A stretch of DNA of 64,000 nucleotides from Psilocybe cubensis. Its lineage: Eukaryota. Positions 1 through 64,000 of this stretch are shown piece by piece. The notes under the pieces were generated by a model. That model ran no database searches. It had not been told where the DNA came from and saw only the letters and a list, made by a program, of their open reading frames with translations. The stretch spans positions 1,364,001 through 1,428,000 of the forward strand of contig CM039010.1 in the NCBI GenBank assembly GCA_017499595.2, in the 5' to 3' direction. Within the stretch, counting starts at the first letter, position 1, and every line of letters starts with the position of its first letter. The translations under genes and the position numbers were made by a program.

Positions 1-370
1 CTCCCTGTCATGATTAGAATATATTAGGTTGGTGATTTTGTTTCAAGATCAAGATCGTACTCCTCTGGGTTACCAGGGCTGCGAGTGGAAGCTAATATCT
101 CATAAGCACATCGTGAATGGAAATATTCTCGCGCAGAAACGTACCAGTAGAAGAGCTTCCTTTGACACCTCTGGACGGAGGTTCGCCTTCAGCATTTACC
201 CCCATTTCGTTAAGACGTTCAATTGCACGACTTTTAGCTTCCTCAGACACAGATGGGTTGCGTATAGTTGCCTTTAAACCAGCAGCAACGCGCTCGGGGT
301 TTTTGATATGATCTAGAATTTTTACATCAGGTACTGCTATATATGAATCGAAAAAATACTCGCCAGACAT
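1..370 (-). CDS. Conidiation protein 6 (Con-6)-family small hydrophilic protein; 3' end runs off the window
   Basis: Spliced translation MSDHIKNPERVAAGLKATIRNPSVSEEAKSRAIERLNEMG carries the Con-6 repeat signature (N.ERVA.GLKA.I.NP.VSEEAK..A..RL). First intron 363-313 is GC-AG; further GT-AG introns follow toward position 1. Confidence 0.8.
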
Positions 371-679
371 CGAGGGTAAGGCGAGTTGAATAGTAAGAAT
401 GTGTTCTCTGAAATTGGGTCAACGCATGAAAATGTATTTGTATTCCAAACCCTATGACGTCCCCATAAGCCACTTCATTCTCAGACGTCTGTGGATCCTG
501 ACACCGTGCTCTCGATCTCGTTCAGCATGGATTCATCTTTACCCTCGATCTTGATTCCATATGCTAGATGGTCTCCAAGCGAAAGAAATTGCGATCTTCT
601 GCTACAAGTTCATTCAATCACTCAATATACATGACGTTGAAATATTTATCACAAAACAGACGATGCCACCTCAAGTACT

Positions 680-1067
680 TCAGTCACGATTTTCCGCAGA
701 CCCTTCTATTTTTTCTGCGATAGCGGAGGTATGGCTGCTGGTTCTATCAACCTTGTTGGAAATGGAATCTTCTATGCTTTCTGCCATGTTCTGCACGTGT
801 TTCAAGTGACCGATATGCGCAGGTTTGACTTGAATGTTGAATGGGAGTTTAGGATGAAGTTAGTGAGATAAGCAGACGTTGTATAGAGACTTACCTTGCT
901 CATTCCTTGCATTGTCTGTTTTTTGCAACTGTACTTTCGACTTTGAGCTCGAGTTGTCAAGAAATTTCCCCAGTTCATCAACTTGCTGTTGCTTCGCTAC
1001 GTCAAATATTTAGCGGTCAATGGAATGATTGCTATCAATGATTACAATACCCACAGTAGCCTGACAT
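680..1067 (-). CDS. Small hydrophilic hypothetical protein (~90 aa, 3 exons)
   Basis: ATG 1067, introns gtgggt..tag and gtaagt..aag. The spliced frame MSGYSKQQQVDELGKFLDNSSSKSKVQLQKTDNARNEQVKPAHIGHLKHVQNMAESIEDS...ENRD* is open to TGA at 680-682. Confidence 0.55.
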
Positions 1068-1391
1068 CGTGCGATTCTTCAAGAATTGGACGTTCTGCGA
1101 AGTAAGGTGGTAAACAAAATAAGGAGCGTGATTTGTGAGCGGAGATATTGGGATGAATGGAAGTTTCAGACAGTGACTCAAGTTCCTCCTACTCTCCCTT
1201 GGAGCAAGTTAAACATTTTCCGCCATGGAGGAGCTGAATGACAGAAGCTACACCCGCACTCTCCACAGGTACACTGAAATTCGCACAATTATAGGATGGA
1301 AAGCCAATGAACATTGTATGGCATGGATCTCATACAATCAAGTTCGACTTAAGCTACGAGAGAAAGGGGCGAAGGATGAACATTTCTACAA

Positions 1392-1981
1392 TTATCCCAT
1401 GAACTTGCCATGGAGTTCTTCAGTAGGGAGATTGTTTTCTGCTTTCTCTTTGGTAGTCCCTCTGACTTTGTGATCTTGACAAACGATTCATATCAGGAAG
1501 AACTAACTGCAATAGTTTTAATGCACTCACTCATTTTGATGCTATGGCGATCTGCCGCAGGTTGGTTCGCTCTCGGGCCCGTCGGTGCACTGTCCCTTTC
1601 TCCCATAGCGAATCGTTCGAAAGCCTCGTCATTGTGATAGATATTGCTTCCATCAGTACCCTCTCCCTCAGCACCGTGTACGCGGTGCTTGTGCATATGC
1701 GGTGCAGGCTCTGAAGAGACATGATAGAGTACTCAGATCTTTGATAATACCGAAAGAAAACTTATACCGACCTTTAGACTGTTTGAGGGCATCGAGTTTT
1801 GCCTCAGCTATCTGTTGCTCCAATCTGGAAGAGCCTGGATCTTGCATAGTGTGCTTGAGAGTATCGATTTCTTGCCTTTCTTTTTGACTGAACTGTGTAT
1901 TTTGACCTATACGTGCGCCGCTTCTGTAAGTCAAAGGTGGTTTGTGGAAAAAAATTCAAAAAACTCACGTTCTGATGACAT
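1392..1981 (-). CDS. Small hydrophilic protein with a divergent Con-6-like repeat (4 exons)
   Basis: Spliced frame MSSERQNTQFSQKERQEIDTLKHTMQDPGSSRLEQQIAEAKLDALKQSKEPAPHMHKHRVHG...ELHGKFMG*, with canonical GT-AG introns. LKHTMQDPGSS....IAEAKL resembles the Con-6 motif. Confidence 0.6.
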
Positions 1982-3754
1982 ATTGAATTTGAGAATGACT
2001 GTAGGAGTTGAAGATGGTGGTCTAACTTGCTGAGATCTTGGGGGTTATTAACGCTTGAACAGGCTGGCATTATGTCATATATTAGACAATGTGAACCCCA
2101 CCGTCTGACGAACCTCCACAAACTACACCACCGCAGGCACGTGTTTAAACTCATCTCCAAAAATAACCACTTGTGCATATTTTGGACGATAATTGACTGG
2201 TATCCGAAGATTCAAGAGATGCATGGAAATGGCCATAGTTTATATGAGCAGATTTCGGAGGTGCCATTACAATAGTATCATCATAACAGAACCATAGGAC
2301 AATATATTGGCATAGTGATTCTCTCAGCGCAGTGACAGCTTGATATAACAACAGAGATTTTTTAAGAGATGCACTTACACAGCCGGAAAAATACACACGG
2401 AATAGAGAGGAGATAATACCTCTTTTACTATCAAAGCGCAATATGTTATAATCCAACCTCGCGTTTTCTGAAATCAAAACTTGATCCGCCCAGGCATCAT
2501 TCACGAATTACAGATGGATACTGCGCAATTGTTGTAAGAAGCATTTGATACACTTAAGGGTCTGCTTGTGCCCGTCTGGCATGTCATTATACACCCTATA
2601 TTAGTACAGCGCGTTTTGCCCTTGTTCTAGTATTACAGTACTTGAAGAAGGAGGCTAAACAAAACACAGTGTTCGCTCTCTCGAAACATCCGAATGTGAT
2701 CCAGTTCGTTAAATAAGAGATTCGCGACCCAACTCCGGAAACAGTTTGATGATGCCCATGGTGGTAGCGTGCATAGGTTATCTGTGGCGTTCAACATGCC
2801 ATTGATCATGATTGATGAACACGAACCTTCCTAAACGGGAAAGAAGCCAACCACGCACAGCCTTATCTGTGGCGCACTTTGGGCAAACTTTTGTTCCAGA
2901 ACCTAGAAAAGATACCTCTTGTCCAAGATAATATCCAATAAATACTATAAGAGCAGTGTATATTCTATGCGCTAATTTTTACTGAAGATGTGAGAGGACT
3001 GGGCGATCAGAATCTTGTCAACACTTTAACATTGGACGCATCCTTTAAATAGCCTAAGTTGATATGCATATAATCCTGCTTGCAGCAGGCGCATTTACTG
3101 TCAGGAGAACTGTTATAAATATAATGAATGCTCGAGAAATGACATCCAAGAAGTGTGAAAGTATAATAGATGTGTGATCCAGATATAGAGAGACCGTAAA
3201 TAACAAACTTCAACAGATTGCGCTATTGTCGCAACACATTCAAGCTCCTGTGCTACTCTAGAAATTGTAGACATATGTCAACTGGACTGTCTGCCGTTGT
3301 CATTATGACCAGCTAAAATAATTTGCATCGTTATGTGCCGCATCTTGGGTCGTTCCCTATGCTGGAAATGCGGATAGAAATTTGTTTACTTCTTTGTCAT
3401 TTCAGTTGAAGATCAAGTGCTTCCACGCCGTATAACCGATTTTCCAAGTTTGAACGTTTCCACTCCAGTTCATCTATGCTACTGTATTCAAAGCTCTACA
3501 CTAATAACTTTCTTACATTTTCCTATATTACATTGTTTTTGTTTATATTCAGCGATAGAAAAAAATGCCGATGACGCGGAAGTATGGCGTATTTTACTTT
3601 TAGTACAGGCTATGCACAGCAACTTTATGACAGACCAGTCTCCAACGAGTTACCCTTGTAATCCGGAATGGCATGTGGACTGTGAACGAGTATCAGAAGG
3701 CACCTGTACGAACACTGCATGTATATAAACTATGTTCTGTAGATGTGCAGCTCC

Positions 3755-4730
3755 ATGTTTCTTGGCCCCTACCTCCTGTCAAACTCAACGTCTTATTTAC
3801 TTCTCACTTTACCCCGAATGAAAGGAGAACTACACAGCGAAGAGAGAAAAAGCAAGCACGTCCACTATCGCGCCAGACATAAGAAACTCGAGCACCTCAA
3901 AAAGAGGGTAAGTACCGCACTTTCCATTCATGATGTCCAATAGACACCTAATTAAATAGTTTCAGATGACAGAGCACGGTTTTAAGGAGAGAATTATGGT
4001 AGAGGATCCCCAAAGCCAAGCTTCAGAGCCAAAGTACTGCAGCGTACTTTTGGATAGCAAAGAGATCCATATCATTAGAATGACGCGAAAGAACTACGTT
4101 TCTGCACCAAGCGAACTTGATGACATAGTTTGCTTTCACGAAATTACCGCCTCTAGTGACACGACTCAATCGGCCGACACGGAGCAGTTGCAACTTCTCC
4201 GACAATACCAACAGCAGTCAATATCAGACACGCCGGAGAATCGTCATGTACTCCCGGAGGAAGGATACGAATCCTCTGCCGTTTTCCGTCGATATACGAT
4301 GCGGGACCATGAATGGCCCGGTCGAAGTCATTCCGATCATTGTATTACACAGACCTACCCACCATCAGCAAGCTCCTTGTTTGCCGCAGACGTTGAGAAA
4401 GAATTTTGGGGTATGCACGAGGCGAGTATTTTTGTTTGGCTTATCCGATAACTGCTCTTGAAAGTTGACACCTGTGGCCATAATTAATAGTATGAAGTTC
4501 CCACCGTTAGCACGAGTCTGTATAGGTCCGGCATCGTCTCAGGAGGATTGCCTTTGATTCCAAATTCCAACCATACGGCCCAGCTACAGAACCCACCCTT
4601 TCCACTGTATACCGAGCGAGCCATAAACGCACACACATACCTTGCCACTCCTGCCGATATACCTTTGTTATCTCAATCATCTCAGATGACCCCACAGTCC
4701 TCCACTTTCTACCCCAATCAAGGAATCTAA
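3755..4730 (+). CDS. Hypothetical protein (about 3 exons)
   Basis: ORFs 3743-3943, 3966-4451 and 4548-4730 can be joined by gtaagt..cag and gtatgc..aag introns. Start uncertain; no family recognised. Confidence 0.35.
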
Positions 4731-4970
4731 AACTAGATTCGAGCAAAGACTTTGCACAATCTGAGCATGACAAGCAGTTGAGTGCTTGCCGTTCTTGCTT
4801 GTCGTATTCGTATCCAACACCCAACTTACTTTATTGGTGTCACCGTCACGTCCATCTAGCTAGTAGTTTACATCTCGTTTTAGCAACTTCTTCCTAAAAT
4901 TATGTTTGTCAACAGTGGATCTTCTTGGTACCAAGCTTTGAAACCATATTTTTATTAACATTGGCTCACC

Positions 4971-5276
4971 TCAAAAACGTTCAACTGAACCGTTGATGAG
5001 TTCTAAGAGGTCTTCGTACCGTCCTTCATTTAACAACAGAGGCCAAGTTACATATAAAATCTCACCGGCAACACAATCAAATACGATGGCTTTCGGCAGG
5101 CCTATTCGAGATGGAGATCGACGTTGAAGTTGCTCCTCGTTATTGTGCCAGTTGCCGCTGTGCTCGCATTTCCACGCGATAAGATCGGTGTCGGGCGCTG
5201 GCATGATCAACCAATGGGAAGGATCCAAGTGCACGAGAAGGCTGCTCCTCTTTACCTGAGCCAAAATCGTTTCCAT
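4971..5276 (-). CDS. Hypothetical protein exon, divergent from the NuSAP-like gene
   Basis: 101-aa ORF ending at a gtgagc donor-like site; no recognisable family. Confidence 0.25.
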   Translation of the reverse strand: METILAQVKRSSLLVHLDPSHWLIMPAPDTDLIAWKCEHSGNWHNNEEQLQRRSPSRIGLPKAIVFDCVAGEILYVTWPLLLNEGRYEDLLELINGSVERF

Positions 5277-5520
5277 AGCCGAAGAAAGGAAGGAACATTA
5301 TGAATTTTTTAAGCTTCGACACTAGGGTATCAATGAGTAGCAAAATGGCAAAATGAGATTACGAGGATGGAAATAAATTGATTCGGAGCTTCAACTCTGT
5401 TTCTCAATAAACAAACGCGATCACATGACTTTTATGGGTGGTTGAATTACGCCCTTGGGTTGCTAGGATCCACTCTTTGTCTTTTCAATAAGTCCACTTC
5501 ATGCCCCTACGCCACCCATA

Positions 5521-8500
5521 ATGTCCACGACAACAGAAATTCTTTTCAACTCTCCTGCTCTTCATTCCTTAAAACGCGACCAGCTCGTCAAATTATGCAA
5601 AATTCATTCAATCAAAGCATCAGGAAAGAATGTAGAGCTTATCCAGAAGCTTAGACTACATGCACAGACATTGCCTAAGGACTCGCCGCTGAGCATCGCT
5701 GCCCGAAGTGAAGAGCATGGGCCCATTCCTATGCAGGTTCAAGAACCCTTACCCCAGGGACTGGAGGACGAGCAGGAAATGGGAGATGACGTCTCTTATC
5801 AGAATAGTCGATCGAGGCCAAGCGAGCAATGGGAAATGGTCATGGATAGCATCGAGGAGCTCGATGAAGAGTCATCCCAGGGTACCCTAACATCCCAAAG
5901 AACCCTTGGGCATAATGGAGGCACTGGAGAGTTCGGGACCGGTGGATCAAAATGTATGGCCTTTGTTAATTGCATGCATAAAGGCCTTTTTTATCTTATG
6001 AATGCTCTTTCTTCCAGCCACAACAGTCAGCTCCTCAATCAAAGCCATCGCCACTTCTCTGGGACTAAAGAAGGGGAACCCTAAATCCACTACTACGTCG
6101 ACTTCTTCAAAGAAGAACACCCCCTTCACCCCGCACGCCGTCCAAGAACCGACAGACGAGTTGTCCCAGATGTCAACCCCTTATGCATCTCTTCCTGAGG
6201 CTACATCTCTGCCACAGACAGATCATTTCACGCTCAATGACACTCGTATGTCAATAGATGGAACTGAGGATATTCCTTTGCCCGGGCATGTTCTTCGACC
6301 TGGCGTTCCAGCCCCAGAGAATGCACGACTCAGTATGGGCACAGGGGTACCAGCTACTCCTTCGCGCCCAACAACTACGATCAGGCTCATCTCGAACCCA
6401 CTCTCGAATCCAGGGGCAGGTGTAGACCATAGTTACGCTTCAGGAGAAAACGGGACACCTCAACTTAAACCCTTCAAGACTAGCTTTGACATTACCTTTG
6501 GTAGTCCCATCCCTAACAGTTCCGGTTTAAACTTTGGGGGTATGAGTATTTGGCCTCCAAGGACTGAAGAAGACGTTCATATGAGAGGCATTTACCCTGC
6601 CTTATCTTTTGAGGACCTTCCCCCTTCTCTCGAGATGAAACCTCCTGGGACACCTGCGAAACCAGGGGACGTTACCGTCCACTCCCCCTTGGCGATTCCC
6701 AAATCCCCTGATGTCTTTGTATTTGGTACACCGCACAAGCTCACTGACGACCAATTCCGTTCAGCTGCTGCCTCTGTTCTAGATGAAGTCAACCGGAAAC
6801 TACGTGAAGATGGTGTTAAAGAAGTAAATACCGACATTATTGGCAATCTCCATCCGGAAACCAAGAAAGAGCCCCCTCGTGAGATCAAACCCATACCTGT
6901 ATCCAAGCGGGGTGAGATTACGAACAAGTTCAATCGACTTCACGAGGAAGAGTTTCAGAAGATGGAGGGCATTGACTCGTTGGTAAAACGGCGTGCAGAG
7001 AGGCTTGTCCCAAAGAAACTGTCGGGGGATGGCGAGAAAGTTGTGCTAGGCAAGAAGCGCAAATCCAGTGTTCTGGCTGATGAGGGAGGAATTGGATCTC
7101 GTCGGCCGAGTGTGATTGCTCCCCGCCGTGCCAGTAATACTCGCGTTATCAGTAACGGCCGGCGAGCCAAAGCAATTCCTGGGGCGTTTGACTTCGGCAA
7201 TGATGAAGGTGATGCGGAGGAACAGGAAGACGATCGTGCTGGCAAACGTGTTAAGATGGACCCTGATTCCGCATTATCGCCCGATGAAGAGGCCAAGAAG
7301 CAAGAGATGGCTGAACAACGTCGCTTAGAGCTTGCGAAAGAGAAAGACGCCATTCTTAAGAAGCTCGAGGCCAACAGAGCACGCAGACGAAGCAGTGCTG
7401 CTCATGGTGGTTTGTCTGGTCGTAAAAGTGGACGACTCAGTGTTGGAAAACCCAGACAAAGCATCCTAGGTAATGTTATCATTCTTTATCCTAATGCTAA
7501 GCATTGACATTCTTTTAGTCAAGCCAAAGCCTAAACCTAAGTTCGGGTTTCTCTCTTCCGCCAAATCGCTTGTACAAAGTGTCTGGAATCGTGGAAAGGC
7601 GTCTACCCCTGTCGTCGCCGGGCCAAGTCAGATACCGAAAGCCTCGCCCACTGCTAAACCAGAACCCGTCAAAGGAAAGACGGGTCCTCCATCTTTCGTG
7701 CCTACTAAGAAATCTTCAGTGGCGCCTCCCCGTGCCAGTGCTGCTATGGCGAGTGGAAGTCGTGGCATGTCAACCAGAGTCAGCGACCCAAAACTAAAAG
7801 CCGACGATGCTAAATCTCTGTCATCAAATAAAGGTTCTATTGCAACTTCTACGTCTTCTAGAGCGCGTTCCCCTCCAGTTGCTGGTTCGAGCAGGAATAG
7901 CTTACAAAGTAACGCAGGGTCGCGCACAAGTAGGACTAGCTCTATCGTGTCACCGAGCTCAAGGGCGACTTCAATTGCAGGAACCGCGGCCAGCAGAGCG
8001 CGCAGTCCAACCAACGTATCATCGATCGGTACTCGGCTTTCGTCTACTACTGGGTTCTCATCCATCGGCGACGTTGGAAGTATGGGCGTCAAAAATATTG
8101 CTGGTAGAAAATCTGTTGCGGCTAAATCATCAGTTCCTGGTTCAAGCTCTTCGAGGTTTTCCAATGTATCCTCAAGGTTGTTCGCGCCCACTGCGAGCTC
8201 ATTGGCGAAAATGGCAAAAGCGCCCTTGCCTGATGCTTCTGGTTCCAATAAGCAGACCCTGACTTCAATCACCAATAGTCCTGCTGTCGCCGCCGCTTCT
8301 CCTGCCCCAACTTCATCAAGCACTTTTTCGCCTAGGCCAGGTGGCATATTCAGCAAACCTCTTGCGTTACCCCCGCAGTCTTGTATCCCAACACCTGTCA
8401 AGAGCCAACTCCCCAATGACGAGGGTGCCACGGTCGGGGGAGGCTCATCCAAGCAGGAAAAGACAACGGACACGACTTCTGCGCTCTCTCGCACACGTTC

Positions 8501-8867
8501 ACTCAATGGCAGAAAGCCACGCATCTCCAGATCGAAAGTGATTGCGCGCCTTGCTTCGCAAAGGGCGGCCGGTACTAGTAGTGGCGGACGTGTTGCATCA
8601 GCATCTGCAATAGCGCCTAGGCCATCCAACGCTGCCGGTGGGCGGGTTGTCAGTGGAAAGACCCGTTCGAGTCTAGGTGCAAAAGTGTCTCGGGCAAGCT
8701 ATGGTGGTGGGACGAGGTCGCGTCCCAGCGTCGGGTCAAGTGATGGCGTCATGATGAGCGCAAAGAAGCGGGCAAGGCAGAGTGAGTATGCGAGGAGGAA
8801 AAGTAAAGTTGGACCTTTAAACTTTGATGGTATTGCTCCGAAAGGAGTGGATGTTGATATGAACTAA
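5521..8867 (+). CDS. SAP-like N-terminus plus NuSAP-like motif; putative chromatin/microtubule-binding protein (3 exons)
   Basis: N-terminal LHSLKRDQLVKLCKIHSIKASGKNVELIQKL (SAP-like), central NKFNRLHEEEFQKMEGIDSLVKRR, and a long basic Ser/Pro-rich C-terminus. Introns ~5954-6018 and ~7471-7518. Confidence 0.7.
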
Positions 8868-9469
8868 CGACACATTGACGAATTTTCATGACGTTTATCT
8901 TTTATCACCTATTATCATTTTCCACTCCAACTCTTTGCAGGTCAGAAAGAGAACGTCATCTTTGATTCCTTATTCGTTTTGTTTGGACTGAATGATCTTT
9001 GTAAAAATCTGTTTTTTTGACTGGGTCGGTATTAGCCTCTGACCTTTTTATTTCTTTTTTATTTTTTCTTGTTTCTTCTATCTCTTCCATCTCAGATTGA
9101 TTCTGTTTGTATTCTTCAAACCTCCAGCAAACTGACCATGGCCACTCTGGCTTTTTTTCGTTCAATTTTTCAAAGCAAGCATTGATCTTCTCTCTCTCTC
9201 ATATTTATGCTGTGTCATCGTTTATGTATGTACTTTTACAGCCTTTTAAACGCCACATAGTGCCTCTCGATTTGTAAATCTCTATTTATGATAGTCATGC
9301 AGCAATAAGTTTCGAAGATTGCCTTAGATGTTTAGAATCGCACGCGCCCAATTCAACCTATATTTTTGTTGATCCTCTTGGTTAAACCTGGACCTTAGGA
9401 TGAGATTCATGGTAAATCAATTCCTGGTTTTTTATTATATTTGTCATACTAATGGCTCGACCTTGATTT

Positions 9470-10413
9470 CTATGCATCTCTCACGAAGCGTTTCGAAAAG
9501 AATTCCCTAACATGCTCCTGAATTGAAATTTTGAGATATCATGATAAAACTTGGAAGGAATCTAAGTCATACCTCATCAAATGTCTCCTTGTAGCTGTCC
9601 CTGTTTTTGAGGTCAGAGAAATATTGTCGGAACCTAGCGTATCGAGGGTCGGTCTGCAGCTTCTCCCAAGCAGCCTTCCCCTTGCCTGCTTCATATTTCC
9701 CGATGTCATTCTTCAGCGTAACTTCAGTACGAGCAAAGAAGGGCGTAACAGCAGCATCTGCGATACTCCATTCACCAACAGCGAACCCTTTCTCGGGAAG
9801 GAGGTTTTGAATGACTTCGATTCCGTCGAAGATGGCTTCGGGATCCTTGGAGCCTGAGATTGCAGCGAAGAAGCCGCTGGTGTAGGCGGGTGTGACTGTT
9901 TCGATGAAGAAACGCGCTTTGGCGCGGTCGATGGGGTCTTTGGGGAGCAAGGGCTGTGGGGTGTCGAGGTCTGCGAAGAACTCGAGTAGGACGCCGGATT
10001 CGGCGATTTTGGTAGAGTCCGGGGATGGCTCGTCTGGAGGAACATCTGGGCCACCGTATGCAATGGCTGGAACCTGTCGCGTTTGATTAGTTCAGTGAGT
10101 GAGTCGAGATGGCAGTGGTAAATTTAGATATGTATACCTTGCTAGCTTTGTTGATCTTGGGCGCGTACCATTCTGGCTTGTTCGCTAAGTCAATCTCGTA
10201 GCGAGTGTAAGGAAGTTTCGACTCTTTGAGTGCAAGTTCCGTCTGGTAAGTGATATGGTTAAACACGCGTTATAGGAAATTTAGACATCACATACTCTAT
10301 GAGCCCATGGGCAGACCTAAAGCGTGTTCAATTCAACTGAGTTCAAGTTTAAGTACCAGACGAAAGGTAATTTTATCCACCTTGGCACTGTAGAGGGTGA
10401 TTCGCTTTGCCAT
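9470..10413 (-). CDS. Glutathione S-transferase, Cys-containing (omega-like)
   Basis: Multi-exon: MAKRITLYSAK/VCPWAHR/..YEIDLANKPEWYAPKINKASK/VPAIAYGG..IAESGVLLEFFADL..LLPKDPIDRAKARFFIE..WSIADAAVTPFFAR. GST N- and C-domain motifs with a CPW active site. Confidence 0.9.
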
Positions 10414-13356
10414 TTGCGATAGTATTTTGAATTATTTACGCAGGGGAGAATTAGACTTCGAGAAGAAATGATGGAGGGCTGAAAATCACTTACTCTCCAA
10501 TAGCCATACTTATAATGCTCACCCTGATCAATATAATCGACTTCCTCTCAAGAACCCACATACCTTTCCTTCTGATTAATCAGCCTATCTGTGTTGACAA
10601 ATTGACATTTGGTCACAACATTAGGTTTTCCATGTCGCCGCAGTCCTTCTCAAACATTAGATCTGAAGAATTTACGTGACGCTGTCATTCGAAGAAATTT
10701 GGGCATAAACTGTGCCGTACAGAGCCCAGTTGCCAGTTTGAATGCCCACAGAGATCCCTCGAGTGTGTGAATTGTCTTGAATATGCTGACTGAGCGCTGC
10801 CGGATAAATGCTGACAATGATAGCTTCCGCTTACTAGGATATGCTATTGCGGCAGCCTGCAGGTGTTAATCCTTATTTGAATGTGATGAGACATTGTATG
10901 AGCGACATGTTGTAACATGGGTTTGACGGCGGGCGTCTGAGCTCGGTGATCTTGGGGCTCTTGCAGGGTTTGCTGAATTGAACTTTTTATCGATTAAAGC
11001 TTGAAGACAGTAGATACAGTTGCTTTTCTCTTAGCCTGAAGGGTTTAACGCCTGTTATTGCTAGTTCATCGACTGAAGGATTACTTTTAGCCATATCACC
11101 CAGGGGTCACCTTGGGGTCGCCATCACTTAAATCACCCAATTAGGAGCCCTTCACTGTGTGCTCATAAGAGCATATACCCACCATAGCCCTGAAACGGTG
11201 CTACATATATCCTCAGAAACATGCGAATTGTCGACGATCTAGATGGTTTCTTAACAGGTCGCAAAAGTCGCGACGATGAATTTAGGGGCGAATCCCTCGA
11301 TATTATCGTGGGAATATTGTGCCCACATGCCGAAGCGGCTATCACAGAAAACAAAGGGGACATTGAATTGAGATTGAATGTGATTTGCATTGTGCGACCA
11401 ATGCGGATAAGCTTGCGCCCAGCGTTCAATGCAGAGGGCGAACGATGAACGCTCCCATCTCTCTTCCTTCCCGTCGCTCACCTACATATGTTGCGCTGCT
11501 CGCCTCTCAACGTTGAAGACCCAACGCACTAAAGAAGTCGTCACAATAGCGTCGCTTACTCCCTGGATTCGAGTGGTGGTTCGGTTGACTGGGATGCTTG
11601 GGCAAAATGTGAGCGCATTCTGCGAAATTCGTCTTGCGCTGCTTGAAACTGACACAGATGTACGCGAAAACCTCCCCGAAAGCAGAGCGCGCGCAAACAT
11701 CCTTGTATTCTACCTGTATGGCACGGTATGCGACATTTGGTATAGGGCGCTGACCGATGGGCGGCCAGTGGCGCTAGTCGCTTGACCCAGGTGCGTATCA
11801 CCTATTTCTTTTGCCAGAGCCCGCTATTATCTCTGCTCAGCGGTGCGAATGTCAGGTGAGTTACATGGCTTATTCTACAGTCTCTTGAAGTCTTCCGTTT
11901 CGTGCCGATTGAGTGCCTCTGGTGCGCTACGCTCCCCCAAAGCCTTCTACGCCTTTTCTCAGGATACATTCGATTACTTCAACTATACACCTTTTCTCTG
12001 GATAATTGGTCTTCTCTTTCTATGAAACGCCTCCAGTACCCAACGAAATTGATTCCATTCATCTACACAATCTCTCAACAAGCATCCTGGCCACTGAATG
12101 GCACGGTCACCGCATCTATACGACATTCATGGTACACGGTTCTGTTCTCGCGTGTCCTTTCCAACCTCACCGGTACTCCACTCAAGTGACCATTGTATGT
12201 AGCTTTTGGCTACCTGGGAATCCATCCTCTTGCGCTTGAATTCGTCGAATCTCGCTCTAATGCCTCTCGGGTGACTTTGTCATGTGCCTTGTTCTTCACT
12301 GTTCACTGGTCATTCTCGACGCGGCCACAATTTGGACTGCTCCGTGCTTGGAGGTGGATCAAGTTCAATGCGGTAATTATGGTTTGACTTCGAGCGTCTA
12401 TCATTGCTCTCGGCATGTTTTACCGCCACCTGTCGAATTCTCGAAAAATAGCTCCTCTAGAACAACTTCTTTGCACCAACCCATGAAATGGACATGTGAT
12501 GCCTGCTATAAGCAGATCGACTGGAGATCTTGTTATAATGATATATCAAGAATCCATCGAACCACATGACTTGGGGGCAATGGCATGCTTTTGGCCTGCA
12601 TACAGGTAGATAGGTATGTCTTTCTATGCTGCACCTGGGTATTTTTGTTCAACGTCGATTTGGATCTTACCTGGGGTCACTTTTATCACCTACCCATCAT
12701 CTATTGCAACTGTGGAAAAGCCAAGTCTGACTTAGGAGGGCTTCTCTCTGTTTTGGGATTGTCTAGTGAAAACTGCTCTCCAGAACCTGTCAGTATCGTG
12801 TTCTGGCTCAGTGGCTCCAATCTATTTGACGACACGATGCATGCAAAGCCTGGTCTTCTGTCCTCATTTCAAGTATTGGAAGTCCATGAGACGTCTCTCG
12901 CTGATACTCCGGCAGGTGGCGATACTTCATGGGGATTTTCTGCTTATCGGGTTTATGATGTTCCACTGACACACCCCAACTTTGGATCTCTACCTGCTGC
13001 ATTTAGACTTCTGCCCGTTCGGAGTTTGAATTCTTAGCGCCGCCCCTAAAGTGTTGACATTATAGCATCCGGCATACCAATCCACCTAGAAAAAAGTAGG
13101 TGACAACCAATCCGCCTAATTATTAGCCTTTTCAAGCAACTGAGAAGCAGTGCAAAGTCTTTAATAGGCAGAAACCCACCCCTAATTTAGGAACAGTTAC
13201 TTGTAAAGGCATGATTTTTGGTGGCCGTTTTCAGAGGAACTTGGATTGGTTGTGCCCGTTTTCTATTCATTGTTTGCCTGTTATATAAGTAATACTACTA
13301 CTACATCGTAAGCTTCACCAACAAGTCCCAACACACAGTTCTACTCTTCTCAAACT

Positions 13357-14672
13357 ATGGGTATTCGCCCCAACTCCAATAAACGCGTTCAGAATGAGAA
13401 CATGCCACCCTCGGCGGCGACTCGCAGCGTACTCAACGCCAAATTTGTCGCCTCTCAGAGTCCCCGCAGGACTTCACGCACTTTGCGGGACGTTCAATTT
13501 CGCAAGCGCAGCGAATCTTCCACTGGCGTTCAGACGACCAAGCGGATCGTTGGGCATGCAAAACAGCGGCAAGCTAAGAACAAAATCCGATTTACTCTGA
13601 AGTCGGCGATCCGTGGAAAGATCAACGACGTAGAGATGGCCGATGGGACGGTTCATCCATCCAGCAACACCGTTCCAATCCAGCTTCCTCAGGAGCTTGT
13701 GCGTCCTCGAGAATATAAGGCCGTCACTCCCGATATGCTCAAAGCTGTGGACCAAACCTACGACGACGACATGGGCGTCCAGTACTTCCGCGACGGTCTT
13801 GAAATTCTCGAAAAAGAGTGAGTAAAAAAATTGAATTATTCGCTCACGGGTCGTTGACTAACAGACACGTCTATAGACTCATGCAGTCGTTGGCCAGCGT
13901 GAAAATCCAAAATCAAAGGACCAAACTGCCCAGCGAGCTCGACGTCGTGGTGAACGACGCTACCATCATCCTTCCCTCGCACGTTCTAGCGGTGTTTGGG
14001 AAGGCACCTCCTCCTGGATCTTCCGCCCCACGGCAGGTTACCCTCTACCCAGTTCACAGCCTCGTGCTTAAGGCCCACTGCGCACACCTTCCGCTCCCAC
14101 CGCCTACCCTTGAGGTTCCCAACCACGTCAGTGGGGAGCAAACGGTCAAGCTACCAGTGTGGTCGATCTGCCTCCCGTCTCCTGAGGCCTATCCCGCCCT
14201 TTCTGTGTACCTCTACACCAAAGACATCCAACGGCTGCTGCGCAATCTTGTCCCAATGCCTGCTCCCGAGGACCTCCGTGTTACTCCAGGACGGACGAAA
14301 GAGTTCGGCCAACAGATGGGCCACAGGTTCTCCATCGCTATCATCGTCCGCGCCACCTTCCTCGTCTACGGGGTGTGGCAGAACATGTGCGCCTTGGGCA
14401 TCTTCGACAAGCAGCTGTGGGACACTATCGACGCTGTGTGGAATTCCATCCTCTTCGCCATGTCTGTTGCCACGGGTAATCCGACGATGCCTATCCCTCC
14501 TTATCAGCCCGTCGACGAGGGCTACGGGGAAGCGGAGCCTGCGCCTGAGGGCGAGTGCGAAGCTGGACCGTCAGGAGATGTGTCGCCGCCATCCGACGAC
14601 CTTTCACCGTCGACAAAGGATTCTGCTGGTGCGGGAAGCCAGGGACCCGAGGGCAGTGGGCCCCATCATTAG
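13357..14672 (+). CDS. clp1: Clampless1 (Clp1)-like protein, A-mating-type pathway regulator family (2 exons)
   Basis: Motifs LPQELVRP, YFRDGL, LPSELDVVVND, PSHVLAVF, VTLYPVHSLVLKAHCAHLP, LPVWSICLPSPEAYPALSVYLYTK and GVWQNMCALGIFD..LWDTID..W, recalled as typical of basidiomycete Clp1. Intron ~13818-13877. Confidence 0.8.
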
Positions 14673-15327
14673 GACTCATGCCACCCGTGCCGGAACCAAA
14701 TTTGCTATCCCTGCCGTACAAACACACCTTCGTTGCTATCACCAGCGCCGTTAAGCTCGTAATGAGCCCCTCAGACGAACCGCCCTAACGGTGGGGAGTC
14801 ATTTTCGTTAGTCCTTTGTGAATCCCCCTTTGTCCCTTAGCAAGGGATCGCCCATTTCTGTCTCTTTTTTGCATCAGCTTTGTTCTCCTATTTTTTGTTC
14901 TTTGGCCTGTGACTCAGCAGCCTTTCACTGCGTGACTGCACCATGTTTTCGGCTCTTCTTCTCTTCCTTTTACCGTCGCAATCAAATTGTACATAGACCG
15001 CATCGGCACGTCACACACGATTCTATGCCCTTTATGATACATACGTCCACGAAAGCAGATCACATCCCCTGCTTTTGGTAATTGTAACCCTATGAATGTG
15101 TTGTACAATGTTATAAAGCCAAATTTTCTGTAAACAATATGAATTTCTACATATCTCTTATCCGTCGTATCTTTGGAGCGCAAAAATGGACGACAAAATA
15201 GTTCACCGATAATACAAAATTATCGCCGTGTTGAAATGTGGCAAAAATTTTCCTGAGGCCGGCAATTCATTTCATCAGGCTCGTGTTGGCGACGCGATCA
15301 TATTCGCCGTCGCGACAGCACCACGTA

Positions 15328-15919
15328 AGATTGGGCTCATCAGGAACCAGCACCCCCTTAGGTAAGCAAAAGTTGGCTTACCTCCGAACCTTTTCAACCC
15401 TTCTGCACTCACACTATTCTACATTTTTGAACCACAGATATGTAGGTTATGCTTCTTTGAACACATCTGTGGTTTTTTTTTTCAAAAAAATTTTGATCTC
15501 AAGAAGTTATAAAGATTTTAATTTTTTTCCTTTTTTTTTAGTCTAACACGTCAGAAATGGTGTTTTCTCGAGTTTGGGAGATTTTCGAAAATTTGACAAT
15601 GTTCTTTTGGCCGCTTATATAATGGTACACGTGACCACACGTGACAATAAGTCACGCCTAAGTAATACCTCTCAGACTCATTATGGACTTCCAGAGACTA
15701 CAATTTGACCTCTGAGGTGTAATTCTATTATTGTGGGCATAAAGGCTAGTAGTAAGGATTGTATATGCACATTTATGAATTTTTTTTTTTTAAACTTTTT
15801 GTCTGAAACCATTTTCCGTCAACATAACTTTTGATTTTTTTTTCGAGCTGGATTTTGGCCGCTCTTGGCGCCAAGCCCATTGATTACGTAAGGGTGCTGG
15901 TTTCTGATGAGCCCAATCT
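15328..15919. mobile_element. MITE with ~40-bp TIRs and TA target-site duplication (Tc1/mariner-type, non-autonomous)
   Basis: Left agattgggctcatcaggaaccagcacccccttaggtaa; reverse complement of right end agattgggctcatcagaaaccagcacccttacgtaa. TA at 15326-15327 and 15920-15921. AT-rich non-coding interior. Confidence 0.8.
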
Positions 15920-18900
15920 TAAGTACGAGCAGTCGACGCGCTCGTCGCCACTGGTCGGGCCTGATCACACTCGTGCGACCGTGCTGCTCAACTTCAAGTC
16001 GTCTGTGTACCCGCCTATCTACCTATCCACCAGGCTGTTTCTATTGGATATCATACATTTCTAGTCATCCTCTGCTATCGACTACACCCCGCCCATGCCT
16101 ACTACTGCTAATTGACGCCCGCAGTCGACTGTGTTTTGGCATCGCCAGCCCACGGCGTTAACACGGAAACTTTCGGCCCACGTTTCAAGGCATTTCTACG
16201 GACTTCTACACCCTTTCGATAAATAAACCCTTGCAGTTTGTTCTTTGTGCAGGACCATACTCATAATTGTTGCATTAGACTATATCCGTCCAAAGGATTT
16301 ATACGGTGAATTTCCTTTTGGCATTAGCAGTTTTATTCAAAATTCTGAGCCGGTATATCTTGTGCATTTGATTGTTGACGGGGATGGTAGTTCAGGATTT
16401 TTCTAGGTTCTTTGTGGTCATTTCCATTTTTGGGTTTTGGTGTGACTATGGATTTAGGAATCAAGGCACAGGGTAGGTAGTCCATCGGCCATCGAAAACG
16501 TCGTTGCTTGAAGCAAAATACATAAAAGATAGTATTCTTCAAAGGATTTTTTATTTCAAATTTTCTCTATTTTAATTTTTTGTAGAAGTTTCCCAGAATA
16601 AAACACAAACAACATACTCATTGCGGTGGCTCATGATCTTGTTTGTTCTTTGGACAAGTCTTGAGAATTCTAGGCGACCAAGCACGATTTTCTGGGACCT
16701 TGCTGGCTCCGGGTGAACCACATACCAATACTAGTTCTAGTAGTACCAGTATCCCTAGGTCCAACTTGGATTATCAATTACTGCGTGTGTACTGCGTCGG
16801 CGGCATTAGAAGGGTTTATCGTTGAAGACCATCGCTTGTAATTGAAAAACGTTGCACTTATATACAAGACCATTGTCTAAAATAGAATGTGGATCTCATG
16901 ATGAACCGTCGATTCCCACGACCTATTCGCGGTGGGAGTAAACATGCTGTCAATGACACAAACCGCATTTGGAAGCCTTGGGTCTGGCAGCCAGTCTGGG
17001 AACGGTGTTTTTACTCGTTCACAGGGTTTCGTATTTGGCGAGCTCTGCCCTGCAAGTGTTTGGAGACAATTTTAACAAGTATAGGAAGGATATCATGTGA
17101 CTCATGTCCCAAGTAACGTAAGTAAGATACTCATCACTTGTGTGCGGCTTGATGATAAACCCACGAAAGACATCATCAGTGATATCCCCAAATTATACGC
17201 CATATGCTGGACTTTGATGGAGTTGTTCCCGACGCCCGTTAACCGTTCGGAAGTCGGAAATTGCACTTCAAGGTATGGGAGGACGTCATGATTTATAATT
17301 TATGATTGTCGATGCTATCAGCTCGGGCTTTGGCGCGACTGATTCGGCGCGACAGCAATTATTGCTCTCTTGGAGATGAACTATGTTGATGAAGCTCCAG
17401 ACTTACCGCTAGGCATCAGCATGGCATTAGCGCCATTATTCAATCTAATTGTACCGTGTAAATTGGAAACAGAGGCAGCGGCGCAGCGCGACCGTAAAGA
17501 ACTGTGAAATGATGTATTTAACGTGCGTATTACGTTAATATTGCAATGAGTGGCGAGGGCTGTGAAGGTGATTTGGAATTGGATATTTCGCCGTTTCTGA
17601 CCGGCGTTGTGAGACTTCGCGTTGACCTGGAAAAACGGATCGACAACAGCTCCGGCTACTGCAAGTTGTAAACGAGATACAATGAAATTAGTGCCACATC
17701 AAGGACGACCTTGGGACGCGAAGTCGGACAGCAGCGGCCCGCCCTTACTAACCATTCATCACGACAATTATTGTTCTCTGGTGGAAATACGATGCTCATA
17801 CATGGGCGCGAGTCTAACGCTTGAGTGTGTTCTGATTAACGACCTGCATCGTGAAAACCAGAGAGGTTTACATTATCAGACAAGTGTCAAAGAATCATCA
17901 GAATAGAGGGTCAGAAGAACCACCGAACATCAAGAAGCTTCTTCAGCGGTGGGTATGTGATGAGGGGCACAGGAACACACACAACTGAAGTCTGATCGAG
18001 GTCCAACAAAGTATAGATGAAACGCGAAAAAAAAAGTTGTGTGGGGTTTATCACAGAGGACGTACCAAAGAGGACAAGAACATCACAGAGACCAGAGTGG
18101 GAGAAAGGGCGGAAACAGGCGGAGAGAAAGCTTCTGTTGCACAAGATGGGAGAAACTAGGGGTGTACCGAGTCCGGTGCACAAGTTTGTCGGATGGGTCC
18201 ACAACGCCGGTTGTATCAATCAGATGAATCGGGCAAAACGTCTGAAAATGTTCAGAATCGTGTCCAAAATTGAAGAGAAAAAAATATTAGGGTAGATTGT
18301 GTGATATAGGTTGCGGGTGCCCAAGGCGGTGTCCAAGGCGTACATAGTGTACCGCATAATGCGAGGAGTTAAGTAAATAAAATAAACAAGTAAGTAAGGA
18401 TTAGACAAGGATATAGTTATAGATAAAATAAAAATTGAAAGGAAGAAGCTTTAAAAGCGGGTTATACTAGATCATGCGATCCAAGATTAGAAATGAAGAT
18501 AGTTAGAGGAAGATTGGCCGTAGAATAATAGTATCATCTGATAGTATAGGGGTATCAATGTGGAATGGCAAAGAAACGCGCAATAGAGCAAGGAAGTCTG
18601 CGAAAACAAAATAAGAGCAGAATAACATGGCCTGAAACAAAAGCATAAACGATAGGATGTGCATCTGGAGGAGAAAATCATACGAGTTGGATAGCGGTGA
18701 GTCTGGATTGAGGAGCCTGGACTACAGAAGGAAAGAAGACAAAACAAGAGATTGAAAGGACTGAAAGGCGGTTTAGCGGTTGCCAAACGATGGGAAATTC
18801 AATAGCAAATCCTTTAAACGTTATGGTTTGGTCGTAAGAATCGGAGTTGGGTCGTGCAGAGTGTCCAGGAAGGGAAGTGGAAAAAAGGGTTGTTTGAGAG

Positions 18901-18934
18901 GAAAGGAGCGACAGCACGTAGGCGGAAACCGCGT

Positions 18935-19684
18935 TTAGGATTGTTGAGCCAGCTTGGTGCGAAGCTGGAGGCGACGAGCTTCATTCGTTACATGCAACGC
19001 CGTTTGTACAGCTTGTATCATCCGGGAGTTACTTAGTGCCAGTGCGAGAATGTTCTTCCACAAGCCATGGTTATGCCTGTGGAAGGTATCCACCTCGGCG
19101 TGTGATCGTCTTGAAAGGATTGTGGACATTGCGGCCGCGTTTGGGAATTCCCCCACGACATCTACAGGAAGTAGCTTCCAAGCGAGGAGGTTATGGTTGG
19201 TCTCAAGGCCCATGGCGAAGAGAAGAAGAAGGGCAAGGGATGGGACGTGCGGTACTCTGATAGGAACCACAGGAAGGTTGACATAGAGGACTTGGGAGTC
19301 TCCAACAGTCAAAGAGCGTGGTATGGGAGCAATCGAGCCGGGTGCAGCAGGTGGTACGTTGAGATCGGTGCGGAAACCGCGTTCGAAGAGGGTGAGATCA
19401 ATTGGGAGCATCAAAGGCGTGGTATTGTCTGGATCCTGGTCGGACTGGGTCGCGGCGAGCAGGTGCGTTGGCATACGAGCGTCGCGGACGACGTACATAT
19501 CAAATGTGGGCCCAAGGGCTGAACCAGTAGGCGTTGGCGTGTCCCGGACATTGAAGTAGGAATAAAGTGCCCTAGAACATGAGAATATATCAGGATATGA
19601 AGCCTCTCAATGAGACCCGAGAGACGCTACGTACTGGACAGCATTTGGAGCAGATTCAAGGTATGAAGGTTGTTTCATTGACAT
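18935..19684 (-). CDS. Short divergent Clp1-like paralogue (2 exons)
   Basis: MSMKQPSYLESAPNAVQ/ALYSYFNVRD...MPTHLLA...LPVVPIRVPHVPSLALLLLF...HGLWKNILALAL. These blocks parallel PSHVLA, LPVWSICLPSP..L and GVWQNMCALG in the Clp1 gene at 13357. Confidence 0.6.
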
Positions 19685-22351
19685 GGCAATCGATTTTGAG
19701 AGTAGTTGGGTTGATTTCGTATGATAATGGCGTGAAAATGGACAGAGTCGCGTCGTTCTACGTGTGTGTCGTAAATAGCGGGCGTCTAGACGCGTGTATG
19801 TGGTATAAAAGAGAGAAAGGGATAGGGAATAATAAATGGGTCGTAGTAGGAATGAAATGAAATAGAAAAAGGAACAAAATGTGTTAGGACGTGTACGTAC
19901 ACTTGCAAGTCCGCTTCTCGGCAAGATAATCGGGAGTCAAATGCCTATTTCTATCCGAGACCTCTGGCTTGACTCGCCTCCGAGATCCTCGATGTCCGTC
20001 AGTTGGTCCTTTTAGACATCAATCCAACGCACTTCCTCCGAGGTTAATGCCTAATATTTCACCGCTAATTTTTTTTCCTTTTTGCATATGGAATAAAATC
20101 AGCCACGAGGTTTTTTTTTTTTGAATATGGCTCACTGTCAATCTTTCTTCCCAGGTCCTGACAAACAACAAGGTGACAACCCAACAAATTATGCGCGGAA
20201 TCGCCTGCTTCTGTGGCAAATGCACTGAGAGTCGGAGTGAGAAGACAGAGGAAATGGATTGTGCTGAGATGCAACGGACCGTCGGTTATCTTACCAGGCA
20301 CCGTCAGAGTCTTCACGTCCGTGAAACTGTGCATAACGACCGATTCAGGATTCCCAACTCGTTGACGACGTATGCATGCAGCTTTCAGAAATACTCCCAA
20401 ATATGTCCTTTTGAACCTGAACACGCTGCAATTTTGCGTTCTAAATTCGTTTAGCGGCATTTCACGACTAGAGCGCTCATACTACGTCCCAACTCACTGG
20501 ACGCGTTTGGTCGAAAGTAGAATTGGAACTTAGCGGCTCGGGGGGCGGGGTGATGAAACAAGGGTTGAGTCCACATCACATTTGTAGATTGAGTGGCTTT
20601 CACGCTCTTTTTAATTTAAACAGGTGACGGGAGTCGGGACAGGTCAACTAGTATGAAACGCCACCTCCAGCCAAAAAAACTTCTTCCGGACACGTACACA
20701 AAGTTCGCCAGTTCCCTCCAAGTTGCAAATCCAGTTTTCCAACATTTTCAAGCTGACATGGCTGTGCGAGAATATTTCCCAACGCCAAGTTCTTGCTCTG
20801 CTCCCCGTCTACCTGGCATCTCTAGAACTGACGTATCAATTCCACGGCGAAAATCAGTTGGATCCCTTCGGTTTGAGCTTTTCTGTGGCGGGTCTGCTTT
20901 ACAACAGTACGACACTGAAAACTATTGCATCCAATCATTCTATTCATGAACCTGTATATGATGATAAGGATACTAAGATCAGCCGTTCGCGCTCATTTAT
21001 CCTTATTCCTTTCGATTCAATTCATCAAAAATGTTTTAGGAACTCGAGTCCATCCACCTTGCTGGGCAATACCTGCTTCCTTGGCCCGCTTCCTGCTTCC
21101 TGTGGGGCGCTTGTGGCTGATCCGGAGCCTATATTTCGAACGATCATTCCGCCTCGAGGTCTCCAGGACTCGCACACTCTCGCTTGACTCCAAGACTTAT
21201 CACCTCGATTTCAGGACTGGGCAAAATTTTTGTCTTCTTTATTTGCCGAAACCCCTCGATTCTATTCTAATGTACTTCCATCATTAATCCTTTCGTAGTG
21301 GGCCCCACCGTGTTCATCATTCAAGCATCATTTCAATTTTTTGCCTTCCGAAATCCAATCTGTTGGATCTGATTTTCTGTAAATGACTTCCTTCGACCCG
21401 TTAACCTTACTTTTCTCTGGAGGAGACCTGCCTTTTCATAGCTGTTAAGTTCAGGTGCGTGCCTTTATTAGACTTTTGAAATTTGTCAAACCACTTTTTG
21501 TGCGAGGCTAAAGTATTTTAGGAGACCGTTTTGATTTATGATCATACGAGGATGACTCAAGATTCAATGTGTTATCCGCGGATGGATATTCCTACCGCGT
21601 TAAAGAATAAAGCAGATTATTAGCGTGTACAACTTCAACCCATCAATGGATAGCTGTTGCATATGTTTGTCGACAATCAATCAAAATTCTTCAGAAGTTG
21701 CTTTGAGTTTAAATCAACTTTGTTAATGGACAAGCTAATTATACCACTTGCAATAACCCACACTAATTGAGTACACCAATCCAATGGAACAACGCCAGCA
21801 CAGGTCAAGATGTTTTTAAGTCGCAATTAAATGGTACGCTCCGTCCACATAAGGCACTACCAAACATCTATTGACATAGGATAGCTTGCTGCGCAGCAGG
21901 GTCCACAAACCCCGCCCACTAAAGTACACTGAGGCATGAAAGAAGCCTGCAAAGAATGCTAACAAAGGGTTAGAAAAACATGGTGTTATGTCCGGACTCT
22001 GTCAGCCCTGTCAGATCGTATGTTAGTTACCCAACGTTTAGACGGATTGTATTCAAATTAGCATGCGGCAAGGCGTCAAAAGGATTAAAGTAGGACCACG
22101 CCTATTTAATTTCCGGTTTACGCCGTTAGTTATTTTGACCATGATCAGTCAATGTCGGGGTTTGAGGGCAAACGATGTTCGGATTGACCGACTGACATAT
22201 TGGTTCAATACTCAACATGAGGTTATACCTCGCTTTCCCCCCTCCTTGACTGGTCCTCTTTCTTACTCAGTAGCTGAAAATTACCCCTGCAATTTTGGCT
22301 GGTAAAAAACCAGCAGCACTCGCCGCCATCAATAGTATTTTGAGGAGGTTG

Positions 22352-23643
22352 TTAAAGAAAAATAGAAGGGTCGAGTTTACGAAGATTTGCACACTTTATT
22401 TTTCCATCCATCATGAGCTCTGTGAGAGCTCTAGCCGTTCCCGGAGCATTAGAGATACCCTGGATATATCCACCGTCGGTGAGCGTTGATTACACTTGTT
22501 CAATTGACTTGAATAACAACTCACCCAACAGGTATGGCCAGTTCCTATGAAGAGGCCTTTCGCAATCTGTTTCGCCTCCCCAATCATTGGGCCTCCTCCA
22601 GTACTCACAGAAGGCAAATAACACGCCTGCTTTTTCTCTACGACACCCTCGCGTAGCTGTTTCGAAATACTGGAAACGTGTCTGTAGATCAAATCGCATG
22701 ATGTCTGGTCGACGACAACTTCGTCCACAGTGTCCGGCAGAGGACAATCGTCGCCCGGGCCACAGGCGTAAACTTCGTTATCCGGCCGCGCGTATATTTC
22801 AGGGGAGGAGTGGGCTCTTGTGGGAGGTTCTGTGATCTCCGTGAATAGGACGTAGGGTGAAATGGTAACGCCTTCCTTGGGACGGATGGTTATACTGTGC
22901 GCACGAGTGGCTTGGATGGGCAGTTCAGATACAATTGAGGGAGACCATGCTCCAGCGGCTAAGAGGACCTGTGTTGCGGATATACGCTCTGTATTGTGAG
23001 TAGTCGGGCATATATATTCGACTCCGGTGACTGAGCCATTGTCTTGCAGGATGGAAGTGACCTTTCCACGAATGCAAGTGACGCCGTTCTGTTTGGCCAA
23101 TTCGTACATGCTGGTGGTGAATAAATATGGGTGTACCTGGGCGGTGTGCCCGTCTCTGGCCATTGGAGAATAGGAGTCCGTGAGCTCCTCATGCACCCAA
23201 TCGAGGTCCTCGGGAAGAGAATTCTTTTTGCGCGATTTGCCACCTCGCAAAGGCTTCTGACCGCCCGGCAAACCAAGTTCTTTCTCCAAGCTTTTGTTGG
23301 CGTTGCTTGTCCTTTCTTCTTCCTTCGAGAGATTAACGGCTGTCTCTCCACGTCCCTCCCAACTCCCACAACCTACATATCTCCATCCCCACCGATCTTT
23401 GCCATTGTGCTCTTCAGCAAGCTTGACATGCTCCTCAAACGAGACATCAACGATTTCCTTGGGGTATGCCCACCGTGCGACAAGACCGCCAGCCTTCCCG
23501 GACGCACCCTGGGCAGGACCGTGTTCAGATGCCTCGATCAGCGTAATTTTGGCGCTCGATGATGAGGGGTGGCGGGAAAGATAGTACGCCGTTGTACAGC
23601 CAATAATTCCGCCGCCGATGATTACAATTTCACGCGTTGACAT
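22352..23643 (-). CDS. FAD-dependent oxidoreductase, DAO/glycine oxidase family (Tda3-like)
   Basis: IVIIGGGIIGCTTAYYL Rossmann motif, GASGKAGG, TAQVHPYLFT, QACYLP, and GTGHTCW/GISNAPGTA across one 3' intron. Confidence 0.9.
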
Positions 23644-25806
23644 TGTGGGTGGTATAGATGTGCGTTGGTGGTGAAAAATGTGTACTTTGGGGGCTCCTGG
23701 CAAGGCTCCTATTCACCGTCGAGAATTGCATCATGATCTTGGTGTATGCCACCGCCGCCGGATACAGCGGGTGTGGGATCCCGTGCCGGTCCGTTAACGT
23801 GGGGTGGAGTTGGTTTATTTGCACAGGTCTGCCATCTTCCACCATCGACGCGACTAAACGCTAGAACATTTGTTTATAGGTATTCTGTTCAAACTATTTA
23901 ACGTTGTCAATGGATTATGGTGCCCAAGCGATAGCCGTTACTTGAACGTCATTGGCAGCTTCAAAATTCGTCGCGAGTTCGAATTCCACCTTACAAACCT
24001 TCACACCAGCCTTGGGTCTTCCCTTACACTTGATTTGCCATATATTTTTGCGACGATATCGATCTCTACTCGAACTTGTCCTCACTTGTTTGGCGATTCT
24101 TTTAGGGCAGAAAGCCTGTATCCAAAGCGTCCTTTCTTTCCCACCTTGGTACTCAGACCTCCCCCTCTCAATACACCAGGCTCTCACAAGCTGCAAAGGA
24201 CAAATTATCTACAATCAAGACATGCTATTCGGAAAATGCAATGCGGCTGCCACAATATATAGATAGACGTGCGGTTGGTCCCAAGTTTGTTGAAGTTGAC
24301 ATAACTTTATAACAAGGACCATCAAATACACCAAATTGCACAAGATGTTGTGGACAACAATAGCGATATTAGTTCTTTGACACACACCCTCCGGATATCC
24401 TCTCACTCCGACGAGTCCCGCCAATGAGTAAGTTGTTTGATGATCTTCGAAGTTCACTAGTGTGCGAGATGGAATACTTTTTCTAGATCCCTGTCAAATG
24501 CATGTTCTATATCCTCTTCTTTCAACGTCCTCCTGAAGGTGTGAATTCAATAGCAATTCACAAGTACAGCTGAAGAAAAGCACCAATTTATTTGCCAACA
24601 ATTTCTCCGGGAGTTCAATAAGGATTTTGTATCAAATTTCTATTCACACGTCAAAAGTTAAATACGACACTGCAGTACCCGGAATTTACTTGCGTTGAAT
24701 GAAGGATGGCATTGAGAAAATGTACTCAATAAGTAATTTAGTCTCTTCACAGAGGTTTCAATTCATCCACCTTCAGCAAATGAACAAGGGATTTGATCGG
24801 CGTTTGCACGCTGCTGCAAATGGGAGATTCAAATGTAGACCTCTGGTGGTTATACTCTAGTTACTCCGATCCTTTGACTACCAGTCTGAGAAGATGCAAT
24901 GGATCAAAACAAGTGAAAATGAGCGGATAACAAGGAAGCGGAACGATGGTCGCGGACGACATTTGCATCCGGACCGTGGTTAGTGAGGCGTGGGAATGCA
25001 TTTTTGTTTTCCGCCGAGTGTATGCCGAAGCCTGTCTTTTAGTGGTCAACTTTGTTTCTCTCCCTCGTTAATTTTCATGCCGACTCAATTTTCGCAAGAA
25101 TACCTTGTGATACATATCAAAACCTTCAAACTGAATGAACTACCTGACTTGGCTTTTATTCCTATTGAATGGCTGCCGCTTGGGTTTGGGAATAGCACAT
25201 TATGGGGTGTGTAATTGGTGATATGGGAGCGCCACGGATAGCAGTTTAGCAGCCAGCTGAATATCGGACAAAGAAGCGAGTCGGAGTGGACGTTTCCCTT
25301 CCGTGTGCGCGTGCAAACACGATCCAGGTTCCCTTTCGCGCGTGGATTTACTTTATTTGGGCTTCGTATGATCTCGAAATGCGTCTAACCCGGACAGAAC
25401 GAGAGGTCAGGCATCACACCTTCTTCAAGATTAAACCATCGGATCCGGTTTAGGCACTGCTGGTTCTTTGTGCCTATATAATCGAGGGGCTCACGGTTGT
25501 ACCGACCTTCTCTTTCCCCCTTGAATTGGTATACCCTCGCAGTTTTTCTTCCTTCAAGTCGTGGACACGCATTTCCAGACCAACCCCTTTGGATTGGACT
25601 TAGCAACGAGATATATACATTTATAAGGGGTACGCAAAGAGTTCTATCTTCTCTACTCATCGCTGGGGACCTGAACAGTCGGCTTGGAATTTTTTTGATA
25701 GCATTTGTCCTCTCTTTCGCTTTCACTCCTTCATATTCTTTCTTTCGTCTCGCCCTTGGACAAAAGACAATCATTACCCATATTCACAGGAAAGAAACTC
25801 ATCGCC

Positions 25807-28714
25807 ATGGATTTCCCCATGGCCGAGCTTCGTTCGTGGAAGGAGCCTATAGACCAGCCTCACCATGTGAACCCACACTCGGACTATTGCTACCCTGGCG
25901 GACACGCAACATTTACGAACAGCGTTTATCTTTCGCTGTATGAGGAGGAAGAGTCTCGCGAGCAGCCGGTATGGGGCGAACCGTATGCGGCGGTGGATCC
26001 TTGCTCAGGGTTGACGAATAAGGAGATGTCCGAAGGTGCGAATCGCCCCACCATTTACTATCTTCTTCGTCTGTTCGATTCGATTCGAGGATTCCACAAG
26101 GTGCGTTACGTTCTTGCTGCCGTATGTGCCGTTTTTCCTTTACTTACCGTGTAATTTTCTTCATGACAGGGTTCTCTTGATCTATCTGGTCGTCACCCAG
26201 AGGTTTGTCAAATTGTGTTCATTAATATCACGATTCTATTCATTCATTGATCTTATCATCATCATTCACAGAGATACTACAATTTGCAAAGTCAATGGAA
26301 CCGATACCTATGCAGCTTTCTTAGTCTGGAGACAGAAATTCGACCATGTGGTGATCATGGTATGTAGCCACGAGGAGGCGCCAACTATTCTGCCCGTTCA
26401 TATCTCAACTGACGTTATTTTCGTCAGGTGGGATAAGCCAATACCAGATCGCCTTTAACGCGGAGCGTTGGCACCGATTCCAGCTAAAATGGCGTCTACC
26501 AGAATCCGCCTCATACAGCCAGCTCTTGAAGTGTACACGTACGTATCTTTTGCTTGGTTTTAGACTCTACTTTACGGCGCCCATACTAACTCACTTTGGG
26601 CTCTACAGAGAAAGTTCTCCAAGAGCTAAAACAGCACCCTGCCCCATGTTTTCAGATCATACGATTGATTGATCTTCCTGTCGAAGTTCTGGACAACATC
26701 GTCAGCCTTGCATCGACTTCTCAAGCAAAAGCTCTCGCCTGTACATGCCACACATTGAACGACATTGGGCAGAGACACATCTTCCGAGTATGTGAACCCC
26801 TATATCTGTTCTACTTTTAGCGACCTTCGGACTCATAATTTGTCCGTTGTTTTCCATTATGCCTGTCCGATTTTTACTTAGACATGGCCTATGCGACTGC
26901 ACGTACCGGCACACATCAGCCCTTTCAACGTCGAATACTCTTCGATTGACCTGCCAACGCTCGCGTATTACGCGCGTCAGGATCTCGAGCGCAGCGCGCG
27001 TTTTCTCATCGACACACCGCATATCAGCCAGCGCGTGCAACGGCTCGTGCTGACGGACGAATGGTGCGTCGCGCGCCGGGCCCAGCACGACCAGCACACG
27101 AACCCGTTCGCGCTGCCGCCCGATTTCTACAAGGGCGTGACGCAGATCTGGGGATCCGCACTTCAAATCGCACCGCGGCTGAGCACGCTCGTGCTGTGCA
27201 ATCTCGAGCTGGGCACCGAGCTCCTGCGGCGCATCTCAGAGATCCGCACGTTGCATACGCTCGAGATGCATCTGTGCGCGGTGCCACGGAGTGCGCTGCG
27301 TAAATTGCTTGTCGCTGCCACGTCTGCGTCGGCAAATTCGACATCGTCAGATAATGCCGCAAACAATGCCAGCAGCAGCAGCATATTGTGTCCGCAAATA
27401 TCGAACCTGCGCATATACATGGACTCTTCATTCGCCGAAACACACAGCCAGTGGGCAGGTCTCCTGCTGTGCCCCGCAGTGCGCACGCTGAGCGTGGTGC
27501 AATTCGGTATCGGCGCTTTTCCTGCTCCACCAGATGCAGCATTTTGGACGCGATGCAGACTCGACCACCTCGAGCGACTTTCGCTGGACAACATCGACGC
27601 AGGCGACCTCTCAGAACTCGTCCGTTTCCTATCCACTCCCACCAACAATGGAGCATCTGTGCCAGGCGCCGCCCACCGCATGACACATTTCAAGCTGCAC
27701 ATGGACTGGGGCTTGCCCGACGCAGACGTGCTTGCCCTTCTCTCGGCACTGCACACTGCACACGCGCCGCTCGAGATTCTCGTGCTCGAGGGCCTGGCGG
27801 AGGCATCGTTTGCGCTCTTTGACGGCATCGCGAGCCTCTTCCCCGATCTGCGTGCACTGACGCTCGTGCGCAGGGAGAATGGGAGCCAGCACCAAAACAA
27901 GCGTGCGCTTTGGCCAGGCAGTTCGTGGGAATATGCACAAAGGTTGCGGGCGTTCAGGCGGTTGGAAGCATTTTGTTGGAATTTCAAAGTGGAGTATTGG
28001 GATGCGACGCCGAGAGCACTGCTAGGGTTCGAAACGGATTTCGGAGCGGCGGGTACGGGTGTTGCTGGGTTGAACGCAAGTGGGAGGAGAAGAGCTGGAA
28101 GAGGTGTGATGAGGCGTGTGGAGAGTGATAGCACTGGCGGCGCGTCAGCTGCAGCAACAGAGGACGTGCCGTATTTTCTTGACAGCCACTGGATGGCGCT
28201 CCCGTTTGTCGCGTACTGCCCGACACTACGCTCGTTCTCGCTCATGGACCGCACAGTCGACATGGTGTGTCGTATCAACTCAGCGCCCGTTCACACTTCC
28301 GGGTCCGGGTGCAGAACTTCAACAACAGAAAACATTAAAGGAGGGTATTTGGGGAATAGGGGCTCGAGGGTGATGCAAGGAACTAATGGAAGTGGACGGA
28401 CAGGTACGGCGGTAGCGAAGGTGCTGACGCCGACGTATTATCCTATGCACTCTGGTGCGTTTTCGTGGACGACGGGTGGAGATTTAGGGAGTGGGGCGGG
28501 GGGAGGAGGTTCGCATGAATGTGTGTGGAATACGACAGCGTCGCATTGGCCTACTTTGGCACCGCTTGCGAGTTATGGGTCGGGTGATGGTGCGAGGGGT
28601 ACGACTTCTTCGACTTCGACTTTGACTTCGACTTCGAATTTGGGTTTGGGTTCGACTTCGACTTCTGCTGGTGTTGTTGCTGCTGATGGTGTCGATGGCC
28701 CTGGGAGGATGTGA
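25807..28714 (+). CDS. F-box/LRR-like protein (multi-exon)
   Basis: F-box-like RLIDLPVEVLDNIVSLASTSQAKALACTCHTLNDIG, followed by a 607-aa exon with LxxLxL repeats (LSTLVLCNL, LERLSLDNI, LRALTLVR). Confidence 0.75.
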
Positions 28715-31413
28715 TTGCGATTGCGTCGATTCGAATTTTTTCGAATGCAGATGCATAGTGGCCGTCCGCGGGTGACTTGGTGGCTTCTTTCTTTCCTTTG
28801 ATTCTCCTATTTCTCTTCTCTTAGTACTACACTACCCCCTTCCAAAAGTTTCCTGTATAGTAATCTGTATTCGTTGTCTTCATCACATTCGCATTCGCAT
28901 CCGATAGCATCCAGCATCATCAGCCTCAGCATCGTCATCAGGATTCGGACCTTAGCACATCATGTACCCACCCCTCAGTACGACTCGTTTTTGGTCATTA
29001 TAATAAAAGCTCAAAAGGTTCAGGGCAGTTCGCCCTGGGTCCTTGATCACAGGATTCCGTGAAAGGGGTAGACACTTTGAAAGAGTAAATACATGATCCT
29101 CTATTGATTGTTACACTGAAAATCCTCAAAAAGATATACCGTCAAGGACGAAAGCGAGTTGTTACAATTACAGAATACACATTATTGACAATGACCCAAG
29201 AAAAAATGACGATGGTACTTCTACTATGACTTTCTACCCTAATTATTAATGGTACATGGCGAGTACAGGACAGATGATACTGTACAATTGCGAAGCGAAA
29301 CAAAAAGATGAGGGGAGCATCAATCATCAATCATCAATCAGGAAACCTTCGCAAGGTACAGAAAACGAAAAACGAAAAACAAAGAGCGAAGAGCGAAGGA
29401 GCAGAATTATTAACAATAAGAGCATGGTGAAAGCAAATTGGACAAGGGCGTCTAAAATAATGAGATTTGCCCAAGAAGAACACGAAAACAGACGGGAGTC
29501 GAGGGTGATAGCAAAACAAACGAAAGAAGAAAAAGGTAGCTCGAAGAAAGAAGAAGGCGGTGGTCTGCAAAGGCGAAGCGGGAAAGGACGAGGAGGGGAA
29601 GGAGGAGGAGGAGGAGGAGGAGGAAGAAGAAGAGGGTGGGCGCGCGTTTGCGGTTTTAGGTCAAGAAGTTGGATTTGTTGCGAGATATTCGGAGTCGGAC
29701 TTTTTCATTTGGTTCGTCGTCGATCCAGGTAGTGGTTGGTTGGAATGGACACAGAACGACGAAAAAATGTGCAAAGTCCAAGGGAAGATGAAAGAGTGTA
29801 TAGCGTGTGGCTTGAAGATTGAGGATTGAGGTACCGAGTCGACGCGGGGGGTGTCCGATAAAGCAAAAGATGGTCAGCGGCGTATGTGCATAACGCAGGC
29901 AGAATCCTCCTTCGAGATCTTCGTCCAAGCGTTGGAATGCCAATATCCGTCCGGACCACAAAATACGAGGCGTATGGTGACACCGCAGGGATGGTTCAAA
30001 ATATAACACTCATATTTCGAGGAATGAGTATACGCGATTCGCGTCGAAGGTTCTACAGTAAAAAAAACAGGGTGAATACAATAGCTCAATGGAAACCAGA
30101 GGGGCGGGGGGCGGGCGGGGGAGGTATCCAACGCACCTTAACGTAGCTTACAACCTTTCTAAACGGGTTCTTCTTCCCCAGCGGACGAGCGACATACACA
30201 GTATTACGATCGCGCATGAAAATATCCTGCAGGATATCTTCCGTGCTGTTCATTGGCTGGTCACATTATTAGTTGACTGGGTCTGCACAAAGAATTTTTG
30301 ACAGATAACGTACCGGAAGCTCGGAGGTATGCACGGGGTCTCCACCCGTGAAATATGTGGAATGGCGGAAGGGATATTGCGACATGGTTCTTTGATTCGA
30401 GTGGGCGGTCAGGTATCGCTTGAGGCGGGAGGAAGAACGCGAGGTGGACAATCGGGGCAGGATAGACATAAAACCGCCAAAAACACAGGCTTTTATATAG
30501 AATTACGCTCAAATTCGAGACAAGAAAGGGATGATAAGGGATGCTTGAATGGATGAATGAATGACAAAGTTATGAATGCTGTTTGATGTAAGCGAGGGTT
30601 TGAGTACGGCCACACTCTAGACTCTTTTTGGTGAGACTCGGAATTACGAAAAAGAAAGAAAGAAGAGCACCGACAAAGTTAAGCTGAAAGCCAGTTCACT
30701 GAAAGACCGATAGATGAAAGGCGAGAGCGAGCGCGAGCCGATAAAATGCCCGAGAGCAAACGGTAAAAAGTTGGCAAAGCAAATTCTTGAGAAAGCATAC
30801 TCTTAAACCATTTCATTCCATTCTTACTGCCCCACTCAATTTTAATTAAAGACCAATGCGTTCAGAAGAAGGAAGCGCTTGCCTGTCATTGCCAGTTCAT
30901 TTGCTTCGATGGCTGATTGACTGCTTTGACATTGGAGCGCCTTGCCACTCCGATTCCGACGTAGTTGCTAGCTTCTTCCCCACATCACAACCCAATAACT
31001 CTTCGAACCACACGCGAATGGGAATTGACCGGGAACCGAGACTCAAAAGCGTACATTTCAGGCGTCCAAGCAAGGTGGTAGGGGTCGTCTTTGGGACTCG
31101 TGAGCAGAGCCGGGCAAGCCGCGATAACAGAATTGACAATGTAAATTTGAATTACAATTGGCGTCTTGAACCCATTGGATATGAACAAAATCCCTGTGAG
31201 GTTAGACTATATATGAATGTCGAGGAAATGGCGTTGGCGTGGAACGGAAACTGCGAATCGTGAGAGAGCAAGAAGTGGACGCCCGCTTAACACCGGAGCA
31301 TGTGACTTAACTTGCTTTACGACGCGCCACGCCAAAACGCGTTCCAACGCAACGCGACTTACCGAAAAATATGGAAGTGATGATAGTGAGATGTAGAGAC
31401 TATATAAAAATAG

Positions 31414-31680
31414 GAAAAAAAGAAAAAAGAAAAAAGAAAAAAGAAAAAAGAAAAAAGAAAAAAGAAAAAAGAAAAAAGAAAAAAGAAAAAAGAAAAAAGA
31501 AAAAAGAAAAAAGAAAAAAGAAAAAAGAAAAAAGAAAAAAGAAAAAAGAAAAAAGAAAAAAGAAAAAAGAAAAAAGAAAAAAGAAAAAAGAAAAAAGAAA
31601 AAAGAAAAAAGAAAAAAGAAAAAAGAAAAAAGAAAAAAGAAAAAAGAAAAAAGAAAAAAGAAAAAAGAAAAAAGAAAAAA
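31414..31680. repeat. (GAAAAAA)n heptanucleotide microsatellite, ~38 copies
   Basis: Directly visible, near-perfect repeat. Confidence 0.95.
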
Positions 31681-31992
31681 GGTTGGGAATGGGAATGGGA
31701 AACGGTATTGTTAAGATTGAAATTGGACTTTGTGTATTGCTGGGGCGAAGTTAAAATCCAAGAAAGAAGTGTAAATGATAAGAGTGTCGTGATCATGAGT
31801 GGTCAAGGTGAAAAGGAAAAGGGGGGAAAAGCACGAAAGACGGGTGTCAGGATCATGATTGGGATTGTTGGAGATGCACAAAAAGATGAGAAGAAGTGAG
31901 AAAATAATAAATAAAAAAGGAATGAGAAGAAGAGAAAAAATATAAGGTGTCGGGAGATAATGGTTAAAGTGGAATTTTATGAAGAAGTCGAT

Positions 31993-32821
31993 TGTCGGTT
32001 TAAATGAGTGATTCAGAGTAGCAAGGGGGGACCTCCAACATCTCAAGAGCCAAGGCAGACCGCACTACCTGTGATGAAGACACCAAAGCAAAGCCACCCC
32101 ATTCGCATGAAGGCAATCTCGCAAAGGAGCCAGAGGCACAGGCAGTCGTCCACCAAAAGCTCAAGAGGCGTCAAAGCAGACAAGCCAATGATACCAGGGA
32201 GTCAAGCCGAGATACTGCTCAAGCGTACGCAAGAGACATGCACCGCGAATGAGACCGAGGCGTCGAGCGAGTCCGCCAAAGCGAGAAGCACGGGAGACAG
32301 ACTCCGCCGTCGATGCGCGAAGGCGTCAACAGCAGTGTCCGTCAGTGCGACAAGCTTCGAGGTCTTGGAAGTGGGGCCAATGTCGGGTGTGAAAAAAATA
32401 AATGAAGAAAGATAATGAGACGTGGGTGGATCATAAGAGCGGTCGAATGTCGGTTTAAATGAATGTAGCAAGGGTGAACCTCCAACATCTCAAGAGCCAA
32501 GATGGACAGCACCGCCTGTGATGAAGACACCAAAGCAAAACTACCCCATTCACATGAAGGCAATCTCGCAAAGGAGCCAGAGGCACAGGCAGTCGTCCAC
32601 CAAATGCCCAAGAGGCGTCGAAGCAGACGAGCCAGTGATACCAAGGAGTCAAGCCGAGATACTGCTCAAGCGTACGCAAGAGACAGGTACCACAACTGAG
32701 ACCGAGGCGTCGAGCGAGTCCGCCAAAGCAAGAAGCACAGGAGACAGACTCCGCCGTTGATGCGCGAGGGCGTCAACAGCAGTGTCCGTCAGTGCGACAA
32801 GCCTCGAGGTCTTGGAAGTGG
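31993..32821. repeat. Tandem duplication of a ~375-bp segment (copies ~31993-32372 and ~32448-32821)
   Basis: Both copies run tgtcggtttaaatga...ctccaacatctcaagagccaag...gaggtcttggaagtgg with scattered substitutions. Confidence 0.9.
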
Positions 32822-34412
32822 ATAGTTTTATGCGGTTGTTGAGTTTGGATTGGGTAGAGAAGAAATAGAAATAAAAAAAGCGAGGGCGGTTTGTGTTGAT
32901 GTTACTTGAGTGTTGAAGCAAAGGGAAAGAAAGAAGCAAGGCGAGATTGAAAAAGGCAAATTCAAGACAAGGCGACGTTGAGCAAAGACGATATTGAGAA
33001 AAGACCACGTAGAGCAAAGGCGATATTGAGACAAGACCACGTCGAGAAAAGGCGATGTCAAGCAATCCCATCGAGGCCAAGGAATACCAGACGAAGACCC
33101 AGGCAAAGCAAAGCAAACCTCGAACACGCTCAGAACTACAAAACGCCGTTTAATCAATGGATAAAATACCCAACAGCGAACAGGGGCATTTACTCACTAC
33201 GTTTAAGACTAGGCGATATAGCGATAACGATGTGTCGATTATGATCAGGTCCAGTTGTAGTGTGAGTATGGTCAGCCTCAGATGCAACCGCTCTGAGGTA
33301 ATGTATCTTGCCCGCCTTTTCGAATAACGTTGGGCGATGTTGCGAGTACCCTTTGGTTGTACCTGCACCCAGACCTAACGAACGTGGGCGACGTTGATAG
33401 GTATATCACCACCACCACCACCCCGCCCGTCAGGGTAGTATGCCAACCTACTCAAGGAACATGTATAGCACAACCGAATAAGCACAGCGATGAAGTCGAC
33501 CACATACCAAACAAAACCAAAACCACTGGGAGCCCATCTGCCCTGAGCAGTGATTGTAGCAGACGAGAGTCAAGTTGATGGGGGGGCACCAGACGAACAC
33601 TGGCAGGTTTATATATGCACACGGTCGATCATTGGGCGGCACGCAATGCCGCACTTACGGTACCTATAATTAGCTGTGATTCGGACCCGTGATGTCATTG
33701 TTGTCATTGTCAGCCGCTTTGGGTACGAGTGGGTGCATGTACTAAGCGCTGAGCGCCAGCCGCCAGGCGTATGTGTATGTTTGGGACTGGACTGGACTGG
33801 ACTGAACTGATCTTCGGGGAGAGTTTTCAACTTGACTAAATATCGAGGAAATGACGCGGTATTGGGTGATATAGGGGTGGCGATAAGAGACGACGCGTCG
33901 TGTCATGTTGTGAATATTAGAGGAAAAACATACAACTCTGACCGTAACCTCTTTTTCACCTCCATCGATTAATCTAACCCATTTCCTATTCAAAGCCGCA
34001 TTTTTGTTGGTCAGTCAATTAAATAAAAAATAAAAAATGTCCTTCACAAACTCAACCCAACAAATCCGCCTCAAGTCACTGGCAGTTACAAGTGGCAACC
34101 CCTTGGATATTCATTACAACATATAAATATATACAATCTTGAGCAAAACGACATACCTTAGCAGATTAACTTGTTGTAGGAAGCCTTGAACTTTGAACTT
34201 TGAACTACACAAGCCTCCAAGCCTCCAAGCTCCAAGCTTCATTGAAATATCAACGTGAATCCTAAATATTAAATCCTGAATCCATGACATCCAAACCGTC
34301 ATATATCCATATCCATATCCCAACCATCCAGTCCCACCTAACCCAAAAGCATCAACCACAATCCAACCACACCACATCACAAAGCACAAAATCATCCTAA
34401 TCCCAATCTCAA

Positions 34413-37400
34413 TCACGCCCTCCCAAGAAGCTTAAGCGCAAGCGCCTCCTCATCCTCCAACTCCGTCTCCTTCTCCTGTTTCCGCTTCTTATTCGCATTC
34501 GTATTCCCAATCTTCTTCCCACCACCGCCCTCATCCTCATCCTCATCAACACCCCTCGGCCGCTTCTTACTACCCCCCTTCGTCGACTTCGTCGAAGAAG
34601 AAGGCGGGACGTACATATCCATCTTGTCAAATTCAGCTTCTTCATCCGAGTCAAGTGGTGGGAGGTCAAAGTCCGGCGAAACATATCCATCAGCGCCTTC
34701 AGAGTCGTAGTCGGAACCAGAGCCGGAGTCGGAGGGGAGGGCAGCTCTCGCACTGGGTCCAGCAGGAATCCCATTCGCCTATACCCGCCAAAACCAAAAA
34801 AAAAAAGAAACAAGTCAGCTCGCATTCCCGAAAAGACCAAAACCGAACAATCAAAAAAAAAAATATAAAAAAAAGATCGCAAAACATCAGGTAAAAGGAA
34901 AAAAAGAGGTCGCAAAAAATCGCAAAAAAAAAATACCCACCTCCCGTTCCCTCTCCTTCCTCTTCCTCCTCTTCTCCCTCCTCCGTTCCCTCGCCTCCTC
35001 CCAATCCCTCTTATCCGCCTCCCTCCTCATCCTCTCCTCCTCCCCTTTCACCCACTCCTCCCCAAACGTCCTCACACCATCCACACCCCCTTGCTGCTCA
35101 TAAAACTGGTCAGCGGACGCGAGCTCGTAGAGCTGGTGTGGGGTACCCGAGGCGTCGAATATGAGTTTTGTGTTGAGGGCATGCGGGGCTGTAAGAGTGC
35201 TGGGGTTTGTTGAGGAGGTGGAGGGTAACGTGGACGAGAGCAAAGCCTTCGAAAGCGCCGCTTTCGAACGCAACATCTTCTGCTTCCGCTTCGACAACGA
35301 GGACGGATCGTCGAGCGGTTTATCCTCATCTGATAAATCATGATCCGCCCTCTTCAGAACGATAAAGTCATCGTCATCGTCATCGGGAGCTTTTTCACCC
35401 GCCTCGCCCTCGCCCTCGCCCTCGTCTTCACCATGAGCAACAAGCCGTGCATAATGCGCAGACAGCACACTCTGATTCTTGCGCTCGAACATCCTGTCGT
35501 ATTTCGTGCGTACTTTCTCCGGTGCAGCGCGCGTATGTGTCGCGTTCGCGTTCGGTTTTTCGTCTTCCTCTTCGCCGCTTTCCTCGCTACTTTCTTCTCC
35601 ATTCCCACCCTCGGACTCCTCTTCACTCTCACTCGCACTTGCCGCACTCTCAACCTTCTTCACCTCTTTTTTCGGCACATCTCCCGCCCCCCGATTCCCC
35701 CCCTCCTTCTTCCCCTTCCCAAACTTGATCTTCGGTACACCCGGCAACCCCAGACTCTCCGCATACTCCTTCACAGGCAACTTGTCGAGGCTGAATATCG
35801 ATTTATCCTTTTGGAGATGTACAGAGCGAAGGTACGATATAAACGCCTGTAATCAAGTTGAATTAAGTTAACGAAGAGAAAAGACAACACACACACAACA
35901 CACACCTTTTGCCCCAAATACTTGATCTCCACATCCTTCCACATAATCCCTTGCAACTGTACCCTCAAATCCACTTCCAAACTCTTCTTCCCCACCTTGC
36001 CCTTGACCAACCCGCTCACACCCCTCTCTTCCAACGCCCGCAACATCCCTTCCTCTTCAGATGGTAAGAGGAAGAGCAAAGCACGACCAGGCGCACCGAG
36101 CCGCGCGGTCCGCCCAACGCGGTGGATGTACGTCTCTGCGTCTTCAGGTGCATCAAGCTGGATAACCCAGTCGACAGACGGAAAGTCAAGCCCACGCGCT
36201 GCAATATCAGTCGCAAAAAGCACAACACCATGTCCCTGCCCTTCTTCTCCTTTCCCCCCACCCATCCCAACAAACCTCCCAAACACCTCCATCCGCACCC
36301 CCATCTTCATCCTCCCATGCAACGCAAGCAACGGCACACCAGGGTGCATGCGGCAGAACGCAGCATGCGCAAAGGCCACCTGCTTGCAGCTCGAGAAGAA
36401 CACGATGGTTTTGGCGTGCAGGTGCGTTTTCAGGAACGACCAGAGGAGGGAGAGTTTGGACGGGAGCGGGGTGAGGATGTAGGTGTGTGTTAGGGTTGGC
36501 GGGAGGGAGGGGGTTGTGCTGGGGGTGGGTTCTGATTGGGAGGAGGAGGAGGGGTCGCCGACGGTTACAGGCGCTTTGAGAGAGAGCCGAGCGAGATCGG
36601 AGACTTTATCTGTCTGCGTAGCGGAGAACAGCAGCGTCTGGCGCGAGGCGGGTAGATGACCCAAGAGCGCCGTCAGCGTGCGCTGGAATCCCATGTCGAG
36701 TATACGGTCCGCCTCGTCGAGTACTGTACATCATTAGATATTTCTTTTGAATGAATAAAAAAACACACCAAGGATCTGCAAATTCCCTGCGTCAAAGCCA
36801 ACGGTCTGGTCCATGTGCTGCAGCAACCGGCCGGGTGTAGCGACGAGGATGTTCATGCGTGATAAACGATCCGATTCGTCTTTGACGGATTTGCCGCCGA
36901 TAACGAGGCCTGCTGAAAAAGAGTGAAAGCCCCCAATGGAGCGCAGGACGTCGAAAATTTGCACGGCCTACAAAAATATCAGTAACCGCAAAGATATCAG
37001 TCGGAGGACGCACGAGCTCTCGTGTAGGTGATACGATTAACGCGCCTAGTCCGTCTGCAGCGCTCCACCTCCGCCTGTAGAGAATGTCGAGGACGGGAAC
37101 AAGGAACGCGAGTGTTTTGCCGCTCCCCGTGCGCGCTGCTCCCAGCACATCCTTGCACTGCAGCGAGATGGGTATACTGGCTTTTTGAATTGGGGTGAGT
37201 GTGACGAACGCTGCTTTTTTGAGGCCTGGTGAATGTGTGGGTTAGTATCACGGAGGGCAATTTGCGGTCATGTTTGTCAAATCGCATGTGTGCGGGAGGT
37301 TACACCGCTGGCGCTCATATGTATTTTCAAGAAAAATAAGGACCAGTAATTATGTTTCCGGTTTGTTTTTGACATATTTGCCGTGCTATTAGCCTCCCGC

Positions 37401-37742
37401 ACACATGCCATTCCGCAACATGACTGGCAATTGCCTGCCGTGTGTGTTTGTGATTGAGAGAGGGGAAAATGCGGTACCGCGCTTGGTGGGCTCGGAGAGA
37501 GGGAGATCAGCGAATTTTTCGAGGTCTACAGGTGGCTCCTGCGTTGTATCAGCACATAGAAGAAGTTAAAAAAGAGAGAGACGCACATAGGACATGGCAT
37601 CTCGCTCCAGCGCCTCGATCTTTTGCTTCTCCGCTACTTTCTTCAGCTTCGATGTGCGCACAACCGGCTTCTGCTTCTGTTTCTGCTTATTCTTGTTTTT
37701 GTTGGGGGCATGCTGCCGCGAAGGGCCAGCGAGCGGAATCAT
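34413..37742 (-). CDS. DBP4: ATP-dependent DEAD-box RNA helicase DBP4 (DDX10), 18S rRNA biogenesis
   Basis: Q motif [69 protein letters not shown], and the DBP4-typical [14 protein letters not shown]. Confidence 0.93.
37249..37442. mobile_element. Degenerate MITE (CACGG...CCGTG termini) inside DBP4 intron 2
   Basis: Left cacggagggcaatttgcggtcatgtttgtcaaatcgcatgtgtgcgggaggtta; reverse complement of right cacggcaggcaattgccagtcatgttgcggaatggcatgtgtgcgggaggcta. Flanks tat/tgt. Confidence 0.65.
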
Positions 37743-38647
37743 CGCAAAGTTGAGAGTAGAGAGCAAAAGATTCAAATTCAAAATCTATTAATGAGAGCAC
37801 GGTGTCCTTGCTCACCTAAAATTTACATAAGCAAGACCGCCTCTTACGGGAAGTTGCCGGAACCAAACAAATACGCGCACGCCGCGCGTGGTCAGATCAT
37901 AGATCATGTAGGAGGTGCGCGCGGCGTGAATGATCGTTTAACGGACAACTTGAGGTGAACGGGTTCGTTCGTTTTAAATGCGAAGTATTTGCAATGCATA
38001 TCTGCGTACAAAATGGAGGGGTGAGTATTTTTTTTGGGTGTTCTAAATGCATCTCTGAGCTCCTAAAAGATTCTGCCCGACGGGTTTCCAGATGATACAG
38101 CATGGGTGGCGCCGGCAATTACTTCAACGTGTTCAAGAGAATTATTTTTGACAAACAATTTGAGGTGAACGGGCTCATTTGCCTTTTCAAGCTGATATAA
38201 TTTGCTATCAAGTACATTTGTGTACAAAATGAAAGAATGACAGTTGAATATAAGTCCGCGAAATCCTTAAAATACCTTTTGAAACATTCAGCTTGGTTCT
38301 TGATGGGTTTCCCAATGTGCTACGCAGGTTTCCAATTATTTCAATGGTTACAAACTACTACGGATCCACAAGTAATTGTCCAAGCTGCTCGTGAACGGGA
38401 TTGGGATAGAAAAATTGCATGTTATTTTTTCATCTCACCTGATTGGCTGTGTATGGTACTATGGGGAAAGAATTCAAAGGTATAAAATAAATACAATGAG
38501 GGGGCGCGAAGCACCGACGGGGTCGAGGGCCGCGAACGGCGCGTAGGGAAAAGCTCGTGATCATTATGTAATAACTGGACACGGAAGCAATAGTATTAGC
38601 AGAGACACGCGTATTTGGCACAGTTCTCCCTTTCAGCAACAACGACG

Positions 38648-39704
38648 ATGCTATTCTCCTTCACCGCGCGCATAGTTAGGTGCGCATATAGTCACCTCTT
38701 CACCATCCTCTAACCATTCCCCACAGCGCACTCGCTGCCTTTATCTACCCGGGCTATGCTTCCTACAAGACACTCAGCCAGCGCCCCGCCTCTGAAGCTG
38801 AGCTTGAGCGCTGGCTCATGTACTGGTCCGTCCTAGGCTGCATCGTCGGTGTCGAGTACATCGCAGAGTGGCTCGTCTCCTGGTTCGTCTTTTGTTCATT
38901 CTCTCCCTTTTATGTCCATATCTCACCCACCCCAGGATCCCATTCTACACCTCCCTCAAAGCCCTCTTCCTTCTCTACCTCGCCCTCCCACAAACCCAAG
39001 GATCGACTTACATCTACCACACCCATCTACGCCCCTTCCTATCTACACACGAGCGCACGATTGACAGCGCGATCGCCGAGGTGCGCGGGAGGGTGTACCG
39101 CTTCGTGCAGGAGCGTGCGCAGGCGCTGTGGGCAGCCGTCGTCGCGAGTCTTGCTGGAGGCGCCGCTGGTGCCCCTGGCTCTGACGCAGGTGCAGGTGTG
39201 ACCCCGCCTACGCAGCATGGGCACGGACAGCAGCCTGCCCCCGCAGGCCCGACGCAGCTCCTCTCCTCCCTCTGGACATCCTACGGTCCCGGGATCCTTG
39301 CAGGCGGCGCCGCACTCCTTCGACAAACCGCTACCGCTACACTTCCCTCCTCTTCCTCCCCTGCCTCTCACACCACCTCAAAACCCACAACAACAGCAGT
39401 AGCAACGGACCCCGCGGAGCGCCGCCGCCAACTAGAAGCCGAGCTCGCCGCGCTCTCCTCCTTACCCGCAGCACCCACCGAGCGCCCCTCCTCCTTCGCC
39501 TCCTCTTCTTCTTCCGCATCTATCAACTCTGCGCATGGCGCGGGGAGGTTTGAAGAGATTCGAGGAGGGGAGGTTGAGGGGTATGAGGTTGATGACGAAG
39601 ATGATGATGGGGAGATCCGGAAGGCGGGTGGGGGGTGGTTCTCGGGCTGGGGCGCGGGTACAGCGTCTGGGAAGGGGGGTTATGAGCGGGTGAAGAGTGA
39701 TTAG
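38648..39704 (+). CDS. TB2/DP1/HVA22 (Yop1/REEP) family ER-shaping protein (3 exons)
   Basis: YPGYASYKTL..ELERWLMYWSVLG..EYIAEWLVSW/IPFYTSLKALFLLYLALPQTQGSTYIY..LRPFL..HE..ID. Confidence 0.9.
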
Positions 39705-40186
39705 GTTGAGTTCGAGCGTTGGGTAGGGTGATGGTAGCTCTTCGTTTTTCTTTTTCTCTTTTCTCTGTCTCTTTTATTTATCTGAACCTTTCTTTCTCAT
39801 CTCTTTTTGTCTTTCCTTTACTTCTGAATCCCCGCCTTTATTTTCTACCATCCCACATTATAAACTGAACCAATATTACTGCACTGCACTGCATATTGTA
39901 TTTATATCGTCATATCATATCATCATAGCATCCGTAACAAATCATAACCACAACATATCACAACATTTTAGATCGTAGTCAAACATGTACCCTCTCTTCG
40001 AAATTGGCACTAAACTGGACGTTGACACTATCATAATCTAGTATCTATCTATCGTGCCTTAATCGACGTTCATACGTTCAAGTACACGAAATAATCATCA
40101 TCATCATCAATATAATCAAAGCAACATTGCTTTTCGATCACCCATCAAATTCGAAATATGCCTGAAAACGTTGTAATCGAGGCTTA

Positions 40187-40532
40187 CACGCCGGACAAAA
40201 ATGCTGACCAGTTAGCCTGAGTGTTGTCCTGACCAGTGACGTGACTAGTACCGTGACCGATTACATAGTGTCACAAATATGTTGTCACGCTAGTTCATTA
40301 TTAGTAGGCTCGACAGTAAATGGCAAATTACTTGATTGTCTTGCGTTGGAACTCAGTGCGTAGTAAGAAGAAATACTAAACAATCAATTAATATGTTATT
40401 TACTGTTGAGCCTACTAATAATGAATTAGCGTGACAATGTATGTGTGACACTATGTAGTTGGTCACGGTACTAGTCACGTCACTGGTCAGGACAACACCC
40501 AGGCTAACTGGTCAGCATTTTTGTCCGGCGTG
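40187..40532. mobile_element. Foldback MITE with ~135-bp TIRs and TTA target-site duplication (PIF/Harbinger Tourist-like)
   Basis: cacgccggacaaaaatgctgaccagttagcctg...ggctcgacagtaaa mirrors tttactgttgagcc...caggctaactggtcagcatttttgtccggcgtg. TTA at 40184-40186 and 40533-40535. Confidence 0.9.
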
Positions 40533-42269
40533 TTAGCCTCGCGAGCCAGGCCTTCTGTGAATCTCGTCTCTTTTCTGGATAAGGCAGGTACCGAGTGATA
40601 TGTTTGTACAAATGTTGTCTTTATTTATGTCGTCAAACATTGATCGGAGTGCGAAAAGAGAGAGATTCACAGAAGGCCTGGGACAAACGGTTCGGATTTG
40701 AGGGAATCCTCGTTTTGTGACTCGGACTTAGTGAAAAAAACGCGATTTGCCTCAACAACAACCTTCCACAACTTAAAAAAAAGTTGTCTACAGAATCATT
40801 TAGATAGGTTTCTTTTATAATAAAATTCATTTTTACAAGGTCACGAAAAAAATTTTTTTTGAGAAAAAAATGACTTGTAATTTGAGCCGAAAAATCATAT
40901 ATCATGGCGCAGGTGAACTGCTTCTAAGATTAGATGGCAGGTCCGGGCGGTTAATGAACCCAGTCTCTGCAGATGAAACAGACAATGAAAGAGACATACC
41001 TGCACATCCCACCTCCATCAAAAGTGAACCTCTGGATACCCAGATTGTCCCAAATGCAGTCTCTACATCCTCTGTAGATTCAAATCATGCTTCAGCTTCA
41101 GACAGTATGGGCGAGTCTAGCATGCAGGGTTTGACCTTGACATGGATCTTGAGGAAATAGAGGAGGAGTACGATGTTATTGAGGATTCAGAGGATTCAGA
41201 ATTCGAGGGGGAGGCGGACGGGTAGTGGTCGCAATCGACGTAGTTGTTCGAATTTCACTCAAGTCCGACGTGACAAAGCGTGACTCTGCCAAAACCGAAC
41301 CGTTTGGCCCAGCCGTTTCTGACGAAACCGAGCGGAGCTCGAAATATGCTGAGTCAGAAACGACTGGTGTACGAGCCTAATCAAGGCTACGACTTTCCGT
41401 GCAAAGCACGGCTACACTTAGTCTCGTTCCCATCCGTTATAGGGCACGATCTCCACTCCTGCGAGAGACCCGGGACTAATAAGCGGAGATCAAAGTCGGA
41501 GTCAAAAATTCTGCAAAATTTGATCGTAGAGATGTGCCCTATAACGTCTGGTGCAATTGCATCAGTAAAGATGCGGACATGTCACGCGGTGCTCACACAT
41601 CGACTCGACGCCATCTAAGTCAAGTTTTATGGTCAAAAGACAACAGGTCTCTTCGTTTAAAGATTTCATTTTACCATGTTTATAATCTCAAGTATGTAAA
41701 AGTGCCCTGTTGCCGGCAAAAATGTCAGAAAATTCCCGCTGGAAGACTTTGATGGCTCTAGCCCGTGTACAGGCAACTTGAAGTGTTAAGTGTGAAGATC
41801 TAACATACTTAGGCAGAATGGGACAGTAGCATTGAGACAGAAAGCAAAGGTATGCACATATAGTAACTTACATGTTCAATATACAATGAGCGCCAAGAGT
41901 GTGATTTAGCGGCGTAGCATATGAGCCCAGCTGAGTGAGCCCAGCCCAAATACAAATACCTAAACTATTGATTCAGCTGATTTGCTCGAAAATCACACAT
42001 ACGATATGGTTCAGCTGACTGCATAAGGTACCATTGTAATACCTTCATAATGAAGGAATTGTGTACTGAAGGGATAGCAAATACAGGGACAACGAGAATA
42101 GGAAGGTTGACGACAGGAACAGAAATGGGAAGGGGAATGAGGATAGCGGGAAGGACAATGAAGAAATATCTAATAGAACGTTGACAAAGCGTTAGGGAAT
42201 AAGTAAAGTAGATGCGTACAAGGAATATATCTCACCACCATTCAGCATGGATTTCACGTCAAAAAATAC

Positions 42270-42674
42270 CTAGTCCTCACAATCAGCATCGTATCCATCA
42301 TCACTGATATTAAGTCCACCCTCAACACCATCGTGTGCGACATCGGAAATACCGTACGAATGCTGACCCGAGTTGTCATCTTGATATTCGAAGTGCACCA
42401 CGACATTGGGGACCGGTTCTCGTTGGTCAACCACTGAGGAATTACCACTGCCCCACCCGGATTGATCCCCGTCCCCAGCATGCCCCTCATATCCGGAATC
42501 GTCAGACGTCAGATCGAAGGCTTGATCACCCCAGGTATCCGGAATAGCTGCAGGTGGGGTATTGGGTATATCGATGGTGCGTCCGCCTGTAACGAGTTCA
42601 TCAGAGATAAGTAAAATGTTTACAATCGACTCACGGAGAAAAGCCAGGATGGCTGCTATTGCACGGGCGAACAT
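42270..42674 (-). CDS. Hypothetical acidic protein with hydrophobic N-terminus (element cargo)
   Basis: 134-aa ORF MFARAIAAILAFLRESIVNILL...; upstream gtgagt..cag suggests a 5'UTR intron. Confidence 0.4.
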   Translation of the reverse strand: MFARAIAAILAFLRESIVNILLISDELVTGGRTIDIPNTPPAAIPDTWGDQAFDLTSDDSGYEGHAGDGDQSGWGSGNSSVVDQREPVPNVVVHFEYQDDNSGQHSYGISDVAHDGVEGGLNISDDGYDADCED

Positions 42675-43910
42675 TTTGGAAATGTACTCTGTGCGAGCGG
42701 TGAGTGCTATCCATCGACATTTAACTAGTACTCACCTTCAATTGGGGGCGGGCGTTTTGAAAATACACTGAGTCGTTGGGAGGGGGGAAGGAAGAACGGA
42801 GTTGGGGGTTGAATAATAAGGGAGAATTTAAGAAGCACCCTTTAAGCTTTCGGGACTGTTGCGCGGCGTATGGTCATCGATGGCGGCTTCGTTGCAGTGT
42901 ATTAAAATAGAATACAAATATTCGGGCCAGGGAAGTGTTCCCCATCTCATTGAATCAAGAATCCGATGACCGGCTTGGGACTCGGAATCATGGTATAGAA
43001 GATGCCAATTATTTCAGGATGTATATAAGGGACAAAATACATGTTCGTATATAATCTGAATATTATTCCGCCACCTATATTGAGTCCAGATAGGTCAGGG
43101 AATTCGTTACTCGAGATATTGCTCAGAGACACACTACCTGAGTATTGCAGACACATAACATGTATTGTGGGTATAAGGTGTGAATTCATGATATTGGAAA
43201 TATACAAAAAGTCTATCTCACCATCATTATACCCAAAACTACTAATGTCATCACCTCTGATACTTGTGGGTCCAATACCCCAATCTGAATATACACAAGG
43301 AAATTTGGAAAAGATGTGTGAAGTTGAATTCCTTCCTGATTGAGTAATTTTGGACCTGATCCGTTTAATTACCGGAAAGGTTGTAAATTTTAGCCTTGAG
43401 GTAAAAATAAGATAGCAAATTGTGCCATTTCAAAAATTAGGACTCTGAAAGCACTACATCACTTCCTTTGGGATAGGTTCTATAAGGCATTTGAAAGTTG
43501 TGTTTTACTGTTTCTTCCCCTGCATGCTCCTGTGATTCGTCTTCTGTGATGTCAGTTGGATTTGATCCGTAAAGTCGGAGATCCTATAACCTTTCAAGGT
43601 TTGTGATAAAATTATACCAAAAACTATGACTTCAAGAATAGGACCCTAAAAGCACCACATCCGATAAATAATGAAGGAGTCCATTTCCTCCAAGAAGTCC
43701 ATTCCTCCGTGCTAGCCTGGGAGTACGAATCCCAGAGCACGAATCCCAGAGCACGTGAGTGTGAGAGAATCCAATCAGTATGGGCAAAAAAGTCGCTCAA
43801 GAAGTTTCCACCATCCACAAGAAGACTTGTAGCACCTCCGAAAAGCAAGGTATGTGGATATCAAAATTTTGTATATACATTCCTGATAACTGATGCTTAT
43901 TACCAGAAGT

Positions 43911-44252
43911 ATGTCTGTGTCACCAACCCAAGTCTACGACTACGACTCCGAAACCGACATGAGGTTAGCCAATCATCCAACCCACAACACAGGCATTCCG
44001 TATTCGATTGCACAATACCAATGCGCCAACTGTTTCAGATGCCGATGTCGCTGCTACTGGGCTGACCGCGCTCATCATCGCCCCTGTAGAAGATGTCGCC
44101 GCCTACGCATTAAATGTTCACCTCAACAAGGAAACACTAGCCGCAATCACAACAGGCTACTGGACACTAGCAGAAGCCGCGGTAATGTAGATATGGGTGC
44201 CCTGGCTGCAAGGATACGTGATTTGGTTGGCAGTAGAGTACTAGAGGATTAG
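43911..44252 (+). CDS. Small Zn(II)2Cys6-motif protein
   Basis: C-AN-C-FRCRCR-C-YWADRAHHRP-C-RR-C-RRLRIK-C = CX2CX6CX10CX2CX6C. Confidence 0.55.
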   Translation: MSVSPTQVYDYDSETDMRLANHPTHNTGIPYSIAQYQCANCFRCRCRCYWADRAHHRPCRRCRRLRIKCSPQQGNTSRNHNRLLDTSRSRGNVDMGALAARIRDLVGSRVLED

Positions 44253-44538
44253 AAAATATTTACGGGGTCTCCTGTGCATGTATCCGAAATCAAATTCCGG
44301 GTCACAAAGTCTCCTATCTATGCTTTGTAAGAAATTCAAGGTCAGGGAACCTATGACAGTAGCAACACCTTTCTGTAAACAGGTTATCAGAATATAAATA
44401 TGGTCCACCTTTATTCAAAATTCCTTATAGGAGCAATTTTCCTATATGGTATGTTTTGAACAGACCCATCTGTGCAAACAAATGACAATAGCCTCGATTT
44501 ACAGTTAAATTTAGCATCATTGCCAATAAATCAAATTA

Positions 44539-45868
44539 ATGACACCCTCTTCTCGTTCAACACTAGCTATGCCACCAACCTACGGTCCTTTCAGTCGTAG
44601 CCCGGCAATGATCAAAACAATGCAAATCGCCCATTACCTCTGTGTCCGATTTGCTAGAGGAATAGGCAATTCCACTCAGGTTGACTCTGATGATTGGACT
44701 CTCACCGAGACCCAAGAATTCAATCAGTTAGCAGATGTGCTTGCTCGGGCGTTCAAGAATAAAAGTAAGTAGCACAATTTTATAGATATGGGATAATGCT
44801 TATCCTTTAAATATCATCCCAGAAATGCTGTCATGGAAGGCCGATGATTACAAGGACTGGTTGGAAGTGAACGGAAAAGGCGCCAGAGGGACTAATGCTG
44901 AATTTGAGCGCCGAGTTGCAGAGGAATTTCCTCCGCTGGTTCCAGGGGTCATTGTGTTTGAGACCGAGCCATTTATCCTCTGCGACATCAAAGGAAATAT
45001 TCTGATGTGGTATCTTCCCGGAGCTTTGAAAAATCGGCGTCAGGTGAGAAATTCCATCTCAATATGCCCACCCACAAGTCTGATTAATTTGTGCCAAGCT
45101 AAAAATGTGGAAAGAGCTGAAAATTCTTCAAGGATCCTTTTCCATCGACGAGTATTCCTCTAGCTGGAGGAAAAACACCAGCAACTATATGAAGCGAGAA
45201 GACTGCAAGACCTTAGCTCCTGGGACTGTTAGTATGGCACCAGCATGGTTTCAGCAAGGACACGCGGTGCGTCACCTTTAGATAATTACTTTCAGTACAT
45301 TGATGAATTATTTTAGAAAAGTAATCCATTGGAAGTCTCGGCCGAGCTTCGTAAAGCTCGAGGACTTCGTTGGATTGAAAACTTCTCAGATAGCGCTGCC
45401 CTTATTGGAGCTGCGCTTTCAATTATGCATACCTGGCAGTGGCAACTCGCAATCCAGGCCATGGATAATTTGTATCGAGATCCCGACCTAGTCGCCAAAA
45501 ACGAAACTCTTCCCCGTGTCCTCAATGCTTGGACTTCACCTCTCACTGGTATTTCTGTGATAAATAACCGCCTCGAGACTCCAACCCATCGAGACCGTGG
45601 AAGTGCATACGAGTGGTTCGACATCTTGTCCTCGATAGGAAAGTATCAAAACGGATACATGAGATTGCCAGGAGCTGGGGTGGAGGTTGCTTACGGTCCG
45701 GGAACTTTGGTGGGTATAGCCGGGAAGATATTAACTCATAATGCTTCGTCTGTTGGTGAACGAGCATGCATTGCACAGTACATGAAAGATAACGTAGTCA
45801 CAGCTCTTGTAACTTCCAATCACCGTCGCTGGGCTAATGCATCTTACATAGGGCGTATGGAGATGTAG
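44539..45868 (+). CDS. TET/JBP-family 2OG-Fe(II) dioxygenase (4 exons), apparently intact
   Basis: Spliced ORF has EPFILCDIKGNILMWYLPGAL, SWR, PGTVSMAPAWFQQGH, NRLETPTHRD (HxD), GPGTLVGIAGKILTH (distal His) and GERACIAQYMKDNV (2OG-binding Arg). No stops seen. Confidence 0.9.
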
Positions 45869-46355
45869 ACTAGTACTTTCCACACTTTGTTGGTCAATAG
45901 ATCTTAATTCCGAGTCATATTCAGCTCTCCGTATATTGATTAGAAACTGCCTAATAAGGACATTCATCAAGACTACCCGATATTGGGAAATGATGACAAT
46001 ATATGGTTAACCCAACAGGAAACCAGTGCTTCGCTATCTATGGAAAACATTTATGAATGGAAGGTGGAAAACTTCCTTATCCAGTAACCAATGAACATGT
46101 CCCCCTTGATACATGATATGTGATTCCTTATCCTGGCCCCGGCTCCCAGTCAGCCAGTTCCGCATTCCTACTAATCCGGCTCTTCAGTGACAGATCCGCA
46201 ATGTGACACGATCACCTGATCAATTTGTCACTAATTTTGTACTGTACGCGCTTGTCGAGGCTTGCTATATATCCATTATTACTTCCCTTTAATTCTATTC
46301 TACTATTCCTCATAAATACAGTACAGCACTTTGAATATTTCAGACACAAACAGGG

Positions 46356-49300
46356 ATGGCTACGCTGGTCACGACCCCATCCTTGCAGAGGCTCCTTTCC
46401 CTATTACTCGCTTTCGAGAAGTCAATCTTGTCGGCAACTACAGATACGCCAGCAAATTTCATTGAGAAAATAGACTCTATTACGGCTAAATATGTGCGTT
46501 TCTACTTATATCAAATGATAGTCCATCTAATAAAGTTTTAGCATGAAACCATGGCCGCGTTGGAAGCTGATACTGACGACATTATGAACAAATACCCTGA
46601 TTCCTGCGACTTTTCTATTGCGATGGCAGACCTCTTCATCAATGCGGACGACGAGAATCGTATGCCGACTCAAGAGGAAGTTGTACTCGCTGTTCAGGCC
46701 TACAAATCCTCGGTTGGAGAGGAATTCACTCATCCCCTTCTCAATGACCCTGCTAGACCCCTGAGGAAGAGGAAAGCACCTACACAGTATAGCGATGATG
46801 AAGACGGGTTCGGAGAGGAAGACCGTCAGGATTTTCAGGAAACCGGAAAAGTGGGTCGCCAAAAAACATTCTGAGACTATGATGAGCTCACGCAGAGGAC
46901 TCAGATGGGTGGCGGTATCAATGACGATGAGGACAGTGACTACGAGCCAACACAGAGGACGCGGATGAGTGAGAGAAGCAATGAGGATGGGGACAGTGAT
47001 TTAGAGCCGACTCAGATGACTCAGATGAGCCACCACAGCGAGGACCTCAATGTCCAAGATAATGAAGACCTCAACGAACTAGAGCCGAAGCCCAAAGCTC
47101 AGAAATTCGAGTACGATTCAGACAACATAGATATCTACCAAGATCACATCTCCCACATCGACCCAGTGTTTCCATCTGAAGACCAGTGCGCGAAATGCCT
47201 CAAATCCGGTTTTCGATGTTACGAATATGCACAACCTACAACAAAGCGCGCTTGCCGGCGATGTGTACGTTTGAGGGTCGGTTGTTCCACGTCCTGGAGG
47301 AGGACAAAAGGTCGACGATTCAAAAAAGCCAGAGTTGTATCTTTGTCCAAGGTTCAAGTCACTTCCAGGAAGCCCCGAAATGCCGCAAAGAAGAAAAGGT
47401 CCTCGGGTAACAGCACCGCAGGGAAGACTGCATCTCGAGGTAAGTGCCGAACTCACTTGCTTAACCATTGTATTCAAGTGTCATTCAGCCAACCTTCCAT
47501 CAAACATCCCTCAGATGGACAACCTTTGTGCCCGTCTCATCGCTGTGGAAAACTCTCAGAAGACCTTCAAATCACAAATTTCAACCCTGCAGTCGTCTAT
47601 CAAGGGCTTTGAAGTCGACCTTGAAACATCCAATGCATACATTGAGACGAACATCAGCTCTATGCACACCGAGATCAAGGAACAACTTGGGACCATACAC
47701 AACATCGAGTATAGGATTGACAAAAGGCTCGACAGTCACCACGAGCAACTGGCTGCCGTTCGGGACCAGCTGGATGTTCACGAGGCTAGGATAGAGAACC
47801 ACTCCCAGCAGCTTGTTGGAGTTCGTGAGGAGCTTAGAGTCATGGCAGCAGCAACATCCGATATGGCGAGGAGCACCCGTGACGTCATGGCTAATCTGGA
47901 GAAAACGATGACTACGACATTCAAAGAGGTATTTACGAACACCTTTGGCAACAACACATTGGAATCCAGAGTTCGACGTGTTATACACGACATTGCTTCA
48001 ACATCCCCTCTAACCACCAGCAGTAACAATACTGGTTCCTCCGCTGCCACTTCCATCGCACCAGCATCGCTCATTCTCAGTTCTTCCCCAATAGCCCCAC
48101 AAGATGTCCAAACGGCGCAGGTAATCTGGTCGGTAATCAAAGAACGTAACGATTTCTTCGAGGAGGTAATTGACGTCGAACAATTAGAGGATCAAGACGT
48201 CACTCCAGGTGTAGATGGCAGAGGGAAAGTAGGGGTTGAAAAGGAGAAGGATCAGGAAGCAGTGCGAGCGAATACCAACAAGAAGCAGGACGAGGTCACC
48301 CCATATACCCAGGATGGAGCGGACGCTTCCACACATACCCAGGAGTCAGCGGACGCTTCCACACATACCCAGGAGTCAGCGGACGCTTCCACACATACCC
48401 AAGAGTCAGCAGACGCATCCACACATACCCAGGACGCAGTGGACCATACTAGCACGGAGGTGAAGAATACAGAGAATCGCACTGATGTGGAGCTAGGGCC
48501 TGTCAAAGGTTTCACAGATATGGCGTCCGATGTAACTGCAATCAAGGCCGCTGGTGGACATGAAGATCAGTTCATGCTGAAAGAGCCGTCAGGGGACGCA
48601 GTGAAGGTTACAGAGCATCGCCTGGTTGCTGGGGTGGTTGCCGCGGTTGAGGGTAACGTTACAGATACAGCACTTGATAAGGATTTTGGGGCCGATGGAG
48701 ATAATGACACAGTTGTCAATGGAGGCACAGCACCTGATAAGGAGCGTCAAGAAGTTGGGACAGAGCAGGGAACAGGTTCGGAGATGGTTGGGGGTACAAC
48801 TCACGATGCGGAGCGTCAAGACGTTGAGCCGGAGAGAGGAACAGGTTCGGATAAGGTTGGGGGTACAGGAAATGATCAGGAGCATCAAGACATTGACACA
48901 GAGCGGGGAATGGGGTCGTTAGACATTGGGACGGAGCGGGGAACGTGTCCGGAGGTGGTTTTGGATAACACCAACAAGGTCGAGGGTGGGGTAAAGGGAT
49001 TACCAACGGGCTCGGAGACGGTTGCGGACGAGGCCAGCAATCTTCAGGGTGGGGTAAATCACTTAGACCCGGTTGTGGAAGAAGATGAGGATGAAGAGGA
49101 TGGGGACCATGATTCGACAGCCCACCCTTCAAGGGAACAGACCCCAGTGTCGAACCTAACTTCCTTGAAGCACACAAACCTGCTGCCCGAATATATGGAT
49201 ATATGGAGCCCTGGAGCCTCCACTCAGATGGACAGTCCAAGGTCTCCTGCTGTTCCCAGCCCCACTCCCACCCAACTTGACCACACTGAAACTCTCGAGC

Positions 49301-49398
49301 CCGACAAACCGAAGAGGTCAAGATCCAGAGCACGAAGCACAGGCCCAACCCGTCAAATGCCGATTCGGGCTGGCAGGGGTGCAGGAAAACTAATGTAA
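46356..49398 (+). CDS. Zn(II)2Cys6-motif + coiled-coil + acidic low-complexity protein (4 exons)
   Basis: CAKCLKSGFRCYEYAQPTTKRACRRCVRLRVGC = CX2CX6CX11CX2CX6C. Heptad region LIAVENSQKTFKSQISTLQSSIKGFEVDLE... Introns gtgcgt..tag, gtgggt..cag, gtaagt..cag. Confidence 0.7.
48302..48436 (+). repeat. Coding 30-bp tandem repeat (ADASTHTQES), ~4.5 copies
   Basis: acacatacccaggagtcagcggacgcttcc repeated. Confidence 0.9.
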
Positions 49399-49459
49399 AG
49401 GATTTCAATGTTTAGATATGAATCTACTTTGAATAAATCTACATCAACTATCTGACTAC

Positions 49460-52403
49460 TTATTTATGTTCTTTCGGTGTTTCAGTGTTTCCGCTGCTTC
49501 TAAGGGTTCTGCTAGATTTGACAACATCATTTTTTTTGCGACGTCTCCTCCCACTGTTAACAGAACCGGACTCTGATCCCGGTCCTGATTCTGACACCGG
49601 AGTCTCGGTATCACCAACAGTAACATTTTCAGCTTGAAATGTTTCGCCACCCCGCTGACTAGTCATGTCACCACCAGACAATGTACCGCCTTCCAACTGG
49701 TTACTGTCATCACCCCGACTTGGCTGGCCAGCTGCTATATCTGTCCCCTGACGGGATACCGGGATTCCATAATGACTGTTTGGAAGCCATCCATAGGCTG
49801 GATGTTGATATGTGTGGGGAACATAATACCGAGGTGCAGGTGGATAATATCCGGGATATCCCATAGCAGGAGGATACCCAATATGATAGGAAGTTGGATG
49901 GGGAAAGTATTGCTGATGTCCAGTGGGGTGTCCAATAGGTATGTTTGATGTCTGCCTGCCCATTGCATCGTCCCTCATAGAAATACCGGCGACTGGGGGT
50001 AGGGTATTACTATGTGTGTTTCCTAAAAGTGGTGACGACGCCGACAAGATATCCATAGACTGTGAGTCCTGTAACAAACGGTGTGATGATAGGTTTGGAG
50101 CCTGATCGTCCACAGATGGTGTCGGGGTAATGAAGTCATCCACAGGAACAAAATTTTGCAATGGGACTTCGTTATGGTAGGTGGAGTCAAGTCCTCTATT
50201 AACAATACCTTGGTCATAGGATTGTGTGTCCAAGTTGGAATGAGGACCAGAAAGCGGATTCCCAACGGGTCGGGTGTTTCCTTCCACCGCGGATGTGTTT
50301 CCACCGACGGGAGGTGTGTTTCCACCCACTATAGATGTGTTTCCGCCAACAGGAGGTGTGTTTCCTCTGACAGGATGCGTGTTTCCTCCAACCGCAGGGT
50401 TTCCTCCAACCTCAGATGCGTTTCCTTCCATCGCGGATGTGTTTCCACCGACGGGAGGTGTGTTTCCACCCACTATAGATGTGTTTCCGCCAACAGGAGG
50501 TGTGTTTCCTCTGACAGGATGCGTGTTTCCTCCAACCGCAGGGTTTCCTCCAACCTCAGATGCGTTTCCTTCCATCGCGGATGTGTTTCCACCGACGGGA
50601 GGTGTGTTTCCACCCACTATAGATGTGTTTCCGCCAACAGGAGGTGTGTTTCCTCTGACAGGATGCGTGTTTCCTCCAACCGCAGGGTTTCCTCCAACCT
50701 CAGATGCGTTTCCTTCCATCGTGAATGTGTTTCCACCAACGGGAGGTGTGTTTCCACCCACCACAGATGTGTTTCCGCCAACGGGAGGTGTGTTTCCTCC
50801 GACAGGATGTGTGTTTCCTCCAAGACGCGCATCCTGTTGCAAAGTTAGTGTGGGATTACTGGGACTGAGCTCCTCAGCCTCGTCCATATCTGACTCTGAT
50901 TCACCACTGTGAGAGAGACTCGGAGGGGCCACCGTTGTTCTTAAAAGTGCTGCTTCCAAAGGATATTTTGCCTTTATAAATCTTCCATCCTTTCCATCTT
51001 GCAAAACTTGACGGAATGAGAAGGATGTCACCGTTTCGTTTTCCTGACGATTTCGAAGATATGCCAACAGCGACTGGACCTCCTTGCCACTCATTCTTGT
51101 TGGATCCCGAAAAACAAAACTCTCAGGAATATCTTCTGGCCAAAAGAATTTTTCAGGGTTTTTACCCATTGCTTCCCAGGGTGGTGCTGCCCTCTCATTG
51201 TTACATGCAACACCTGTCAACAGACAATGTCAAGGATAAAGTCGATGTCAAACTGTAGGACTCAGAGACCTACGATAATGGATCCTAAAAAATTCTCTGA
51301 TAATTTCTCGTTGTGTCTTTAGATGCTCGCTACGACCATGGCTTATGATTGGAGGAGGGAGAATGGGTATGCCACCAGGCCCTTTCGTTAAAGCAATGAC
51401 CGGTTTTCCATCGTCCATAGAAGGTGAATTGCCTTCAGTGACCTCCAGGACCTTCATGATCCATTCACCAAAAGCTTTACTGAATGTTGCACAGGCCTTT
51501 CTGTTAAATTCTAAAAAAGACTGAAAATGTACACCAGGTCCAGCCAAATCCCGGCTGTAGTCATGGCTAGAGGAACAGGTGAGACTAGTTCCAAAACATA
51601 AAATAAAATTGGTTACAATGTTAAGCCTAGTGCACCGTCTTCATTTCTATGAGCCTCAATAGTGACTGCGTGCATGCCCATTTGTTTTAAAGCGACCTCA
51701 TGCATGTTTAATATTATACGCTTGCCGTACTTCTTTGCTGCTCTGTTCAATCTATCATTTAATATCCACATGAGACGTTAGAAAATATTTGAATTTGACC
51801 TCTGTTGGACTGCTTCGGGGGGGGATTTGGCTTGCCATTCCTTCTGTTTTTCCAAATAGAAATTTATCTCCTGTTTGCCTAGTGAGTCCTTGATGTGGGC
51901 CAAAGCCTTTTGATAATATCTAAAGTAAACTCGGGATCCCGGCTTTTCTCCGGGACAAAGCCTCAAAACCTCTTCTTCTATTTCGTCGTGCTTGAAATGG
52001 GCAATCACATTCCTTAATTGTATCTTCCTCTCAAATTTAAAAACACGGCGATTCTTTGTGAGTCCACGATGATTGTTAAACCAAGTTTTAATACCCTAGA
52101 AATCCCAAACAACCTCAGTTTACGACGTGTCTATCAAGAGCAAAAAGTAAGTTATACCTTGAAACGTCTCTCCCATTCCTCTTTGAGGTCCTTATTTCTT
52201 TCAATAACCAATAGCCCATATCTCTCAGGGCAAAGATCTCTAATTTTCTCGCCAACACGTACGCAGAACTCTGTGCGGTCGTCTTTATTATTCTGCTCGA
52301 GCCACTCTTCGCGGTGTCATCTGAGAATCTCTTCTTCGTCTTTACTCCAAACAATTTTTTCGAATCCTTTCTTGTGAGTCCGCTGTCGTTTAGATTTAGC
52401 CAT
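49460..52403 (-). pseudogene. KDZ-associated divergent HMG-like protein gene with a premature TGA in exon 1
   Basis: Spliced: MAKSKRQRTHKKGFEKIVWSKDEEEILR*HREEW.../GIKTWFNNH...YQKALAHIKDSLGKQEINFYLEKQKEWQAKSPPEAVQQR/AAKKYG..KQMGM../HDY..PILP..QREIIREFFRIHY/..PPWEAMGKNPEKFF..IPESFVFRDPTRM. Stop at 52317-52319. Confidence 0.65.
50270..50820 (-). repeat. Coding 144-bp (48-aa) higher-order repeat built of VGGNTxx heptads, ~3.8 copies
   Basis: cttcca anchors at 50281, 50425, 50569 and 50713. Unit MEGNASEVGGNPAVGGNTHPVRGNTPPVGGNTSIVGGNTPPVGGNTSA. Confidence 0.95.
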
Positions 52404-52607
52404 GATTGTTTAGGGGTAGAAGATGGGTGAGGCTTCAGTCTGTTGCTTACGCTTAAATTGATCATGATCTAACGTGACCGAAATATTCTAATTTTAGACT
52501 CACAGTGATCGAGGATCTTTAATTTATCAGGAATGACGGAAACCGGGTCAAGGAAATCGACAATACGTCATGGGAATTCGGAACCCACAATTAACTAATG
52601 GAGGCAA

Positions 52608-53476
52608 TTATGTATCTAGTTCTGCAAGAAGTTCTTTAATAAACAAGCACTCCCTGCACGTTGGAATACAGTCTCCATCCTTCAAATCATGCCTATCTAT
52701 CCAGACATATTCCTCAATACCAACCTCTTCTTCCTCAACATCCTCATCATCGTATGACGCGATAGGCAATTCATGTTCAACTGCTGAAAACATTGGGAGC
52801 GATTTGTGAGTCTTGTCTTCAGATACTATGGGAGTAGACGGCCTTTGATTTTACAGATTATTGCCATACGTAAGTGAATATTGGTGAATCATACCTTAGG
52901 AGGTTCGCAACATTGTCAGCATCCTCCTCTTCATCTTCCTCATGCGATTCGGGAATCCGTCCGTTGTCTATGTACATCCCTTTGACCTCCTCGATAGACC
53001 GCTGAGTATCGACATCTTTGGACTTTGGCTTCGACTTCGGCTTCATATTGACTTTGAGCTTCTTAATCGGAATTTGCTGAGATAACTCGGGTAGCCGGAT
53101 CTCATTAATTGTCGACTTATCCAGAGTAGGCACATCCACAACCTGTTTCTTCCTAACGTCTGTATTTAAATGCGAACTCTATTCCAAAACAACCTCCTGT
53201 AAGAATTGATCTAACAGATTTTGTGTATTTATTAGAGTAATCTTTCGCCTGTACATATAGAGTCAGCAAAAGTCTCATGCCCAGGCAAACCTCAACTAAC
53301 CGTGCTCTAAGAACTTGCATACGTAGCCTAGCACTTTCCTGCAAGGCGCTTTGGTTTCTATACAAAGGGACATGAACACTTTCAATCAGAAGTGATTAAA
53401 ATAGACGTACTTTGAATAATACCGAGCACATGCTCTACGCCTGGAGCTAGCTCTTTCCTCAGGTGAGAGTGCCATG
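52608..53476 (-). CDS. Hypothetical protein with basic helical N-terminus (about 4 exons; element cargo)
   Basis: MALSPEERASSRRRACARYYSK/NQSALQESARLRMQVLRAR/RRKKQVVDVPTLD.../...CIPTCRECLF; GT-AG introns link the exons. Confidence 0.55.
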
Positions 53477-53561
53477 CTAAACAATGAGAAGAAGGGTCAA
53501 ATCAAAATCAAAAGTTATGAACACCAGTATGCTCGTGTTTGTTGTTTGGTCACTATCAAAA

Positions 53562-53644
53562 TATTCGCGAAAGTGGGTTCGCAATCACACATGATTGTTC
53601 GCGATCACACATGATGTTCGCGATCACATAGGTTGTTCACAATT
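53562..53644 (-). promoter_or_regulatory. Array of TGTTCGCGATC motifs (19-20-bp period) upstream of the 53476 gene
   Basis: Exact copies at 53596 and 53615; degenerate copies at 53576 and 53634. The regulatory role is inferred. Confidence 0.55.
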
Positions 53645-54820
53645 CAAAATCAAGAATAGTGGCCTTGAAAACACAGTAAGGCTCACGAACATGTTAGACA
53701 ACACAAAATTGTGTTCTTGAATGACTTGAATGAATTAACTAGCCGTGATGACTAGTAAGTAGAAGCGGCATACCATAAATTTTATATATCTTGCAGTGTC
53801 CTAAATGACAGCTGTGGTCTGTGTATGACCAGTCCCACTCTAGTCTCAAATCAACGCCTGTGCACGAAGCCGCGTAATGGTACCCACTATCACACTCGAC
53901 GAGGTTCTCAATGAGGTTTATTTAACTTGTGGATTAACCCAATGTAATTATTGAGATAGGGTGTCTTAGTCACCCATGTGGTCAATCTGACGGCTATGGT
54001 GCGTTGTCTATTCAGACCTTCAAGCAAGTGTCTTCAGTGTGACTCCTTTAACTCAAACTTTATGACAGTTCGGTGCGTCAGGTGCAAGGTTAAGCGCCCA
54101 AAGTACTGGCTATCACTGTGGGGATAAGGCGTCTAAGTCATCTATGGGATGAATCCGACTCGACAAAGGCTATGGTGCGTTGTTTATTCAAAGTGTTCAA
54201 ATATTTATTGTTGTACGAGTCTGTCAAGAGTAGTGTAAGCATTAGTTTGGACAAAACCTTGACTTTCAAATTAAAACGGGTTACTTCTTTAACTGACATT
54301 CGATGATGGCTCGCTGCTCCAGGTTATGACAAGGTTAAGCGCCCGAGATATTAGGACCACAGTCAACTATGTCCAAAACAATTTTAAGGTAGTATGAATC
54401 TAGTTTCTAGTTCTAACAAGAGCCACGTTTTGACCCTCAAGCGGCTGATATGATTTGTTTGTTCAATATGTGCCTAATTTTAAAGACCCTTACAGGTGTT
54501 CTGCACAGTCAACTAACTCAATCTAATTGCTTTCAAGCACGTTACTTGAACTATGGTGGATTTAAAAACAAGGTATTTGATGAGCAAGAAGGCAAAATAA
54601 TGCAAGGTATGTGCGTGGTTGTGGGGCTGTAAACACTTGCAAGGTAGGTGTGTGGTTGTGGGATGGGCAGAGGTTTGTGCTCATTGCAAACACTGTAAAG
54701 ACAGTTAACTTGAAATTTAAACCTAGGGTGGGAACAGTAAGCACAGTGTTTGGTCTGACCAGTCCGTCAAAGAAGTATCTACCAATGTTTGCTAGTCAAA
54801 TAAACGTTGTATGCTCCCTT

Positions 54821-55154
54821 AGGTGTGTGTAATTTACCTGCGTAAGGCGGACAGGCATAGCCGCTTTCACTCAAATGGACGTTCTGCTACGCTCCCAGAA
54901 TTATAGCGCTATAGGGTGTGCCCACCATTGACATATCAAAGGTGTAGAACATCGTTAAGTAGGTGCGTGGTTGTGGGGTGGGCAGAGGTGTGTGTAATTT
55001 ACCTGCGTAAGGCGGACAGGCATGGCCGCTTTCACTCAAATGGACGTTCTGCTACGCTCCCAGAATTATAGCGCTATAGGGTGTGCCCACCATTGACATA
55101 TCAAAGGTGTAGAACATCGTTAAGTAGGTGCGTGGTTGTGGGGCGGGCAGAGGT
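54821..55154. repeat. Near-perfect 165-bp tandem duplication
   Basis: aggtgtgtgtaatttacctgcgtaaggcggacaggcat... starts at 54821 and again at 54986. Confidence 0.95.
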
Positions 55155-55203
55155 TTACGTTGTTTGTGAATACTGTGTAAAGAGAGTCAACTTGACGGGC
55201 CTC

Positions 55204-55800
55204 GAGATCGCAAACATACCATGTTTGTGCCAAAACGCGAACATGTCATCTTGACAAGTGCTGGATCGCAAACAAGATACTGGACTGTGAACCAGTCAGC
55301 TTGCCTAGCTTCAAAATGGCAAATGCCGCATGGTACCTTAGTGGAAAACAAATTGAGTCACCTGGAATGGTCTTGAGATCGAGAACATACCAAATTGATA
55401 GTGTGCTGGATCGCGAACATGTCATCTTGACGAGTGCTGGATCGCGAACAAGATACTGGACTGTGAACCAGTCAGCTCGTCTAGCCTCAAAGGCATATGT
55501 CATTTTAGTGGGAAACAAATTGAGTGCTCTAGGCTAGTAATGAGATCGCGAACATACCAATTTAAGGGTGCGCTGGATCGCGAACATGTCATATAGACAC
55601 ATGCTGGATCGTGAACACAGTGTTGGATTGTGAACCAGTCAACTCGTCTAGTTCAAAGGCATGTTTCATTTTAGTGGGAAACGAATTGAGCTGCCCTAGG
55701 CTGGTCTTGAAATCGCGAACATACCAATTTAAGGGTGTGTTAGATTGCAAACATGTCTTATTGACAAGTGCTGGAGAACAACGTTTTGGATCGCAAAGTG
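55204..55800 (+). repeat. ~167-171-bp tandem repeat (~3.5 copies), each with three GATCGCGAACA-type motifs
   Basis: Units start at 55204, 55375, 55542 and 55709. Exact motif at 55409, 55440, 55544 and 55576. Confidence 0.9.
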
Positions 55801-56228
55801 TGCAGCACTGCATGTTCGAGTACCTGGCATTAGGAACATTTGTTAGTCTGTCTTTTCTGGGTAGCAACAAGTTGTATATTGGTAACTGTTTTCAATTCTG
55901 ACGTCTTAACTTCTCGAAAGCTTGGAGTTTGTACATTCAGGGCTCCTAGGCGTTTGTTTTGTACAACTATGCATAGTCTTTGGTGTACCTGTTGATTCTG
56001 ATGTAATGTTTCTTTGTTGGGGGTCTAGAGAGTCCGGTTCGAGTCCCCATGTGTGTAAATTTTTTGGGTCCTTTATAATAACTGATATATTTGGAAGTCA
56101 TGCTGTTATTCTAAAAATAGGTCCAGCCAGCGTACATCTCTTCAGTCTTTCTACCTATCTTCTGTCTCTGTCTCTCTTATCACACCGCACAACCTTTACA
56201 TTCTCATTCATTTTTTATTTCTGCTTAA

Positions 56229-59200
56229 ATGTCTCGAAGATTCAAGGTCTTGGAAAAGCCAGGGTTAGATCTATTCACAATTGAAACTCGACAAACTGAG
56301 AGGGGCTCTCGAGATGTATCTGTCAAAATTTCAGACTTGATTTCTCGAAAGTCGAGGTCTTTATCACCATCAAGAAGGGTCAGAATAGTGAAGCATCCAG
56401 TGATTTTACCTCCTACCAACATCAGCGACTTGAAAGGCTCGTTTCATGTATTGATTCAAAGTGATGGCGAGGTCAATTTCAAGGCATTGGACGATCAGTT
56501 CGACCACCCAGCTAGCAAGGTTGGTAATATCACTTATGAACAAAACATTCTCAGAATCTAAAACTTGATATATTTAGTCTCAAAACGATTATCTGAGGGT
56601 CTGGGAGAATGAAAAGAGAATACCCTACCTGAAACGTCTGTTGTCACAGAAGGCTGGTCCAGCTATCAACGCGAAGTGCTCGCACTGTGGTATTGGGAAA
56701 GCTATCTGGCGGTGCCGCGATTGTCTGGGATCCGATCTTTCATGTGTACTATGCTTCCGGAATCAACACAATAGACTCCCCTTCCATCGCGTTGAAAGGT
56801 GGAATGGGAGGTTTTTTGCTACCGGTGGTCTTTGGCAAGTGGGTCTAAAGTTATATACCGGTCATATGGGAAAGCCTTGCCCTCGAATCACCAATCCTAC
56901 CAATTCAACATCCACCGGACTTCCATTTCTGGTGGAACAATGCAGGCACATCCTGAACGAAGTTTCTCCTCACATAGGTATTGCAGCAGAACATATTCTT
57001 CAACTTCTTACTTCTGCGTTAAATTCGCCTGAACATGGCGGACCACCAACCGAAATGTTGTATAGGGTGTCCTGCTTGTTACCCCCCTTCCAGATGAAGG
57101 TATTGAAGGATCTGATATTATTGGTCAGACATGCCGAAATTGAGGCAGAAAAGGAATCCGCAACCACAAATCAAGTCCTGGCCCAAGACGAAAGCGTATT
57201 CCCACAGAAGGAGGAACCTGTTCACATTACATCTGATACTCCTCTCGTTGACGATCTGCAGGAAGGAATATGGGAAAATGAAGATTCGTCTGAAACAAAG
57301 GGACCAGTTCCCCGTCTTCTTCCCAGACATCCTAAATATGATTCGGCTGGTAACAAATTTTTAACAGTAGTTGACGTTTCAGGTTTTCATCATATCCCAG
57401 TTGTCTGGTGTTCTTGTGAGGAGAGACCCCACTCCGAAACACATGAAATGCAGCTTCTGGATCTGAAGCTATATCCAGCCTCCTATACCGACATCAACAC
57501 AGTTTTTACTTTTGAAGTACTCAACGACCACCGACTTGACAACCTGGAGTGCAAATCCTCGTCCTATCAATATCATCAAAAGCTTAGAAGAAAGACATCA
57601 TTTGCATTTACAGATTATGTCCCTAACCGTTATGCGGAGTTGTGTAGAGTCTCAAGACAATGGAGGAATATCAAGACTAGGAAGTGGTTTGGACACATCG
57701 ATGACAGTAAACCTGAACGCGGATCCTTGGCTTTATTCTGCCCAACTTGTCCTCAACCAGGTATAAACCTACCCGAAAATTGGAGAGAAGAGGCAACCAA
57801 AAATCCGTAAGTCCATCACTGACTGATTTCAATTGTGTAACAGTAATTGAATTACCCCCATAGATATTTATTCACCCGGAGTGTTACAGCGGATGGAAAT
57901 TTCAAAGCAGACCATCTTCAACAAAGGAATAGCGCAGACGATGTGTGGCTTACCGATGGAGAGTCGTTCATGACCAATAACCAAAGATATAAAAGACATC
58001 TGGACACCGCGATTGAAATTAAGGAGGTAAGTTTGCGCTCACGTGTCTGATAACACAACTCCTGGCGCGTTCTCCGATCCAATGATGTGGAACTCCATTT
58101 TCCTGGAGCGTTTTCCTGTTCACGTGTTTGATAACACGACTCCTGGCGCGTTCTCCTGATCACTGACTGGGAATCAGGTGTATTTGCGCTCACGTGTCTG
58201 ATAACACAACTCCTGGCGCGTTCTCCTGATTCCTGACAGGAAACCTCCTTTGCTGGAGTGTTTTCCTGATCACGTGTCTGCTAACACGACTCCTGGCGCG
58301 TCCTTCCTGATCCCGGTGACAGGGAAACCAGGTCAATTCCTGTCGCATTCTCTTGAAATGATAATTATCTTGAGATGCTAATTTTTACCCCTTCACAGCC
58401 ACCAACCTGCAACAAGTTCCGTGCTGAAAATAATGCTGAAAGAGCTCACAATGGATGTGACGTTACAGGGGTTGGAGGCCATGCCTGTGCTAGGCATGGA
58501 TGCTTCGCACCCGGAAGTATGGTGGACTTTCAGAAAGGGGAGCGCCAAATGAATATCGATTGGTCACTGTGCGAAATGTTACAGACTACAAACATTGACG
58601 AGACCCAGAAACTCCTCCATATCTACGACCTGGGTTGCACTTATCTCCAGAATCTGGAGAAAAGAATTGCAGCCAATCCCTTTCTGACCAAGCCAGATAA
58701 GTTGGAAATCATTAGAGCCATAGGCTTATTTCACGTACACGGCCACCAGGACCAATGCCTCTACCGATATGCCACTAACTATGTACCCGGTAGTGGTGTA
58801 GTTGACGGTGAAATTTTAGAGACTTTGTGGGCAGTTCTAAACTTGGTTTCCAGAAGTACAAGAACCGCCTCTCTTGCTCATAGGACGGAAGTGCTCAACG
58901 ACCACATGGGTGACTCTAATTTCAAAAAGATGGTCAACATTGGTGAGCGGGAATGACATCCGTGCAGAATTAAGCTGACCCAGAGCATTCCTAGTTTCAA
59001 GTATCGTATCTAAATATCGTCGGGCGGTCAAATATGCTGCTGAAAGCTCCAAGTACTTCTCTGAAATTACAAAAATCACACCAGTAGACGCCCGAGAAGA
59101 GTGGTTGCACACTATTACTGCCTGTGAAGAAAGAAGACAGCAAAACATAGCCGAAATGGATTATATGCGGTCAACGGTTCAAACAGGAGCAACACTTCAG

Positions 59201-60412
59201 GAAATAGAAACAAAGCTGATCAAGGAAGACATAGAAACACTCACTCCAGGAGCTGATGGAACAACAGCCTGGCTAGTGTCTGGACTCAAAATAGAGGAAG
59301 CCCAGTACGCCTTCAAAAAGTCATTTTTTAATTAGCCTTCTTATCATCTTGCTAGAATTGATCTTCAGCAACATGTCAGACGTCTGGGAAAATCTCCAAC
59401 TTCCGCACAAGAGTTGGACCTTGCAAAGAAAAGACAGCGCCTGGCCTCCCGGATCAGAGCGTTCCATAATCTATCCGGAAGATATCTTGGAGAAGCTACA
59501 GTGTTGCAGCACAGTCAGAAAAGTGACATTATCATATTTCCAGACGGAAATATCAGTGATTCTGATTTTCCGGATGCTCCACCTCCTCGCTCTGTCGACA
59601 TTGAAAACAACAAGCTTGTTTTCCCCTCGGTGGTGGAATCCTCCGATTCAGTGGTCCTTTCTAATCTAAAATCCCGTGAATTTGAACTTCGACAAGGACA
59701 GGCAAATGATTCACTTCAAAAAGTCAGGGAGACTCTGGGATACCTCTCTTTTCAGTTTATTGATAAGGTCAGGACGGCGACAACATCATCTCAGCACTTA
59801 AAGTCTTGGGATGGGGTTCGCTTGCTTAATCGAACCCTAAGTCTCCACCGGCGGGTCTACAATCGCTGCCAAAGAGCTATGGTGAAAATCAAACCGGAAT
59901 CCAAAGATAGATACCCAATCTTGTTGGTTTCGGAGTGCCAGGTAAGCACTGCAATATCCGACATGAACACGCCCGGACAAAGCCAGGCAACACTGTCTTG
60001 GATTTGGGGAGCCCTGGATGGATATTCGGGAGAGAATGCAGAGATTTGTGCCAGGGACCCTAACCGAATGTTGGAATGTGAGTGTGCTATTTTACAGCCA
60101 GACTATAGTCCTTGTCCTCACCTACCTGTATAAGTTCTTCGTATCCACTGGCTTCGTGCCCGAGCCCAAAACAACAGGTGGAAGGAAGAACTTGCTTTGA
60201 CAAAAGCAGAGATGGGGTGGACTACAAGATTTTTTATGTTCAAGGCAGCAGAGTGGGAGGGAAAGAGACACCGGGCTACAGAGTGTGGTGATTCAGGTAT
60301 GACAGCGTTTTCCGAGCAACAAATCAACATGTGGAATGAGTTTGGACGAGTTGCTGAGGCTCAATTTTTGGCGGTCAATAAGGACTACGTAGGGATTTGG
60401 ACACCGAAATGA
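56229..60412 (+). CDS. Kyakuja-Dileera-Zisupton (KDZ) transposase with CxC2 domain (7 exons), apparently intact
   Basis: CSHC..CRDC..CVLCFRNQH..LPFHRVERWNG and CxC2 (LTVVDVSGFH..WCSC..QLL..LYPAS..TVFTF); LALFCPTCPQPGINLP, DGNFKADH, CARHGCF..VDFQKGERQMNID, YDLGC, FHVHGH..C, DGEILETLW..LN, HR.EVLNDHMGDSNFKK, ELRQGQANDSL, WLRARA..RWKEE. Confidence 0.95.
58039..58305. repeat. Minisatellite inside transposase intron 3: four ~37-bp cores in a ~151-bp dimeric unit
   Basis: tcacgtgtctgataacacaactcctggcgcgttctcc at ~58039, 58120, 58190 and 58270, within intron 58027-58398. Confidence 0.9.
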
Positions 60413-60486
60413 GTCTATTATTTTGGAGGAGAGAATGGTATCGTATTTTCATTATTGTATATAAGGACAAGGAGGAGATGAAGGAT

Positions 60487-62187
60487 TTATAAACGTCTTG
60501 TTCCACGCAATGTGCTAGATAATTGGTGAGAAATGGAACAAAATGATGTGCCTTCACACACCTATAATGCATAGAAAATGGTAAACCGAGATCTTCCTCC
60601 ATTGGTGGCTCATAATCTCCCGTCATCTCCATTTCCTGTGACGAAGGAGAAGCAGAGTGGTCAGAAGACCACTGACTTCCTGCACTGTCAGACTGAGTCA
60701 AATCAGACTCACTTTGAGATGACTCTGCAGTATCTTCAATTTCGGAATCAGAATCCGAGCTTTGACCAGTGATGATTCTCCCAATTCCGTCGTCAATATC
60801 CGAAGAAGCCTCCTCATTGTCCTTTCCCTCCGGTTCTATTTGGGTATCGAATGGGTTGCTGTTATTCATCGCCTTGAAGTAAGGTGACTTCCCGGAAACG
60901 ACGGCATGCTGATTCAAACGCTTGTAAGCGCCTAAATACCAAATGGAACGTCTCAGAGCCTCCAGTTTCCTGGACATTGCAGCTTCAGTAAGACTTTCAA
61001 CCCTTGTGATGTCTGCTAGTAGTTGAAACAACATTGTCTTGGAAATTTGACAGGTTCCTTCTTGAGCGGGGACAGATGTTTTCGAAGTTTGTTTGTCATT
61101 GTCGGTACTGTTTTGTCCGAGGTTGCCTATGATGATGATTTTAGTACAGTAACCAATTTAAGGCAAAGAAAACACACCAGGTGCAGACCCTGCAGGATAG
61201 GTAGCAGACATTTCCGGACTTCGTTCAGCAACAGATAAATCGCCCATATCTATGTCGGTGTCTCCAATGCCAGGTTCTATAGCACCCGGGGTACAATCGG
61301 CACTATCTGCTATGGCACCTAGCACAGGAGGTGACATTCACTGAAGAGAGAACATTTGGGATAGTGTCTAGGGACTCACTGTTCGAGGTAATATCCCGAC
61401 GATTTGCAAAGCAGGATTTTAAAATGGTTTTAGAAGCTACCCCCAAAATTTCACCACTTTTGGTGGGGGAAGAATTCGAATTCGCCACTTTTGCCTCTGC
61501 ATCGGCCGCATCGGAACCCGTGGTGCTCTCATTCGCTAACCCCTTTTCAAACAAAAATCGATGGATAGGGAGACCTGGCGGAAGATAGACTTTGGCATAT
61601 TTGGAATGACGAAAAGGCCCTTGATGTGGGAGGAGACCGGATTGAACAAGCTGGGCGAGTTGAAACTATCAGGATGGTATTATGTAGAAAAAGGTGTATA
61701 CTCACCTTGGTCATTGTACTGCTAATCAAACCGTCAAGGTCTGTGAAACTCGGGATCTGTCCACCTTCGGTCCACCAAGAAAAAATACCCTCTGGATCAA
61801 ACTGCTTGATCATGGTGCGAGATTCTTCTTCCGAGAAATCGTCGAAAAGACAATTTATTGCGTTTATTGCCAGACCATGAGTCCACAGGAGTTCCTGAAG
61901 GAAAAAGGGGGTTGGAACCGCTAAGCCGAGAATTGAGGCGATACCATGATTCATGGTTATGAATTCCTGAAAAATGTTGAAATATTTTTCATGATTCTGA
62001 GCGAATGAATAATACGTACCAATTCTCGTTGGATAGCATTCAGGGTGGATTCATCAGCCACTCCGGGGCCAGGCCTTGTAACTTCCAAAATACCAATGCG
62101 AATGCGGGCAAGCAGATAAGTCATCTTCATATGCATAAAATCTTCTTCACGCTTCCAGGATGTAGAAATGAGAGGGGAGAATATCAT
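60487..62187 (-). CDS. Hypothetical multi-exon protein convergent with the transposase (element cargo)
   Basis: ORFs 61957-62358, 61547-61954, 61303-61554 and 60375-61034 join through GT-AG introns into one frame (…NAIQREL/EFITMNHGIA…STMTK/LVQSGLLP…/…LLADITRVESL…). Confidence 0.55.
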
Positions 62188-62364
62188 GTTTGATGTCAAT
62201 GAGTGGAGCAGATAGACTGAGTGCGAGTTGGCACATAATCTTATCTTATGTGTCAGTGCGATTGCACGTGATGCCGGATCAATCACTGAGCAAAACACAA
62301 CGCCGAAATTAATTAAACCACTATCTTTAGTCTTCTCATCACAGTCCCCGGAGCGCAATTACTG

Positions 62365-63925
62365 ATGGCAAGTGAACACGGTAAACAGACCCCACAGAAA
62401 GTATGTGTAATATCTTGTAAATAATATATAATTGACTAATGTATTTGCAGAACGTTCAACCCAATCATGGTGCCCTTCAGTCACATCTCAAAAATGTGCC
62501 GTTTTGGAACATATACGACGTTGAGTCGCGTCACATTGTCAATCGAGTAGTTGGGACTGGACAGAATACTCGATCCGATGGAATGATCGGTCCACTTCCC
62601 CCTTCGAAGACAGGGCTTAAACGGAGTTTATCAGAAATCAGCGGTATCGAAGTAACCGGCACATCCTCAGGCGAGGTGAGTAAGCTTTTCTAAGTAGGTC
62701 ATTTCATCCGCTGAACCAGAAACCCCTATACCACAGGTGGAAGATATGGCAAAACAAGCTGCTGGAGGCTCCACTGCTCCTGCAGCTAAAAGGTCGCTCA
62801 GGGATATTAAGCAAGGATTATTGTTGAAAAGGGTTAAGGTCGAGCCACAAGACGTCAAGATCAAACTCGAGGCGATAGAGCCTTCCCCATCCCTTTCTAC
62901 CTCCATTTCAACATCTTCCACGGCTGCTGGACAAGGGGGAGTTTCCAAAGACAATGAACCCAGCATTCATCCAGATTCTGCAACTCCCGGCCCTGTTACT
63001 GCAAAAATGATGTCTTCGAGCAAGAAGGATCACCCCAGGGCTCCAAATGTCAAGGCCAAGAAGCCCACCCCCGTTTCTACCATCGAAGGTGCACCTGCCG
63101 CCTCCATCAAAGCCACACCCGCTGCCACAATCGAATCTGCACCCGCTTCTGCCATCAAACTTGCCCCCGCTTCCGCCATCGAAGCACCCACGCCCATCAC
63201 ATCAAGAGGCAGGAAACCTATTCCACCTTCCAGTACCAAACCCACCCCTCAACTCAACAACCCTACGCCCATTCCGCTTTCCAGGACTACTCCTAATGAT
63301 CCGGCTTCACTGACAAAACCGAGTACCGTCCCTGATGATCCTGCTCTGAGCAGCAGAGAAAAATCCGCCCCTGATGCTACTGCTCCGAACAGTGGAGAAA
63401 AATCAGGAAATGCCAGCGTTCTTGAACTTGCTGGGATACCTTGCCTTCCGCTTACAGGCAGTATGCTAGTCATTCCCCGATGCCCTCGCAGGAGCTTCAT
63501 ATCCTACGATCTTCAGTGGCCTCAGAACAGGGAAGACTGGTTACACGAAGTAAGGGGTGAGAATATGTCTGAATTACATGTAGATTGGGAAATTAGCGAG
63601 GCGAAATTCAGCAAAATGTATCCAGACTTGGCGAAAATGGAATATGTACGTCCCTCCCACCATCTTTGGTTTCCCAGTGTCCTAACCCTTGTTACCCCAG
63701 AACTATGCTACCTCCGAACTCCAGGGCATAGAGGAAAACATGCTCAGGAGGTTTCACATTTCTGATCATTCGGATTATTGTGTTACTGTAGAGTCTCTGA
63801 GATCAGGAAGGTATGGACAACTTCTTCTTGAGGCGGATATGTATCAAGAATTGGCGAAGATCAAGAAGGGTTTGGGGTCTGCTAAGGAGCACATTAAGGA
63901 ACTTCTGGCTTCCGCTTCGGAATAA
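62365..63925 (+). CDS. Hypothetical Pro/Ser-rich protein with helical C-terminus (4 exons; element cargo)
   Basis: MASEHGKQTPQK/NVQPNHG...SGE/VEDMAKQ...AKMEY/NYATSELQG...ASE* with gtatgt, gtgagt and gtacgt donors. Confidence 0.55.
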
Positions 63926-64000
63926 ACAGCTCAAATACTTTACCTCCAATGATATTTCTTTTTTCTCTGCTCCAAGTCTGTGATCTACATCAACTCCAAG

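Follow-up and report, generated by a model that had tools for sequence, protein, structure and literature searches.

We interpreted this locus, within the 64,000-nt window of Psilocybe cubensis DNA that was analysed, as a single, apparently autonomous KDZ DNA transposon copy with a TET/JBP gene on board. This reading was given a probability of roughly 0.65. The copy most likely belongs to the Kyakuja clade. The securely linked core ran from the TET gene at 44569 to the transposase stop codon at 60412, about 16 kb. Both genes looked intact and lay on the same strand, with TET 10.4 kb upstream of the transposase and three accessory genes (A, B2 and B1), orphans among them, in between.

The original prediction of a linked TET/JBP and intact-looking KDZ gene with extra genes and internal arrays held up, and these parts behaved as strain-variable DNA. 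Its larger claim, about nine working genes on a transposon longer than 22 kb, did not. Only five to seven ORFs had any support (the supported genes being TET, KDZ and gene A), A and B2 were orphans, and B1 carried a nonsense mutation.

The transposase and dioxygenase genes

The KDZ transposase gene (56229..60412, + strand) consisted of seven exons encoding 1178 aa with no internal stop. Its six introns (56520-56577, 57807-57863, 58027-58398, 58943-58994, 59305-59355 and 60078-60134) were all of the GT-AG type. Pfam placed the CxC2 domain (PF18803) at 56578-57810 (80.2 bits, cutoff 27; E 1.5e-22), which gave the transposase an N-terminal Zn-chelating CxC cluster. The KDZ domain (PF18758, RNase H-fold DDE) at 58357-58956 scored 138.7 bits (cutoff 26.6; E 3e-40) and covered positions 51-217 of the profile; a weak match to positions 2-43 lay one exon earlier (E 0.045).

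The exons were supported by tblastn, and the protein had 75 collinear agaricomycete homologues. The spliced frame aligned with one of them, P0002, at 40% identity over aa 346-1171. The DGNF, YD and DGE motifs, predicted to be intact, were kept in alignment with P0002 and P0003. The third intron was unusually long (372 nt) and held a CACGTG-containing tandem repeat of a 151-nt unit (x1.9, 58032..58312). Remnants of other transposases were absent from the ORFs scanned (more than 99), and no scanned ORF contained a housekeeping domain, as predicted.

The TET/JBP dioxygenase gene (44569..45868, +) was modeled with four exons and introns at 44765-44822, 45044-45098 and 45267-45316. This inferred model gave an open spliced frame of 378 aa. 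The Tet_JBP domain occupied 45317-45868 on the + strand (Pfam, E 2.1e-14). Tet_JBP, CxC2 and KDZ all lay where they had been predicted, on the + strand. A phmmer comparison with CcTet of Coprinopsis cinerea (PDB 7vpn; also 7w5p and 8jkk) gave E 4e-20 over residues 249-399, with HRD, the distal His and the Arg aligned. By this alignment, TET has the HxD...H and 2OG-binding Arg of the Tet_JBP 2OG-Fe(II) oxygenases, in agreement with the predicted HxD..H..R. Two further CcTet residues, Gly331 and Asp337, are named in the available text of PMC11040006. Asp was kept at the Asp337 position, whereas Gly331 aligned with Ser, a Gly sitting one residue earlier. The N-terminal exons had no match in the PDB.

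Judging from the two families, the DDE transposase would cut and paste the element. The CcTet-like dioxygenase would oxidise 5mC, and possibly 6mA, in and around it, and oxidation of 5mC would counter methylation-based silencing of the element.

Accessory genes and internal arrays

Gene A (46551..49398, +) corresponds to P. cubensis JR316_0013180 (P0078; 98-100% identical), a 917-aa protein with an acidic N-terminus, a Zn2Cys6-like cluster, a basic stretch, a coiled coil and acidic tandem repeats. The separate basic-helix gene of the original prediction, and probably its acidic ORF, were parts of this one gene. No relative besides JR316_0013180 was found among 1.84 billion representatives. The Zn_clus match (E 0.25, 11.9 bits) fell under the Pfam cutoff of 21, the PDB matches to Gal4 and Pho7 were weak (E 2.3-4.6), and the AF2 model had a pLDDT of 45.6. 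The UniRef twin of gene A is named a Zn(2)-C6 fungal-type domain protein. From these sequence comparisons, gene A appears to encode a Gal4-like protein and to be a species-restricted orphan.

The two predicted Zn2Cys6-like ORFs were confirmed as paralogues, one within gene A and the other, A-prime, a 120-aa ORF at 43890..44249 (+). The six-Cys spacing CX2CX6CX5-12CX2CX6-8C fitted gene A with an x11 loop and A-prime with an x10 loop (C-x2-C-x6-C-x10-C-x2-C-x6-C). A-prime was a diverged paralogue of the Zn-cluster region of gene A (BLASTP against P0078, E 3e-11, 31% identity over 115 aa), and tblastx agreed. A-prime had no Pfam match, and its M-to-stop ORF had no entry in the protein collection.

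Gene B2 (49460..51705, -; intron 51273-51214) equalled JR316_0013181 (700 aa, 100% identity). It was rich in repeats, with a 144-nt unit x3.8 and GGNTPPV-type repeats. Its best Atlas score of 0.80 was uninformative, and it is likewise a putative species-restricted orphan. Both A and B2 are identical to annotated P. cubensis proteins, which are neighbours in the annotation.

Gene B1 (51778..52403, -; 187 codons, intron 52157-52096 in the splice model) encodes a small basic protein of a small basidiomycete family. Atlas clusters with scores of 0.94-0.95 contained 51-95 members, all Basidiomycota, and tblastn gave 41-43% identity across both exons. The match to the Flammula alnicola protein P0076 had an E of 6e-11. 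In the present copy, the tblastn alignment contained an in-frame stop, also seen in the translation, at codon 29. Gene B1 is inactivated here by this premature stop codon. The AF2 model of a B1 homologue was too poor for a structure search (pLDDT 47.1). In F. alnicola, the KDZ homologue KAF8965695.1 and the B1 homologue KAF8965696.1 were immediate neighbours, in that order, on one 384,561-nt contig, and there were two more Flammula loci. This adjacency was the only cross-species support for the gene order.

An HMG-box accessory protein reportedly occurs in KDZ elements (Iyer et al. 2014), and an HMG gene had been predicted here. Among the 99 ORFs with 55 aa or more, none matched HMG_box at E<=0.05, nor did other Pfam scans find one, although a highly divergent HMG domain could escape such scans. 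The B1 profile matched no HMG protein in the PDB at E<=10.

Gene C (60378..61034, -) converged with the 3' end of KDZ and measured 260 aa from stop to stop, or 219 aa from the first Met. It had no Pfam match and no known relatives, and the collection contained no exact counterpart of the ORF. Its length was above chance (longest ORF in shuffled sequence, 95th percentile 210 aa). The right flank (61133..64000), which runs off the window, contained ORFs at 61550-62358 (-) and 62698-63762 (+) without Pfam matches; the latter (355 aa) was above chance length. In all, 10 ORFs reached 200 aa or more, compared with 0.09 over 200 shuffles. On the other hand, ORFs of about 150-167 aa fell within chance, as did the 153-aa ORF at 42273-42731 (mean longest shuffled ORF, 164 aa). 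None of the eight exact M-to-stop ORFs tried was found in the protein collection.

The predicted repeat arrays were real, with several tandem arrays and seven exact copies of GATCGCGAACA within 53596-55586. They lay between B1 and KDZ (53576..55775), upstream of the transposase, and were built on a TCGCGA-core motif. Three GATCGCGAAC cores were on the - strand at 53576-53625, a 165-nt repeat (x2) followed at 54821-55150, and about 11 GATCGCGAAC cores were on the + strand in a 167-nt array (x3.2) at 55206-55753. The motif was found neither near 44357 or 61125 nor in the other promoters of the locus. CGG triplets are the usual binding sites of Zn2Cys6 proteins; the array motif contained none.

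Borders and strain variation

The predicted start at 41220 fell inside a separate, unrelated high-copy repeat (40134-41849), which had 16-19x depth and short variants with both ends inside these limits. The leftmost 0.6 kb of the predicted element belonged to another repeat.

A pair of possible termini was found at 44357/61125. On the left, the 7-bp CCTATGA (44350-44356) is followed by CA (44350..44358, +); on the right, TG is followed by CCTATGA at 61126-61132 (61124..61132, +). The chance expectation of such a pair was 0.2, with CA and TG set by the design of the search. These borders are candidates only, close to chance. The left one fitted a depth step near 44337. TET+ Kyakuja elements of Agaricales have 7-bp TSDs and CA..TG ends without TIRs, according to the accessible part of PMC12730594. 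No TIR of at least 14 nt with up to two mismatches and a matching duplication was found here, nor was any TIR found by other searches, and no empty site was seen. Another pair, 44291/57133, was statistically better (chance expectation 0.044). It was rejected as an insertion junction, its right end lying inside collinear KDZ coding sequence.

Short of the right flank, the region was single-copy in all the read runs examined, which came from other isolates, and was structurally polymorphic. Further copies with the same gene order, an expectation of the original prediction, did not appear in the genomes sampled by these reads. In X8 and X9, a block from about 44.3 to about 57.1 kb (44291..57133), spanning TET, A, B2, B1, the arrays and the 5' part of KDZ, was at half depth (block/baseline 0.55 in X8 and 0.49 in X9; 19 block against 7 baseline bins). 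We take these roughly 12.8 kb to be deleted from the interior of a second allele or copy. Its right edge lay inside KDZ coding sequence collinear with Flammula and Psilocybe homologues. The block indicates co-deletion, not co-transposition. The 42.3-44.3 kb interval and the 3' part of KDZ had equal depth in both runs. In X3, the block was at flank depth. In X10, 41825-59000 was essentially uncovered, and the host flank matched at about 99%.

The left strain-variable flank (41850..44356) was single-copy and at full depth in X8/X9 (30-32, the host baseline), and absent from X10 (depth 0). It belongs either to the element itself or to a related, older one. CpG o/e was 0.57-0.93 across 41850-64000 (0.78 in the left flank and 0.68 in the right flank), against 0.96 in host DNA. 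In the preferred reading, the element sits in a TE-rich, CpG-depleted island beside the unrelated high-copy repeat. It is single-copy and segregates in the species as full, internally deleted (by about 12.8 kb) and absent forms.

Among the 40 of 420 X8/X9 differences that were listed, 8 of the 11 coding ones were nonsynonymous, including 3 of 3 in TET. This gave no sign of purifying selection.

Alternative readings and known systems

In the original reading, a single transposon would begin at about 41.2 kb, extend past 64 kb, exceed 22 kb in length and carry about nine functional genes, which would form a self-contained epigenetic system of TET, targeting or regulatory DNA-binding factors and cis arrays. 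The paralogue of the gene A Zn cluster to the left of TET was in line with such an extent, as were the equal depth on either side of the half-depth block (42.3-44.3 kb and 3' KDZ), as if one unit had a deleted form, and the lack of all of 41825-59000 in X10. The same could be said of the above-chance ORFs (60378-61157 and 62698-63762) and of the CpG depletion reaching both flanks. Against it stood the start within the separate repeat, the merging of several listed genes into one, the chance-length ORFs, the 0 of 8 ORFs in the collection, the stop in B1, the lack of relatives of A and B2, the missing HMG box, and an array motif that lacked CGG triplets and did not recur in other promoters. We considered this reading improbable. 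A transposon graveyard, in which TET, KDZ, A, B1 and B2 were joined by successive insertions and decay, with A and B2 as young host or de novo genes, was judged unlikely. It would agree with the lack of proven TSD or termini, the adjoining high-copy repeat, the orphan state of A and B2, the 10 kb between TET and KDZ, the CpG depletion into both flanks and a structural variant that cuts the KDZ gene mid-way. However, TET and KDZ were intact and on the same strand, the B1-KDZ neighbourhood recurred in another genus, and the scanned ORFs yielded no debris of other transposases. Linkage of TET and KDZ on one element is, moreover, the published rule in Agaricales (PMC12730594, available text).

The single copy in all runs, the nonsense mutation of B1 and the tolerated deletion allele would also suit an immobile relic or domesticated locus, a copy that no longer transposes and whose TET serves the host. 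The transposase frame and catalytic motifs, on the other hand, were intact over 1178 aa, and all the listed TET differences were nonsynonymous (3/3, among the 40 of 420). One conspecific isolate lacked the locus, which argued against an essential host role. We regarded such a relic as a poor prospect, and retained a single, apparently autonomous transposon copy as the preferred reading.

It is very improbable that the element encodes its own methylation-sensing on/off circuit for transposition from TET, a DNA-binding factor and the arrays. In such a circuit, the element would encode a Gal4-like activator in gene A, and either this activator or a B1-family protein would bind the inverted arrays of the CpG-rich TCGCGA-core motif that precede the transposase gene. 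The 5mC or oxidised-5mC state set by the element's own TET would determine this binding. If true, the transposon would carry a self-contained epigenetic switch. En/Spm (CACTA) elements follow a two-gene logic, in which a transposase is accompanied by TnpA, which binds repeated motifs. The present locus resembles them in having a putative DNA-binding accessory protein and short-motif arrays in opposite orientations. It differs in its family, in arrays that are internal (between B1 and KDZ) rather than subterminal, and in binding that is putative only.

TET+ Kyakuja transposons are said to have been first noted by Iyer et al. in 2014. Those of Agaricomycetes include Kyakuja-1_LB, Kyakuja-2_LB and relatives (Kojima 2025, PMC12730594); the available main text of that paper has no mention of Psilocybe. 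As far as that text describes them, the present copy is like these elements in its KDZ with an N-terminal CxC cluster on the same strand as a CcTet-like (AG-type) TET/JBP, in an agaric, and in having no TIRs found and candidate CA..TG ends with a 7-bp direct repeat. It differs in the 10.4 kb that separate TET from the transposase, filled by three genes and motif arrays. The Cryptococcus elements KDZ1, KDZ2, KDZ3 and KDZx1 are 6.4-10.9 kb long, mostly with TIRs and TSDs, and their movement has been demonstrated. They belong to the Dileera and Zisupton clades, with CxC1 in Dileera and CxC4 plus SWIM in Zisupton (PMC11343200, accessible part). Like them, the present element is large, its transposase combines CxCn with KDZ, and its extra ORFs lack predicted functional domains. 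Unlike them, it has CxC2 and TET and spans at least 16 kb; no TET is reported for those elements in that part of the source. The presence of CxC2 gives an indirect hint on the clade of the transposase. TET-carrying Kyakuja elements have been published before, and the copy described here is a specimen of this known kind, not a new system.

Coding content and the two key genes

Host genes, encoding a DAO oxidoreductase, an SPB4-type DEAD helicase and a TB2/DP1/HVA22 protein, occupied the window up to about 39.7 kb. Pfam domains characteristic of the element were found in three plus-strand ORFs: Tet_JBP in 45317-45868 (E 2.1e-14), CxC2 in 56578-57810 (E 1.5e-22) and KDZ in 58357-58956 (E 3e-40). 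The other seven ORFs in the same scan reached no family cutoff. Across 41850-64000, ten ORFs of at least 200 aa were present vs. 0.09 expected, and seven of at least 250 aa vs. 0.01 expected, from 200 dinucleotide shuffles. The Pfam domains and the excess of long ORFs indicated that the core of the original prediction was real, namely a TET gene and a KDZ transposase gene accompanied by more coding sequence and by no housekeeping gene.

The CpG observed/expected ratio was 0.57-0.93 across 41850-64000, both flanks included, compared with 0.96 in the host part. This depletion fits a methylated, TE-derived island. The host part also contained a direct repeat at 32018-32764, of two 300-nt copies that were 92% identical and 447 nt apart.

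The CxC2 ORF was searched against 2664 candidates of 719-2050 aa and matched 75 of them, all agaricomycete proteins, at E<=0.001. The top match was a Flammula alnicola protein (43% identity, 100% coverage). Mapping of the homologues onto the window by tblastn produced seven KDZ exons, and a scripted search joined them, across six GT-AG introns (58, 57, 372, 52, 51 and 57 nt), into a spliced frame of 1178 aa that was open throughout. Residues 346-1171 of this frame aligned at 40% identity with P0002, a KDZ homologue from Psilocybe cubensis itself. The DGNF, YD and DGE motifs were conserved in the alignments of the transposase with its homologues.

The 372-nt intron (58027-58398) was unusually long compared with the 51-58 nt of the other five. 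Most of it was a tandem repeat with a 151-nt unit and CACGTG cores, and this repeat block may be a small insertion into the transposase gene. P0002 (JR316_0009328, 1691 aa, 42% identical) is a second KDZ protein of the species and represents a 39-member cluster. Other KDZ families of the species may therefore be multi-copy, unlike the present single-copy one.

In the inferred model of the TET gene, four exons form an open frame of 378 aa, with its ATG at 44569. The last exon matched the solved structure of CcTet, the Coprinopsis cinerea TET enzyme (E 4e-20), with HRD, the distal His and Arg aligned. Asp was present at the position of CcTet Asp337 and Ser opposite CcTet Gly331; these two CcTet residues are named in the abstract of PMC11040006. 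Exon 2 gave no matches in the PDB. Since both spliced frames (378 and 1178 aa) were open and the catalytic residues aligned, the TET and KDZ genes both look intact at the sequence level, as had been claimed.

Accessory genes and repeat arrays

Gene A (46551-49398, plus strand) combined a Zn2Cys6-like cluster and a basic stretch with a coiled coil and acidic tandem repeats. Its identity to JR316_0013180, an annotated 917-aa protein of Psilocybe cubensis, was 98-100%, and the UniRef twin of its protein bears the name Zn(2)-C6 domain protein. These features had apparently been split over separately listed genes. They were real, but joined in this one gene.

Pfam Zn_clus scored 11.9 bits on gene A vs. 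a cutoff of 21, the matches to Gal4 and Pho7 in the PDB were without significance, and the structure prediction of the Zn cluster (pLDDT 45.6) was unusable. The coiled-coil part had one match, itself, among 1.84 billion representatives. Judged from its predicted features, gene A is laid out like a Gal4-type activator. A second Zn-cluster ORF, A-prime (43890-44249), was a diverged paralogue of gene A (E 3e-11).

Gene B2 (49460-51705, minus strand) was repeat-rich and 100% identical to JR316_0013181. It had no informative relatives; an Atlas search with its N-terminal part gave a best score of 0.80, which was uninformative. Coding tandem repeats were found in B2 (50276-50823; 144 nt x 3.8, 97%) and in gene A (48305-48434; 30 nt x 4.3, 93%). 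These near-perfect repeats suggest recent expansion in orphan genes.

Gene B1 (51778-52403, minus strand, 187 codons) matched a 187-aa Flammula alnicola protein (E 6e-11). By GenBank accession and locus tag, this homologue comes directly after the Flammula KDZ homologue, with which it shares a 384,561-nt contig, and it has two more near-identical loci in the Flammula genome. Its Atlas neighbours fell in three basidiomycete clusters (scores 0.94-0.95). B1 is conserved as a companion of this KDZ lineage. The copy in the window had a stop at codon 29 (52317-52319, minus strand), in place of the Lys of the Flammula homologue. A scan of metagenomes for relatives of B1 gave 598 pattern matches, none of them confirmed, and the structure prediction of the homologue (pLDDT 47.1) was unusable.

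KDZ elements were reportedly described by Iyer et al. in 2014 as carrying a divergent HMG protein, and such a gene had been predicted here. None was detected: no HMG box was found among 99 ORFs at E<=0.05 or in further Pfam scans of the region, and a PDB search with the B1 profile yielded nothing relevant and no HMG protein.

Gene C (60378-61157, minus strand) and an ORF in the flank (62698-63762, plus strand) were longer than chance and without a domain. Exact look-up of eight M-to-stop ORFs, from the flanks and gene C, in the protein collection gave no hit. ORFs of about 150-167 aa were within chance length. Among these was the acidic ORF at 42273-42731.

The motif GATCGCGAACA, whose TCGCGA core is palindromic, was present in seven exact copies and in about 14 with up to two mismatches. 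Three copies lay on the minus strand at 53576-53625 and the remaining ones on the plus strand at 55206-55753, with a 165-nt x 2 repeat between the two groups. The arrays fell between the divergent B1 and KDZ genes, away from every candidate end. Subterminal transposase sites and a nested MITE were considered as explanations; the candidate ends had no copies of the motif, and no matching right-hand array was found.

Borders and natural variation

Public sequence runs with the same species label were mapped on the window. In two raw-read runs (X8 and X9), depth at 39668-41668 was 500-564, or 16-19 times the baseline, and the repeat at 40134-41849 showed many internal-deletion joints with both sides within it. 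The start at 41220 in the original prediction therefore lies inside an unrelated high-copy repeat and was not borne out. This repeat is unclassified; neither a TIR nor a coding domain was found in it. It contained a near-perfect hairpin with 162-nt arms (40178-40339 and 40380-40541, 92% complementary), and its many shorter variants had joints at 40184>41392, 40581>41325, 40660>41319 and others.

Depth in X8 and X9 was about 30 in the host gene bin and in 42336-44336. Across 44337-57009 it was 0.55 (X8) and 0.49 (X9) of the baseline (19 bins vs. seven baseline bins), and from 57010 it was back at baseline. We interpreted this half-depth block (about 44.3 to 57.1 kb) as about 12.8 kb deleted internally from a second allele or copy of X8/X9. 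The deletion, so read, takes out TET, genes A, B2 and B1, the arrays and the 5' part of KDZ.

The search for ends used the published Kyakuja signature, which according to the main text of PMC12730594 consists of CA..TG ends and a 7-bp duplication, without TIRs. Two candidate pairs were obtained. The 44291/57133 pair (CCGAAAT) fitted both depth steps, with a chance expectation of 0.044; 11 seven-mer pairs exist by chance at these steps. The KDZ coding sequence was collinear with the Flammula and Psilocybe homologues on both sides of 57133, and this pair was therefore ruled out as an insertion junction. At most, it marks microhomology at the deletion. The other pair, 44357/61125 (CCTATGA), would bound a unit of 16.8 kb reaching from TET to gene C. 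It had a chance expectation of 0.2, and reads covered its left side only. No TIRs were found, and a Zisupton-like TIR search gave chance-level matches only. We place the left end of the element within 41850-44357 and the right end past 60412.

The element was single-copy. Depth was flat in X3, a run of contigs that may itself be the source of the window. In X10, the host flank matched at about 99% and 41825-59000 was essentially uncovered. The exceptions were short diverged pieces at 45004-45670, 47005-48338, 54733-54944 and 57677-58343. Three natural states occur in this single cultivable species, namely the full element, a form deleted for TET and the 5' part of the transposase gene, and absence. 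Among the 40 listed of 420 differences in X8/X9, 8 of 11 coding differences were nonsynonymous (TET, 3 of 3), a substitution pattern that is weak because of this 40/420 share.

Proposed working and known systems

The observations comprise intact frames and catalytic motifs, linkage, and polymorphism both for deletion and for presence/absence. From its family, the DDE transposase would move the unit by cut and paste, and the CcTet-like enzyme would oxidise 5mC in and around the element, which would counter methylation silencing. CcTet acts on 6mA too. Gene A or B1 could be a putative binder of the GATCGCGAACA arrays. The counter-silencing role is a proposal made for such elements in the main text of PMC12730594.

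The original prediction was therefore confirmed in part. TET, KDZ and linked coding sequence stood, while the start at 41220 and the HMG gene did not; of its interpretation, the linked TET and KDZ element was supported. The element is useful as a specimen, being single-copy with both key genes intact-looking and with three natural states. Its chief value lies in the natural segregation of a TET-carrying element within one cultivable species. The full, deleted and absent states offer a ready genetic contrast for the effect of the element-borne TET on local or genome-wide 5mC and oxidised 5mC. No eukaryotic mobile elements other than TET-carrying KDZ transposons are known to bring their own 5mC oxidase.

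Literature searches returned nothing pairing Psilocybe with KDZ or Kyakuja with HMG, and KDZ/HMG/TET JBP gave nothing relevant among the papers listed. Psilocybe is absent from the main text of PMC12730594, its supplementary table apart; Table S1, on family lengths and species, may already list this or a sister family.

P0069, a KDZ homologue from Pleurotus pulmonarius, is a 1597-aa gene model fusing Tet_JBP with CxC2 and KDZ. Residues 700-1579 of the model correspond to the KDZ part, which puts TET immediately upstream and on the strand of KDZ. This is the TET-KDZ order of the element, but without the 10-kb spacer. Cryptococcus KDZ elements, as described in passages of PMC11343200, are 6.4-10.9 kb and carry extra ORFs without domains; the present copy, whose core spans at least 16 kb, exceeds them in size. 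Complete Kyakuja transposons of Agaricales with TET genes have already been published (main text of PMC12730594). Compared with the KDZ elements described in these sources, the present copy has its own accessory genes and internal arrays. It is no new kind of system, but a known kind with its own gene set.
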